Shown here one piece after another: positions 1 through 52,529 of a stretch of 52,529 nt of DNA. The stretch covers positions 323,641-376,169 of the forward strand of contig CBDDBE010000001.1 in NCBI GenBank assembly GCA_965225085.1, given 5' to 3'. The notes under the pieces are model-generated. The model ran no database searches and had not been told where the DNA came from. It was given only the letters and a program-made list of their open reading frames with translations. Position 1 is the stretch's first letter. Each line of letters opens with the position of its first letter. The DNA comes from an uncultured Candidatus Saccharibacteria bacterium. GTDB taxonomy: Bacteria > Patescibacteriota > Saccharimonadia > Saccharimonadales > EFPC-124. The position numbers and the translations under genes are program-made.

Positions 1-2
1 CG

Positions 3-248
3 CTCAACGTCCGCACTATCATCACCAACATCGGCTCTGGCACGTGCACCGCGACACTCACCAAGACCGGACAGCCAACGGTCACCAAAACCTTCCCTGT
101 CGGCGCGCAGGGAACCTACACGACGTGCGCTCAAGCCGACATTGCGGCGTCGGAATTTAGCGTTAGCGGCGACTGGGCGCTGGCTATCAGCGTCACGGGC
201 GACGGGCACACTGCAACTACAACGGGGAGTGTCACAATCACAAAATGA
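3..248 (+). CDS. Partial CDS (C-terminus), Thr-rich beta-strand/Ig-like hypothetical protein
   Basis: Frame 3 is open from the window edge (LNVRTIITNIGSGTC...GSVTITK*). Its TGA at 246-248 overlaps the next ATG (ATGA). Confidence 0.7.
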   Translation, partial: LNVRTIITNIGSGTCTATLTKTGQPTVTKTFPVGAQGTYTTCAQADIAASEFSVSGDWALAISVTGDGHTATTTGSVTITK

Positions 249-1936
249 AATCCATAGTTCGCACGCCCCGATTCAAGGCCATCCTCCTCATGGCGAGTAC
301 CGTGGGGCTCCTTGCGTGTTTTGCCAGTTCGGCCTCGGCCCTGGTCGGAAGCGATTTCCATGCCGGACATATCATTGACGACACGATTTTCCAAAATAAA
401 GATTCAATGACCGTCGGCCAAATACAGGACTTCCTCAACTCCAAAATGCCAAACTGCGACAATTGGGGCACACAAAGTTACAGCGGCACAACTCGCCACG
501 ATTACTCCGAATCGCACGGCGTCAAATTCCCCCTAGTCTGCTTAAGGGACTACTACGAAAACCCCACCACCCACGCCAACAATCTGACCGTCACTGATGG
601 CCAGGCAGCGCCGATCCCCAGCGGCGCTCAAAGCGCTGCCCAGATCATCTACAACGCTGCCCAGACCTACAACATCAATCCGCAGGTGCTGATCGTACTC
701 CTCCAGAAAGAGCAAGGCTTGGTGCTGGACGACTGGCCATGGCCTATCCAATACCAGGGTGCAACCGGCTATGGCTGCCCAGACCATGCCGATTGTAACG
801 CCAATTACTATGGGTTTTATAACCAAGTCAGCGACGCTGCCTGGCAGTTCCGCCACTATTACGGTAGCCCAAACTCGTTCAACTACGTGACCGGGAACAA
901 CTACGTGCTATGGAACCCTAACACCAGCTGCGGTGGCTCGACTGTCAACATCCAGAATGAGGCGACTGCCATTCTGTACAATTACACACCCTATCAGCCG
1001 AATGCCACAGCACTCGGCAACCTGTACGGGCCAGGCGATAGTTGTAGCAGCTACGGAAACCGAAACTTCTGGCGATACTTCACCGACTGGTTCGGGTCGC
1101 CAACAGCCGGGCCGTTTGAATGGCAGCCCGAGCGACTCATCATCACCGACGAGAATAAAAACGTCGAGATGCCTACCGACTATCTGCACAAAGGTGAGCG
1201 CCTATTTGTGACACTGACTGGCGAAAACACCGGCAGCGAAATATGGTACCGCGACGGCGTCAACCCCGTTAGGCTCGGCACCTGGAGCCCACACGACTAC
1301 ACCAGCCAATACTGCGACGTTGCGTGGCTGCCACTCAGCCAATCGTGCAACCGTGCGGCTACGACCAACGAATCGCAGGTTAATCCTGGCGGTACGTTCA
1401 CCTTCCAGTTCTACATCCACGCGCCTAATCAGGGTGGACAATTCCATGAATCGTACGCACCAGTTCTCGAAAATCGCGCCTGGATGACCAACAACACCGG
1501 CTTCAACGTCTACGTCAACAGTGGCGACTTCTACAATTGGCAATGGATGTATTTCAATGCCTACACCGACTCTACCAAAACCACGCCGGTTAGTATGGAT
1601 AACCTTGCTCGAGGCCAAAAGGTCTACATCGAGCTAAAGGTCGTCAACCGCAGCGCCACCGTCTGGACCAATTCCGGACCCAACCCAACCAGACTGGGAA
1701 CTCAAAACCCGCAAGATCACAACTCGTTCATCTACGATCCGACATGGCTAGCCACCAACCGACCGGCCAGCATCAGTGAAAGTCAGGTCAACCCCGGCGG
1801 TATTGGCACATTTGCCTTCACTATAGATGTGCCAAACCAGACCGGCGAGTACCGCGAATACCTCAAGCCCCTCATCGAATCAAAAGGTTGGATGTCAGAC
1901 AACCCCAACCACATCTACATGAAGGTAACGCACTAG
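245..1936 (+). CDS. Secreted protein: lysozyme-like putative peptidoglycan hydrolase domain plus two NBR1-type Ig-like repeats
   Basis: Signal peptide (ASA-L). Motifs INPQVLIVLLQKEQGL, GYGCPD, LYNYTPY and YGNRNFW. Two C-terminal repeats sharing RLGT..PxD and ESQVNPGG..F.F.I..PNQ.G. Confidence 0.7.
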   Translation: MKSIVRTPRFKAILLMASTVGLLACFASSASALVGSDFHAGHIIDDTIFQNKDSMTVGQIQDFLNSKMPNCDNWGTQSYSGTTRHDYSESHGVKFPLVCLRDYYENPTTHANNLTVTDGQAAPIPSGAQSAAQIIYNAAQTYNINPQVLIVLLQKEQGLVLDDWPWPIQYQGATGYGCPDHADCNANYYGFYNQVSDAAWQFRHYYGSPNSFNYVTGNNYVLWNPNTSCGGSTVNIQNEATAILYNYTPYQPNATALGNLYGPGDSCSSYGNRNFWRYFTDWFGSPTAGPFEWQPERLIITDENKNVEMPTDYLHKGERLFVTLTGENTGSEIWYRDGVNPVRLGTWSPHDYTSQYCDVAWLPLSQSCNRAATTNESQVNPGGTFTFQFYIHAPNQGGQFHESYAPVLENRAWMTNNTGFNVYVNSGDFYNWQWMYFNAYTDSTKTTPVSMDNLARGQKVYIELKVVNRSATVWTNSGPNPTRLGTQNPQDHNSFIYDPTWLATNRPASISESQVNPGGIGTFAFTIDVPNQTGEYREYLKPLIESKGWMSDNPNHIYMKVTH

Positions 1937-3564
1937 TTTAGGCAATACGCGCCGTAGGCAAATTCCTGCAGTCTAGCCCTGCAGCTGGCTGGTGGTCGCA
2001 ATATAAGCTCTCGATTATCATCCCGCAGGTAGATGCGGAGCTCGTATGGTGCTGGCTCGTGCGTCGCAGTCTGCGCCTCGAGCGTGCAATCCTTGGTACG
2101 GCGCGAGGTCCGGATCGAATTAGAAATCTTGCCCTCACGTGCGGCTATCTGATACAGCTCTTGGCTGGCGGCCCATTGGCCACTCAGCGGCGTTGAGCGA
2201 TAGTCGAACATGCATGAATACGACGGAAATACCTGTACCACCCTAGCCGGCTGCATGGTCGCATGCCACTGCGCCTCATTCAGGACCGTCGGCTGCCCCT
2301 GGCGAGCGCTCGCGTACACATTCCCGACAAAGTAACTCGTATCCAAAACCTGCACCAACAGTGCTACGACGACCAACCACAGCGCGACTGGCGAACGATG
2401 CCGAACCAGCAGTACGACGGACCCAAGCATTGCCACGTAGTAAACAGGTACAATAAACCGCTTGCTTGCCCGAAACAGCTCAGCAATCCCCAAAACCCCA
2501 GACGGCAAAGGAATGTGCGAAACAGAGTGGCCATGTATGTACAGCGTGTTCGAAAGTGCAAAGGCCAGGAATAACACGCACAGTGATACGAGCGGCCAAT
2601 ATCGTTTCAGCAAGTCCTTTTTTTGCGTTAGTAGCACCCAAGCGCCGCCAGCTATAAGAATCCAAAAACCCCACCCCAGGTACGTTCCAATCTCGTCCAC
2701 CGAATACGTGCGATCGAATAGCGCCGTCGGATCCAGCGCGAATGCAGATGACGTGCCATACAGTCGCTCTTGATACCCCGTGGCCGGATGCTCCGCATAG
2801 CCAGCTACGATCGCCAGGATGGCAACCACGGCAACGAAGCCGGCCAGCCATAGTGCGGCAGCTCGCAAGGTCATTGCCCTGCGCGCCACCAACGCTACTA
2901 TCGTGACGCCAAAAAGCGCCGCGCTCATAACAAAAATATACGGATGAATAAGAAGGGACGCTGTGACCATCCCGCCAAAAAGCGCCAGCTCCCGCGCGTC
3001 CATTCGCCTGCGCAAACGAGCATAAAACCCAATACTCAGGATAACCACAAACTGCGCATAAAACGATTCGAATTGAATGTTGTACAACGTCGTAAAACAC
3101 GCAAATACCACCGCAACGCCAGCAGACAGCCAGCTGCGAATGCCAAACTGCCACAACGTCCACGCCAATGCTAGCGCGTTGAGCACCACGGCTACTGCCA
3201 CAAAGAGCCCAAAATACTGCACATTGCCTAGCAGCCCCACGCCCACCAATTTCGCCACCAAAGCCACCAGCGGGATACTGTCGGTCAAAATAATAGATGT
3301 GCCATCGGGATAACCCATGCGCATCGTATCAAATAACGGAAGTCGCCAACTATCGTCCTTGTAAAATAGCCACCCACTAACATGTGTACCGGCGTCATAC
3401 AGCGGATGATGCCAGTAATCGCCCTGACCACTTATAAAATCCCAACCAAACACCACAATTGCAAACAGCGCCGCCAGCCCCCCAACCACCCCGAAAACCA
3501 GCGCAGGCCGCCGCTGCACCGTCAGGAAATGATATACCCTCTGCACTAAACGGCCGCTCACCAT
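1933..3564 (-). CDS. Polytopic membrane protein, probable GT-C-fold glycosyltransferase (DUF6311-like)
   Basis: About 12 hydrophobic segments. Loop motif W..Y..D.W.LPL...GYPDGTSIILTDSIPL. Lies next to GT2/GtrA genes. ATG 3564 preferred as start. Confidence 0.65.
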   Translation of the reverse strand: MVSGRLVQRVYHFLTVQRRPALVFGVVGGLAALFAIVVFGWDFISGQGDYWHHPLYDAGTHVSGWLFYKDDSWRLPLFDTMRMGYPDGTSIILTDSIPLVALVAKLVGVGLLGNVQYFGLFVAVAVVLNALALAWTLWQFGIRSWLSAGVAVVFACFTTLYNIQFESFYAQFVVILSIGFYARLRRRMDARELALFGGMVTASLLIHPYIFVMSAALFGVTIVALVARRAMTLRAAALWLAGFVAVVAILAIVAGYAEHPATGYQERLYGTSSAFALDPTALFDRTYSVDEIGTYLGWGFWILIAGGAWVLLTQKKDLLKRYWPLVSLCVLFLAFALSNTLYIHGHSVSHIPLPSGVLGIAELFRASKRFIVPVYYVAMLGSVVLLVRHRSPVALWLVVVALLVQVLDTSYFVGNVYASARQGQPTVLNEAQWHATMQPARVVQVFPSYSCMFDYRSTPLSGQWAASQELYQIAAREGKISNSIRTSRRTKDCTLEAQTATHEPAPYELRIYLRDDNRELILRPPASCRARLQEFAYGAYCLN

Positions 3565-3622
3565 ACCTGTCCCCAATTAAAACTGCTATGATTAATACTA
3601 TCAAACCTGAAGGGGAAATGCC

Positions 3623-5101
3623 GTGCGGAGCGCCAAACCGCCAGATTATCTGCTGACCTGGATTCTACCCGGTTTGGTTATTGCTATCTTTGTCATTTTG
3701 GACCTTACGAACGGCAACCCTGCAACCTTCTTTAGTACTGGGGCTTGGGGCAGCTTGCTATATGCCAACTCGCTGGATCATTTGCTGCACGGGAATCTGT
3801 GGGTAGATCCCCAGTTCGCACCCGGAGAGTACTTCCTTGCAGGCCAGCACACTGTTGTATATTTTGGCATCATGCCCATCGTTCTGCGGGCGATAGTCGG
3901 GCTCTTTTTCCCAGATATATATGGCTACGGGCTGGCTAATTTATCCATGCTGGTTGCCGTCCTACTAGGGCTGGGATCAGTCTGGTACACCATTCGCCGC
4001 ATTGTACATAAGAGGTCTATGGTCGTGCTGGGCAGCTGCGTGGTGCTGGCGATATTGTTCGCTAGCCCGCTCAGCTACTTGCTAGTCTGGGCGTGGACGT
4101 ACCACGAAATCATCATATGGGGGCTGACATGGGCTTTGGTCTTTACCTCGCTGTATGCTCTATGGATTTTCGATCGCCAGCAATTCCGCCGATGGCACAG
4201 CCTGCTTATGGGTGCGTCGGTTGGTATGGCGATGCTCAGCAGACCGACGATGGGCCTGACCCTGGTACTTCCGTATGCTTTCCTGGTTGTGCGGACATTC
4301 ATGGCACCCAGAAGCACGCGTGATGTGCGTGACATTGGGCTGATTCTGCCTGGCGTAATTGCCTGCGGCGTGCTAGCTATTGCGGTGCTGGCAGTCAATA
4401 CAGAGCGCTGGGGTAGCCCATTCACCTTTGTCCGAATTGGCCAGAATGTTCAGTTCGTTCAATTGTACCCCGATCGCCGTGCCGCCATTGCCCGTGCGGG
4501 GGAGTTCAATGTCGATCGGCTGCCGACGTCGCTGTATTATTATCTGGTTCCATCAGCCGACAACCTAAGCCGTCGCTTTCCGTTCGTTACCCCAGATCGC
4601 GAGCTGCCTTTCGCCGCGCAGGCTCCGCAATATGATTACATCGAGGGGTCACGAGTGCCGCTGCCGCTGAGCATGACGTTTTTGCTGCTGCTTGCTGTGA
4701 TGGGCGCGTACAATCTTCGACGCTTCAAGAGGCATGAACGATCGTACATGTGGTGGTTCCTCGGTGGAGCGGGGCTGACGGCAACCGCACTCCTCACGGT
4801 GTATGCCGTGGCGCTGCGCTACTCGGCCGAATTTATACCGTCGGTAGTCTTCATGGCGCTGATGTATATCATCGCGCTCGACCGCAGGGCCAGACCGCCG
4901 CCGAAACGCCTCTGGATAATCCTGGTGATCACTGGTTGCGTATCACTCTACATGACAACCGTAACAGCTATTGCCTACAAGCAATTTGTATGGGACGTCC
5001 CACCCGTAAACCGCGCCGCCGCACAGCACTTATTGAACTACTCCCCCGCGCCTACCGAAACCAAACACGTCATAAATGGCCAACGTTACCCTGTCTATTA
5101 G
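3623..5101 (+). CDS. Polytopic membrane protein, probable GT-C-fold glycosyltransferase
   Basis: Multiple TM helices, with YFG..P, YHE, SRP and RY motifs. Glycan-locus context. Confidence 0.6.
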   Translation: MRSAKPPDYLLTWILPGLVIAIFVILDLTNGNPATFFSTGAWGSLLYANSLDHLLHGNLWVDPQFAPGEYFLAGQHTVVYFGIMPIVLRAIVGLFFPDIYGYGLANLSMLVAVLLGLGSVWYTIRRIVHKRSMVVLGSCVVLAILFASPLSYLLVWAWTYHEIIIWGLTWALVFTSLYALWIFDRQQFRRWHSLLMGASVGMAMLSRPTMGLTLVLPYAFLVVRTFMAPRSTRDVRDIGLILPGVIACGVLAIAVLAVNTERWGSPFTFVRIGQNVQFVQLYPDRRAAIARAGEFNVDRLPTSLYYYLVPSADNLSRRFPFVTPDRELPFAAQAPQYDYIEGSRVPLPLSMTFLLLLAVMGAYNLRRFKRHERSYMWWFLGGAGLTATALLTVYAVALRYSAEFIPSVVFMALMYIIALDRRARPPPKRLWIILVITGCVSLYMTTVTAIAYKQFVWDVPPVNRAAAQHLLNYSPAPTETKHVINGQRYPVY

Positions 5102-5142
5102 CTGCTACATCAGGTACTATAAGAAAAACAAGGATTACCGTC

Positions 5143-5880
5143 TTGAACACAACCGAATATGCCATCATGGCTGAACGTGAACAGACGTATTGGTGGCATC
5201 TGGGACGGCTAAGGATTATCCAGACATACCTACGCGCTGCAAAAGGCAAAAAGCAAAACATCCGCATCCTGAATGTCGGCTGCGGCACTGGCGGCACGAT
5301 CGATATGCTGATGCAGGAAGGCCAGACCGACAACGTCGATACCTCTGACGAGGCAATAAACTTCATGACCAAACGTGGCTACGGCAATATTACCAAGGCC
5401 GAAGGAGTTACGCTGCCGTTCAAAGACCGAACTTTCGACATCGTCGGTGCGTTTGACGTGCTAGAACATATCGAGGAGCACATCGAGGCATTGCAGGAAT
5501 GGAAACGTGTCATCCGCGATGACGGTGCTATTCTGATCACCGTGCCCGCCTATCAATGGTTATGGAGCGCCCACGACGTATCGCTGCATCACAAACGCCG
5601 ATACACTATCTCCAGCCTGACCGCCGCAGCAAAACAGGCCGGTCTGCGCGTCGACAAACGTTCGTACGCCATCACCTTCTCGCTGCCGCTCATCGTCGGA
5701 TTCCGACTGCTGGGCAAGCTTCTCCGCAGCCAAACCACCTCAGAAACCTCGTATGTAGATGTCCCAACCTGGGTTAATTCGCTCTTCACGCGCATACTGT
5801 ACGGCGAAGCCAAGCTCCATACCGTTGCGAGCCTACCAGCCGGCACATCTGTAATTGCTATTCTGCGCAAACCTCGCTAG
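5143..5880 (+). CDS. Class I SAM-dependent methyltransferase
   Basis: ILNVGCGTG, FDVLEHI and VPAYQWLWSAHD motifs. TTG start at 5143 after AAGGA. The longer 4750 start overlaps the upstream gene. Confidence 0.9.
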   Translation: MNTTEYAIMAEREQTYWWHLGRLRIIQTYLRAAKGKKQNIRILNVGCGTGGTIDMLMQEGQTDNVDTSDEAINFMTKRGYGNITKAEGVTLPFKDRTFDIVGAFDVLEHIEEHIEALQEWKRVIRDDGAILITVPAYQWLWSAHDVSLHHKRRYTISSLTAAAKQAGLRVDKRSYAITFSLPLIVGFRLLGKLLRSQTTSETSYVDVPTWVNSLFTRILYGEAKLHTVASLPAGTSVIAILRKPR

Positions 5881-5883
5881 TCT

Positions 5884-6627
5884 ATGCCAGTCGCCCGCCC
5901 CGACCTCACTATTGTTATACCAGCCTACCGCGAGGCGCATCGGATTGGCGATACATTGCAGCAACTAGCAGTCTTCCTGCGGACCGACCCGCTGCTACGG
6001 ACAAAAGAGGTCGAGGTCATTGTGGTTGCAGCTGATGCGCCCGACCAGACCTTACAAGTCGCGCTCGATAATCGCTCGTTATTCAAAAACTTTCGCCTTC
6101 TCCGTCCCGGGCCAAAGCTGGGCAAGGGCCGCGACGTCCAGTACGGCATGCTACGCGGTCGCGGTCGCGCGGTCATGTTCATGGATGCCGATCTTGCTAC
6201 GCCGCTCAAATACATCCCCATCTTCTATCAGCACCACCTTGACGGCCACAGCCTGGTCGTGGCAACCCGCAATCTGCATCGACATCACCCGAACTTTTGG
6301 CGCAGAACACTATCGAACTGCGGCAATTTGCTGTTCCGAGTGGCAAGCGGCATCTGGATCGAGGATTCGCAGTGCGGCTTCAAACTCTTCTCGCACGCAG
6401 CAGCCCAAACGTGCTTTTCGCGCCTGACCCTGATGGGCTGGGGATTTGACATGGAGGTACTGGCCATTGCCAAAGCACATAACTTTTCAGCCATCACCCA
6501 TCGAATTGACGACTGGCGCTCAGTCCCAGAGGGCACGTTCAACGAAGGAATGCTGGGGAATTCGCTCAAGTCTCTGGGCGAGTTGGGTTATTTGTGCTGG
6601 AACCGTATTCGGCGCGCCTACAAATAA
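5884..6627 (+). CDS. GT2 glycosyltransferase, polyprenol-phosphate glycosyltransferase (DPG synthase-like)
   Basis: IVIPAYRE, GKG, FMDADLATP, DSQCGFKLF and WGFDME motifs. Confidence 0.9.
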   Translation: MPVARPDLTIVIPAYREAHRIGDTLQQLAVFLRTDPLLRTKEVEVIVVAADAPDQTLQVALDNRSLFKNFRLLRPGPKLGKGRDVQYGMLRGRGRAVMFMDADLATPLKYIPIFYQHHLDGHSLVVATRNLHRHHPNFWRRTLSNCGNLLFRVASGIWIEDSQCGFKLFSHAAAQTCFSRLTLMGWGFDMEVLAIAKAHNFSAITHRIDDWRSVPEGTFNEGMLGNSLKSLGELGYLCWNRIRRAYK

Positions 6628-7097
6628 TCCTCGTCAGGCGTTCCGGCATCGCCGACAGTCGCCTGAAATACCCACATCTTGTACAGCACAAAATTCCAAA
6701 TAGCGCTTCCACCGACCCCAACGGCCTTGGCTGCGTTGGCCTGCACGATATGATTCGCCAAAAGTCCAGCCGGGATATGCATCCCTTCGATCACACCCAG
6801 GACCGCAAACAAAATGACATTCTGGATAACATACAGCCCGCTAAGAGTCACCGCCATAAACTTCACGGCCTGGCTGATATAGCCCTCCGTCGTGGCGCCG
6901 AATACGTATTTCCTGTTCAACTGAAGGCTCAGCCCCATCACCAAGCTCACCGCGCACACGTTCGCCAAAAATAGCGGAACGTTTAAAAACCCGAACAAAA
7001 TATTAAACACAATAAAATCAGCTACCGTGTTCAGCACGCCAACCACCGCAAATGAAATAAACTGCTTGCGATTTTTCTTTGATAAAACCTTGCCCAC
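6618..7097 (-). CDS. GtrA-family lipid-linked sugar flippase
   Basis: FAVVGVLNT..D, LNRKYVF and WNFVLYKMWVF motifs; four TM segments. GTG 7097 just after the upstream stop. Confidence 0.85.
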   Translation of the reverse strand: MGKVLSKKNRKQFISFAVVGVLNTVADFIVFNILFGFLNVPLFLANVCAVSLVMGLSLQLNRKYVFGATTEGYISQAVKFMAVTLSGLYVIQNVILFAVLGVIEGMHIPAGLLANHIVQANAAKAVGVGGSAIWNFVLYKMWVFQATVGDAGTPDEDYL

Positions 7098-7098
7098 G

Positions 7099-7530
7099 CT
7101 ACGCCCGGTACATTGCTTTCCGGCCGACAAAGTTCCACATGTACACCACTACCGTCGCCAGGCACTTGGCGATCAGATACTGCACACCCAGCAGGGATAC
7201 CAACACCCACATGCTGGCGCTGAGCAGACCCAGACCCACCAAGCCAACCGCGCCAAACAGCAAAAACTCAATCACACGCGAATCTATTTTGGAATCCTTA
7301 AACACGTATTTGCTACTGAGGACGTAATTCACAATCAGCCCAGCCACAAACCCGCCAGCCGCCGCCGTCAGATAAAACACATGCAGCCCGTCGTGCAGCA
7401 ACACCAGCGTGCCAAAGTCGACAACCAGCCCGACCATCGCCACTACAAAATACTTCGCAAATTGATTCGCGATCACGGAATTGTCCCCGCCCATGTATTT
7501 TGCCAGCTTCTCCCGGGTAAAGTCGTACAT
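7099..7530 (-). CDS. GtrA-family lipid-linked sugar flippase
   Basis: QFAKYFVVA..G..VDFG, NYVLSSKYVF and AK.......WNF..RK motifs. Confidence 0.9.
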   Translation of the reverse strand: MYDFTREKLAKYMGGDNSVIANQFAKYFVVAMVGLVVDFGTLVLLHDGLHVFYLTAAAGGFVAGLIVNYVLSSKYVFKDSKIDSRVIEFLLFGAVGLVGLGLLSASMWVLVSLLGVQYLIAKCLATVVVYMWNFVGRKAMYRA

Positions 7531-7637
7531 GTCACTAGTCTAGTGCAGTGCCGGCCCGAATGCAAAAACGCGCCGCAAGACATAAGGATTACTTGCTAGA
7601 CGATCGTTTCGAAATGTAGCATAATTTATAGCAGGGT

Positions 7638-8744
7638 ATGAGGAGATATGACGTGGTTATTATTGGAGGGGGTTTCTTTGGCGGAAGTCTAGCGCTGCAT
7701 CTTAAGACGCCCAAAAATAACGTGTTAATCCTCGAAAAAGAAAACGACCTGATGACCCACGCCAGCTACAACAACCAAGCTCGCGTGCACGGCGGCTATC
7801 ACTATTCACGCAGCCTCCTGACCGCACTACGCTCCCGCGTCAACCTCACTGATTTTATGGAAGAATACGGCGACGTTGTCGACAAATCATTCGACAAATA
7901 CTACGCCATCAGCCGCGCTTTCTCGAAAGTTTCGGCACGACATTTCTACATGTTCTGCAAACGTATCGGTGCCGAGATCGAAAAGGCCCCAGCCGAAGCG
8001 CGCGCCCTGTTCGATAGCAATCTCATCGACGATGTCTTCAAGGTGCGCGAACATGCCTTTGACAGCCTGAAACTACGCGCCATACTACGCCGCAAATTAG
8101 ACGAAGCTGGCGTCGAAATTCGCTTCGGAGCCGAGGCCGAGTCCATCGCTCAGATTAGCAACGGTATCGACGTGACGCTCACCGACATCGCAACGGACAA
8201 CACATCCCACGTCCTGACGCCCAGGCTTTTCAACTGCGCATATTCACATATCAACAAGCTGCATCACGCTTCGAACTTGCCATACACCCCGCTGAAGCAC
8301 GAGCTGACCGAGATGGCGCTGGTAGACGTGCCAGATGAACTACGCCATGTGGGGATAACGGTGATGGATGGGCCTTTCTTCTCCATCATGCCCTTTCCGT
8401 CCCGCGGGCTGCATACACTGTCGCATGTTCGCTACACCCCACACGTCGAATGGCATGACCGTGCAGGTTCGTGGCGCAATGGTCACCAATTTCTGCTCGA
8501 TCATCTGCCGCAGACGGCCTTTCGCAAGATGGTCGCCGACGCCCAGCGCTACGTCCCAGCCATCGGCAGATCCGTCCATAAGGATTCGCTGTGGGAGGTC
8601 AAGACCGTCCTGACCGCCAGCGAGCATGACGACAGCCGGCCAATCCTTTTCTCACAGGATCACGGCGGCATTCCCGGCTACACCGTCGTGATGGGTGGTA
8701 AGATTGATAATATTCGTGATGTCCTGATGGAGGTGGATAGTTAA
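7638..8744 (+). CDS. FAD-dependent oxidoreductase (DAO-like)
   Basis: YDVVIIGGGFFG Rossmann motif, ASYNNQARVHGGYHY, and C-terminal GGKIDN. Confidence 0.9.
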   Translation: MRRYDVVIIGGGFFGGSLALHLKTPKNNVLILEKENDLMTHASYNNQARVHGGYHYSRSLLTALRSRVNLTDFMEEYGDVVDKSFDKYYAISRAFSKVSARHFYMFCKRIGAEIEKAPAEARALFDSNLIDDVFKVREHAFDSLKLRAILRRKLDEAGVEIRFGAEAESIAQISNGIDVTLTDIATDNTSHVLTPRLFNCAYSHINKLHHASNLPYTPLKHELTEMALVDVPDELRHVGITVMDGPFFSIMPFPSRGLHTLSHVRYTPHVEWHDRAGSWRNGHQFLLDHLPQTAFRKMVADAQRYVPAIGRSVHKDSLWEVKTVLTASEHDDSRPILFSQDHGGIPGYTVVMGGKIDNIRDVLMEVDS

Positions 8745-9730
8745 TGGCAAAACAAACAATCATCGATACATTCGTGTCAGTTGCAACAACGCTCGATACG
8801 GTAGATGAAACGACCAAAAAATTCCTGACTAGGACGCTTGGCATCCTCAAAAAAACCTACGCTAATTACGAGCTTATCATCGTGGCCAACGGCCTACCTG
8901 ACGACGTAGTCGAAAACATTGCCGAACTGCTCAAGAGGTATCCGTGTATCCGCATCATTCGCTTGTCGCGTAGCTACAACCAAGAAGTCGCAACCTTTGC
9001 AGCCATCGAATCAGCGATTGGCGACTACGTGGTGGTGGCATCTGCCCACAACGATCCGCCCAGCGCCATTCCAAAACTCGTCGATATCCTTCGGACCAAA
9101 AACGACATCGTGTTCGGCGTGAGCCTCGTGCCCCTGCCCTATCCCTTCCTGGCCAAACTCGGCCGAAAGTGGTTCTTCTGGTATAGCGGACACTTCCTAG
9201 AGGTCGACATCCCGCTCAATACAACGTACCTCATGGGCATGAACCGCCGAGCCATCAACGCACTCACGCAGATAAAGGGTCACCACCGACACATTCGGCA
9301 CATCAGCGCACAAGTTGGGTTCAAGACTGCAACCTACGAATACACCCCACAATTCGACTCCGGGTTTTCCAAACGCGGCTTTATCAAAAGCGCCAATCTG
9401 GCGCTCGAGATCGCCGTTAGCTATTCGCGCCATCCGCTGCGACTTCTCAGCAAAATCAGCTTGCTCGTCAGCGTCCTGAACGTCCTCGTGGCGCTCTACA
9501 CCGTCCTGACCTACGTCGCCCGCGATGGTCATGTGGCTGAGGGTTGGACCACCATGACGCTCGAGATGTCGGTGATGTTCTTCTTCGTCTTCCTCATGCT
9601 GGCCGTTCTGGCAGAATATATCGGTCAAATCCGCGAGGAAATGCGCGACCAGCCGCCGTACCACATTATGGAGGAGCTCACCAGCAATGTCCTCATCGCC
9701 GACGAGACTAGGCGGAATATAGCAAAATAG
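8744..9730 (+). CDS. GtrB/ArnC-like GT2 with two C-terminal TM helices; catalytic aspartates degenerate
   Basis: YELIIV, LSRSY, DPP, GWT and EYIG...PPY motifs. The DDGS and DxD positions are replaced by ANGL and SAH. Confidence 0.8.
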   Translation: MAKQTIIDTFVSVATTLDTVDETTKKFLTRTLGILKKTYANYELIIVANGLPDDVVENIAELLKRYPCIRIIRLSRSYNQEVATFAAIESAIGDYVVVASAHNDPPSAIPKLVDILRTKNDIVFGVSLVPLPYPFLAKLGRKWFFWYSGHFLEVDIPLNTTYLMGMNRRAINALTQIKGHHRHIRHISAQVGFKTATYEYTPQFDSGFSKRGFIKSANLALEIAVSYSRHPLRLLSKISLLVSVLNVLVALYTVLTYVARDGHVAEGWTTMTLEMSVMFFFVFLMLAVLAEYIGQIREEMRDQPPYHIMEELTSNVLIADETRRNIAK

Positions 9731-9786
9731 CAACGCTCAACAATTTATTGTATAATAATCAGACGGCTACTAGAGATGGAGTGACA

Positions 9787-10200
9787 ATGAGTCTCTCGTC
9801 AACGCTGGCAGCTTTCAGGGCTGCGCAGAATAGCATCAGGGTCGCCACCCTGAGAGGAGAGTGCCGGGCACTCGATGACCACCACGAAGGCTATCTGATC
9901 GTCGGAGTCTACCTTACCCGCTCAGGGCAGCTGGTGATGACCACCCGATATCGGTGCTACAGCATCACCTCTGGCCACTCGGTGCCTACGGCTCCTTCGC
10001 AGGCACAGTTCACAACCGATCAGGCCATTCACGAACTGATGGCCGCACATGGCGTTGAGCTGCCTGATCTGCAGCTGAAGCCAGCCCCGCCCGGCCTGCC
10101 GCGCAAGCTCAAGAAGGCAGTCCGCAAGCCCTTGTCGTCGTGTAGTCCTCACGAGAGACTTCGAGTCGCGCGCCTCGTCTACGCGATAAGGGCAGCCTAA
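9787..10200 (+). CDS. Hypothetical protein (cassette 1)
   Basis: TATAAT at 9751-9756, GGAG at 9778-9781, ATG at 9787, followed by a 13-bp hairpin. Confidence 0.7.
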   Translation: MSLSSTLAAFRAAQNSIRVATLRGECRALDDHHEGYLIVGVYLTRSGQLVMTTRYRCYSITSGHSVPTAPSQAQFTTDQAIHELMAAHGVELPDLQLKPAPPGLPRKLKKAVRKPLSSCSPHERLRVARLVYAIRAA

Positions 10201-10209
10201 AACAAGTAA

Positions 10210-10244
10210 CGGGCACTGGGTCCCACAGCGCGACCCAGTGCCCG
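10210..10244 (+). terminator. GC-rich 13-bp hairpin without adjacent U-tract
   Basis: Perfect stem CGGGCACTGGGTC / GACCCAGTGCCCG. Confidence 0.65.
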
Positions 10245-10312
10245 CCCAGCATACCTTTTGATATAATCTTCACGCTCATCTATACTAATAGCAATATCTT
10301 GAGGAGGGTAAC

Positions 10313-11134
10313 ATGCCAACAACCAAGCCAGCCGATAAAATCCGTGCCAATAGTCCAACCTGGGAATTCCCAGACTTCGAGCTCAACGAACTCTCCAAAA
10401 AGAAAAACAAGTACGCCGTGTGTGTGTTTGTGATCAACGAAGGCAAAAAGGTCCAAGGCCAGCTAACACGGATGGCTAAATATGCCGATATCATCGACAT
10501 TATTGTGGCAGACGGTGGCAGCACCGATGGCTCGCTGGAGCCAGACTTCCTGAAGAAAAACAAGGTTCATGCGCTCCTCACCAAAAAAGGTCCGGGCAAA
10601 CTGAGCGCCCAAATGCGCATGGCATTCGCCTACGTGCTAAACGAAGGTTATGACGGCGTTGTCGTCGTGGATGGCAATGGCAAGGATGACATCAGCGCCA
10701 TCCCATCGTTCGTCGAGGCGCTCGAATCTGGCTACGACCACGTCCAGGGCTCACGCTTTATCCCCGGTGGCAAGGCTATCAATACGCCGCTATCGCGCGA
10801 AATCGGCTTGCACCTCATACACGCGCCACTCATCAGCCTAGCATCGCGCCGCCGGCACACCGACACCACGAACGGATTCCGAGCTTACAGCGCAAAGCTG
10901 CTCTCGGACAAAACCATTGCCGTCTTCCGCGACATCTTCCAAACCTACGAGCTTCACTATCACCTCAGCATCGAAGCTTCACGCGACAAGGACTACAAGC
11001 TTATCGAGATCCCCGTGACTCGCAAGTATCCAGCCAAGGGTAAAACTCCCACCAAAATCAGCCCCGTCAAAGGCAACCTGCACGTCATGGGCGTCCTATT
11101 GAAAGCCGTTACCGGAAAATATCGCAAGAAATAA
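10313..11134 (+). CDS. GT2 glycosyltransferase (DPM synthase-like, soluble)
   Basis: INEG, ADGGSTDGS, VDGNGKD, QGSRF and DTTNGFRAYS motifs. SD GAGGAGG. Confidence 0.9.
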   Translation: MPTTKPADKIRANSPTWEFPDFELNELSKKKNKYAVCVFVINEGKKVQGQLTRMAKYADIIDIIVADGGSTDGSLEPDFLKKNKVHALLTKKGPGKLSAQMRMAFAYVLNEGYDGVVVVDGNGKDDISAIPSFVEALESGYDHVQGSRFIPGGKAINTPLSREIGLHLIHAPLISLASRRRHTDTTNGFRAYSAKLLSDKTIAVFRDIFQTYELHYHLSIEASRDKDYKLIEIPVTRKYPAKGKTPTKISPVKGNLHVMGVLLKAVTGKYRKK

Positions 11135-11210
11135 TTTCGCCGTTTTGCTAATTTAGTCTATAATATGCTCCTGTCAGACACCGCTCACTTCATGGAAGGA
11201 TCTGAGCAAC

Positions 11211-12110
11211 ATGACTGGATCTTTGCTGATCCCTGGAAGCCGTATCGAAGAGCTGCTGGCCAACACGCCCGGACTGAATAGGGTTACTGGCGCAGCGCTG
11301 GTTATGGTATCGGGCGCGAAGTACGTCGATCCCGACGGCGCTGACAGGGCGCGCTTCACCGCAGCGCTGAAGGCAGCCGACTCCTCTACCAGGGCTGGGG
11401 TGCCGCACCTCTTCATGCTGGACAGTGCTTCGCACCGTGATGTGGCAGGCAAGCTTTGGAAGGCCGGCGGTATCGTCGTCTCCGTCCGTCACGACGAGGG
11501 CGGCCTGGCTAGACCCTACCTCACGGCCAGCACCCTGATCGATGCCGTCTACCCTGCCGCACTGATGGGTAAGGTGGAAGCCGAGAAGGACCTGTGTGAG
11601 TACCGCGAGAACATCACAACACTCCTCAAGGCCGCTGAGGACTTCAACGTCATCACTGGCGTCCGAAGCCAACTGACGCTTGACTCCATGCCGGACTATC
11701 TGCGGCTGACCGAAGCGCTCTTGGCGCTGGCCACTCGCGACCTGACCGGCACGTACGATGCGGCCTCTGGCGTCTTGGCGCTCACTGCCAGGGGCAGAAG
11801 GGTGCTACGCCAGACGATAGACGAAGAGTGGCAGTATCTCATCAACGTTCCGTTCGCTGCCCGAGTTTCTCATCGCCTGTCGACAGGCGAGGCTGAGATC
11901 GGCTTCCGCTACCACGAGATGGTGGTGCGCGAGGAGAACGGCAACGAGAGCACCTATGCCAAGCGCCGGCATCAGCTCCAGCTCATGTTGGACTGCGCCA
12001 TCGCAACCGCCGGCGGCATGCACTCGCTCACCCGTGCACAGCTTCAGACCGTCGCTAGCGTGCGCAGTGCGCTCGCAGCGCTGAAGAGACTCTCAGGAAT
12101 CGGGATCTGA
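11211..12110 (+). CDS. Hypothetical protein, possibly a divergent GT-A-fold protein (cassette 2)
   Basis: TATAAT at 11159-11164 and GGAAGGA at 11194-11200. Motif order LDSAS, EAEKD, VITGVR, D..SG loosely resembles GT-A folds. Confidence 0.65.
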   Translation: MTGSLLIPGSRIEELLANTPGLNRVTGAALVMVSGAKYVDPDGADRARFTAALKAADSSTRAGVPHLFMLDSASHRDVAGKLWKAGGIVVSVRHDEGGLARPYLTASTLIDAVYPAALMGKVEAEKDLCEYRENITTLLKAAEDFNVITGVRSQLTLDSMPDYLRLTEALLALATRDLTGTYDAASGVLALTARGRRVLRQTIDEEWQYLINVPFAARVSHRLSTGEAEIGFRYHEMVVREENGNESTYAKRRHQLQLMLDCAIATAGGMHSLTRAQLQTVASVRSALAALKRLSGIGI

Positions 12111-12154
12111 CAGACCAGCCCACCGGAGCACTATGCTCTTAGGTCGGTCAACAC

Positions 12155-12183
12155 GGCCCCGGGCGCACACTGCGCCTGGGGCC
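12155..12183 (+). terminator. GC-rich 13-bp hairpin followed by a C-run
   Basis: GGCCCCGGGCGCA-cac-TGCGCCTGGGGCC (one G-U pair). Confidence 0.65.
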
Positions 12184-12200
12184 ACCCCCAATGAGCTTAT

Positions 12201-14942
12201 CTAATCAGCCAGCGTCTTAAGGTTAGCGGCCGAGGTGTCTAGCATAGTCCAGCTGGCACTTGTTATCTGAATAGTTCCCGTTGCTGGCAGCAGCGAATAG
12301 GTCTTTAGCCGTAAATAAGGATCCTGGTTGTACTCGCTGATCACAACCGGAAATGTCATCTCGCCCACATTCGGATTCAGCGACACGGCAGTTGACGAAT
12401 AGGTATTGTTCGACTCAATCATAAACCGAACCGTCTTGCCAAAGAGAGGGATAGCCGAAATGGACGACGAAAGCTTGTAATGCACATTGACTAACATCAC
12501 GAGCCGCTTTGGGCGTGGAGTATGCAGCTGCGGCCCAGTTCCACTTAGGCCCTGCGACTTTGCTTGCTTGTACTCCCTCAACTCCTGTGCTCTGCGCGCA
12601 TCATCAACCTTCTTCTGAGTGGCATCTGCCTCTGGTCCATTGTTCTCGCGATTAAATTCTTCCCGCACCAGATCACTATTAAAGTTCTGGACAACATACT
12701 GGTCGTACTGGTCCAACGATATCTCTAATTGCGTAGGTACGACTCGTCCAAAATCAAGTAATCGCTGTCTGTCTTGCTGCATAACCTTTTGCCCATAGGC
12801 TTCAACGTCGGGGGCGTTGTCAAACGATGACTTTGGAAGAGTAATCTTCTGGTCTGCAGCGTCTACGGTTAACGGCTGCCACACCTGCGCTTGGGCATGC
12901 TGGTCCGACCACGCTTGGTCCTTGCGTTTCCATACTGCGTATGTTGGCGTCTCGCGCACGACCTCGTAGTTCTGGTCGATCAACGAATACAAACTCCAAT
13001 GCTCATTCTCCATCCATCCTTCCCAGGCAAAATAATCATGGGTGAAAGTCATGACAAATTTTGGCTTCATTGTTTTAAAATCGTTCAAGTAATCCGCCCT
13101 GCGCTGCTGACCGAGGGCGTGAATAATGTAGTCGTAACCGCCCCTACTCGGATTCATAATGCCCATCTCTTGGTTGATAACTCCGGTATATAGCGACCAA
13201 ACCTTGGTATTGTCGTGCTTGAAGTCCTCGGCTACGACCAGCGGCTGCGGAGCCCCGTCATGCGCTGGGTCTAATTGCGCCGCGCTACCTTGCAGGGTCA
13301 CGTACAACTTGTGGTCTCGGGTCGTAACGCTTCGCACAATTTGCCGCCCAGCCTTCGGGAAGTACACGATCTGCCCTGGACGGATAAATGAATCATGGGC
13401 GCCAGATTCTACAACGAGCTGATTGCCACCAGCCTTCACGCCATGTTCGTACCCATCGGCATTAGTGTCGGCAATAGCCACCGTATTATCGGCTTGGATA
13501 ATTGGCATAACTAGCTGGTCGACGCCTCTCCACTCGCCGCCCAGCACATTTGTATCGACACCGGTCACGTAGTTCTTGACGCGAACAAATGCCTCACCGA
13601 CCGGAAATTTATCCTTCAGGAAAACAGCCAACAGTGCTGCATAGACCAAACTAAGCATGATAATGAAGATGGCGAGCCCGCGCCAAAACATTGCAGGCTG
13701 AAGCTTGAAGCGCTTTTTCGACTTACCGAGCTCATAACCATACGTGATGGTTCGTTTCCACCGCTCGCCAAGTATCACGATAGCTATACTACCCATTATG
13801 AGCGACATACGAGCCAGATTTGACGCCTCGAAATTGCTATAGTAGCCAAGCATAGAAACCATTGCGAATGTGCCGGTCAACCACGCATACAAAAACGCCT
13901 GCGACTCGATACGGAACGTGCCCAGCCGAAAAAGTCGATACCCCAACCAGGCCGCGACAACCGCCATAACCCACATGATCAGCAGTAGCCAGTCATTGGC
14001 GAAGGTCTGCCAGACATTGTCAGAATTGATGTATTTGTTGGGCGGTACGCCAAAGTACCAGAACTGATCGGCTGGAATATCAACTAGCGCGTATCTGATC
14101 GGTTCAATCGGATTGCCCCTCGTGATGATCGTGAGCGCCACAAACAAGACAACCCCACCGCTTATGCCTGTGCGGAGCAGGCTAAGCCACCGCGTCGAAA
14201 ATCGCTCGCCTTTCCGGATAGGCAAAACAATGCGTGCAATGCTAAACGCCAAAATTGCAGCCGCGCCAAACTCCGTACCGCACATCAGACTGGCAGCCAG
14301 CAGCGAACCCACGATCAGCTCATACCAAGTTAGTGCCAGCACCCCTTCAGATCGTTGCCGTAGCACGGGTCGACTAAGCCGCTGCTGATTCAATATCACC
14401 GCCAGCAAGAAAACCGGCATCACCGATCGAACGCCCAGGATTGATGTAATCGGCAAAACCAAAAACGGTACCACCAGCATTCCTATGCCCGTTACGGCTG
14501 CGCTCATGCATAGTGCAAAGACGAAGCGCCGTCGCCAGATGTAAAAGACGGTAAATGTAGACAAAACAAAAAGCAGCGGCGACACCAGCCAACGTGCCAT
14601 TTCCTCACCAAACAATCCCTGCCCAAAAATTGCGTAGAACGGTAGATGCAACAGCGGCACCCCGATGCCGTGAAAGAAGTTAAAATCTCGTCCAATCACC
14701 TGCCCGGCCATCAATCGACGCAATGGGTTAAGCAGCTGAAACGCCCCATCCTGAGCCGGCCCATCAAAATACAGTGCGTTGCCAAGCGCCGTAATAATCG
14801 CGCCGAATGCCAGCGCCGCAAAGAGCAGCAATGCGCCAACCAGGTACAACCGTTCGGTCGACTGCCGAGCTATAATCCCCTTTGTGTGTTTTGTTCTGCT
14901 AGATAATACGTCGCGGATGCGGTTGACAGATAATTGAGCCAT
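12201..14942 (-). CDS. Large polytopic membrane protein, probable GT-C-type transferase with long extracytoplasmic C-terminus
   Basis: DGAFQLLNPLRR..GQ..GRDF.FFHG loop, about 12 TM segments, DYIIHALG motif. Confidence 0.65.
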   Translation of the reverse strand: MAQLSVNRIRDVLSSRTKHTKGIIARQSTERLYLVGALLLFAALAFGAIITALGNALYFDGPAQDGAFQLLNPLRRLMAGQVIGRDFNFFHGIGVPLLHLPFYAIFGQGLFGEEMARWLVSPLLFVLSTFTVFYIWRRRFVFALCMSAAVTGIGMLVVPFLVLPITSILGVRSVMPVFLLAVILNQQRLSRPVLRQRSEGVLALTWYELIVGSLLAASLMCGTEFGAAAILAFSIARIVLPIRKGERFSTRWLSLLRTGISGGVVLFVALTIITRGNPIEPIRYALVDIPADQFWYFGVPPNKYINSDNVWQTFANDWLLLIMWVMAVVAAWLGYRLFRLGTFRIESQAFLYAWLTGTFAMVSMLGYYSNFEASNLARMSLIMGSIAIVILGERWKRTITYGYELGKSKKRFKLQPAMFWRGLAIFIIMLSLVYAALLAVFLKDKFPVGEAFVRVKNYVTGVDTNVLGGEWRGVDQLVMPIIQADNTVAIADTNADGYEHGVKAGGNQLVVESGAHDSFIRPGQIVYFPKAGRQIVRSVTTRDHKLYVTLQGSAAQLDPAHDGAPQPLVVAEDFKHDNTKVWSLYTGVINQEMGIMNPSRGGYDYIIHALGQQRRADYLNDFKTMKPKFVMTFTHDYFAWEGWMENEHWSLYSLIDQNYEVVRETPTYAVWKRKDQAWSDQHAQAQVWQPLTVDAADQKITLPKSSFDNAPDVEAYGQKVMQQDRQRLLDFGRVVPTQLEISLDQYDQYVVQNFNSDLVREEFNRENNGPEADATQKKVDDARRAQELREYKQAKSQGLSGTGPQLHTPRPKRLVMLVNVHYKLSSSISAIPLFGKTVRFMIESNNTYSSTAVSLNPNVGEMTFPVVISEYNQDPYLRLKTYSLLPATGTIQITSASWTMLDTSAANLKTLAD

Positions 14943-15085
14943 GCGGAAACGTTCCCCTAAAACTTCCTTTCATTATACAGATTGGTTCCCAGAAACCGAA
15001 TAGGCGGAACAGTTTACGAAAAAACTATTTTATTGTATGTTAAGAAAGCTCGCAAACAAAAACGACTGTCAAGGAGGTGGGCTTC

Positions 15086-15493
15086 ATGCCCCCGATCAGT
15101 CCGACCCAAGCGATTGTCTGTACTGGCTATGGTAACGCCAAGATCGTGCCCGTGAGGGGTAACCCCAACATCGGCAAGATCGTCTACTTCCAGAACTTCG
15201 GCGGCGGCTATGCGGTCGGGTCGAGTCTGGCATTCCATGAGCCTAACTCGGAATGTGACATGCACAACCACCGGGGCGCCGTGGAACAATTCTTCGTCGT
15301 GAGCGGGTCGGGCACTGTCACGATCGACGGAATTGAGCACCCGGTTCAAGCTCATGACCTGGTGCTCGTGCCCGTCGGCGCTTGGCACAAGCTCAAGGCC
15401 GGACCGTTTGAGCCCTTCGTGGTTCTTTGCACCTTCGTCCTCGCGCCCGGCAATGAAGACGACGAGACGCCCTGGGTGGGCACTACGGCCTGA
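15086..15493 (+). CDS. Cupin-domain protein (cassette 3)
   Basis: Cupin motifs HNH....EQFFVVSGSG and DLVLVP.G.WH. SD AAGGAGGT at 15071-15078. Confidence 0.85.
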   Translation: MPPISPTQAIVCTGYGNAKIVPVRGNPNIGKIVYFQNFGGGYAVGSSLAFHEPNSECDMHNHRGAVEQFFVVSGSGTVTIDGIEHPVQAHDLVLVPVGAWHKLKAGPFEPFVVLCTFVLAPGNEDDETPWVGTTA

Positions 15494-15513
15494 GCCCGGC
15501 CCATCGCAACGAC

Positions 15514-15544
15514 GGCCCCGCCCGAGTAATAATCGGGTGGGGCC
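15514..15544 (+). terminator. GC-rich 12-bp hairpin followed by a C-rich tail
   Basis: GGCCCCGCCCGA-gtaataa-TCGGGTGGGGCC. Confidence 0.65.
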
Positions 15545-15614
15545 ACACCCCACATGACCTTATCCCCCCAAAATCCTGTACAATGAATATACAGAATTGT
15601 CTAAGGAGGGTTGA

Positions 15615-16391
15615 ATGACCAGTGCACTCATTGGCTACACCGGTTTCGTAGGCGGCAATCTTGACGCTAAGGCCGACTTTACTGACCGCTACAATACCAA
15701 AAATATCGACCAGATTGATGGCAAGCAATACGACCTCGTGGTCAGCGCGGCAACCTACGCTGAAATGTGGAAGATCAACCAAGATCCAGAGGGCGATCTG
15801 GCCCAGGTCGACTCGCTGATCGCGCATCTGAAGAACGTCAAAGCAAAACAATTCGTCCTCATCTCCACCGTTGGCGTCTACAAAAATTCCGAAGGTGCGA
15901 CCGAGGACACGCCCATCACGCTTGAAGGGCTTCCACCATATGGCGTGAACCGCTACCACCTAGAGCAGTTCGTGCGGGAGCAATTCCCCGGTGCGCTGAT
16001 TGTCCGCTTGCCCGGCCTATTTGGAAAAGGCCTCAAGAAAAACGTCATCTACGACCTTCTGCATGACAATAATGTCGACCGCATTCACTACGCCGGCAGC
16101 TACCAATACTACAACTTGGCAAACCTGTGGAAGGACATCCAGACCGCGCTTAGCAGCAAGCTCACACTCCTCAATCTCGCCACGGCTCCAGTCCGCACCG
16201 ACGAACTGGCTGATTACGCCTTTGGTATCAAGAACTTCAGGACCGAGCCAGAAGGCTTCACGCCGGCCAAATGGGATATGCGCACCAAGCACGACGCGCT
16301 TTTTGGTGGCCACGACGGCTATCTGTATACCAAGCAACAATCACTCGACGACATCAAAAACTTCGTCGCCGAGCAAGGAGCTACCTCATGA
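15615..16391 (+). CDS. NAD(P)-binding epimerase/dehydratase-like protein (extended SDR)
   Basis: ALIGYTGFVGGNL, LISTVGVY, YGVNR and RLPGLFG motifs. SD AAGGAGG. Confidence 0.85.
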   Translation: MTSALIGYTGFVGGNLDAKADFTDRYNTKNIDQIDGKQYDLVVSAATYAEMWKINQDPEGDLAQVDSLIAHLKNVKAKQFVLISTVGVYKNSEGATEDTPITLEGLPPYGVNRYHLEQFVREQFPGALIVRLPGLFGKGLKKNVIYDLLHDNNVDRIHYAGSYQYYNLANLWKDIQTALSSKLTLLNLATAPVRTDELADYAFGIKNFRTEPEGFTPAKWDMRTKHDALFGGHDGYLYTKQQSLDDIKNFVAEQGATS

Positions 16392-17203
16392 ACATTGCCG
16401 TTAGTAATATCGCCTGGACGAGCGAAGAAGAACCGGACGTCGCAAAGACACTCCAGGAGCTCGGCATTCACCATGTCGAAATCGCCCCGACCAGAGTCTG
16501 GGAAAATCCAACAAACGTTACCGACCAGGAGATCCAACAGTACAAAGACTTCTGGGCAAAGCACGACATCGAGATTGTCGCCTTCCAGTCGATGCTTTTT
16601 CCCCGCCCGGACCTTACTATCTTCGACAGCCCCGAGCTTCGTGCGCAGACACAGGACCACCTGGCAAAGTTCATCGCGCTTGCCGGCCGCGTCGGGGCGG
16701 AAGTGCTGGTCTTTGGCTCGCCCAAAAACCGCATCGTGCCTGAGGGCATGCCTGCCGATAAGGCTTGGGACATCGCCAAGGAGTTCTTTGGCAACCTCGG
16801 CAACATTGCTATCAACGCTCAAACCAACTTCTGTATCGAACCAAATGCCAAGGAGTACAACTGCAACTTCGTAAATACCGCCGCCGAAGGTCTCAAGCTG
16901 GTTGAGGAGGTCGACAATCTCGGATTCGAGCTGCACTTGGATGCCGCCATTATGGCCATGGAACATGACGACCCGCAAAGTAGCATCGAAAATGCTCGCG
17001 AACACCTACGCCACTTCCACATCAGCGCCCCGATGCTAATGCCGATTGAGGAAGCGAAGGTCAATCACCAGACCTTTGCCGACGCACTGCGAAGTATCAA
17101 CTACCAACACTTTACCTCTATCGAGATGCGGCCTGGCGATGACGGGACTAACGTGGACCGCGTTCGCGATGCGGTGAAGATTGCTCAGAAATACTATGCA
17201 TAA
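16388..17203 (+). CDS. Sugar-phosphate isomerase/epimerase (xylose-isomerase-like TIM barrel)
   Basis: AVSNIAW, EIAP, VFGSPKNR, IEPN, HLD, HFHIS and SIEM motifs. ATGA overlap with the upstream gene. Confidence 0.88.
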   Translation: MNIAVSNIAWTSEEEPDVAKTLQELGIHHVEIAPTRVWENPTNVTDQEIQQYKDFWAKHDIEIVAFQSMLFPRPDLTIFDSPELRAQTQDHLAKFIALAGRVGAEVLVFGSPKNRIVPEGMPADKAWDIAKEFFGNLGNIAINAQTNFCIEPNAKEYNCNFVNTAAEGLKLVEEVDNLGFELHLDAAIMAMEHDDPQSSIENAREHLRHFHISAPMLMPIEEAKVNHQTFADALRSINYQHFTSIEMRPGDDGTNVDRVRDAVKIAQKYYA

Positions 17204-17759
17204 ACCGGACGACAACCCCTGGAAAACCATCTCAAGTCGTATCGCCTACCAATCTCCATACCTCACCGTTAGGGAGGACAAGGTAATAACACCCGGAAAC
17301 AATGAAGGTATATATAGCCTTATCGAGTCAAAACCTGGCGTACTCGTCGTCGCCCAGACGGATAACGACGAAATATATCTCATTGAGTCATTTCGCTACC
17401 CTTTGCAAGCCTGGTGTTGGGAGATTCCTGGTGGCGGCATTGATCAAGGAGATACACCGCTCGAAGCAGCACAAAAAGAGTTAGAGGAAGAACTCGGCTT
17501 ACGAGCTGACAGTTGGGAACAGCTAGGTGACATGTACCCTTCAAATAACGGACCATTGAATGACCACAATCTGGTTTTTCTAGCGCGTACGTTGCATTCG
17601 GTACAGAAACATCACGAGGCCGGAGAAGCCATCCGGCCGCCAAAGATAGTACCGTGGAAAGATGTACTTAGCATGGTGCGGCAAGGAAAATTAACCGACG
17701 GGCAATCGCTCGGCGCGCTGATGCACTACCTATTATGGAGGCAGGAGCAAGGCCGCTAG
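17196..17759 (+). CDS. NUDIX hydrolase (ADP-sugar pyrophosphatase-like)
   Basis: Nudix box WEIPGGGIDQGDTPLEAAQKELEEELG. Confidence 0.9.
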   Translation: MHKPDDNPWKTISSRIAYQSPYLTVREDKVITPGNNEGIYSLIESKPGVLVVAQTDNDEIYLIESFRYPLQAWCWEIPGGGIDQGDTPLEAAQKELEEELGLRADSWEQLGDMYPSNNGPLNDHNLVFLARTLHSVQKHHEAGEAIRPPKIVPWKDVLSMVRQGKLTDGQSLGALMHYLLWRQEQGR

Positions 17760-17811
17760 CGCTATTTGCCTGATTTCGGTATTCGCTGAAGGCAAAGAGC
17801 GGGCCTGAAGG

Positions 17812-18195
17812 CTACCTCTTACGAGCTAATTGTTCGCGCTCGATCTCGTCCACCATTACCAGCTTCTCGTGAATGCGAGTGACAGTTCGCTTGAGCGCGG
17901 TTACTTCTTCGTTGGTTTCAACTATCAACAGCAGTGCAAATACGAATAGCGTCAGCACGGCAACGTCAAACAAGCTCATCGGCGCAGAGTCGGTTAGGTT
18001 GTGTTGGATCAGCGTATTGTACAGTGGCTGCACAAAGCTCAACACCACACCGATCGATAACCAAAACACCACCTCAACCACACACTTGGTGCGCGAAATA
18101 CGTGACGGTTTGGTCTTATAGCGAGTGATCGCCCGCACGATTCCAACCATTACAACCGGCAGGTTTATCAGCACAAGCAACAGGTATTTACTCAT
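17812..18195 (-). CDS. Small membrane protein with C-terminal coiled coil (DUF2304-like)
   Basis: Three TM segments plus a helical tail. Translationally coupled downstream of a GT2. Confidence 0.65.
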   Translation of the reverse strand: MSKYLLLVLINLPVVMVGIVRAITRYKTKPSRISRTKCVVEVVFWLSIGVVLSFVQPLYNTLIQHNLTDSAPMSLFDVAVLTLFVFALLLIVETNEEVTALKRTVTRIHEKLVMVDEIEREQLARKR

Positions 18196-18914
18196 CCTGC
18201 TATCCTTATACTAATGAGATCGCGAAGGATTTCCATAGACGCCCAGATACTCTGCCCGCGGGCCATGCCTTCCTTGCTATAGCTCACCGCAATCGGCACT
18301 TCGTCGACATGTACACCGCTACGGGCTGCGTGCCACAGCGTCTCGGTGCAGAATCCGTAGCGATCCAAGGTGTAGTTCGATATCTTTGGCAATGTCTGCG
18401 CGCCGTACAGGCGCATGCCGCTCTGTGTGTCCTTTGTTTTGATGCCAAAAAGTATGCGGCTAACGAGACTGCCGCCCCAGTTAATGAAGCGCCGCTGCAA
18501 TGGCATGCTCTGCTTGTTGCCGGTGTGCAGGCGGCTGCCGACAATCATTTCGGAATTGTGCCTTGCGGCATATTCGACCAGCTGCTTGATGTCGTCGCTG
18601 GCGTGTTGACCGTCACCATCAATAGTCACAACGTACGCGAGGTTGGCAACGTACTTTTCGGCATAATGCAGGCCCGTACGAGTTGCGCCACCAGCGCCGG
18701 TATTGACGACGTGGCTCAGCACGATTGCGCCAGCCGCTCGGGCCTCGTCTGCGGTGATGTCTGTCGAACCGTCGTCGATCACCAGCACAGTGGTCTTGAA
18801 CGATGTCGATTTTGTCTTAATAGTACGGGGAATAGACGCGATGACGTCTGCAATATGCGGCCCCTCATTCAGCGCCGGTATTACGACGAGGACCGTCAGT
18901 GGTGTATCAGCCAA
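18192..18914 (-). CDS. GT2 glycosyltransferase (DPM synthase-like)
   Basis: VIPALNE, IDDGSTD, DGDGQH, GSR and DTQSGMR motifs. Confidence 0.92.
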   Translation of the reverse strand: MADTPLTVLVVIPALNEGPHIADVIASIPRTIKTKSTSFKTTVLVIDDGSTDITADEARAAGAIVLSHVVNTGAGGATRTGLHYAEKYVANLAYVVTIDGDGQHASDDIKQLVEYAARHNSEMIVGSRLHTGNKQSMPLQRRFINWGGSLVSRILFGIKTKDTQSGMRLYGAQTLPKISNYTLDRYGFCTETLWHAARSGVHVDEVPIAVSYSKEGMARGQSIWASMEILRDLISIRIAG

Positions 18915-18950
18915 GATTGTACCCTTTTTATCATAAACTTCATCTTACCA

Positions 18951-20930
18951 TCAATACACGACCTTGACCAAATCGCCAAAGGTGTCCGAAATGGTCGAAG
19001 CCGAATCCTTGTCGGTCAAGACATAGAAAGTCAGCCCCCTGGCGCGGGCATCGGTCGCGCACGTCTTCAGCTGCGCGACCATCGCCTGTTGCTCTGGTGG
19101 CGTGAAGTTACCAAAATCGAGATTGCCGTATAGCCGCCCCACGCAGTCCAGCGCCTTTGTGTCGGTCCGGGTACCGTCGTACTGCATCATATTCATCCAA
19201 AATGGAATCTGCATGTGCGCATAGAAGACATGCTTAGTCTGGTCATAGTGCAGAAGCGTTGAATTGAAATGGCGAATGTCGCCCTGGCTGGCAAGCTTTG
19301 CATAGGTTGAGGTATCTTGGTCAAAAAATGCTGGCTTTTCCTGATGCGAACGGTCTCGGAACAAATCCCGGACGTCCTTCAGTGGATTGGCGACGGAGCT
19401 GATCAGCAAAAGGGCAATAACCACCGGGAATATAGGCAGCATCGCAGCGTACTTGAGGTCGCGCGCACCTTGGGCCAAAGACGCCCGAACCAATAGCACA
19501 ACCCCAAGCGCAAGCAGCAAAATCTCGAGCAAAATCGAACTTTTGATAGCGTAGTACCGAATTTCGCCAACGGTGAAGTATTGCACCAGCGCCAGCAATC
19601 CAACAAATGCTAGCAAGGGCACATACAGCACAAATACCAGCTTTCGGAAGTCTTCATCCAGCTTCTTGCTCAGTCCAACACCCAGCACAAACGCCGCACC
19701 AGCCAGCAAAATATATGGATGGAACTGCTTGAGCCCGCCAGTCAGGTTGATGCCCTGGGTCGAGTCCGAACCAGAATATTTCAGCTGGAAGTAAATGGGC
19801 ACAAGCTGCAGCAGGAACACAACCACGAGAGGCCAGCCAGGACGCGCAAATAGGCGCCGGATAGATGGCAACGGATTAAGGCTCGGTGGCACGACAAGCA
19901 ATACCCCGACCAGCACCAGTGGCGGGATGAGCAGCGGCCAACTAGCCGAAGCGCCAAATGCCAGCAGCAGATACGCAAAAAGCGCCCACCGAAGCTTCTC
20001 ATCGCCACCAGCAAACCCCTTCCAATCATCCTGTTTGCCTTTTACATCCACCACGTAGCACATACCGATAAGGATAGTCGCAATGACGTAGTAGTAGTTC
20101 AGAAAACCCTCATTCACAAATGGGATCAGATACAACAGCGCTAACGTTGGGCCAAGAGAAAACGCCAACAGTAACTTCGTCCCAAGCTTTGCAACCTTCT
20201 GCCCTGCCGCCTCGAACAGGCTAGCGACCAGGTAAAACAACGCGTACGCGAGCGCGGCAGCCAGCGCCACATACTGGGCAAAGAATAGCACAGCGTTCAC
20301 CCGCCAGCCCAGGCTAAACTGGCTCGGGAAGACAGTATTCTCGACAAAGGCCGTCGCGATATGGAAGCCCTTGGGGTAGTAATAGCTTGGCGCGTAGGTA
20401 AAATGCTGCGCCACGTTCATCTCGGCAATGCCAGCGTAATGATTAGTGGCGTCTATCGCCTCGATGCTTCCAATCTGGGCGATTTTGTAGACGCTATTTT
20501 GTCCGACAAATATCGGCGCAAACGGTAAAAGGAAGAAAAAAACAACTACCAATCCACAGAGTTCTCGACTGTCGAAAAGCTTTCGATCGCTATACTTCTG
20601 AGCTGGCTGCACCGGAATAAAATACCACAGCCCCACCTGCAGTAGTACAAGCAGCGCCGCCAGCAGCATGAAGTTACTCTGCGGCCAGGCTAGGAACTGA
20701 ACAGTCGCGGCAATCTGCAGTAGTACAACCACAAACGCAAAGCTCACAAACAGCCGGCTAAACCAGCTGCCAAACACCTTGGGCATCGGCAAGTAACGAG
20801 CGTTCAGGAATAGCAGCGCAGGCACGAGCAGAAACTTTATGCCCACGAAATACAGCACCAGTGCGACCAGCACAGCCATGCCTTCCTTGAAGTGCTTCCA
20901 GCCCGTTAGCCTGCCGAGTGCACTAGCCAT
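18951..20930 (-). CDS. Polytopic membrane protein, probable GT-C transferase/polymerase
   Basis: Many TM segments, with D...H, YYPKGFH and RYYAIK motifs. ATG 20930 follows the upstream stop. Confidence 0.65.
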   Translation of the reverse strand: MASALGRLTGWKHFKEGMAVLVALVLYFVGIKFLLVPALLFLNARYLPMPKVFGSWFSRLFVSFAFVVVLLQIAATVQFLAWPQSNFMLLAALLVLLQVGLWYFIPVQPAQKYSDRKLFDSRELCGLVVVFFFLLPFAPIFVGQNSVYKIAQIGSIEAIDATNHYAGIAEMNVAQHFTYAPSYYYPKGFHIATAFVENTVFPSQFSLGWRVNAVLFFAQYVALAAALAYALFYLVASLFEAAGQKVAKLGTKLLLAFSLGPTLALLYLIPFVNEGFLNYYYVIATILIGMCYVVDVKGKQDDWKGFAGGDEKLRWALFAYLLLAFGASASWPLLIPPLVLVGVLLVVPPSLNPLPSIRRLFARPGWPLVVVFLLQLVPIYFQLKYSGSDSTQGINLTGGLKQFHPYILLAGAAFVLGVGLSKKLDEDFRKLVFVLYVPLLAFVGLLALVQYFTVGEIRYYAIKSSILLEILLLALGVVLLVRASLAQGARDLKYAAMLPIFPVVIALLLISSVANPLKDVRDLFRDRSHQEKPAFFDQDTSTYAKLASQGDIRHFNSTLLHYDQTKHVFYAHMQIPFWMNMMQYDGTRTDTKALDCVGRLYGNLDFGNFTPPEQQAMVAQLKTCATDARARGLTFYVLTDKDSASTISDTFGDLVKVVY

Positions 20931-20934
20931 CGCG

Positions 20935-22113
20935 CTACCTACCCGCCACCTGGTGATACGCAGCAGCCAATTCCTTGGCCAGGTTCGGCCAAGCCATTTT
21001 CTTGGCATAGGCTTGGCTGAGCTCAGATTGTTTCGATAGGTCAATGTCCTGGAGTGTTCGGGCTAGCTCATAGTAGGCAAAAGTGTCCGTCAGAACCAGT
21101 GCGCCATCTGTATATGTGGCCAGTTCACGAAATCCAGCCGTTGGGTAGGCGATGACCGGTTTGCCATTACTGAAGCCCAGATTGACGGCGCCGGAGCTGA
21201 CATTGGCATAGTACACGCCATCGTACGGGTACACGCAGGCGTCACACTCGCGGATGTAGCTATTCATTTTATCGTCATCCTTCACGAACCCCGTGATGAA
21301 CACGCGGTCGTGCAGACCTAGGATGTCGATGAGGTCGGTGATCTTGTTGTATATGCCGACCGTGTCGCTCACAATGTCGGTCTCGACCGGGTGCAGACCA
21401 CCGATGATCGCCAGCTTGTAGTTACCGGGTAGAAATTTCAGCGCGCGGATGGCGTCGAAGATGCCCTTGTACTTGTGTAGCATGCCGACCGTACAGTAGA
21501 TGATATCGCCCGACTTCTTGTTGAGCTTACCGGCGATGTAGTCGCTCTTTGGCGGGTCCGGGAACTGATGAACGGGATGCAGAATCTTCTTCACTTTGTC
21601 CTCACTCGCACCAGCCTTGGTAAGCGCCTGCGCAGTCATGTCGTTGTGCACCAGGAGCAGATCGGCCTGGAGGAATGGTGTCACATGCCGCTCGTACATG
21701 CGGTTACGATGACGCTGCTGGCGCAGAAAGGCGACCATGCTGCGTGGACCGACACCGCCGAGCTTCACGGGCTTTATGGCAAAATCGGGCGAGAGGTGAA
21801 CGGTCACGACGACCTTCTTGCCCGCCTCCTTTGCGATCGACACCAGCCGCTGAAAGTCATCTTCGACAAACAGTCCAAATTCATGTTGGACGTGAAAGAT
21901 GTCGAAATCCTTGAGCTCGCCCTTGAGCCGGGCGTAGGCTTCCTCGTGTTGTTCTGGATTCATGTGGCGCAACTGGATTGGCGTCACCTCGAAAAACTTG
22001 TTCTCGACGGTTGCGTCACCTCTCATGCCGGCCAAATATTGTTCTTGGTACTTGGCGATGCCATCGTCTTCGTCATGCGGGCTAAAATGTAGAATACGTA
22101 CCGTCTCGCTCAT
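20935..22113 (-). CDS. GT4-family glycosyltransferase
   Basis: GIAKY, HVQHEFGLF, YKG, SSGA and GKPVIA motifs. Confidence 0.88.
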   Translation of the reverse strand: MSETVRILHFSPHDEDDGIAKYQEQYLAGMRGDATVENKFFEVTPIQLRHMNPEQHEEAYARLKGELKDFDIFHVQHEFGLFVEDDFQRLVSIAKEAGKKVVVTVHLSPDFAIKPVKLGGVGPRSMVAFLRQQRHRNRMYERHVTPFLQADLLLVHNDMTAQALTKAGASEDKVKKILHPVHQFPDPPKSDYIAGKLNKKSGDIIYCTVGMLHKYKGIFDAIRALKFLPGNYKLAIIGGLHPVETDIVSDTVGIYNKITDLIDILGLHDRVFITGFVKDDDKMNSYIRECDACVYPYDGVYYANVSSGAVNLGFSNGKPVIAYPTAGFRELATYTDGALVLTDTFAYYELARTLQDIDLSKQSELSQAYAKKMAWPNLAKELAAAYHQVAGR

Positions 22114-22115
22114 CG

Positions 22116-23462
22116 TTAATCCTCCAGATATTCCGTTACTTGCTTGAACGAGCTGTCCCATGAAAACTGCCGGTAGCCTCGAGTCCGTTCACGGGCGGCT
22201 GCGAGGTTTATGGGAATGAGAAGCTTCATGATTGCAGCCAAGCACTCATCGGCGCTCGCGGGCGAAAAGTGATCAACAAACCCCTCTGCTATCTCAACCA
22301 TGCTCGTGGTGTTGCTGCATAGGCATGGTACCCCACGAGCAACGCTTTCGGCAATGGGAATGCCCCAGCCTTCATAAAAGCTTGGGAAAACGGTGAACTG
22401 ACAATGGCCGTACAGCCAGCTTAGCTCCTCGTCGTTCATGTTGTGCAGGAACACGAATTTGTCCTTCACGTCGGGATCGTTTGTCATGAAGTTATAGATC
22501 TCTTCGGTACCCCAGCCCCGGCGGCCCACGATAGCAATCTGGGGCAGATCGATGCCGCGGGTAGCAGCTAGCTTGTAGACATAGTATAGCAGCGCATGGT
22601 TTTTGCGCGCCTCGATGGTGCACACCGTCAGCAGATAGTCGCGTCCTTTGAGCCTCGCCTTCCTGAACACGTCGTCGGTTGGCTCAGTGGCCTTGGCCAC
22701 TTTGAAGTCATCGCCCAAACGGAAGACTTCCATGCGTGGGACGTGTAGCTTTTGCGACTTTAGCCACTGGGTCGCCTCACTCTTGGTATTTTGGGAAACG
22801 CATAAAACCAGGTCGCAAATCGGCAAAATCGCCCGACAATACGCTGGAAATGTCTCAGTCGAGCCACCCGACGCGCCAGCACCGGTAAACTGCGGAATAA
22901 CCACTGGCCCCATGTCGTGGATAATCTGTACAATGCCCAGGCCATTGTCGCGGTGCCACTGCTGGAGTTTGGCAATAAAATTATCGTCCCACCATTCGCC
23001 CCAAGGGATAAAAACCTGGTCATTCTTCTGAAACGCTGCAGCCTTATAGCTGGCCATCCGTGCACGTTTGAGGCGACCTTCAACCCGCTCGCTCAGCCCC
23101 GGCACAAGCCGGGCGGCTCGACGCAGAACAGCCTTCGCAAGCCGGATCGATCCTTGCTTCATGATGATCTGCTGATCTTGCTTGAAATCGACCGCCGAGG
23201 CGGCAACCTCAGTTTGTCCAGCAGCCGGACGCTCCTGGCCCACCTTCAGATATTGGATGCCCTTACCCCGCTCGCTCAGCGTCCGATCGAGATCCAGCTC
23301 GACAAATTCCCGCAGCTCCTTCACCCAGCTCACGAAAACGGTCTCTGGTCGCTGCTTACGAAAACGAATGGCCTGCTCGTGCATCACGCGCGGGATGCCT
23401 GTCAATCTGCCGTCCCAGTGGACCAGCTGCGTGACGTCATAGTAGAGAGTGGGCTTCGGCAT
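22116..23462 (-). CDS. GT4-family glycosyltransferase
   Basis: TGIPRV, IEARKNH and FPSFYEGWGIPIAE motifs. Confidence 0.92.
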   Translation of the reverse strand: MPKPTLYYDVTQLVHWDGRLTGIPRVMHEQAIRFRKQRPETVFVSWVKELREFVELDLDRTLSERGKGIQYLKVGQERPAAGQTEVAASAVDFKQDQQIIMKQGSIRLAKAVLRRAARLVPGLSERVEGRLKRARMASYKAAAFQKNDQVFIPWGEWWDDNFIAKLQQWHRDNGLGIVQIIHDMGPVVIPQFTGAGASGGSTETFPAYCRAILPICDLVLCVSQNTKSEATQWLKSQKLHVPRMEVFRLGDDFKVAKATEPTDDVFRKARLKGRDYLLTVCTIEARKNHALLYYVYKLAATRGIDLPQIAIVGRRGWGTEEIYNFMTNDPDVKDKFVFLHNMNDEELSWLYGHCQFTVFPSFYEGWGIPIAESVARGVPCLCSNTTSMVEIAEGFVDHFSPASADECLAAIMKLLIPINLAAARERTRGYRQFSWDSSFKQVTEYLED

Positions 23463-23474
23463 AGTTGGTTCTCC

Positions 23475-24488
23475 TTATCGGTTTGCGAGCGTGGCGTTCT
23501 TGGAGAAAATCGGCATCACCCAGTCATCAGCATCGCCAATAATCGCCTCGTACGATGTCTGTTTGGGCTTGACGATACGACCGTCATCATCAATGACATA
23601 TACATGGCCAAAGTCCTTCAGCATCTGATCGTAAAAAGCCTTTGGATCGTCGTAGCTATCCTTCGTAAACTCGATAAAAAACGTCAGGTTCGGACTACTG
23701 CTCACAATGGTTCGCATGCCCTGATAGGCTTTGTCCTCGAAGCCCTCGATGTCCATCTTGATCAAATCCACCGTCTTGATGCCATTATCTTTACAGTATT
23801 TGTCCAGGCTCACTGACTTGACCTTCACTTCCTCAGCAGTTTCGAGGCGCATTTTGCTCGCCATGTACTTAGCAGTGTGCTCTAGCGGCAGAACTGACGA
23901 GCTGCCGAGGTAATCCTTCAGGATGCGCAGCGTCAGCGTGCCTTCTTTGTCGGCCACAGCTAGGTTCTCTACGACAGACTGTTCGTTCAGCCAGTTTACG
24001 TCAAGGGTCCTATGAATGTACGGGATGAGGTGTGGGTTCGCCTCGAAATGCACTACTTTGGAATGCTTCTTGTCGGTCCTCTGCGCGGCCAGCGCGCCAA
24101 AATACCCAAAGTTCGAGCCAACGTCCAGGATAGTATCCGTCGGCTGCACGACGCTGAGCCACGCTGCAGTAATACGATGCTCCCAGATAGAATCCAGTGC
24201 CAAATGCGGCACAACAGCAATATCACGTGGGTCGAGGTACATCTTGAGCCCGCTAAAAATCTTGGTGATCATCTCGTGCTCGTTCAGCACAACCGAACCA
24301 GAATTCTTAGTACGTTGATTGAGCTCTTCCAAAACTAAAGAATGGTCGTGGTTAATGGCCAGCTGCGTTTTTAGGATGGACCGTTCCGAAGCCGACACCT
24401 TCTCATCCAGACGCTGCTCGGTCTGCTCCAGTGCACGCTTGACGTTACCAAATAACTTATCCATTATTTTCTGAGTCGTCCCTGCCAT
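23475..24488 (-). CDS. FkbM-family methyltransferase with N-terminal coiled coil
   Basis: LDVGSNFGYF, FEANP and LIKMDIEGFE motifs. Confidence 0.9.
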   Translation of the reverse strand: MAGTTQKIMDKLFGNVKRALEQTEQRLDEKVSASERSILKTQLAINHDHSLVLEELNQRTKNSGSVVLNEHEMITKIFSGLKMYLDPRDIAVVPHLALDSIWEHRITAAWLSVVQPTDTILDVGSNFGYFGALAAQRTDKKHSKVVHFEANPHLIPYIHRTLDVNWLNEQSVVENLAVADKEGTLTLRILKDYLGSSSVLPLEHTAKYMASKMRLETAEEVKVKSVSLDKYCKDNGIKTVDLIKMDIEGFEDKAYQGMRTIVSSSPNLTFFIEFTKDSYDDPKAFYDQMLKDFGHVYVIDDDGRIVKPKQTSYEAIIGDADDWVMPIFSKNATLANR

Positions 24489-24498
24489 ATCTGTCCCC

Positions 24499-25683
24499 TT
24501 ATGTACCCTTCACTGTATGCGTCACGCTGACCGGTGGCAATACCGCCGTGGTAGATCTATCGATGCGCTGCACCGTAAACTCGTCGGCCTGCACAAGCCA
24601 ATCGAGAGTGTTAGCGACGTCGTCTACTAGAGTAATCATGACCGCATACTGCCCATCGTTGAAGATGTTTAGAATCTTCCACGTTAGGCTAACTTCCTGG
24701 CCACTCACGAGATTAGCGATATCTGGCGCTTGGATCATACGGTTATTCATCGCGGTGATTTCAGCACCGTCCTGGCCCATGATGTGAATACCGTAGATCA
24801 GCTTATCAATCGGTCGCTCGACTTTAATATCAACCTTCACGACAACGTGCTCGCCCTCAACTTTGGTGGAGACCTTGCTCACGACTGCGTCGCCATTACC
24901 CCAGCGCTTGCCGTTGCCCTTCTTGGCGTGCTCGCTAGCTTTGTCCATGAACAGCATCGAATACTCACGGGCAATGTCCTGTGGTGTGCCGATATGCTGC
25001 ACCTCACTTCGGTCGATTAGCATGGCACGGTCGCAATATTCCTTCACGGCGTTCATGTCGTGGGTAACGAACACGACCGTTTTTTTGTTGGCCTTCAGCT
25101 CCTTGAAGTATTCGAAACACTTGCGCTGGAACGCCGCATCGCCGACTGCCAGCACTTCGTCGACCAACAAAATATCGGCATGGGCGCGCGTTGCCATCGA
25201 AAAGGCTAGTCGCACCTGCATGCCCGAGCTATAATTCTTCAGCTTTTGGTCCATAAAGCGCTCCAGCTCGGCAAATTTCACAATGTCGTCGTACATCGAC
25301 TGGATCTCTTTGAACGAAAAGCCCAAAAGCGCACCGTTCAGGTACACGTTTTCCCGCCCCGTTAGCTCGGGGTTGAATCCAACGCCCAGCTCGATGAATG
25401 GTACGAGCTTGCCATTGGTCGTGACGCCGCCCTTCGTCGGTTGATAAATACCGGCCAGCATCTTTAGCAGCGTGCTTTTGCCGCTCCCGTTGCGGCCAAC
25501 GATACCAAAGAACTCACCCTTCTTCACCTCGAAGCTAACACCCTTCAGTGCATGCTGGATCTCGCTGCCTTTGGCTTTTTCCTTGAACAGGCCCGTGACG
25601 GCGCGCTTGATCGAATCTTTCTTCTCGTGAGGCAGAACGAAATTCTTGTATACATTGTCGACCTTGATAACAACTTCGCTCAT
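24499..25683 (-). CDS. wzt: Polysaccharide ABC exporter ATPase with C-terminal Wzt_C domain
   Basis: GRNGSGKS, YSSGMQVRLAF and LVDEVLAVGD motifs; C-terminal extension beginning RWGNG. Confidence 0.93.
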   Translation of the reverse strand: MSEVVIKVDNVYKNFVLPHEKKDSIKRAVTGLFKEKAKGSEIQHALKGVSFEVKKGEFFGIVGRNGSGKSTLLKMLAGIYQPTKGGVTTNGKLVPFIELGVGFNPELTGRENVYLNGALLGFSFKEIQSMYDDIVKFAELERFMDQKLKNYSSGMQVRLAFSMATRAHADILLVDEVLAVGDAAFQRKCFEYFKELKANKKTVVFVTHDMNAVKEYCDRAMLIDRSEVQHIGTPQDIAREYSMLFMDKASEHAKKGNGKRWGNGDAVVSKVSTKVEGEHVVVKVDIKVERPIDKLIYGIHIMGQDGAEITAMNNRMIQAPDIANLVSGQEVSLTWKILNIFNDGQYAVMITLVDDVANTLDWLVQADEFTVQRIDRSTTAVLPPVSVTHTVKGT

Positions 25684-25684
25684 C

Positions 25685-26524
25685 CTAAATCTCCTCCGCA
25701 AAGTAGCGCGAACGCTTCCTGAAGTAATACGCCGCACCGCTGGCAATGGCCAAAACGGCCAGCACCATCACCATGCGCATCCAGCCATTGCCATAGACAC
25801 TACCGATAGTTGGTGCACAGTTTGTCGTAACCTTTGCCGTCGCCGAACAGGCAGGCGCCACCAATTGACCCCGCATGTCCTGAATGATCTGTGCCATCGG
25901 GTTGAGAATAAGGATGGATTGGACCTTTGGCGACATGATACTGAGCGTGTATAGGATAGGTGTCGCATAAAAAGCGCCTTGCATAAACACTTCCCAGATG
26001 TAGTTGATGTCACGAAACTTCACAAACAGCGCGCTCAGCAGGAAGGCCATGCCTAGCGATAGAATGAACAACTCGATGATCAATAACGGGACAATCCATA
26101 TCGCGCTCACCTGCGGGTCCGCCCCCAGGAAAAACATAAAGCAAAACAGCACGACCATGTTGATGGTCAGGTTAATCAGCGCCGAAAACGACCCGGCCAG
26201 CACAATAACATACTTGGGGAAGTTAATTTTGCGTAGCAAATCGCCCTTGCCGACAATTGATCCCACGCCGTTGTTTGTCACCTCGGCAAAGTAATTCCAC
26301 AGCAAAATACCCAGGAACAAATACACCTTGAAGTGCGGGATGTTGCTGGCGCCACCCAGACGGCTAAAGACAAAATCCAGGATCAAAAACAGCGCCAGCG
26401 GCTTCAGCAGTGACCACAAATACCCCAGAAAAGAGCTCTGGTACCGAAGTTTGAAATCGGTAATAACCAGCTCCCTCAGCAGAATAAGTGAATAGCGATA
26501 ACGCTGTAATAGTCGAGGGGCCAT
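25685..26524 (-). CDS. wzm: Polysaccharide ABC exporter permease
   Basis: DFKLRYQSSFLGYLWSLLKP, FYATPILY and LNPM motifs. ATG 26524. Confidence 0.93.
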   Translation of the reverse strand: MAPRLLQRYRYSLILLRELVITDFKLRYQSSFLGYLWSLLKPLALFLILDFVFSRLGGASNIPHFKVYLFLGILLWNYFAEVTNNGVGSIVGKGDLLRKINFPKYVIVLAGSFSALINLTINMVVLFCFMFFLGADPQVSAIWIVPLLIIELFILSLGMAFLLSALFVKFRDINYIWEVFMQGAFYATPILYTLSIMSPKVQSILILNPMAQIIQDMRGQLVAPACSATAKVTTNCAPTIGSVYGNGWMRMVMVLAVLAIASGAAYYFRKRSRYFAEEI

Positions 26525-26735
26525 ATTATCCGATTCCTTGCATTCGAAGGTTTGATGCAGGAGTGGCGATGGCTGCTTTTTGCGCCAAGGCATAGCCATA
26601 GCTACGTCGAGAAGCAAAAGAAGACAACGTCACCCTGAAGCAAGACTGCAGAACAATGGATTGGATAAAATGATTCCTCATCACGTTAGACATATTATAC
26701 TGTCGCTGGCAGTTATCTTCAACAGCCGGTAGCCG

Positions 26736-27095
26736 TTACTCATTCTTATTCTTGAAATAATACGCAATCACAAAGCCAAACAGCGGACCGACGATCGATG
26801 AATAGCCCTGAATAATATCCAAAAGCGCAACCTTGTATCCATCGCCACCCGTTACAACCCTGGCCACGAGATTATAAAATGGAATTCCGATCATGATGAG
26901 CGTCAACAGGCCAAAATACCACCGCATAAAGCTCTTTGCCATCCGATCCCGCGTAGCATACTCGTTTCGTTTGGCCGTATCGGCCCATGTTTCCGCTCGG
27001 ACTGACTGATCCTCGGCTTGCACCGCAAGAGTCTCTAGGACATTCTCTTCCTCGGCCGTTGCCTTAGACTTTGTGGTGCGTGCGCGAGTAGGCAT
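26736..27095 (-). CDS. Hypothetical two-TM membrane protein
   Basis: 119-aa ORF with two hydrophobic helices ending GFVIAYYF. TAATG coupling to the upstream ORF. Confidence 0.7.
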   Translation of the reverse strand: MPTRARTTKSKATAEEENVLETLAVQAEDQSVRAETWADTAKRNEYATRDRMAKSFMRWYFGLLTLIMIGIPFYNLVARVVTGGDGYKVALLDIIQGYSSIVGPLFGFVIAYYFKNKNE

Positions 27096-27382
27096 TAGTG
27101 CGAATAGAGCAAAGCGTCACCCACCACCTGTTGTAGCTTTTGATTATTGTTTAATAAAGATTCGATAACTTTAATAACAGACTTGGCCTCTTGCTGTCGA
27201 TCAGCCTCCAGGAGCTTTCGTGCAACGCTAATGAGATCCTCAATCGCCTTGGCGTTATCCTTCGAAACAGCCGCCAGCTTCAGGCGAGCGTCGCTATTTT
27301 TGCCATGACTTCCCAGTAAGTTACGGAGGGGACGGCCGTCGGTTTTACGATGCTTGCGTCGTATTGCTTGCTCCAAGTCCAT
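27095..27382 (-). CDS. Hypothetical helical protein
   Basis: Amphipathic helical ORF. ATG 27382 lies 6 nt after TATCAT; an alternative start is 27400. Confidence 0.6.
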   Translation of the reverse strand: MDLEQAIRRKHRKTDGRPLRNLLGSHGKNSDARLKLAAVSKDNAKAIEDLISVARKLLEADRQQEAKSVIKVIESLLNNNQKLQQVVGDALLYSH

Positions 27383-27396
27383 ACTTCTATGATACA

Positions 27397-28563
27397 TCAT
27401 TGCTTCTTGGACGTGCCCGAAATATCTAGCAGCGCCTTCACAATTGTCTGGCTACTGCGTTCCCAGGTAAACCGCTGAGCCTGCCTGTAGCCCCGTTCGA
27501 TAAGCTCCTGACGCTCAGCTAAATTGAGGTTGATAACTCTATTTATCGCGTCCGCAATTGACTCCAGCTTGTTTGGATCACAGTAGGTTCCCGCATCGCT
27601 GGCTACTTCGTGCAGGGGTGGAATATCGGCCACGACGACAGGAGTTTTGCTCATCATGGCCTCGAGTGCTGGCATGCCAAAGCCCTCGTACAACGACGGC
27701 AGCACCAAAGCTGTCGCGCCACTCATCAATCGTGCCACGTCGTCGTCGGGCACATAGGTACGCGGCTTGACGACAACGTGACCGGCTTGATTTGCCTGCT
27801 CCATCGCGGCAAATACACCTTCGTTTAGCCAACCGTCGCTGCCTATCATCAGAAGCGCATATTCCTTGGGGACGTGACGCATCGCTCCCACCAATCGCTC
27901 GAGGTTTTTGCGGGGTTCGATATTGCCAATGTATAGCAAATAGGCTTTGTCCTGCAGGCCATACGCGCGACAAACCTTTGCGACTTCCTCAGTCGAATAG
28001 GGTTTGTACAGATTGCCGTCGGCACCGTTGTAGACTACCAATACGCGATCGGGCGTCACGTTAAAATTACCGATGATTTCTTGGCGCGCGCTCTTGCTGA
28101 CGGTTATCACGTAGTCGGTCTGACGAATATAACGTGGTACATTTTTGGCCAGCGACTTCTGGTTATCCGGCTGTACGTACTCTGGATGCACCGCAAAACA
28201 AATATCATGGATGTAGGTTAGCGAGGTCGACCTCTTGGTCAGCGGCCAGTTGAAGAAGTTACCAAACAGATACACACCAGGTCCGAGCAGCAAGTCCATC
28301 GGCGGCAACAATCCCCGGCGCCCCAGGCCGTTCATAACCCGAAATTTCATAGGAATAGCTTTGCGCGTGCACGATTCCAATCCCTTCCATCGGTCCAGCA
28401 AGTGCAGTCGACTCTTTGGCGCAACTAGCACTATCTCGTAGAGGCGAGTGATCTCGGCATTTGCGACCAATGCCGCTACAAGCCCGGCCAGCGCGTGTGG
28501 AACGCCGCTGATCTGGCGATCAACCAAGGGGACTGCTTCGACAAATAGTTTAGTTTTCTTCAT
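27397..28563 (-). CDS. GT4-family glycosyltransferase (MtfB-like)
   Basis: IHD, GNIEPRKN and PSLYEGFGMPALEAM motifs. Confidence 0.93.
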   Translation of the reverse strand: MKKTKLFVEAVPLVDRQISGVPHALAGLVAALVANAEITRLYEIVLVAPKSRLHLLDRWKGLESCTRKAIPMKFRVMNGLGRRGLLPPMDLLLGPGVYLFGNFFNWPLTKRSTSLTYIHDICFAVHPEYVQPDNQKSLAKNVPRYIRQTDYVITVSKSARQEIIGNFNVTPDRVLVVYNGADGNLYKPYSTEEVAKVCRAYGLQDKAYLLYIGNIEPRKNLERLVGAMRHVPKEYALLMIGSDGWLNEGVFAAMEQANQAGHVVVKPRTYVPDDDVARLMSGATALVLPSLYEGFGMPALEAMMSKTPVVVADIPPLHEVASDAGTYCDPNKLESIADAINRVINLNLAERQELIERGYRQAQRFTWERSSQTIVKALLDISGTSKKQ

Positions 28564-28608
28564 GGGGGATTGACGTATTGCGTACGGGTGATGATAGAGT
28601 GATTATAT

Positions 28609-29712
28609 ATGAAAATCGCAATTGATGCCCGCATACTCCGTACCAGCACCGGCCGCTATGTCGAGCGTTTGCTGCATTACCTTCAGGAAATCGACCACGA
28701 CAATGACTATGTAGTGCTGCTGGACCACAAAGATTACGATGGCTGGGAGCCAACCAACGCGCGCTTTCGCAAGGTTAGTGTAGACATCCCCAACTACAGC
28801 ATTCGCGAACAGATCGTGCTTCCGTCGCTGCTGCGCGGCTTAAAGGTCGATCTCGTGCACTTTGCTATGCCACAGCAGCCCATTCTGTACGCCGGGCCAT
28901 CTATCACAACCATTCACGACCTGACATTACTTCATTTCAAAAATTATGAGGATAGCGCAAGGGTTGTATACGACATCAAACAGCTCATTTTCAGAGGAGT
29001 TTTGGCATTTGCAGTCCGCAAATCTCGCCACATTATCACACCCACCGAGTACGTCCAACAGGATTTGATCAAGACGCTCCACGCCAAGCCATCTAACGTA
29101 ACCGTTACGTACGAGGCCGCCGACAAGATGCCCTCGGGCAAAAGTTCGACAGTGTCGCAGCTGGCCACTTCGCCGTTCATCATGTACGTCGGCCGTATGG
29201 ATCCTTACAAGAATATCCGTAGTCTCATCGCCGCCCATCAGCAGCTGCTACAAGCATACCCCGATCTCCGTTTAGCGTTGCCTGGTGCCAAGGACCGTAA
29301 TGTGCAAAAGCTAGAGCAGTGGTGCCGAGACCAGGATTTTCGGCAAATTTACTTCCTTGGGTTTGTTTCCGACGCCGAGCTCAGGTGGTTGTTCGAGCAT
29401 ACTCTTGGGTACGTATTCCCGTCATTATCGGAGGGGTTCGGCCTACCCGGCCTGGAAGCTATGGCTCACGGCGCGCCAGTTATTGCCAGCCGAGCCACAT
29501 GCTTGCCCGAAGTCTATCAGGATGGGGCACATTATTTCGATCCCACAAGCATAGGGGATATTGCAGAAAAAATAAGTGACGTGCTTGAGGACGAAAAGCT
29601 CCGCACCAGCCTGATCAAGGAAGGCTCGAAAGTTGTCGCACAATATTCCTGGAAGCGAATGGCCGAACAGACACTCGAAGTGTACCAACGGGCATTGACA
29701 AGAAGAGGCTAG
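28609..29712 (+). CDS. GT4-family glycosyltransferase (MtfB-like)
   Basis: MKIAIDAR..TGRY, TIHDL and FPSLSEGFGLPGLEAM motifs. Confidence 0.93.
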   Translation: MKIAIDARILRTSTGRYVERLLHYLQEIDHDNDYVVLLDHKDYDGWEPTNARFRKVSVDIPNYSIREQIVLPSLLRGLKVDLVHFAMPQQPILYAGPSITTIHDLTLLHFKNYEDSARVVYDIKQLIFRGVLAFAVRKSRHIITPTEYVQQDLIKTLHAKPSNVTVTYEAADKMPSGKSSTVSQLATSPFIMYVGRMDPYKNIRSLIAAHQQLLQAYPDLRLALPGAKDRNVQKLEQWCRDQDFRQIYFLGFVSDAELRWLFEHTLGYVFPSLSEGFGLPGLEAMAHGAPVIASRATCLPEVYQDGAHYFDPTSIGDIAEKISDVLEDEKLRTSLIKEGSKVVAQYSWKRMAEQTLEVYQRALTRRG

Positions 29713-29715
29713 ATT

Positions 29716-30192
29716 TTACTCGGCAGTTTTGCTGATAACAAGATGTCGCTCACGGCCTTCACCCTCTGATTGGCTTTCGAGCGAGCCAAACTCGCCCACG
29801 ACCCGATGGGCAACCCGCCGATCAGCAGGAGTCATGGGTTGTAAGTTCATAGCTTCGCCCGACTTCACAACCTGCTCGCACCAGGCGCGTACCTGTTCGG
29901 CCAATCGCTCAGCACGATGATGCTTGTAGCTGGCTACATCAATGTTGATACGCGTGAGTTCGGCATCCTTATTCTTGAGCGCCATCGATAATAAATACTG
30001 CAACGAATGGAGTGTTTCACCCCGCTGACCTATCAGGAAACCATTCAGGTGTGTTGAGGGCACGTTCAGTTCGATCACATCTTCGTCGCAACTGACGCTC
30101 ACGGCCGTGTTGAGGCCGAAAAAGGACAGAAGATCTTCGAGGTACTTTTTTGCAAAATCGATTGATTGATTACGATCAAGGCCTGATTCCAT
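29716..30192 (-). CDS. jag: Jag/KhpB-like RNA-binding protein (KH + R3H, short form)
   Basis: LIGQRGETL.SLQ, PM...DRR..H and SEGEG..R motifs; downstream of yidC. Confidence 0.88.
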   Translation of the reverse strand: MESGLDRNQSIDFAKKYLEDLLSFFGLNTAVSVSCDEDVIELNVPSTHLNGFLIGQRGETLHSLQYLLSMALKNKDAELTRINIDVASYKHHRAERLAEQVRAWCEQVVKSGEAMNLQPMTPADRRVAHRVVGEFGSLESQSEGEGRERHLVISKTAE

Positions 30193-31118
30193 TAGCGCTT
30201 CCTCCGTTTCTTAGCAGCCGGTCTTTTGGCGGTCGGCTGCACAACCACTTCAGCTTCTTTGGCCTTCTTAACCTTGGCCGCGCGAGGGGTCTCGCTAATC
30301 TTTTCCATCTCGTCGGTATCTTCACGAAGTACCCGCGACTGCTGGAAAACCGCAACACCACTCGTGGTAGCCAGGTACAAAACTAATGCACCAGGTAAAT
30401 AAATCGAGATAAAGAACGTCAGCGCAGGAAACAGATAGATCATTCGGTTGCTCATAAGCGCGCTCATTTCGGACTGGTCCACGCTTTTGCCAGATGCCTG
30501 CTCCTTTAGCAAATCACGCAGCTTGCGCCCCTCGCCGACTTGAGGCAACAGTTGCCGAGATTGAAAAAACTGAAGGAGGCCGGCGAGGACCGCTAGGACC
30601 AGAAGTGGCCAGTACGGCCCGGTTGGTTCGACTGCATGGCGAGATAGATTGATCATGCCCAGAAGTGAATCGTTAAAGCTATGCGGATGGGCAACGAGGT
30701 CCTTCACAAAAGGAATGTTCTGCAGAAAGTCATACGTATACTTGGGGATATTCTGATCGTTTGTCGTAATCAACCGCACCACCGCATACAAAGCGATAAA
30801 GATCGGCAACTGCAGGATTAAAATACCGATGGACCCAAATGGCTTTATGCCCTTTTCACGGTACAGCTCCATCATCAGTTGGGCCTCGAGCTGTTTGTTA
30901 CCCTTGGTTTGTTTGCGAATGCGCTGGAGCTCAGGCTGAAATTTACGCATAAGTTTAGTCTGGTGAAGCTGCTTGCGGACAAGTGGCCACAGAAGTACGC
31001 GAATTATGACCGTGAAGAGAATCAGTGCCAAGCCAAAATCATGACCAGGAATAATCCCGTAGATAAAAACGAGGACATTAAAAATCGGTTGAATTAAGAT
31101 TAAGTCAAATACGCTCAT
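30192..31118 (-). CDS. yidC: Membrane protein insertase YidC
   Basis: FGLALILFTVIIR..LWPL, QPEL, LY and QLPIFIALY motifs. Confidence 0.93.
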   Translation of the reverse strand: MSVFDLILIQPIFNVLVFIYGIIPGHDFGLALILFTVIIRVLLWPLVRKQLHQTKLMRKFQPELQRIRKQTKGNKQLEAQLMMELYREKGIKPFGSIGILILQLPIFIALYAVVRLITTNDQNIPKYTYDFLQNIPFVKDLVAHPHSFNDSLLGMINLSRHAVEPTGPYWPLLVLAVLAGLLQFFQSRQLLPQVGEGRKLRDLLKEQASGKSVDQSEMSALMSNRMIYLFPALTFFISIYLPGALVLYLATTSGVAVFQQSRVLREDTDEMEKISETPRAAKVKKAKEAEVVVQPTAKRPAAKKRRKR

Positions 31119-31172
31119 AGCTTTCTATACTATACCACGGACCTTAGAGGATCTGTAGTTTTACCATTATTT

Positions 31173-31523
31173 TTATTCTTGCCAAATGCCAGCCTGCTTG
31201 AGCAGATCGATAATTATATGTTCTAGTTCATCATGCGGCATCTGGCCTGCCAGCGGATCATAGACATTTATAAGCATATCGTGCGCCGGCCGAATGTGAT
31301 CCCAGTGCGTTCGAATCACTTCGTACACACGACGGCGAATACGGTTTCGCTTTGGTGCGGCCTTTACAACCTTCTTAGTTACAATCACGCCGCACCGACT
31401 GTCGCTACGACGTTCGTTGTGAGCAACTCGCAACGAAAGAGAGCGGGCGCGATAAATCGTACCCTGTCGATACAAGTACTTGAGGCTTCCGTAGCCGTGA
31501 AATCGATAGCTCTGCGCTAGCAT
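31173..31523 (-). CDS. rnpA: Ribonuclease P protein component
   Basis: KKV.K.A..RNRIRRR motif; between rpmH and yidC. Confidence 0.92.
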   Translation of the reverse strand: MLAQSYRFHGYGSLKYLYRQGTIYRARSLSLRVAHNERRSDSRCGVIVTKKVVKAAPKRNRIRRRVYEVIRTHWDHIRPAHDMLINVYDPLAGQMPHDELEHIIIDLLKQAGIWQE

Positions 31524-31549
31524 ACTCTACATTGTAGTTGAACAAGCTA

Positions 31550-31598
31550 AAAACTACATACGGCGAGCGCCATACGTGGTCGGCCCACCGTACAGTAG
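31550..31598 (-). terminator. Intrinsic terminator after rpmH
   Basis: Minus-strand stem TACGGTGGGC / GCTCGCCGTA closed by CTAC/GTAG, then TTTTT. Confidence 0.7.
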
Positions 31599-31600
31599 CC

Positions 31601-31738
31601 TTAGACCGTCAACTTCTTGCGACCCTTAAGGCGACGAGTCTTGAGCACGAGGCGCCCGGCCTTCGTAGCCATACGGGCACGGAAACCATGAACTTTGGCG
31701 CGTTTGCGGGTATGTGGCTGATATGTTCGCTTTGGCAT
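31601..31738 (-). CDS. rpmH: 50S ribosomal protein L34
   Basis: Manual translation gives [45 protein letters not shown]. Too short for the ORF track. Confidence 0.97.
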
Positions 31739-31790
31739 AATATTCTTAAATCTATCCTTTTGTTTGCTTCAGACTTATATTTTGACAAAT

Positions 31791-31904
31791 TTTTCCACAA
31801 TAGGCAAGCTCTTTTCCACAAGCCGACAGGGGTAAACTAAAAATGTGCATAAATATCGACGAAATTGACGTTCGCGCAAGCTCAGGTTTCGTAGTTGTGG
31901 AAAA
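31791..31904. promoter_or_regulatory. DnaA-box cluster upstream of dnaA (oriC part 1)
   Basis: TTTTCCACA at 31791 and 31812, TGTGCATAA at 31844, TGTGGAAAA at 31896. Confidence 0.8.
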
Positions 31905-31969
31905 CCATCAAAATTCTGTATAGTTATACGTACTGACTAACGACATTTGGGGACACGCACAGAGGGGCA

Positions 31970-33325
31970 ATGAAAAACGCATTGTGGCAAACAGTTTTGG
32001 GGGAGATCGAGTTAACCGTTTCACGAGCGAGCTTCGTGACGTGGTTCAAAAATACCGAGCTGCTCGAGAGTGAAGACGGCAAGGTTATCATTGCGGTGCC
32101 AAATATCTTTGCCAAGCAACAGCTAGAAGTTAAATTTACCCAGCAAATAAGCGACACACTGATCAAGAATGGCGTGGAGGTAAACCAACTAACATTTGCG
32201 ATCCAATCCACAAACAAGAAGAAGATAGGCGATATCGCCAAAAAATCGAATGTCGCACAACAGATTGCCATGCAGTCTCGGCCGACTGTACAGCGCGCGC
32301 GTACCGTTGGTAACGGTCTCAACCCCAAATACACCTTCGAGACATACATCGTTGGCTCCAGCAACGAGCTGGCCTACACCGCCTGCCAGGCTGTAGCCAA
32401 CTATCCAGGCACCAAATATAATCCACTATTTCTATACGGTGGCGTGGGCCTGGGCAAGACACACCTTATCCAAGCCGTCGGGAACGGTGTAGCCGCTAAG
32501 GACCCAGAAGCGACTATCCTTTATATATCATCTGAGACATTCGTGAATGAGTTTGTGGACAGCATCCGGTTCAAGAAAAAGGAGTTCGCCGACAAATATC
32601 GCAATGTCGATGTGCTGATTATTGACGACATTCAGTTCATTGCCGGCAAGGAAGCCACCCAGGAAGGATTCTTTCACACGTTCAATGCGCTGCATCAAAC
32701 CAACAAGCAGATCGTCATAAGTTCGGACAAGCCGCCCAAATCTATTCCAACCCTGGAGGAACGACTACGATCGCGGTTCGAATGGGGCATGACGATTGAC
32801 ATTCAGATGCCTGATTTCGAAACACGCTGCGCCATCCTGCAGACCAAGGCCAATCAACACAACGCTACGCTTGACCGTGAAACCGTTGAGTTTTTAGCAT
32901 CACACATCCAGACCAACATCCGCGAGCTCGAAGGAGCACTCAATCAACTGCTGGCCTTTTGTGAAATGCGCGGCGTCAAACCCGACCTGCAAACCGCCTC
33001 GGGGCTTATCGGTAACGTGCGCGCCAGCCGGCCACACCACCTGACGGCCAAGCAGGTTATCGACAAAACAGCCAAGCATTTCCAGCTGGATGCTGTCGAT
33101 ATTACCAGCCCCAAGCGTGATAAGCACATCGTGACACCCAGACAAATCGCCATGTATCTGCTGCGAAGCGAGTTGCATTTGAGCTTCCCCAAGATCGCAC
33201 GAGAACTTGGACGGAAGGACCACACTACCGCTATTCACTCGGTCGAAAAGATCGAGAAAGCAATCAAACTCGATTATATTGTGCGACAACAAGTTACCGA
33301 AATTCGCGAGAAACTCTATGTATAA
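31970..33325 (+). CDS. dnaA: Chromosomal replication initiator DnaA
   Basis: YNPLFLYGGVGLGKTHL, IDDIQF, RLRSRF, NIRELEGAL and KDHTT motifs. Confidence 0.99.
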   Translation: MKNALWQTVLGEIELTVSRASFVTWFKNTELLESEDGKVIIAVPNIFAKQQLEVKFTQQISDTLIKNGVEVNQLTFAIQSTNKKKIGDIAKKSNVAQQIAMQSRPTVQRARTVGNGLNPKYTFETYIVGSSNELAYTACQAVANYPGTKYNPLFLYGGVGLGKTHLIQAVGNGVAAKDPEATILYISSETFVNEFVDSIRFKKKEFADKYRNVDVLIIDDIQFIAGKEATQEGFFHTFNALHQTNKQIVISSDKPPKSIPTLEERLRSRFEWGMTIDIQMPDFETRCAILQTKANQHNATLDRETVEFLASHIQTNIRELEGALNQLLAFCEMRGVKPDLQTASGLIGNVRASRPHHLTAKQVIDKTAKHFQLDAVDITSPKRDKHIVTPRQIAMYLLRSELHLSFPKIARELGRKDHTTAIHSVEKIEKAIKLDYIVRQQVTEIREKLYV

Positions 33326-33572
33326 AAATTGTGTACAACCTGTCGACAACCGATCGGAAAACCCTGTGGATGCCCATCCCCTCCCTCCACACTCCCCCAC
33401 CCTCGAACCTCCCAGCCGCCTAACTATCCACATTTTCCGACAATTCATCCGCACCCTACGCACACCCAAATCCCATATTCTACACAGGCAATTTATGCAA
33501 AATAACAGAGCTATATTGCCATTTATACCCACTTTCCACACATCCTATTATTACTATTATTACTTTATATAA
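33326..33572. other. oriC: Replication origin oriC (dnaA-dnaN part) with DnaA boxes, DnaA-trios and AT-rich stretch
   Basis: CTATCCACA at 33424. Tandem TTATACCCA/CTTTCCACA at 33523-33540. TATTATTACTATTATTAC at 33546-33563, then TTTATATAA. Confidence 0.88.
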
Positions 33573-33599
33573 GAAGGAAGAAGGGACAGTAATAAACCT

Positions 33600-34700
33600 A
33601 TGAAATTGACCGTTACCCAAGAAAATCTATCCAAGGCTCTCCAAATAGTTGGACGTGTCGCAACTGGCAAGACGCCTCTTCCGATTCTGAGCAATATTCT
33701 GTTTCGCACTGACGAGAATAGACTGCTTTTGGCTGCAACAAACCTCGAAATTGCAATCGCCCAGCACATTGGCGGCAAGATCGAAACGGAAGGCGCCATT
33801 ACTGTCCCCGCCAGACTGATGAGTGAGTTTATTAGCAATCTGCCCAAGGGCAATGTCGAGCTTGAAGCAGATGGCACGAAGCTGCACATCAAAAGCGGCA
33901 CATACCAGTCAACCATTCACGGCATGGCGCCAGATGAGTTCCCCGCACTACCCGATATTGCCGCTCAGGAGACGATCATGGTGTCTGTCGCGACGCTGAA
34001 GCGCGCAATTCAGCAGACTGTTATCGTGACGAGTAGTGATGATACCCGACCCGTCCTGACTGGCGTATATTGCCACACGCACGATGGCAATTTGTACTTT
34101 GCCGCGACGGATGGGTATCGTCTGGCCGAGCGACTTATTAGCAAGACTGACCTTAACATAAGCGCCATTATCCCCTCTCAGACGCTCCAGGACGTCCTGC
34201 GAGTGATGACGGATGATAGTAATGACATAACGATGATCTTTGATGAAAATCAGGTGCGAATATTGGTTGACGATACCGAGATCACAAGCCGGTTGATCGA
34301 CGGGACGTTCCCTGATTATCGTCAACTCGTGCCGAGCACAACAGATATAGACGTCACGCTTGATAAGGACGAATTTGGGCGCATTACCAAGATTGCGAGT
34401 TTGTTCGCGCGCGAAAGTGGCGGTAGTGTGACGCTGAATGCCAAGCAGGAGGATCAAAAACTCAGCATTCACTCGGTTGCATCGCAGCTGGGTGAGAATA
34501 CTTCGGAGGCCGAAGCCGTCGTAAGTGCCGACGGTCAGGTTACGCTAAATTCACGCTATTTGCTCGAAGCACTTGGGTGTATTGATAGCCCAAAGCTTTC
34601 GTTTAGCTTTAGCGGCAAGCTGTCACCGTGCGTGCTAACGGCTGCCATTAAGGATTCGGAGAGTGACTACAAACACATCATCATGCCGCTTAAGAGCTAG
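33600..34700 (+). CDS. dnaN: DNA polymerase III beta clamp
   Basis: LPILSN, ATNLE, RPVLTGV, ATDGYRL, FPDY and IIMPLK motifs. Confidence 0.98.
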   Translation: MKLTVTQENLSKALQIVGRVATGKTPLPILSNILFRTDENRLLLAATNLEIAIAQHIGGKIETEGAITVPARLMSEFISNLPKGNVELEADGTKLHIKSGTYQSTIHGMAPDEFPALPDIAAQETIMVSVATLKRAIQQTVIVTSSDDTRPVLTGVYCHTHDGNLYFAATDGYRLAERLISKTDLNISAIIPSQTLQDVLRVMTDDSNDITMIFDENQVRILVDDTEITSRLIDGTFPDYRQLVPSTTDIDVTLDKDEFGRITKIASLFARESGGSVTLNAKQEDQKLSIHSVASQLGENTSEAEAVVSADGQVTLNSRYLLEALGCIDSPKLSFSFSGKLSPCVLTAAIKDSESDYKHIIMPLKS

Positions 34701-34721
34701 CCGGTCGCTATACTAAAGGAT

Positions 34722-35789
34722 ATGTCGTACAGGAACATTACGCTCCAGAATTTTCGGAGCTACAGCGAGTATGCCGTTGGCTTGAGTCCGGGGGTGACCA
34801 TTGTGGTCGGCCCCAATGGCAGCGGCAAGACGAATCTGCTTGAGGCGTTGCACGTCGTGTCGACAGGGTCGTCGTTTCGGGCGGCTGATCGCGATATGGT
34901 GAAGCGTGGAGCCCCGTGGTTTCGCGTCGAGGCAATCTACGATGACGAAGCGCGTACATTGACGTATAGCTTGGAGGATACGGCCAGCCCTAAGCATTTT
35001 ATGCTTGATGGCGTGCGCCGCGTGCGACTAAGTCATCAGCAGAAGATCCCGGTGGTATTGTTCGAACCAGATCATTTGCGGCTATTGAGCGGATCGCCGT
35101 CCTCGCGGCGTGACTATCTGGACAGTGTGCTGGCCAGGTTGCAGCCTGATTTTGCCCGGGCGCGGTCACAGTTTGATCGAGCTCTGCTGCAGCGCAACAA
35201 TATTCTGAAGTACGCCCAGCAACGTTCTGCGGCCCTGGGCGATCAATTATTTGTCTGGAACATAAAGGTATCAGAATTGGCCGAAAACATCGCAGAGCGG
35301 CGCATAGGGCTTATTACGTACATAAATCAGCAGGTCGACGAACTGTATTCGCAGATTGCCGGTGTGCCCTCGAAGGTACTGCTGGCGTACGAGACGGATT
35401 TGAAAGCCGATGCCTACAAAGAGTCGATGCTGCACCAACTGGATGTCCAACTGGATAAAGATATTATCCGGGGTTTTACAGGGGTGGGTCCACATCGTGA
35501 TGATTTTTCGTTGCATCTCAACGGTGCTCGATCGTCAGTGACGGCATCGCGTGGGGAGGTTCGTTCGTTGCTTCTGGCGCTGAAAATGATCGAGCTAAAG
35601 CTACTAGGTGAACAGACAAACCGTCCCCCACTCTTGCTTTTGGACGATGTGTTCAGTGAGCTCGATACTGCCAGGCGACGCGCCCTGGCTATGCTCGCCC
35701 AATCGCATCAAACAGTCATCACAACCACCGATGCAGATGCGGTCAAGGGGATGTTTGGAGGCGCTGTGTCGACTATACAGACCGTCTAA
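34722..35789 (+). CDS. recF: DNA replication/repair protein RecF
   Basis: NFRSY, GPNGSGKTN, GPHRDD and LLLDDVFSELD motifs. Confidence 0.97.
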   Translation: MSYRNITLQNFRSYSEYAVGLSPGVTIVVGPNGSGKTNLLEALHVVSTGSSFRAADRDMVKRGAPWFRVEAIYDDEARTLTYSLEDTASPKHFMLDGVRRVRLSHQQKIPVVLFEPDHLRLLSGSPSSRRDYLDSVLARLQPDFARARSQFDRALLQRNNILKYAQQRSAALGDQLFVWNIKVSELAENIAERRIGLITYINQQVDELYSQIAGVPSKVLLAYETDLKADAYKESMLHQLDVQLDKDIIRGFTGVGPHRDDFSLHLNGARSSVTASRGEVRSLLLALKMIELKLLGEQTNRPPLLLLDDVFSELDTARRRALAMLAQSHQTVITTTDADAVKGMFGGAVSTIQTV

Positions 35790-36427
35790 TTGCCGGTTGC
35801 TGACGGAAGTTTATAGATTATCTCGTAGTCGGATGGGTTGTAGCTTTGCTGTTTCATCCAGTTGAGAGCGTTTTGCTTATCGACGTCGCTACCTCCATAG
35901 GTAATGATGATAGCAAGGGCATTCGGATCGTTCGGATGAGCCACCGATTTGCCATAGTCGATGCGCCATCTGGGGTGTATCTCGGGTAGTGAGGCAATGA
36001 TCGGGTACTTTTGGGTGAGATCTTGGCTGGTCTGATCAAAGGCTTGACCGGCTTTTGCTTCAAAGTCGCTCGATCCGGTGACGTGTTTCTTGACCCAATC
36101 ATAACCTTCTTGGCTGTTTGGGACGAGCAGCCAACGGATGGCTTTGACTTCATTCTGAAGAAGTGTCACGGTCTGGGTTTGATCGGCGAAGCCTGATCGC
36201 TTTGCGGTAACGGTGTGTTGGCCGGGCTTGGTGCTGACAGTACCGCTGGACGCCACCTTCACGCCGTCGACTGTTACTGCAATATCGTCTGGTACGACGG
36301 ACTGGATGTCGAGAGCGGTCTTATTTACCTGCTGGAACCCAATGACCATAATGACGCCCAGGATCACAATGCCCAAGGCAGCACCGATAATATATATGTA
36401 CCTTCTAACGTTAGGGTTTAGATCCAT
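35786..36427 (-). CDS. Membrane-anchored PEGA-domain protein (T4SS locus)
   Basis: N-terminal TM helix; VTVDG....PGQHTVTAKRSGF pattern. Confidence 0.7.
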   Translation of the reverse strand: MDLNPNVRRYIYIIGAALGIVILGVIMVIGFQQVNKTALDIQSVVPDDIAVTVDGVKVASSGTVSTKPGQHTVTAKRSGFADQTQTVTLLQNEVKAIRWLLVPNSQEGYDWVKKHVTGSSDFEAKAGQAFDQTSQDLTQKYPIIASLPEIHPRWRIDYGKSVAHPNDPNALAIIITYGGSDVDKQNALNWMKQQSYNPSDYEIIYKLPSATGN

Positions 36428-37545
36428 TATTTCCTCCTCGCTACAAAGAATCCGGGATACCAGTTATCTGCCTGCGGAACATGTCCGTGAAGTGATGCTG
36501 CGGCGGCGTTGTATGGTTTGCCGTCGCTACCCTTGTAGGGCCCGGTAAAGATGTAAGTATGTCCGTAGCTGACCATAATGTCGCCGGGCTGCAGCTTGCT
36601 GCTGCTGTCGGTATAGTCGGGTGTATCAAAGAATAGGAACTTGTCCGGGTGGCTCTTGATATAGCCGATCTGATCAGTCGTGCCGCGCCTGAGGTAGGTT
36701 GGGTCGGCGCCGCTGGCCACCATAACGGTTGCCGTAAAGACTCCGCAGTCGCTCCACGGGTCAATGTCGGTTGCGCCGTTGTATTTTGGCATAGCTATCT
36801 GATACGCCGATGTCGCATCGACTTTATCTTTGCCGTGCCCGGGCGATGGCCAGGCCAGGCCAAGTGCGGTCTGCACGATGCTACCCTGTACCACACCATT
36901 TCCACTACACGAGCCAATTTGGCCGGTCACTGTTCCGCCGACTTTTGCCAGATAGATGGCGAAGTCGGTAGCTTGTGCGGCTTTCATGGGGATATTACTG
37001 CCGGCGCCTGAATTCACGCGTTGGATAAACTGCTGTGCATACTGACGCGGCGATAGGACGTTCCCTGGGGGCACTATATCAAGCAGCGCGGGCTGATCAT
37101 TTGCGACCGGATAAAAGTGGCTAACAGCTAACTTGAATAGGTCGCCATTATAGCTCTTGAATTTGGCTGTATATTCTATGTAGGCAACAGCATCCTGAAC
37201 TTCTTCGGGCGCATCACGTGCCTGCTTGTACTGTGTGGCTGGCGGGTAGTACTGCGTGGCATGCGATTGCCACGTCCCGTCCATGTACTGGTATTTGCCT
37301 GTGGCGCCTTGCCCCGAAACGGCGTGGATGTCACCGCTACTTTCTTGGTCGGCGAGGGCCTGAAGGAACTTGGTAATGGAGTCCCCGCCCGCTGCCCCTG
37401 GGGTGGAGCCGCCGCATATCTGAACGTTGTTGCCGTTAGGGTCGTAATAGTCGATGTCGTTCGCGCTAAAGTCGATCGTCTGCGCAAAGACTGGCTGTGC
37501 GATGAGTAGGAGCAATGCTAGTGTGGCAAGGGTAATACGTTTCAT
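36427..37545 (-). CDS. Secreted bifunctional cell-wall hydrolase: lytic transglycosylase plus NlpC/P60-type domain (VirB1-like)
   Basis: Signal peptide. QESSG..ATGKYQY...TW; SDCGVF..LQPGDI...GHT. ATGA overlap with the upstream gene. Confidence 0.8.
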   Translation of the reverse strand: MKRITLATLALLLLIAQPVFAQTIDFSANDIDYYDPNGNNVQICGGSTPGAAGGDSITKFLQALADQESSGDIHAVSGQGATGKYQYMDGTWQSHATQYYPPATQYKQARDAPEEVQDAVAYIEYTAKFKSYNGDLFKLAVSHFYPVANDQPALLDIVPPGNVLSPRQYAQQFIQRVNSGAGSNIPMKAAQATDFAIYLAKVGGTVTGQIGSCSGNGVVQGSIVQTALGLAWPSPGHGKDKVDATSAYQIAMPKYNGATDIDPWSDCGVFTATVMVASGADPTYLRRGTTDQIGYIKSHPDKFLFFDTPDYTDSSSKLQPGDIMVSYGHTYIFTGPYKGSDGKPYNAAAASLHGHVPQADNWYPGFFVARRK

Positions 37546-40052
37546 AGTGTTAGATTTGGTGTTCCTGTGTCTTGGCCAAGTGTTCCGTCGATACTGTCGT
37601 TCCATGAGCTGTCGATTGCGTTGTCTTTCATAAACATGCGGAACATGGTGAACTTGAAGTCAGGATTCATGCACCAGCGAGTGTCGATGTCAGTCGTGCC
37701 GTTGCCGCCAATGGTTTCCTGTAACTCAGCCTCACCCAGGCCGGAATCACCACCATCAGGACTGAGGGGTATCACCCCTTCAGAACAGCTGGCAAGATAT
37801 TTCTTGTAGTCATCGCTTTTGGGTGTGCCGTCAGCGTTGTTAACGTGGCCATTTGCGACCATCCATTTGTCTACGACATCTGCTTTATATTTGGGGTCGT
37901 CCAGGGTGGATGACTTCTCGCCTGGGATTGGAGTGCAAAAGGCATCAGTTGCTAAGTTCATCTGGATATAGTCTTCATCAGCGCAGTACTCGCCGCCTCG
38001 GTTGACGTCGCTTTGAGCGTTGACGCCGTGTGTCAGCAGCTGGCTAAATGATGAACCAAATAGGCTAAATGGCGAGGCGATGATGGAGGCAAGAGTTTGG
38101 GCAGTGTTTTGGCTGACTGGTGACGAAAGGACGGGGGCTAAGGCCATCGCGAATTGGTTTGTTATAGAGGTGGAGCTATCTAGCGAGAACGGGCTCTTGC
38201 CAAGGTTGTCGACTTGGTTCTGGAATGCCATGACCTTGTTGGATTCCATCTCGACCCCGGTTGCATCGTCATTCGACAGCATGCGGTCGCCGCTAACACC
38301 ACCGGCTACCTTGCCGAGCGCTCCGATGCCGGCCCCAAAGGCATTCCCCGCCCCATAGCCGCCCTCTGGGTCATTTGGATCGGGGGAAACCGTACCTGCA
38401 GCGTACTGTATAAGCATGGGCGTCACGTAGGCTGTCATGACAGAGAGTAGCATGCCAACCCCAGCACCGGCTACGAGCCCTACAACACTCAATGTACCGC
38501 CACTGAGTATGTCCGTACTGAGTCCAGCGATCAGTAGTGCAGCCTGTCCGTACCAGCTTTTGACCTGTTTGCAGGTGTCCCTGGTGGCGCCAAGTTGCTT
38601 GAGCTTTTGTTTGGTCTTCTGTAGGAAATTAAGGAAGCCTGTGCCGAGCGTCCAGCGTGCCAGCCCGCGATGGTCGTGAATTTTGCCCTGTGTGATCAGA
38701 TAGTAACCCTCAGACTGGAATGCGGTTTTGCCGTAAGAGTCCTTTGCTACACTAGGGGTGAAAAGGACTTTGCCTATTAATGCAATCTCTTGGGTGCCGC
38801 TTTGCCCCAGCCTTACCTTGTCGACTAAACTCATGATGAGGCCTGCGTATTTGATAAGTCCTCTGAACTTGTAGATTTTGGCGCCAAATTCGACTGCCCT
38901 TTCCAGCTGGTACACACTACATACTTTGTCGAAGGCAGATGCAATGCCGAATGCTGCACTTTTCAGGCCGTCTTTGAAGATGCCTTTGGCTACATCTACC
39001 TCCTTGTCAGCGCTTGCGTCGAGGTTTGTGGTGTCGGGTATAATGGACGGCCCTTCGCCGATAGCGATACGTTGTCGTTCCAGCGAGGCATCATCGAGGA
39101 TTTTTTGGTCGATGCCGTCAATTTTGGACGCATTCCCTTGCTTATCATCATCCGCGACAGAGGTTGCCTTGAGGTTAGGATTATCTTCACCGTATATATC
39201 TGATCTAAAGCTTTTGGTGCGTTCTTCGTCAGTATTTCCGGGGATTGATGATTTTCTGTTGATGCGAAATCTATCGAATAGACCTGAAAGGACTTGCTTT
39301 CCTCTGAGTAGCATTGATGACGGCTTAGCTATACTGTCCATTGTGGCCTTGAACTTCACATCTGATCCGTAGTGGTCGAGGAAGTTGTTGGCATCGACTT
39401 TTACAAGGTTGCCTCCTTCGCCGGTAAATGAGAGGGACTTGAGGAATTTACTCTTGCCGTCCTGACCAACTTCAGGGGTGAAACCTGCGCTTTTGAACTT
39501 ATCGATCTCTTTGTCGGATATGCCTTTGCCGCCAAATCGACATACGATGCCGCTGGTGCAGTTTTTGTCGGCCTGGAATAATTTTTTCTGTAGGACATTC
39601 CCTGTGCGTTGTTGGAACGAGCTGGTGGTGTTCTTGGGTCCCCATCTGCCCGATACTTCCCTTAGGTTTATGACGGCTTGGGAAAGAATGGCCGGCGCAC
39701 CAAAGAGGAATGCGATAACAGATGTGATAATTCCACCAGCAATCCATTGGTTGGCGCGTTTTTTGAGCATATTTTGCATGCTGAAGCGCCCCGGTTTCTT
39801 ACTGGGACCGCGAGGAGTTGATTTGTTGGTGACGTTGTTGTCCCAGCCGGGGGCGGATTCGCGTTCGGCAACGGGTCGGGTATCACGCGACCAGGCCTGG
39901 GCGCGGTCCATCGATGCGCGTTCGGCGGGGTTGTCTTGGCTGTTGGAATCGGTGTGGGCCAGGTCTTTTTCGTGTTGTTCAAAATCAAAATTTTTCTCGT
40001 ATTCGTCCTGTCCGGGATTGTTGCGCTGATTTTGATCTTGAAGTGTGGCCAT
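37542..40052 (-). CDS. Large hypothetical membrane protein of the T4SS locus
   Basis: 836 aa. N-terminal TM, Cys pairs and a central Gly-rich hydrophobic segment. Confidence 0.8.
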   Translation of the reverse strand: MATLQDQNQRNNPGQDEYEKNFDFEQHEKDLAHTDSNSQDNPAERASMDRAQAWSRDTRPVAERESAPGWDNNVTNKSTPRGPSKKPGRFSMQNMLKKRANQWIAGGIITSVIAFLFGAPAILSQAVINLREVSGRWGPKNTTSSFQQRTGNVLQKKLFQADKNCTSGIVCRFGGKGISDKEIDKFKSAGFTPEVGQDGKSKFLKSLSFTGEGGNLVKVDANNFLDHYGSDVKFKATMDSIAKPSSMLLRGKQVLSGLFDRFRINRKSSIPGNTDEERTKSFRSDIYGEDNPNLKATSVADDDKQGNASKIDGIDQKILDDASLERQRIAIGEGPSIIPDTTNLDASADKEVDVAKGIFKDGLKSAAFGIASAFDKVCSVYQLERAVEFGAKIYKFRGLIKYAGLIMSLVDKVRLGQSGTQEIALIGKVLFTPSVAKDSYGKTAFQSEGYYLITQGKIHDHRGLARWTLGTGFLNFLQKTKQKLKQLGATRDTCKQVKSWYGQAALLIAGLSTDILSGGTLSVVGLVAGAGVGMLLSVMTAYVTPMLIQYAAGTVSPDPNDPEGGYGAGNAFGAGIGALGKVAGGVSGDRMLSNDDATGVEMESNKVMAFQNQVDNLGKSPFSLDSSTSITNQFAMALAPVLSSPVSQNTAQTLASIIASPFSLFGSSFSQLLTHGVNAQSDVNRGGEYCADEDYIQMNLATDAFCTPIPGEKSSTLDDPKYKADVVDKWMVANGHVNNADGTPKSDDYKKYLASCSEGVIPLSPDGGDSGLGEAELQETIGGNGTTDIDTRWCMNPDFKFTMFRMFMKDNAIDSSWNDSIDGTLGQDTGTPNLTL

Positions 40053-40062
40053 ATCCTACCTA

Positions 40063-41994
40063 TTACCCCTGAAGCCCTGGTTGGTTTTGGGCAGCATCGG
40101 CAAATCCCTGGTCGTTCTGTGCTTGAAGTGGCTCGGCGGTTGGCTGCTGCTGGTACAGATTCTGCAGCTGTTGTAATTGCTGCGGATTAGTCGTGATAAG
40201 CGACGTTTCGGTTGGACTGGCGATGATTTGCATGTGTACATGGTTTTGACCGGCAAAGAATAGTCCCTGCCCCACTGGGAATTGGGCTAGGCGCTTCTTC
40301 TCCTCATCAGTTAATTTAAACACCTCGGCCAGCACGTCTACGGCTGATGTCGATTGTTTTAATAATAACTGCATAGAAGCATTAGCGACAATAGCTCGGC
40401 CCATTTTACTGCCCATAAAGTCCTCGACGTCCTGGGTGATGGTCGTCAGCCCCAGGAAATATTTGCGCGCACGCTTGGCTAGGCTGAACAAGAAGTTGGC
40501 AGAATCATCGTATTTCATCAGCTGCCAGGCCTCGTCCACGATTAGTAGGCGCTTGCGCTGGTCGGCGCGTGTTTTGTTCCAGATGTAGCTCAGTACGATG
40601 TACATAGCCACAGGTCGCAACTCGTCCTCGAGGTCGCGAATGTTGAACACGACCATAGAGTTGTTGATGTCGACGTTACTTTGCTGGCTGAAGATGCCGG
40701 CAAATGTGCCAGTGGTGTATTTACGAAGGCGTTGAGCCAGCTGTGGGCCGGTGCCGGACATGTGCAGCAGCGTTTCATACAGGTCGGCGATGGTTGGTGG
40801 CACGGAGTTGTGCGTCAATGGGTCACTGGTAATGCCAGCTCGAGCATAGGTGTCGATCAGCGCTTGGTCCAGGTCGGCTTCTTCGACGGGGTTGAGTGCT
40901 GGCATAGCGATGCCATTTTGGGCCATCTGGGCGCCGCCCATCATCAGGCGCAGCAGGCCATGCAAAGTAATGAGGTTGGCGCGCAGGGCATCCTCGGCCT
41001 CTTCATTTTCGATAACTCGGGGTAGATCAAATGGATTGATGCGGGTCTCGGAATTGAGCGCCAGGCGGATGTAGCTGCCGCCGACGGCTTCGCACAGGCG
41101 CTGATACTCATTCTCTGGGTCGATAATAATAATCTCGGCGCCCATCATCATGCTGCGCATGGCTTCTAGCTTGACGGTGAATGACTTACCAGCACCAGAC
41201 TTGGCAAAGACGACCATGTTGGCGTTCTCGAGGCTGAACCGGTCAAAGATAACCAGGCCGTTGTTGTGCATGTTGATGCCGTACAGCACGCCCTTTTCCT
41301 GAGTTAGGTCGGCACTAGTGAACGGAAAGCTGGTGCTAATTGCGCCGGTGTTCATGTTGTGGCGAATCTGCAACTGGTCGGTCATTTGCGGCACGATCGA
41401 GTTGAGGCTTTGCTCCATCTGGCTGCTGGCGACCTTACTAAAGACCAGCTGTTGCCCCAGAATGGTCTCGATCTTGTGCTGCACAAAGGCTAGCTCGTCC
41501 AAGCTATCGCCATACACTGTGATGTACAAGCCAAAACGGAAAAATCGCTCGGCGCCGACCTGCAACTGGTCGCGTAATTCCTCGGCGTCCTGGATGGCCG
41601 CCTCCAGGCCCGGGTCGCGCACCTTGCCGCGTTCTTGGTTGATGGCGATGCTAGCTTCTAGCTGGCCGACCTTTTTGCGCAGGTTGTTCAGCACCACTTG
41701 GCTCTCGATTGGGTAGATAAACATACTGACGTCGATAACTTCGTCGATATTGATGATGGGGCTCAACCAACCGGTGTAGATTTGCCGCGGATAGCCGTAT
41801 ACATAAATAGTTCGGGCGTAGCGTGTGCCCAGTCGGAAATACCCAGCCTGAATCTCGAGTGAGCTTGGCGCAATGATATCCCGCAGCGTGGTGATACCGC
41901 GCAGAAATTCCTGTTCGATTTCCTGCTGTTCGCGTTGTCGTTGCTGCTCGGCAATAGTAATCGGGTCGCTTTTTTTGCCGCCAAATAATGCCAT
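40063..41994 (-). CDS. virB4: VirB4-like T4SS ATPase
   Basis: Walker A AKSGAGKS, IIDPENEY, INPFD, Walker B LLIVDEAW, RARKY and ITQ motifs. Confidence 0.9.
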   Translation of the reverse strand: MALFGGKKSDPITIAEQQRQREQQEIEQEFLRGITTLRDIIAPSSLEIQAGYFRLGTRYARTIYVYGYPRQIYTGWLSPIINIDEVIDVSMFIYPIESQVVLNNLRKKVGQLEASIAINQERGKVRDPGLEAAIQDAEELRDQLQVGAERFFRFGLYITVYGDSLDELAFVQHKIETILGQQLVFSKVASSQMEQSLNSIVPQMTDQLQIRHNMNTGAISTSFPFTSADLTQEKGVLYGINMHNNGLVIFDRFSLENANMVVFAKSGAGKSFTVKLEAMRSMMMGAEIIIIDPENEYQRLCEAVGGSYIRLALNSETRINPFDLPRVIENEEAEDALRANLITLHGLLRLMMGGAQMAQNGIAMPALNPVEEADLDQALIDTYARAGITSDPLTHNSVPPTIADLYETLLHMSGTGPQLAQRLRKYTTGTFAGIFSQQSNVDINNSMVVFNIRDLEDELRPVAMYIVLSYIWNKTRADQRKRLLIVDEAWQLMKYDDSANFLFSLAKRARKYFLGLTTITQDVEDFMGSKMGRAIVANASMQLLLKQSTSAVDVLAEVFKLTDEEKKRLAQFPVGQGLFFAGQNHVHMQIIASPTETSLITTNPQQLQQLQNLYQQQPTAEPLQAQNDQGFADAAQNQPGLQG

Positions 41995-42927
41995 CTACGT
42001 AATCTCCCTATCTAGGTGCGGCTGCGGCGCTTGTCCTTGTCCTTTGGTGATAATTGGCGCGTTCAGATTGTTGAAGTCACCTAGCGGTTCGCGCACGGCC
42101 GTATCAGGGTTGTACACGCTATAGTACAGCTCGCCCAGCTCCTTTGTGCTCAGCTGCGTACTGCGGATGCCTATTTGCATCAGCCCATTTATGACTGTTT
42201 GAACGCGATTACGGACTTCGTCTTTGGATTTGTTGTAGGTAACTTCGTCGATTTTGATGCGCTGCTGCTGCGTGCCGCCAAACAGACTGCCCAGCATGTT
42301 GGTGCTTTGCTTGACGGCGCTGCCGACATCCCCCATCGGATAGTATGGGATGGTAATGAAGAAGTCCTTGTCCATGATGTTCGTCTCTTGCGCTAGCGCC
42401 GCGATAAAGCTAATGTAATCATCCATCAGCACGCCCAGCAGCATGTTATCTTGGTCCCGTCGGATTCGGTCCAGCAGGTCCAGGTACGGGCCAATGTCGA
42501 CTTTTTGCGAGCGGATGAGGATTTGGATAGGAAAATACAGCGAATTCAGGAAGTTCTGATAACTAAACTCTACCGCCTCGCGTTCGCGGTCGCTCATGAG
42601 ATCAAAGTTGATGGACTGGCAGGCAATCACGGCGCGCATACTACCGTCGTTCATGATGGTCATTTGATCGCGTAGCTCGGCAATCAGCAGTGAGTTTTGC
42701 GAGCTATTTGGGTTGCGTGGGGGTGGCTGTGGGAGGCCTTTTTGGATACCTCCAACAGTAGCCGTCGCCGCTGGGCGGGCGGGTGCTATGGGCGCTGACG
42801 GCTGAAATGCCGCGGGCAGTGTCGGGTCTCCGACATTTGGCAATGGCGAAGCGCCAGGCGCAAATGCCCCCGGTTGCGGCTGCTCAGCTGGTATTGGTTG
42901 CTGAAAATCTGGTTGCTGCGGTTGCAT
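41995..42927 (-). CDS. T4SS-associated protein resembling a VirB4/TraC N-terminal-like domain, with Pro/Gln-rich N-terminus
   Basis: SINFDL.S..E.E, FLNSL.FPIQI.IRS and YNP motifs; between prgI and virB4. Confidence 0.7.
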   Translation of the reverse strand: MQPQQPDFQQPIPAEQPQPGAFAPGASPLPNVGDPTLPAAFQPSAPIAPARPAATATVGGIQKGLPQPPPRNPNSSQNSLLIAELRDQMTIMNDGSMRAVIACQSINFDLMSDREREAVEFSYQNFLNSLYFPIQILIRSQKVDIGPYLDLLDRIRRDQDNMLLGVLMDDYISFIAALAQETNIMDKDFFITIPYYPMGDVGSAVKQSTNMLGSLFGGTQQQRIKIDEVTYNKSKDEVRNRVQTVINGLMQIGIRSTQLSTKELGELYYSVYNPDTAVREPLGDFNNLNAPIITKGQGQAPQPHLDREIT

Positions 42928-42968
42928 ATGCAACTATCCGCCCATCTGTTACCTTTAGATTGACACTC

Positions 42969-43943
42969 CTAGTGGAGTTGAATAACTACCTCACCCTCAT
43001 CGCCTTCCTCTAGGCGATGCGCCTCCCTGGCTATCGTACTGATGCTCAGGTCGTTGTTACTTGCAAGCCTCATTATATCAGGCGAAACGGCCTGTGTCAG
43101 TGGCTTCGCTGGCTTTGGCTCCTCAAATTTTTGCACAGGGCGCAATTGGTCCTCATACGCATTTGGTTCGGGGATGTGGTAGGGCTGGACGACCTTTTGG
43201 TGCATAGAGTTTGGATATGGATTGAAGCGTGGCGGTGGCGAACCTGGACCAGCTGCGGCAGGTGTCGCGACATCTCGACTGGGTTGGAACTGTCGGCTCA
43301 GGACGTCCTCGGTCGGACCGGCTGCTGGCAAGGCTGGCACGCTAGGCTGAGCGGCTGTCTGGCGCATGCGCTGCATTACCTCTTGGCGGTTCGCCTCGCT
43401 CTTCTTGGCGAGCAACGTGTCGAATGACTTGGCTATGTCGGCATGGTCGTCCATGATGTCGAATGCGCCGGCAGCCTCGGCGGCAACACCAGGTGCTACG
43501 CTGTCGCTGATCTTGCTGACGCCCTTCAGTGACCAACCACGGCTGTCCATCACTCGCGCCAAGTAGTCTAAGCGCTGTTGGGCCGTCTCTTGGTCGAAGT
43601 CCTTGGTCAGCGAGTATTCCTGCGTGGTTGGCGCCGTAATGTCGATATGACTGGCCGCGCCCTCTGGGTCCCACATGCGCCGCTTGGGCTTCAGGTAGAA
43701 CCGCACAATCGCCAGCATGTACGTTTCCATCGGCTGGTCCTTGCGGATCGGCAGCGCCAGCGCGCCAAACAGTATGATAATCGGCAGCGGAATAATGATA
43801 AGCCCAATAAAAATTTGCGCAAGTATAAATGCCACAAACCCCGAGATCGCCACCACAATCAGGTAAATAAACTGGCGAAAGCTAAACGGGCCGATCAGCT
43901 TGTCTTCGGCCTCTACATCCTGCGGAACTTTGTATACTGCCAC
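42969..43943 (-). CDS. PrgI-family (VirB3-like) membrane protein
   Basis: YKVPQDVEAEDKLIGPFSFRQF plus two TM segments and P.RR.W. GTG start at 43943. Confidence 0.85.
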   Translation of the reverse strand: MAVYKVPQDVEAEDKLIGPFSFRQFIYLIVVAISGFVAFILAQIFIGLIIIPLPIIILFGALALPIRKDQPMETYMLAIVRFYLKPKRRMWDPEGAASHIDITAPTTQEYSLTKDFDQETAQQRLDYLARVMDSRGWSLKGVSKISDSVAPGVAAEAAGAFDIMDDHADIAKSFDTLLAKKSEANRQEVMQRMRQTAAQPSVPALPAAGPTEDVLSRQFQPSRDVATPAAAGPGSPPPRFNPYPNSMHQKVVQPYHIPEPNAYEDQLRPVQKFEEPKPAKPLTQAVSPDIMRLASNNDLSISTIAREAHRLEEGDEGEVVIQLH

Positions 43944-43982
43944 GATTCTATTATGCCACACCAGCCCCCGCCGTCACCCCTC

Positions 43983-44041
43983 AAAACGAAAAACAGGCCC
44001 AACCCCCCTGCTGCCGCGTGTGCGGGCTGGGGAGTTGGGCC
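43983..44041 (-). terminator. Intrinsic terminator of cassette 4
   Basis: Minus-strand stem GGCCCAACTCC / GGGGTTGGGCC followed by TGTTTTTCGTTTT. Confidence 0.75.
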
Positions 44042-44048
44042 GGGTCGC

Positions 44049-44547
44049 CTAGTCGGGCGGAAGCGGAAGGTCGTACTTCCGGATCAGCTCGATCATGAGG
44101 AGCTGGAAGGGCTCCAGGTGTGCCCTAAGAGCTTGAGAGCTCGCCACGGGGATTATTGGGGTCTTGGTTGGGGTATGCTTCCGCGCCTGGGGCGTAAAAG
44201 AGGTAACCATTCCCCCTACGTATCCTCCAAGGTCCAGATCGCCCTCCTGAGTAGTCATGGCCGCCAGGGCTATGCGTTTCAATACCCCAGGCTTCAGCAC
44301 TTTCTTGTATGCTGAGCCCATAGCGACTCGTGTAGCCGGTTAGGCTTAGCTGAGACTCGTGGTACCATCCTCGGCCCCGATGGCCTCCGATGATCGGGAT
44401 TTCCTGAAGTCCAGGTCGACCCCTGTGATGCAGTTCTCTTACGACATGTTCAACTGCGGCATCGGCGCGAACGTATGCGGCACGAACTGCTTGCCGTTCG
44501 TCGTCCTCGCTGATATGACTGCGAGCTACATCTTCCCATGATCGCAC
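44049..44547 (-). pseudogene. Cassette 4: hypothetical gene, probably frameshifted (overlapping ORFs 44125-44547 and 44049-44321)
   Basis: Promoter TTGCTT-17-TATCCT, then AAAGGA before GTG 44547. The stop next to the terminator belongs to the other frame. Confidence 0.45.
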
Positions 44548-44693
44548 GTGCCATTCCTTTCTCTCATCTAGAACAGGCAGAGTGCTACAACTTTAGCTCT
44601 GTCGAATACCTTGGGCGACGTCAGGATAGCATAAGCTGCCTTAACAAGCAAGATTCTATCACGCACTGACCCTGGGCGAAATCCAGCGCTACG

Positions 44694-47600
44694 CTACGGT
44701 GTGGGGTGGGTTGAGGAGTGAGTATAGCCCATTTGCGTTCGCATGGTCTCTCGCATATTTCTCAGGGAATCTGAACCTTCAGATCGGGCAAGTGTGTTCG
44801 GGTTATTAACAATTTCGTCTAGTCGATCGAACATCTTTTGACGGGCAGTGTCGCTTAGGCTGTTAAAGGCATTGGCCGCAATTGTGTAGTTGTCTTTTTC
44901 TGCCTGGGGTGCGTTAGCCGGTGGAGCCCCACCCTGTATTCTTGTGATCATAGCTTCTGTGTCGCCAAGGAGCCCCGCCTTCATACCGGCGATGCTGTTC
45001 GCACCGGAGTCAGCTATAGCCGCCATACGCTGTCTGGCCATTATCGTCTTGGCCTCAACGGGGTCGGTAACCGGAACTCGTGCAGCCTGTGCTGGATCCC
45101 TGGTAATCTGACCGGCAGCGTCAAGCATGTCGCCATTTGCGTTTGTACGCGGTTTTGTCATACGAGTGGCTGCCAGGTCAAATTGAGTTGCGAGGTGATA
45201 ACCACCCTTTTCTTTCAGCTTGCCATCGTTACGACGAATAATGTCGTCGAGAGTTAGCTGGTCTCGTTCGTCCGTGTATCTTAGACGGGCTGCTTCAATA
45301 GCCTTGACCTCGCCTTGGCTAGCGGCTGAGTTTAAGAGCGCACGTTGGAATTGACCACCCTCTGTTGCGAAGTTGAATGTGTGACCATTCGAGCCGGTAA
45401 AAGTTTGGTTGGCCGTGTTGGTCGGATCCTCTAGGTATTTACCGATTGCACCAGCAAAGGTCTTCTGGTTCGTTCCCAGCTCGCGCATCTTTGCATCCAG
45501 CAGTGACATTTCAGAATCGATATCCTCGGCACGGCCTTTCGCAGCAACATTAGCGGCTCCGGCTGCCGCACGGGTACGACCGGCCTGCCCAGCTACGCCA
45601 GCTGCACGTGCCTGCATGCCGATGAGTGGCGTGGTGCTGTTTGCCATGGCCTCGGCAATGTATTCCTGCTGAGTGTGCTGGAGGTTGCGTTCACGGGTTT
45701 CGCGGACAGCTTTGCGGCGCAGGCCAAAGCCTGCCGCTTGCCCGACGCCGATTCTGTTTGCAAACTTGTTGGTGGCAAGGCGCATCTGGCCTTCCTTGCC
45801 CAGGCGTGCGGTACCTTCCTTGACCTGCGAGGTGCGTGGTTGAATAACCCTGCCGCGGGCAAGGCCGTATGCTCGGTTCATGAGCGAGCCAGAGGCAGCA
45901 AAGACAAACGGTACGCCGGCGAGCGGAATGACGTATGCAAAGAACTGTAGGATGATCCGCGCGGCCTGTTCGGCCTGGCCGGTAAGTCCGGTCAACGTGA
46001 GCGATCCAGGTTGTAGCAGGATGCCAAATATTTTGCCCGCGGCAAATAGCAGCACGATGATTGGATACATAATGAGCAGCTGCATAAGCGTTTTGCGCCA
46101 TTTGTTAAAGTAATTCTCGGTGTTGGGCAGCATATACATCAGGATGGCAATGGGCGACAGAATGACCAGCACGATGATGGCCATTTGCCGTATAACCAGT
46201 ATAAATACCACCACGACTATGACGACAAATGCCAACCCAATAACCGAGAAAAGCCAGCCAATTACAGCCCCGCCCACCGATATAATAGCCAAAAGCCCAA
46301 CAGTGCCCAGCGTCCAAATGCTGGCGGCACTGGCAGTGGTGCCGAAGTTTTGCTGTTGAGTCTGCGCCTGAGTTAGCGCTGCTACGACCAGCGCCGATAT
46401 GCCCGCGCCAAATATATTGAACGCGTCTATTATAATTGCCACGATAAAGTACGACAGGTTGACGCCAATAACTACCAACCCCATTTTGGGCAAGATGCGT
46501 TTGATGCCGTAGTTGCTAATGCCGATGCTGGTGGCCTGCGAGAATATGACAAAGAAGAAGAACAGAATAAACCCGACATTCGCCACATTGCGGATATCTT
46601 GCCACAGGATGTACGTGGGGTTCTGGGCATTTGTAGTCAACGGCGATACCGTCATGAATGGAACAATGATGCTGTTTTCGAAGAAGTTACTAGCCTCTGC
46701 CATCAACTGGACTAGTGGGCACAAAATCCATGCCGCCGCGCCTGCCAGCCCGGTACCGGTTGTGCAGACTTTGTCGGTAGCACCCTTGCCTGGTGCCTGA
46801 CCAGGGATGACCGAGCCAGCGGTAGCGCCAAATGTAATATAGACAGGAGCTGGAATGCCAGGATTCTTGACGAAGAGCACACAGGCCTTGAAGTTGTCAC
46901 TACAGGCTACGTATAGCCCGGCTTTGACGTTGGTAAATGAGCCAGTCCAGGCCTGCTCGTTGCCGCCGCCCGGGCCTTTGCCGTCCTGGAGCGATGTAAT
47001 ATTGCTGCTGGTAACGGGGACTCCGTACAGCGCGCTGGGCTTGTGGGCAATGCAGTCCGACATGAGCGAGTCGATGTTGTTTGCATAACTTCCTTGTGCG
47101 GCACACAGCACGAACATGTCCTTGGGTGGGAGGTTGCTGTAATCGCTTGCTTGACCCATGCCTGCCGTGACATTGACGATTTGGGCCTTGGGGTCGTCGG
47201 TGCCACCTGCTGGACCGCGATTGTTGACGCTCCCGATAGCGATTGCATTTAGTGACAGGGTTGCTGCGCCGGTTTGGGGGTCCTGAACCAGGCCGGCAAT
47301 GTTGTTTTTGAGCGTGGCCTGCGAGCACGTAGACGGCGCGCTGGTCGTAAACACAAGGTTGCCCTTGCTGTAGTCAATGACCCCACTAGTATCTGCAAAG
47401 ATGTTGAGCGTCATAGAGGCCGAACAGCCAAACGACATAAGTACGGGACCGTTCGATGATGCGACGAATGTTTGAGTTCCGGTGGGCGCACCTACTACGT
47501 TGGCCACGAAGTTGCCTGTTACGGCAATGGGGCCAGTGACAGCACTGCCACCGAATTTAACATTGGTGGCGTCAACCCAGTCTAGTTGAACGGTGCTGGC

Positions 47601-47705
47601 CGCGTGTGCGGGCGCGGCGGCAACGAGCCCCAGTATTACGCCAAAGAAGCCGACCAAAAGTCCGCCAGTGATTCCCTTGATCCGATCAAGATACGATATA
47701 GCCAT
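44694..47705 (-). CDS. VirB6/TrbL-like polytopic T4SS protein with large N-terminal extracellular domain
   Basis: Signal peptide, WILCP, W..IRNVAN, R...I..L..LSPIA...LPNTE..F.KW, and YP motifs; long C-terminal tail. Confidence 0.8.
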   Translation of the reverse strand: MAISYLDRIKGITGGLLVGFFGVILGLVAAAPAHAASTVQLDWVDATNVKFGGSAVTGPIAVTGNFVANVVGAPTGTQTFVASSNGPVLMSFGCSASMTLNIFADTSGVIDYSKGNLVFTTSAPSTCSQATLKNNIAGLVQDPQTGAATLSLNAIAIGSVNNRGPAGGTDDPKAQIVNVTAGMGQASDYSNLPPKDMFVLCAAQGSYANNIDSLMSDCIAHKPSALYGVPVTSSNITSLQDGKGPGGGNEQAWTGSFTNVKAGLYVACSDNFKACVLFVKNPGIPAPVYITFGATAGSVIPGQAPGKGATDKVCTTGTGLAGAAAWILCPLVQLMAEASNFFENSIIVPFMTVSPLTTNAQNPTYILWQDIRNVANVGFILFFFFVIFSQATSIGISNYGIKRILPKMGLVVIGVNLSYFIVAIIIDAFNIFGAGISALVVAALTQAQTQQQNFGTTASAASIWTLGTVGLLAIISVGGAVIGWLFSVIGLAFVVIVVVVFILVIRQMAIIVLVILSPIAILMYMLPNTENYFNKWRKTLMQLLIMYPIIVLLFAAGKIFGILLQPGSLTLTGLTGQAEQAARIILQFFAYVIPLAGVPFVFAASGSLMNRAYGLARGRVIQPRTSQVKEGTARLGKEGQMRLATNKFANRIGVGQAAGFGLRRKAVRETRERNLQHTQQEYIAEAMANSTTPLIGMQARAAGVAGQAGRTRAAAGAANVAAKGRAEDIDSEMSLLDAKMRELGTNQKTFAGAIGKYLEDPTNTANQTFTGSNGHTFNFATEGGQFQRALLNSAASQGEVKAIEAARLRYTDERDQLTLDDIIRRNDGKLKEKGGYHLATQFDLAATRMTKPRTNANGDMLDAAGQITRDPAQAARVPVTDPVEAKTIMARQRMAAIADSGANSIAGMKAGLLGDTEAMITRIQGGAPPANAPQAEKDNYTIAANAFNSLSDTARQKMFDRLDEIVNNPNTLARSEGSDSLRNMRETMRTQMGYTHSSTHPTP

Positions 47706-48134
47706 ATACTGTTGCCCCCTGTTTCTGCGCCGCGTGCGGCTAGGATACGTTCATTATAACGAAGCGCAGCGGGTTTGGACAGTAGAGTCGGCAAGGTGAT
47801 GTATATTTTGCAATGATGCCAAAATAAAGTGCAACATTTGCCCCAGAAAGGCTTGCATGACGCCACGCAGACGTGGTACTATCCCCTGCGTGTTCTTGCT
47901 GGGTGGCAAAGCTTTCGTCGTTGGCGCGGTCGTCGGCTTTGCCTCCAGTAACACATTCTTAGCTAGGGTTAGGTGCTTGAGCAGTCTTTAACTGTTTTTC
48001 TAGTCTATTATATATTCGAAATAACGCAAGCTGGCAATGCCAGTTTTTTGTTTGAGTTGGTTCTAGACAATGGACACGATGTACAATTAATGGTATAGTA
48101 TATGTATCGACCCTCGAGTGAAAGGCAGCACTAA

Positions 48135-48431
48135 ATGAACGCGATTGCTGAGCTCTGGGGGAAGATCCCCCGGATCATTCGCAAGCTGATCTTCCTGGCT
48201 TTTGCCATAGGATCGTGCTGGCTCCCCTACCGCTTCGCCCTTGTAGGCGCAGACATGGAGTCGTGGCTGATCAATGGCCTCAACCAGGTGCCTGTCATGC
48301 ACAGCACGCCCGGGATGGCCCGTGCCAACACCTACCATTGGGCCACCGGTTGGTGGCGCGCTGGGCTGGCGCTTACGGTGCTCATCTGGATTGCCTGCAT
48401 CGTCTACCTCATGCAGAAGTCCGATGACTAG
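48135..48431 (+). CDS. Hypothetical two-TM protein (cassette 5)
   Basis: TGGACA-17-TATAGT promoter with extended TG, AAAGG SD, and 3' hairpin. Confidence 0.7.
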   Translation: MNAIAELWGKIPRIIRKLIFLAFAIGSCWLPYRFALVGADMESWLINGLNQVPVMHSTPGMARANTYHWATGWWRAGLALTVLIWIACIVYLMQKSDD

Positions 48432-48450
48432 GCCAGCAAGTGCGCCGGTG

Positions 48451-48492
48451 ACCCTCGATCTGCCCTGCTTTAGCACGGCGCGGATCGAGGGT
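48451..48492 (+). terminator. 13-bp hairpin ending cassette 5
   Basis: ACCCTCGATCTGC / GCGGATCGAGGGT, followed by TCTT. Confidence 0.7.
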
Positions 48493-48538
48493 TCTTCATA
48501 TTGCGAAAATCAGTCGTAAGGGGTAAGCTTTAAACAAA

Positions 48539-48958
48539 ATGAAACGCATTATAGTATTCCTTAGTCTTGTACTCCTCGGTGTTGTCTTCGCCCAGGTTTC
48601 ACTCACGGCTCCTGTGTTTGCGCAGACAGATCAGCAGCAGGTAAAATGCGGCGCAGACCAAGTCCCTGTCAGCGTGGCAATCAATGGGCAAAACTGTATC
48701 GACAAAGGCGCGACAGTTGACACGAATGTTATCTTTGTCTGGCTGAGTAATATTATCAAGTTCCTCACCGTCGGCGTCGGTGTCGCGGCGACTGGTGGCG
48801 TGGTTTACGGTGGTTTTCTATATATGACCGCCCAGGGGAACTCAGGCAAGACCCAAAAAGGGGTGGCGGTTATCCTGAACGCATTGATAGCGGTTGTACT
48901 GTATGCACTGACGTTTGCGATCATCAACTTCCTGATCCCCGGTGGGGTGTTAAAATAG
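48539..48958 (+). CDS. T4SS pilin-like (VirB2/TrbC-like) protein 1
   Basis: Signal peptide, Cys pair, GGFLYMTAQGN...KG...I.NALI motif. Confidence 0.8.
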   Translation: MKRIIVFLSLVLLGVVFAQVSLTAPVFAQTDQQQVKCGADQVPVSVAINGQNCIDKGATVDTNVIFVWLSNIIKFLTVGVGVAATGGVVYGGFLYMTAQGNSGKTQKGVAVILNALIAVVLYALTFAIINFLIPGGVLK

Positions 48959-48963
48959 TAAAT

Positions 48964-49389
48964 ATGAAACGATTTTTGCTAAGCATTTTTATCTCTATCA
49001 CCGGCCTGGTTGCGATTACCCCCGTTGCGGTTCACGCCGCCCCATTGGCAGCGACTCCCGCAATGCAATTTGCAGCTTGTGACCCCGGTAGCTTTTTTGG
49101 ATTCCCAACTTGGTATTCGTGCCTACCCAAGGACGCAACCATGCATCCGGTGCTCAACAGCCTCGACGATATTTGGCTGATCATATTTCCGTTGATCGAA
49201 TCAGCTATAAAGGCGGCGGCTTATGTGGCGGTTGGGTTTATTATCTGGGGTGGCATTCGATTTACCAAGAGCCAAGGCAACCCTGGCGAGATCACTGCCT
49301 CCCGAGACACCATTCGTGATGCGGTTATCGGTCTAGTGATTTGCCTGGCTTCAGTGGCAATAGTACAATTTGTGGCATCGAGGTTATAG
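48964..49389 (+). CDS. T4SS pilin-like protein 2
   Basis: FFGFPTWY and IIWGGIRF..SQG.P......TI.DAVIGL motifs. Confidence 0.8.
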   Translation: MKRFLLSIFISITGLVAITPVAVHAAPLAATPAMQFAACDPGSFFGFPTWYSCLPKDATMHPVLNSLDDIWLIIFPLIESAIKAAAYVAVGFIIWGGIRFTKSQGNPGEITASRDTIRDAVIGLVICLASVAIVQFVASRL

Positions 49390-49390
49390 C

Positions 49391-49675
49391 ATGTGGCAGG
49401 TATTAGCAGACATATCAATCGACGCAAATAGCCTGGGGCTTCCCAAAGTTGCCGCCGACAACACGACGTGGGGTAACTTGGCTAGCGCTGTATTTGTGTT
49501 TGCTGGCGCCTGGGCTACGCTGTTTATCGTTATTGGCGCGGTCCGTTATGCGGCCAGTGCTGGCGACCAAGGGCTTATCACGAAGGCTAAGGACACAATA
49601 TTGTATGCCATAATTGGTTTGGTCGTTTCGATGATGGCCTTTGCTGGTGTACAATTTATACTAGGACGACTCTAG
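49391..49675 (+). CDS. T4SS pilin-like protein 3
   Basis: IGAVRY..SAGD.....AKDTILYAIIGL motif. Confidence 0.8.
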   Translation: MWQVLADISIDANSLGLPKVAADNTTWGNLASAVFVFAGAWATLFIVIGAVRYAASAGDQGLITKAKDTILYAIIGLVVSMMAFAGVQFILGRL

Positions 49676-49676
49676 A

Positions 49677-50060
49677 ATGAAACGAAAAAATATATTCTTA
49701 GGACTAGGCCTGATGGCCCTTGCAATGAGCATTGCACTCACACCTCACCCCGCTCGCGCCGTGGTTGATGTTTTTGGCAATTGTGCTACCAGTGGATCTA
49801 GTTCGGCAATTTGTAAAGCGACCAGTGACAAGCTATTTGGCGCCGGTGGTGTATGGAACAATATTCTCAACACGTTAATTTTCATAACAGGTTCAATATC
49901 GGTTCTGATGGTGGTGATTGGCGGCCTCCGCTACACCCTATCTGGCGGTGACCAAGGCAGTGTCAATAGCGCCAAGAACACCATCCTATACGCAGTAGTA
50001 GGCTTGGTGCTGTCGCTGATGGGATATGCTATCGTAAACTTTGTTTTGAGTAGGATATAA
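49677..50060 (+). CDS. T4SS pilin-like protein 4
   Basis: GGLRYTLSGGDQG....AKNTILYAVVGL motif. Confidence 0.85.
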   Translation: MKRKNIFLGLGLMALAMSIALTPHPARAVVDVFGNCATSGSSSAICKATSDKLFGAGGVWNNILNTLIFITGSISVLMVVIGGLRYTLSGGDQGSVNSAKNTILYAVVGLVLSLMGYAIVNFVLSRI

Positions 50061-50069
50061 GGAGATCGA

Positions 50070-50465
50070 ATGAACAAGATTAAACTCATACTTTCGGGCG
50101 TAATTTTTATGTGTGCGGTAGTTGCCGCTGGGGTACTGCCCGGCCAGCAGGCACTCGCGGCAGCGGCTACAACCCCAGAGCAGTCTGCCTGCGAGGGCTC
50201 GGGCGGCACATGGAGTGGTGGCGCCTGTTCGAACGGGACGCGAACAGTAGCGGGTACTATCAAAAGCGTTGGTAACATCCTGGTGTTTATCATCGGCGCC
50301 GTTGCAGTACTAATGATAATCGTGGGCGGCCTCCGCTACACCCTATCTGGTGGTGATCAAGGCACTATCACGAGCGCCAAAAACACCATTCTATATGCTG
50401 TAGTTGGCCTGGTCGTTGCAGTGGCAGCCTATGCCATTGTGAACTTTGTGCTGGGAAACATCTAA
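50070..50465 (+). CDS. T4SS pilin-like protein 5
   Basis: GGLRYTLSGGDQG...SAKNTILYAVVGL motif; SD AAGGAG. Confidence 0.85.
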   Translation: MNKIKLILSGVIFMCAVVAAGVLPGQQALAAAATTPEQSACEGSGGTWSGGACSNGTRTVAGTIKSVGNILVFIIGAVAVLMIIVGGLRYTLSGGDQGTITSAKNTILYAVVGLVVAVAAYAIVNFVLGNI

Positions 50466-50535
50466 CCAAATAACCACTGGCGCGTTCATCCGGACGTGCT
50501 ACAATAATATCTAGACCATTATAAGGAGAAACCAT

Positions 50536-50979
50536 ATGAAGTCTCTCATGAGAAAAATTGCCGGTACTCTTGCCGTTGTGTCAGTTTTGGCATTAGGTGT
50601 CGGCACGTTTAGCCCTGTGCACGCACAATCGGGCTGTAATCTTAATGTCACCCAGGGCGGTATCGGAAACGGCGCAAATTGCGCTCAGCCTACCGGTGCG
50701 GCAACGCAGCTGTTCGGTGACGGCAGCATCTTTAATACTGTCACGAACATCTTGCTGTTCCTGATCGGGGCAATATCGGTTGTTATGCTGATAATCGGTG
50801 GTATTCGCTACGTTATCTCGGGCGGTGACCAGGGTGCGGTTACTTCTGCCAAGAACACGATTTTGTATGCGATTATCGGTATCGTCGTTGCTTTCCTGGC
50901 CTTCGCAGCAGTACGCTTCGTAACTGACCAGTTGGGCAAGAGTACCTACATTGGCAGCCACGTGGCCGTTATCGAGTAG
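50536..50979 (+). CDS. T4SS pilin-like protein 6 (own promoter, candidate major pilin)
   Basis: GGIRYVISGGDQG...AKNTILYAIIG motif; TGcTACAAT at 50497-50505; SD AAGGAG. Confidence 0.85.
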   Translation: MKSLMRKIAGTLAVVSVLALGVGTFSPVHAQSGCNLNVTQGGIGNGANCAQPTGAATQLFGDGSIFNTVTNILLFLIGAISVVMLIIGGIRYVISGGDQGAVTSAKNTILYAIIGIVVAFLAFAAVRFVTDQLGKSTYIGSHVAVIE

Positions 50980-51002
50980 ACATCCTTTAGACATTTACAG
51001 AG

Positions 51003-51031
51003 ACCAGTCCTCCGCAGTAGGGCTGGTTTTT
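51003..51031 (+). terminator. Intrinsic terminator of the pilin array
   Basis: ACCAGTCCT / AGGGCTGGT stem followed by a T-run. Confidence 0.8.
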
Positions 51032-51127
51032 GTATTGGGCAGTATCCCCTCGTCAAACACGTGAACACTCGTATAGGATGTGGGCCTGCAAACAAATTCC
51101 ATGAGCTCTCCGTGCATTTAAGGGATA

Positions 51128-51156
51128 CTAAAACACCGGCCATCATAGCCGGTGTT
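51128..51156 (-). terminator. Intrinsic terminator of the Hsp20 gene
   Basis: Perfect stem AACACCGGC / GCCGGTGTT ending in a T-run on the minus strand. Confidence 0.75.
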
Positions 51157-51181
51157 CGCTCTCCAGGTTGCGTTCGTAACG

Positions 51182-51652
51182 CTATTGGATTTGGATTTTT
51201 CGTGCTTGTTCTTGTTTGACCTTAGAGAAGCTAACTGTTAGCACGCCATCTTTCAATAGTGCTTCCACTTCTTCTTCCTTGACCGCTACAGGCAAGGCAA
51301 TGGTACGTGAGAATTCACCCCAGTAACATTCCTGGATGTGCCAGTGCTCTACGTCGTCGTCGCCGCTGCTGAGCGTACCGCTGATAGTCAAAATGCCATC
51401 AGAGATACTAACGTCGAGATCTTGCTTGTTCACCCCTGCTGTGCGGGCTTTAACTACGAGTCGTTCGTTAGTCTCGTATACATCTACAGCTAATTGGCCT
51501 GGGACGCCACCTTCGTCTTCTTCCCAGTTTGTGTCATCTTGTACTTGTTGACTGTTGTCACCCACCTGAGCATCGTCGTCGTCATTCAGGAATGCCGCCG
51601 CGAGTTCGTCTTCCATTAGAAGATCGTCGTTTTGCTTCTGTCCCCGTGCCAT
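51182..51652 (-). CDS. Hsp20/alpha-crystallin small heat-shock protein
   Basis: VDVYET, GV...D, ILTISG, ECYWGEFSR.I.LP and DGVL motifs; SD GGAGG. Confidence 0.93.
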   Translation of the reverse strand: MARGQKQNDDLLMEDELAAAFLNDDDDAQVGDNSQQVQDDTNWEEDEGGVPGQLAVDVYETNERLVVKARTAGVNKQDLDVSISDGILTISGTLSSGDDDVEHWHIQECYWGEFSRTIALPVAVKEEEVEALLKDGVLTVSFSKVKQEQARKIQIQ

Positions 51653-51759
51653 TGTCTCCTCCACTTCATGTTCCTAGTAGGCTCTTTGGGTTGGTCTATA
51701 GTGACGATTATAGCGGAAAGTGATAAAGTATTGCAATATTATCGTAGCAGGAAGTAAAA

Positions 51760-52437
51760 ATGACATCATTACTCGAGTCAGTCATAAGCGTAATCGCGCC
51801 GCACCAGTGCTTTTCGTGTGGTAAAGAAGGCAACGTTTTGTGTTCGGGCTGCCATGCAGATACGTTTAGTGAGCCATGTGAGGTCTGTTTCTTGTGCAAT
51901 GCACCGACTACTGATGGCAAGGTGTGCCGATCGTGCAGTACCCTCACCTCTGTTGGCAATGTTTGGATGGTGGGCGCCTACGATGGCATATGCCGAAGGC
52001 TGGTTCGTGCATATAAGTTTGAGCGGCTTCGTGCGGCTCACGTGCCACTAGCCCAAGCGATGCTTGAGGCTCTTCCCTACCTGGAGGATGTCGTAGTGGT
52101 GCCAGTGCCGACGGCGCCGTCACGTGTGCGGGTTCGTGGCTATGACCATGCGCAATTGCTCGCTCGTTATATTGTCCGCGAACGCGGATGGGGCTACGTA
52201 CCGGCCCTTAGGCGCCGCACAAACGATCGCCAAGTGGGTTCGACCCGAGCGGCCAGGTTTCGTCAGGCCGAGCAAGCCTACGAGCTTGCTAGCAAAAGCG
52301 TACACGGTCGGCACGTTTTGCTTGTAGATGATGTGACGACCTCTGGGGCAACGCTGCAAGCTGCTGGGCGTATACTGAGCGATGCTGGCACTGCAAGTAT
52401 TAATGCTGTTGTAGCTGCCAAGCATACCCTCCAATAG
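51760..52437 (+). CDS. comF: ComF-family phosphoribosyltransferase with zinc ribbons
   Basis: Four CxxC motifs, VPVP, RGY, and LLVDDVTTSGATL. Confidence 0.9.
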   Translation: MTSLLESVISVIAPHQCFSCGKEGNVLCSGCHADTFSEPCEVCFLCNAPTTDGKVCRSCSTLTSVGNVWMVGAYDGICRRLVRAYKFERLRAAHVPLAQAMLEALPYLEDVVVVPVPTAPSRVRVRGYDHAQLLARYIVRERGWGYVPALRRRTNDRQVGSTRAARFRQAEQAYELASKSVHGRHVLLVDDVTTSGATLQAAGRILSDAGTASINAVVAAKHTLQ

Positions 52438-52475
52438 TTGGGTTAAATGTGCTACAATACATCTGTTTTCTATCT

Positions 52476-52529
52476 GGAGAGGTGACCGAGTGGTTGAAGG
52501 TAACGGTCTTGAAAACCGTCGTGCTGGCA
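52476..52529 (+). tRNA. tRNA-Ser(TGA), truncated by the window end
   Basis: GGAGAGG acceptor 5' strand, D-arm TGACCGAGTGGTTGAAGGT, anticodon arm ACGGT-CTTGAAA-ACCGT. Promoter TGcTACAAT at 52450. Confidence 0.9.

Follow-up and report, generated by a model that had tools for sequence, protein, structure and literature searches.

A phage moron is a unit of promoter, gene and terminator which deviates in composition and is inserted between phage genes, and the loci for O-antigens and capsules are usually AT-rich blocks of many genes. In Neisseria, minimal mobile elements (MMEs) are thought, according to the accounts available, to move via homologous recombination in conserved flanks after natural transformation. 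The pattern described here, which was found in a soil Saccharimonadales genome (G000), resembles the MMEs by analogy: a conserved gene pair brackets genes that are different or absent in other genomes, the lineage is naturally transformable, and no mobility gene was seen nearby in searches for recombinases and relaxases. It differs from the MMEs in that our comparisons are between species and genera and not between strains, in that many slots harbour a deeply diverged allele of one family instead of unrelated cassettes, and in its GC-rich contents with a persistent codon signature, which the accounts available do not give as an MME trait.

The analysed window has a length of 52,529 nt and contains five short units (genes c1 to c5). 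As in morons, one ORF equipped with a promoter and a terminator of its own deviates in composition, and at the first slot both presence and absence are found. However, the chromosome in which the units are located is cellular, phage genes are absent from their surroundings, and the promoter and the terminator of c2 belong to the conserved backbone and not to the variable part. Based on the cellular neighbours and on the lack of a PHROG match for c1, c2, c4 and c5 (the search gave one weak cupin match only), the phage moron was rejected. Surface-polysaccharide loci are similar in that c1 to c3 lie among glycosyltransferase and sugar genes, c2 is GT-A-like, and the alleles diverge far beyond their flanks. 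In contrast to such loci, single GC-rich genes vary here inside an otherwise conserved cluster, and the pattern recurs at about 90 unrelated places of the genome.

The four intact coding sequences are c1 (9787 to 10200), c2 (11211 to 12110), c3 (15086 to 15493) and c5 (48135 to 48431), all on the plus strand. A recount (414 + 900 + 408 + 297 = 2019 nt) confirmed the coordinates and numbers given in the preliminary description: there is no AAA trinucleotide, and all 21 lysine codons are AAG and none AAA. It was by the absence of AAA that these genes had been chosen there. Their GC content is 0.60-0.62 (0.609, 0.623, 0.605 and 0.599, with GC3 of 0.70, 0.75, 0.76 and 0.81, respectively) compared to 0.54 for the genome, the core genes of which carry 18.3 AAA per kb, in line with the free use of AAA stated for the neighbouring genes. 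Recoding of the four proteins according to codon frequencies pooled from the other GC-rich genes introduced 13.4 AAA on average, and all four sequences were AAA-free in none of 3000 simulations. The absence of AAA in the four genes exceeds chance given their composition. However, 20 of the 80 other GC-rich genes of at least 297 nt are likewise AAA-free; the five are ordinary members of a genome-wide class and not a special set.

With the arbitrary cut-offs of GC ≥ 0.59 and GC3 ≥ 0.68, this class comprises 109 of the 1125 genes called by a crude ORF-based caller, which underlies all gene counts and uses the Shine-Dalgarno sequence (SD) when choosing starts. The class genes are spread over all contigs in 96 runs (85 single, nine double and two triple), which agrees with the earlier statement that single genes sit between conserved ones. 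Among genes of at least 297 nt, 32 are AAA-free, while 2.7 are expected from a composition regression (overdispersion 3.7); the longest AAA-free gene among those called is c2. Among genes preceded by a gap of 50 nt or more, 79% of the 97 class genes and 42% of the 672 remaining ones have an SD core of 4 nt or longer, and a perfect TATAAT occurs in 23% and 10%, respectively. Among genes followed by a gap of this size, 50 nt or more, a GC hairpin is present behind 32 of 97 class genes and 64 of 534 others (Fisher p 1.6e-6). Thus, the previously suggested check on the co-occurrence of AAA-poor genes with SD and hairpin was positive, the -10 box being enriched as well. The GC3 distribution of G000 shows a tail and not a second mode. 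The histogram of G001, a genome of the same genus, is bimodal, and 157 kb of G015 contain 13 GC3-rich genes, all of them single.

The units had been proposed to share a foreign expression grammar. On the plus strand at unit 1, a -10-like TATAAT (9751 to 9756) and the SD GGAG (9778 to 9781) were read from the sequence, and c1 is followed by a hairpin with a 13-bp stem (10210 to 10244; dG -28.5 kcal/mol, z -5.7). The promoter region of c2, AATTTAGTnTATAAT...CTGTCAGAC (11150 to 11185, plus strand, with a -10-like TATAAT read at 11159 to 11164), is conserved in G000, G001 and G015 with a mean column identity of 82% in the alignment. Between c2 and a convergent 913-aa ORF on the minus strand lies a hairpin common to both genes (12155 to 12183; dG -33.4 kcal/mol), which is conserved in four genomes; their alignment shows that both arms vary and the hairpin is nonetheless kept. 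In the leader of unit 3, TATGTT (15036 to 15041) and AGGAGG (15072 to 15077) were read on the plus strand, and a hairpin with a 12-bp stem follows c3 (15514 to 15544, plus; dG -28.6 kcal/mol, z -4.3). Unit 4 ends on the minus strand in a hairpin (43996 to 44041; dG -39.4 kcal/mol, z -4.3) with the subsequent U-tract UGUUUUU, which the hairpins of units 1 to 3 do not have. Unit 5 has the promoter-like TGGACA-17-TATAGT with TG (48071 to 48099, plus; 10 of 12 matches in a two-hexamer scan) and an extended hairpin 3' of c5 (48450 to 48493, plus; dG -36.8 kcal/mol, z -4.8).

The existence of a GC hairpin behind every unit was confirmed: all five fold stably (dG -28.5 to -39.4 kcal/mol, z -3.7 to -5.7), and none of 200 shuffled sequences was as stable. 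The promoter-like regions were recovered in part, since the boxes of units 1 to 3 could be read but the two-hexamer scan calls that of unit 5 only; the TATAAT of unit 1 is not called because a -35 match is missing. The term foreign could not be upheld. The hairpins are heterogeneous without a common consensus, similar ones also close ordinary genes, and the promoter and terminator of c2 are conserved with the backbone; the expression signals are native. Integron cassettes, too, comprise one ORF each with an imperfect inverted repeat behind it, but our units form no arrays and bring their own promoters. The integron cassette was rejected, since the hairpins are heterogeneous and occur at ordinary genes, 85 of the 96 runs are single, and the only tyrosine recombinase found, present in one copy in the genome, is located on another contig (C6).

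The 137-aa ORF c1 lies between two GT2 genes, which are 92% and 91% identical in G001. At this slot, G001 harbours an unrelated GC-rich ORF of 101 aa (z 0.9 vs. c1) with its own TATAAT and hairpin, and in G015 the slot is empty (53 bp). The contig of a co-occurring relative with approximately 82% nucleotide identity is continuous across slot 1 and has 516 different letters there; the sequencing runs otherwise contained the same strain only. Both c1 and the 98-aa ORF c5, in which a crude hydropathy scan predicts two transmembrane hydrophobic segments, were detected in one of 81 genomes each, namely their own. Unit 4 (44049 to 44547, minus strand) consists of two overlapping ORFs in different frames, of 140 aa (44125 to 44547) and 90 aa (44049 to 44321), with an in-frame stop and three AAA, and represents either a gene that is broken or a pair of small ORFs; its 140-aa ORF was found in one of 41 genomes, again its own. 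Neither c1 nor unit 4 has a Pfam, PHROG, PADLOC or NCBIfam match. Judged from these searches, c1, c4 and c5 are putative small genes without detectable relatives, and because homologues are absent, their coding status relies on ORF length, signals and codon periodicity.

As at slot 1, the slots of c2 and c3 are flanked by conserved genes. The AlphaFold2 model of the 299-aa protein c2 (pLDDT 93.5, pTM 0.91) was compared to the PDB by Foldseek, which gave moderate matches to GT-A enzymes (E 6.6e-6 to 1e-4, TM 0.46-0.52), with mannosylglycerate synthase (2y4j, E 6.6e-6) and also GpgS (7p8g) among them. Thus, c2 has a predicted Rossmann-like GT-A (nucleotide-sugar transferase) fold, although no Pfam or NCBIfam match was found. 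The family is small (17 proteins in one search, one of them named, and 80 clusters in another) and conserves D71, S74, E96 and D183. All its named members belong to Candidatus Saccharimonadales, as does the sole genome locus found for the relatives; most matches are nameless, 63 of the 80 clusters being without taxon, and no actinobacterial or phage relative is among the named ones. No viral contig with a c2 relative was found. In G000, G001 and G015 the c2 homologues occupy the same slot between the conserved promoter and terminator, while in L105 the homologue is inverted, and the corresponding stretch contains neither the 913-aa gene nor c3. The GC3 of the homologues is 0.90 in G001, 0.95 in G012, 0.99 in G015 and 0.74 in L105, with a GC content of 0.49-0.53 in the flanks. 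While the neighbouring GT2 is 91% identical in G001, 87% in G015 and 73% in L105, the respective values for c2 are 55%, 32% and 43%, and G012 and G015, which belong to one genus, share only 32% identity in c2. Identity in c2 does not track that of the backbone.

The 135-aa protein c3 is a cupin (Cupin_2, PF07883; 46.5 bits at a cut-off of 27.2, E 3e-12). Its syntenic homologues in G001 (43% identity) and G012 (49%) both have a GC3 of 0.93; two related proteins and no phage record with a relative were found. The neighbourhood encodes two GT2s, an RmlD/epimerase-like protein and a sugar-isomerase-like TIM barrel. Both c2 and c3 are probably variable enzymes in a surface-glycan cluster belonging to the cell itself.

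Genome-wide, 580 of 749 genes with GC3 of 0.55-0.70 have a match in G001 covering at least 60%, but only 13 of 48 genes with GC3 above 0.75, the median identity of which is approximately 40% (73.6% overall). Genome-wide, 66 syntenic slots were found. A comparison of 58 syntenic slots in which G000 has a class gene showed that 53 are occupied in G001, 42 by a GC-rich gene; a tblastn homologue is present in 15, weak similarity in three and none (z < 6) in 35, while five are empty. The composition is, as far as these genomes indicate, persistent within Saccharimonadales and not the fading trace of one recent foreign import. The preliminary description had also considered a maintained tuning of the genes, to be recognised by relatives restricted to the CPR instead of actinobacterial ones. 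The named c2 relatives are Saccharimonadales, and by this criterion the composition does look maintained, which is an observation and not a mechanism.

The best explanation, towards which we lean with some reserve, is that native insulated units reside in fixed slots and their contents are exchanged between relatives while G/C-ending codons persist. Around 100 short, mostly single genes would then occupy gaps between conserved genes or operons, each as a native insulated transcription unit consisting of -10 box, SD, ORF and GC hairpin terminator, and from relative to relative a slot may harbour an allele that is deeply diverged, a gene that is unrelated, or no gene at all. Natural transformation followed by homologous recombination within the conserved flanks could swap or replace the slot contents. 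The genome encodes ComEC and DprA, and a report on a cultured Saccharibacterium describes comEC-dependent transformation, with an intergenic cassette introduced via homology arms of approximately 1 kb (PMC10633639). The high GC3 might originate from flux of a GC-rich accessory pool, from GC-biased repair at recombining slots, or from codon or mRNA selection.

Alternatively, single genes could have been acquired repeatedly and recently from high-GC donors such as actinobacterial hosts, phages or plasmids, and drift to the composition of the recipient. This we consider unlikely, though worth weighing. The homologues reach a GC content of 0.70 and GC3 of 0.95-0.99, values typical of high-GC bacteria, the class genes are patchy or lack relatives, the G000 copies are less extreme than those of the relatives, as partial amelioration predicts, and one class gene has a cutinase domain, a family common in Actinobacteria and fungi. 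However, donors among high-GC hosts and phages, as proposed earlier, did not emerge: most matches are nameless, and no actinobacterial or phage relative is among the named ones for c2, c3 and a MoxR gene of the class, the best matches of which (50-56%) are, where named, Saccharimonadales, a Verrucomicrobiae MAG, Planctomycetes and Kaiserbacteria. Further, AGG makes up 15% of the class Arg codons, which is untypical of Actinobacteria. Last but not least, the c2 homologues share one slot between a conserved native promoter and terminator in three genomes, and therefore repeated import would need exact ORF replacement each time.

The conserved flanks of c2 fit an old resident gene equally well as allele exchange. 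It is conceivable, and in our opinion again rather improbable, that nothing moves and resident, fast-evolving genes diverge in place, with divergence and GC3 driven by local GC-biased repair or by codon or mRNA selection. In line with this, the flanks are conserved at c2 and c3, which are syntenic, GC3 of matched G000 and G001 genes correlates (r 0.62, n = 691), and the GC3 offset persists at 32-57% protein identity, where synonymous sites are presumably saturated. Slots often have about the same length in both genomes where no similarity is detectable (949 vs. 932, 1081 vs. 1076 and 1128 vs. 1152 bp), which fits in-place divergence, and the 35 slots without similarity could have diverged beyond recognition, since the species compared have a protein backbone identity of approximately 73%. 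On the other hand, slot 1 is empty in G015 and harbours unrelated ORFs in G000 and G001, L105 shows the inversion and the missing genes mentioned above, the c2 identities are out of step with the backbone, and the detectable pairs (34-79%) are followed by three borderline cases and then by 35 without similarity, which is not a smooth decay.

It is tempting to speculate that the class represents a separate translational regime under selection with codons read mainly by non-wobble pairing, but we regard this as doubtful. If true, the class could remain translatable under a shortage of wobble-base tRNA modifications or of precursors from the host, as in a free or host-seeking stage; a set of host-interaction genes exchanged between lineages would be recognisable by its codon usage; and, more boldly, class genes could function in a high-GC partner.

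Native codon optimisation of highly expressed genes is very improbable. The signals of the class are strong (SD, -10 box and hairpin), its codon shifts run in the direction of the mild preferences of the genome, and an EF-Tu fragment has an AAG:AAA ratio of 20 to 1. However, this fragment has a GC3 of 0.59 and GroEL of 0.62, in the class AGG, Cys and Trp are raised and GGT and CGT reduced, and we rejected high-expression codon bias because 31 genes of the ribosomal protein cluster have the average values of the genome (GC3 0.604, AAG share 0.593).

Another earlier proposal, that the genes are exported in nucleic-acid form through the neighbouring type IV secretion system (T4SS) and translated in a high-GC host, is hardly credible: the codons lean to G/C-ending, also in relatives, and a VirB6/TrbL-like gene lies between units 4 and 5, nothing else being in its favour, but the class is present on all contigs without enrichment in the window (4 of 52 genes vs. 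9.7% genome-wide), units 1 to 3 lie approximately 30 kb from the T4SS within the glycan cluster, the relaxase families PF01076, PF03432 and PF13814 (the last searched without a positive control) gave no match, the promoters consist of a usual -10 box and SD and are conserved together with the backbone, the genome encodes its own tRNA-Lys(CUU), tRNA-Lys(UUU) and tRNA-Arg(CCU) reading AAG, AAA and AGG, and the class includes PBP1, a P-type ATPase and a MacB/FtsX permease, which are self-evidently for the cell's own use. Most T4SS loci in Patescibacteria have no relaxase and are thought to have other roles, according to one report (PMC12102498). Nothing found suggests that the five genes are built for being read by a host cell.

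The proposed exchange of slot contents between relatives bears on the biology of this group. In a literature search which covered main texts outside most subscription journals, no description of the pattern was found, and one may be in print. The genomes of Saccharibacteria are tiny and highly syntenic, and the way in which these bacteria acquire new functions is still to be explained. In the genome analysed here, approximately one tenth of the called genes is located in fixed, insulated slots, the contents of which turn over between relatives; this naturally transformable lineage seems to have a simple means of replacing genes that is enzyme-free. Accessory DNA is AT-rich in most bacteria, and the persistent GC-rich class runs against this pattern. 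In at least three genomes of two genera the accessory genes stay GC-rich through deep divergence, and the class is thus a concrete case for asking what sets the GC content at synonymous sites.

The four intact coding sequences among the five units of the window (c1, 9787-10200; c2, 11211-12110; c3, 15086-15493; c5, 48135-48431) have a GC content of 0.60-0.62 and, as the preliminary description had stated, contain no AAA: in a total of 2019 nt, lysine is encoded 21 times by AAG and never by AAA. Unit 4 (44049-44547) has an internal stop, although two overlapping ORFs are an alternative reading. Recoded according to the codon usage pooled over the remaining 105 GC-rich genes of the genome, the four proteins are expected to carry 13.4 AAA, and all four were AAA-free in none of 3000 recoding simulations based on this usage, a joint probability which overstates the case because the units had been picked for this very trait. 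The same sequences use GAA for 9 of 31 Glu and CAA for 4 of 19 Gln, yet AAA for none of 21 Lys. Thus, the lack of AAA is remarkable when measured against composition. As a trait of these genes only it did not stand, because 57 genes in the genome are AAA-free. Among genes of at least 297 nt there are 32, compared to 2.7 predicted when codon-position GC is used in a Poisson regression (overdispersion 3.7). In the GC band of 0.595-0.63, 14 of 72 genes are AAA-free, and the longest AAA-free gene called in the genome is c2. The gene set comes from our own crude caller, which yielded 1125 genes, c1 among them, at a coding density of 0.85. The assembly, in which the window is located at C1:323641-376169, comprises nine contigs with 1,083,004 bp, a contig GC of 0.49-0.54 and a completeness of 97.9%.

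With the arbitrary cut-offs of GC ≥ 0.59 and GC3 ≥ 0.68, the GC-rich, AAA-poor class includes 109 of the 1125 genes, which total 60,195 nt and form 96 runs, 85 of them with a single gene. Its share in the window (4 of 52 genes) is not above the 9.7% found genome-wide. The codon usage of the class is an exaggeration of the two-fold C/G preferences of the genome (TTC 0.83 vs 0.46, ATC 0.81 vs 0.53, AAG 0.81 vs 0.60), and AGG (0.15 vs 0.04), Cys and Trp are raised as well; tRNA-Lys(CUU), tRNA-Lys(UUU) and tRNA-Arg(CCU) are encoded in the genome. Codon bias of highly expressed genes was rejected as a cause, since GC3 is average in the genes for ribosomal proteins, EF-Tu and GroEL: in 31 genes of the ribosomal protein cluster on contig C9, which was found via Ribosomal_L2, GC3 is 0.604 and the share of AAG 0.593, and the GC3 values for an EF-Tu fragment and GroEL are 0.59 and 0.62. 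The EF-Tu gene is apparently split over two contig ends (C3:120669-120929 and C9:22370-22627), and given this the two contigs are probably adjacent.

No enrichment of the class in membrane or secreted proteins was detected (at least one TM segment in 29% of 94 vs 34% of 964 proteins, p 0.36, Fisher), and lipobox-like starts, at 5% vs 0.7%, concern very few genes. Pfam domains were detected in nine of the 20 longest class genes and in 11 there were none; the domain-bearing genes correspond to PBP1, cutinase, P-type ATPase, MoxR, VWA, MacB/FtsX, DUF3182, inositol monophosphatase and GFO_IDH. The cutinase domain (PF01083, E 1.7e-16) is in a 673-aa protein encoded at C1:280325-282346, with a 48% identical match in G001, a genome of the same genus; this protein, unexpected for an epibiont, might act on a host envelope. 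One of just two three-gene runs, C2:135181-138476, contains a MoxR-type AAA ATPase beside a VWA-domain protein; it has no match in G001 and the best MoxR relatives are just 50-56% identical. Two GC-rich single ORFs with hairpins, C9:21369-21662 (+) and C9:20198-20392 (-), lie amid the otherwise highly conserved EF-Tu/S10 ribosomal protein region and are without match in G001; one of them is AAA-free, has a GC3 of 0.82 and is oriented in the opposite direction to its neighbours.

Strong SD sequences and 3' hairpins indeed co-occur with high GC and scarcity of AAA. Where gaps are comparable, 79% of class and 42% of other genes are preceded by an SD core of 4 nt or more and 23% and 10% by a perfect TATAAT, and a GC hairpin follows 32 of 97 and 64 of 534 genes (p 1.6e-6); our caller uses the SD for choosing starts in both groups equally. 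At the five units, stable 3' hairpins were confirmed throughout (dG -28.5 to -39.4 kcal/mol, none of 200 shuffles as good); a U-tract is absent in units 1-3 and present in unit 4. Of the promoter-like leaders, TATAAT before c1 and c2 and TATGTT before c3 were retrieved, but a two-hexamer scan calls c5 alone. AGGAGG is located upstream of c3.

The idea that these signals form a foreign expression grammar was not supported, since those of c2 are conserved in related genomes and similar hairpins also close ordinary genes. The region upstream of c2, from the stop of the preceding glycosyltransferase (GT2) gene via AATTTAGTnTATAAT to CTGTCAGAC, is conserved in this genome, in G001 and in G015, a genome from another genus of the family (column identity 82%). 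The hairpin downstream of c2 and the sequence behind it, common to c2 and the convergent gene for a 913-aa protein, show conservation across four genomes, among which the arms of the stem both vary with the hairpin retained. Promoter and terminator of c2 are thus native, and the oddity is confined to the ORF between them. A shared hairpin motif of the REP or attC type was rejected: no consensus emerged among the 111 hairpins listed, many of which close ordinary genes. Mostly without U-tract and without common sequence, the GC hairpins are normal terminators of this genome. Just downstream of C6:31853-33556, an apparent hairpin of approximately 18 G followed by approximately 15 C could reflect a homopolymer junction or an artefact of the assembly.

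All genes were compared with G001 (1,213,336 bp), in which 691 of the 977 genes with a length of 297 nt or more have a match with a coverage of at least 60%. In the GC3 bins 0.55-0.60, 0.60-0.65 and 0.65-0.70, 78%, 76% and 79% of the genes are matched, compared to only 9 of 26 at 0.75-0.80 and 4 of 22 above 0.80. Matches in the last two bins have median identities of about 42% and 40%, whereas the overall median is 73.6%. The partners of the poorly conserved GC3-rich genes have a GC3 of approximately 0.82-0.97, and the GC3 of a gene correlates with that of its match (r 0.62, n=691). In G001 itself, GC3 values are distributed bimodally, mainly around 0.60-0.70 with another hump at 0.80-0.90, and 57 genes of at least 297 nt are AAA-free. 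In 157 kb of G015, 13 of 130 genes exceed the median GC3 by 0.15 or more, every one of them single and five AAA-free. In G021:C1:1-200000, from another family (GC 0.46), 7 of 149 genes exceed the median to this extent, one of them at 0.85-0.90 and three AAA-free. GC-rich outlier genes may be found order-wide.

Next to the five units lie genes for two GT2 glycosyltransferases, an RmlD/epimerase-like protein, a xylose-isomerase-like TIM barrel, a PrgI-family protein, a TrbL/VirB6-like protein and a VirB4/TraG-like ATPase. Proteins of the backbone around c1-c3 are 81-92% identical in G001, while identity is 55% for c2, 43% for c3 and 66% for the 913-aa protein, and c1 has no match. Relatives of c1 and c5 were found in none of the other genomes (1 of 81 each), and the same applies to the 140-aa ORF of unit 4 (1 of 41). 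In turn, c3 is present in 7 of 81 genomes, with close relatives only in G001 and in G012 of the genus of G015, and c2 in 5 of 41. The slot of c1, the gap between the two GT2 genes, contains in G001 a GC-rich ORF of 101 aa that is unrelated to c1 (alignment z 0.9) and has a TATAAT and a hairpin of its own, and is empty in G015, where 53 bp separate the GT2 genes. The same soil samples harbour a second, more abundant relative (runs X1 and X2, window 5000-19000, depth 44 vs 28-29), approximately 82% identical in backbone genes and with other slot contents; in its contig the slot is joined across with 516 other letters. A close-strain variant was not found in the soil runs, which yielded only the same strain at 100% or this relative. 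Four runs, all DNA from soil metagenomes of one study and two of them possibly the source, contain window 9000-16500; no RNA data set was among them, which has no bearing on expression.

The divergence of c2 does not track that of the backbone: identities of the neighbouring GT2 and of c2 are 91% and 55% in G001, 87% and 32% in G015, and 73% and 43% at L105, a further locus with a c2 homologue, and c2 is 32% identical between G012 and G015 of one genus and 59% between G001 and G012. At L105, the homologue of c2 lies in inverted orientation between GT2 and the RmlD-like gene, and the corresponding stretch lacks the 913-aa gene and c3. The 913-aa ORF (12201-14942, minus strand) is 54-66% identical in relatives, compared to 86-92% for the neighbouring GT2, and matched nothing in Pfam, NCBIfam or PADLOC; by these identities it is fast-evolving as well, yet its composition is ordinary. 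Genome-wide, class genes sit in 58 syntenic slots, of which 53 are occupied in G001, in 42 cases by a gene that is GC-rich: 15 contain a homologue, three a gene with weak similarity and 35 one without similarity, while five are empty.

Both c2 and c3 fit the surrounding glycan cluster. The c2 family includes 17 proteins by a word-indexed search and 80 clusters with E ≤ 1e-3 by a full HMMER search, with 40 invariant columns; the structure model (pLDDT 93.5, pTM 0.91) matches the GT-A enzymes mannosylglycerate synthase (E 6.6e-6), GpgS, GtrB and RmlA with TM of about 0.5, and c3 is a Cupin_2 protein. PADLOC revealed no defence system among the five units, and the ESM Atlas no usable match for c1 or c2.

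We favour the explanation that slot contents would be exchanged through the conserved flanks. The genome encodes ComEC and DprA, and a single tyrosine recombinase on a contig other than that of the window; PMC10633639 describes, for a cultured Saccharibacterium, insertion of a promoter-gene cassette with ~1-kb arms into an intergenic site by comEC-dependent natural transformation. Hyper-divergence of the slot genes in place is a serious rival.

Alternatively, outside donors may have supplied the class genes. The homologues of c2 are GC-rich in all relatives (GC/GC3 0.666/0.896 in G001, 0.694/0.946 in G012, 0.697/0.988 in G015, 0.596/0.74 at L105) within flanks of GC 0.49-0.53, with 0, 0, 0 and 6 AAA, respectively, and those of c3 have 0.69/0.93 and 0.68/0.93. 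At 32-59% protein identity we infer that synonymous sites are saturated, so that the GC3 offset would be maintained inside these genomes or renewed from outside. Repeated import of c2 from outside seems unlikely, because the slot is the same and the flanks are native. Most relatives of c2, c3 and the class MoxR gene carry no taxon name, which leaves room for outside donors, but the named ones include none of the actinobacterial or phage donors initially proposed: the label Candidatus Saccharimonadales is on a c2 homologue and on the single locus matched in the genome collection, and the MoxR gene matches Saccharimonadales, a Verrucomicrobiae MAG, Planctomycetes, Spartobacteria and Kaiserbacteria. 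The donor scans of genome and metagenome contigs, which used few peptide patterns and are weak evidence of absence, returned one locus each. A phage origin was likewise without support, as PHROGs gave one weak cupin match only for the units; an IMG/VR scan with the c2 alignment gave 45 pattern matches and zero relatives, and tblastn with c3 against 50,697 phage records no match. Translation by host machinery as T4SS cargo found no backing, since nothing ties the class to the T4SS and the window is not enriched in class genes; a relaxase was not found with three Pfam families, one lacking a positive control, and PMC12102498 states that most Patescibacteria T4SS loci have none.

In the literature searched we found no description of such a class, although supplementary tables (PMC12455944, PMC12102498) might list similar genes. 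In summary, the observation on the five units is real but not special to them, since it extends to the whole class. What remains is a genome-wide class of GC-rich, hypervariable slot genes, for which we prefer exchange via conserved flanks.
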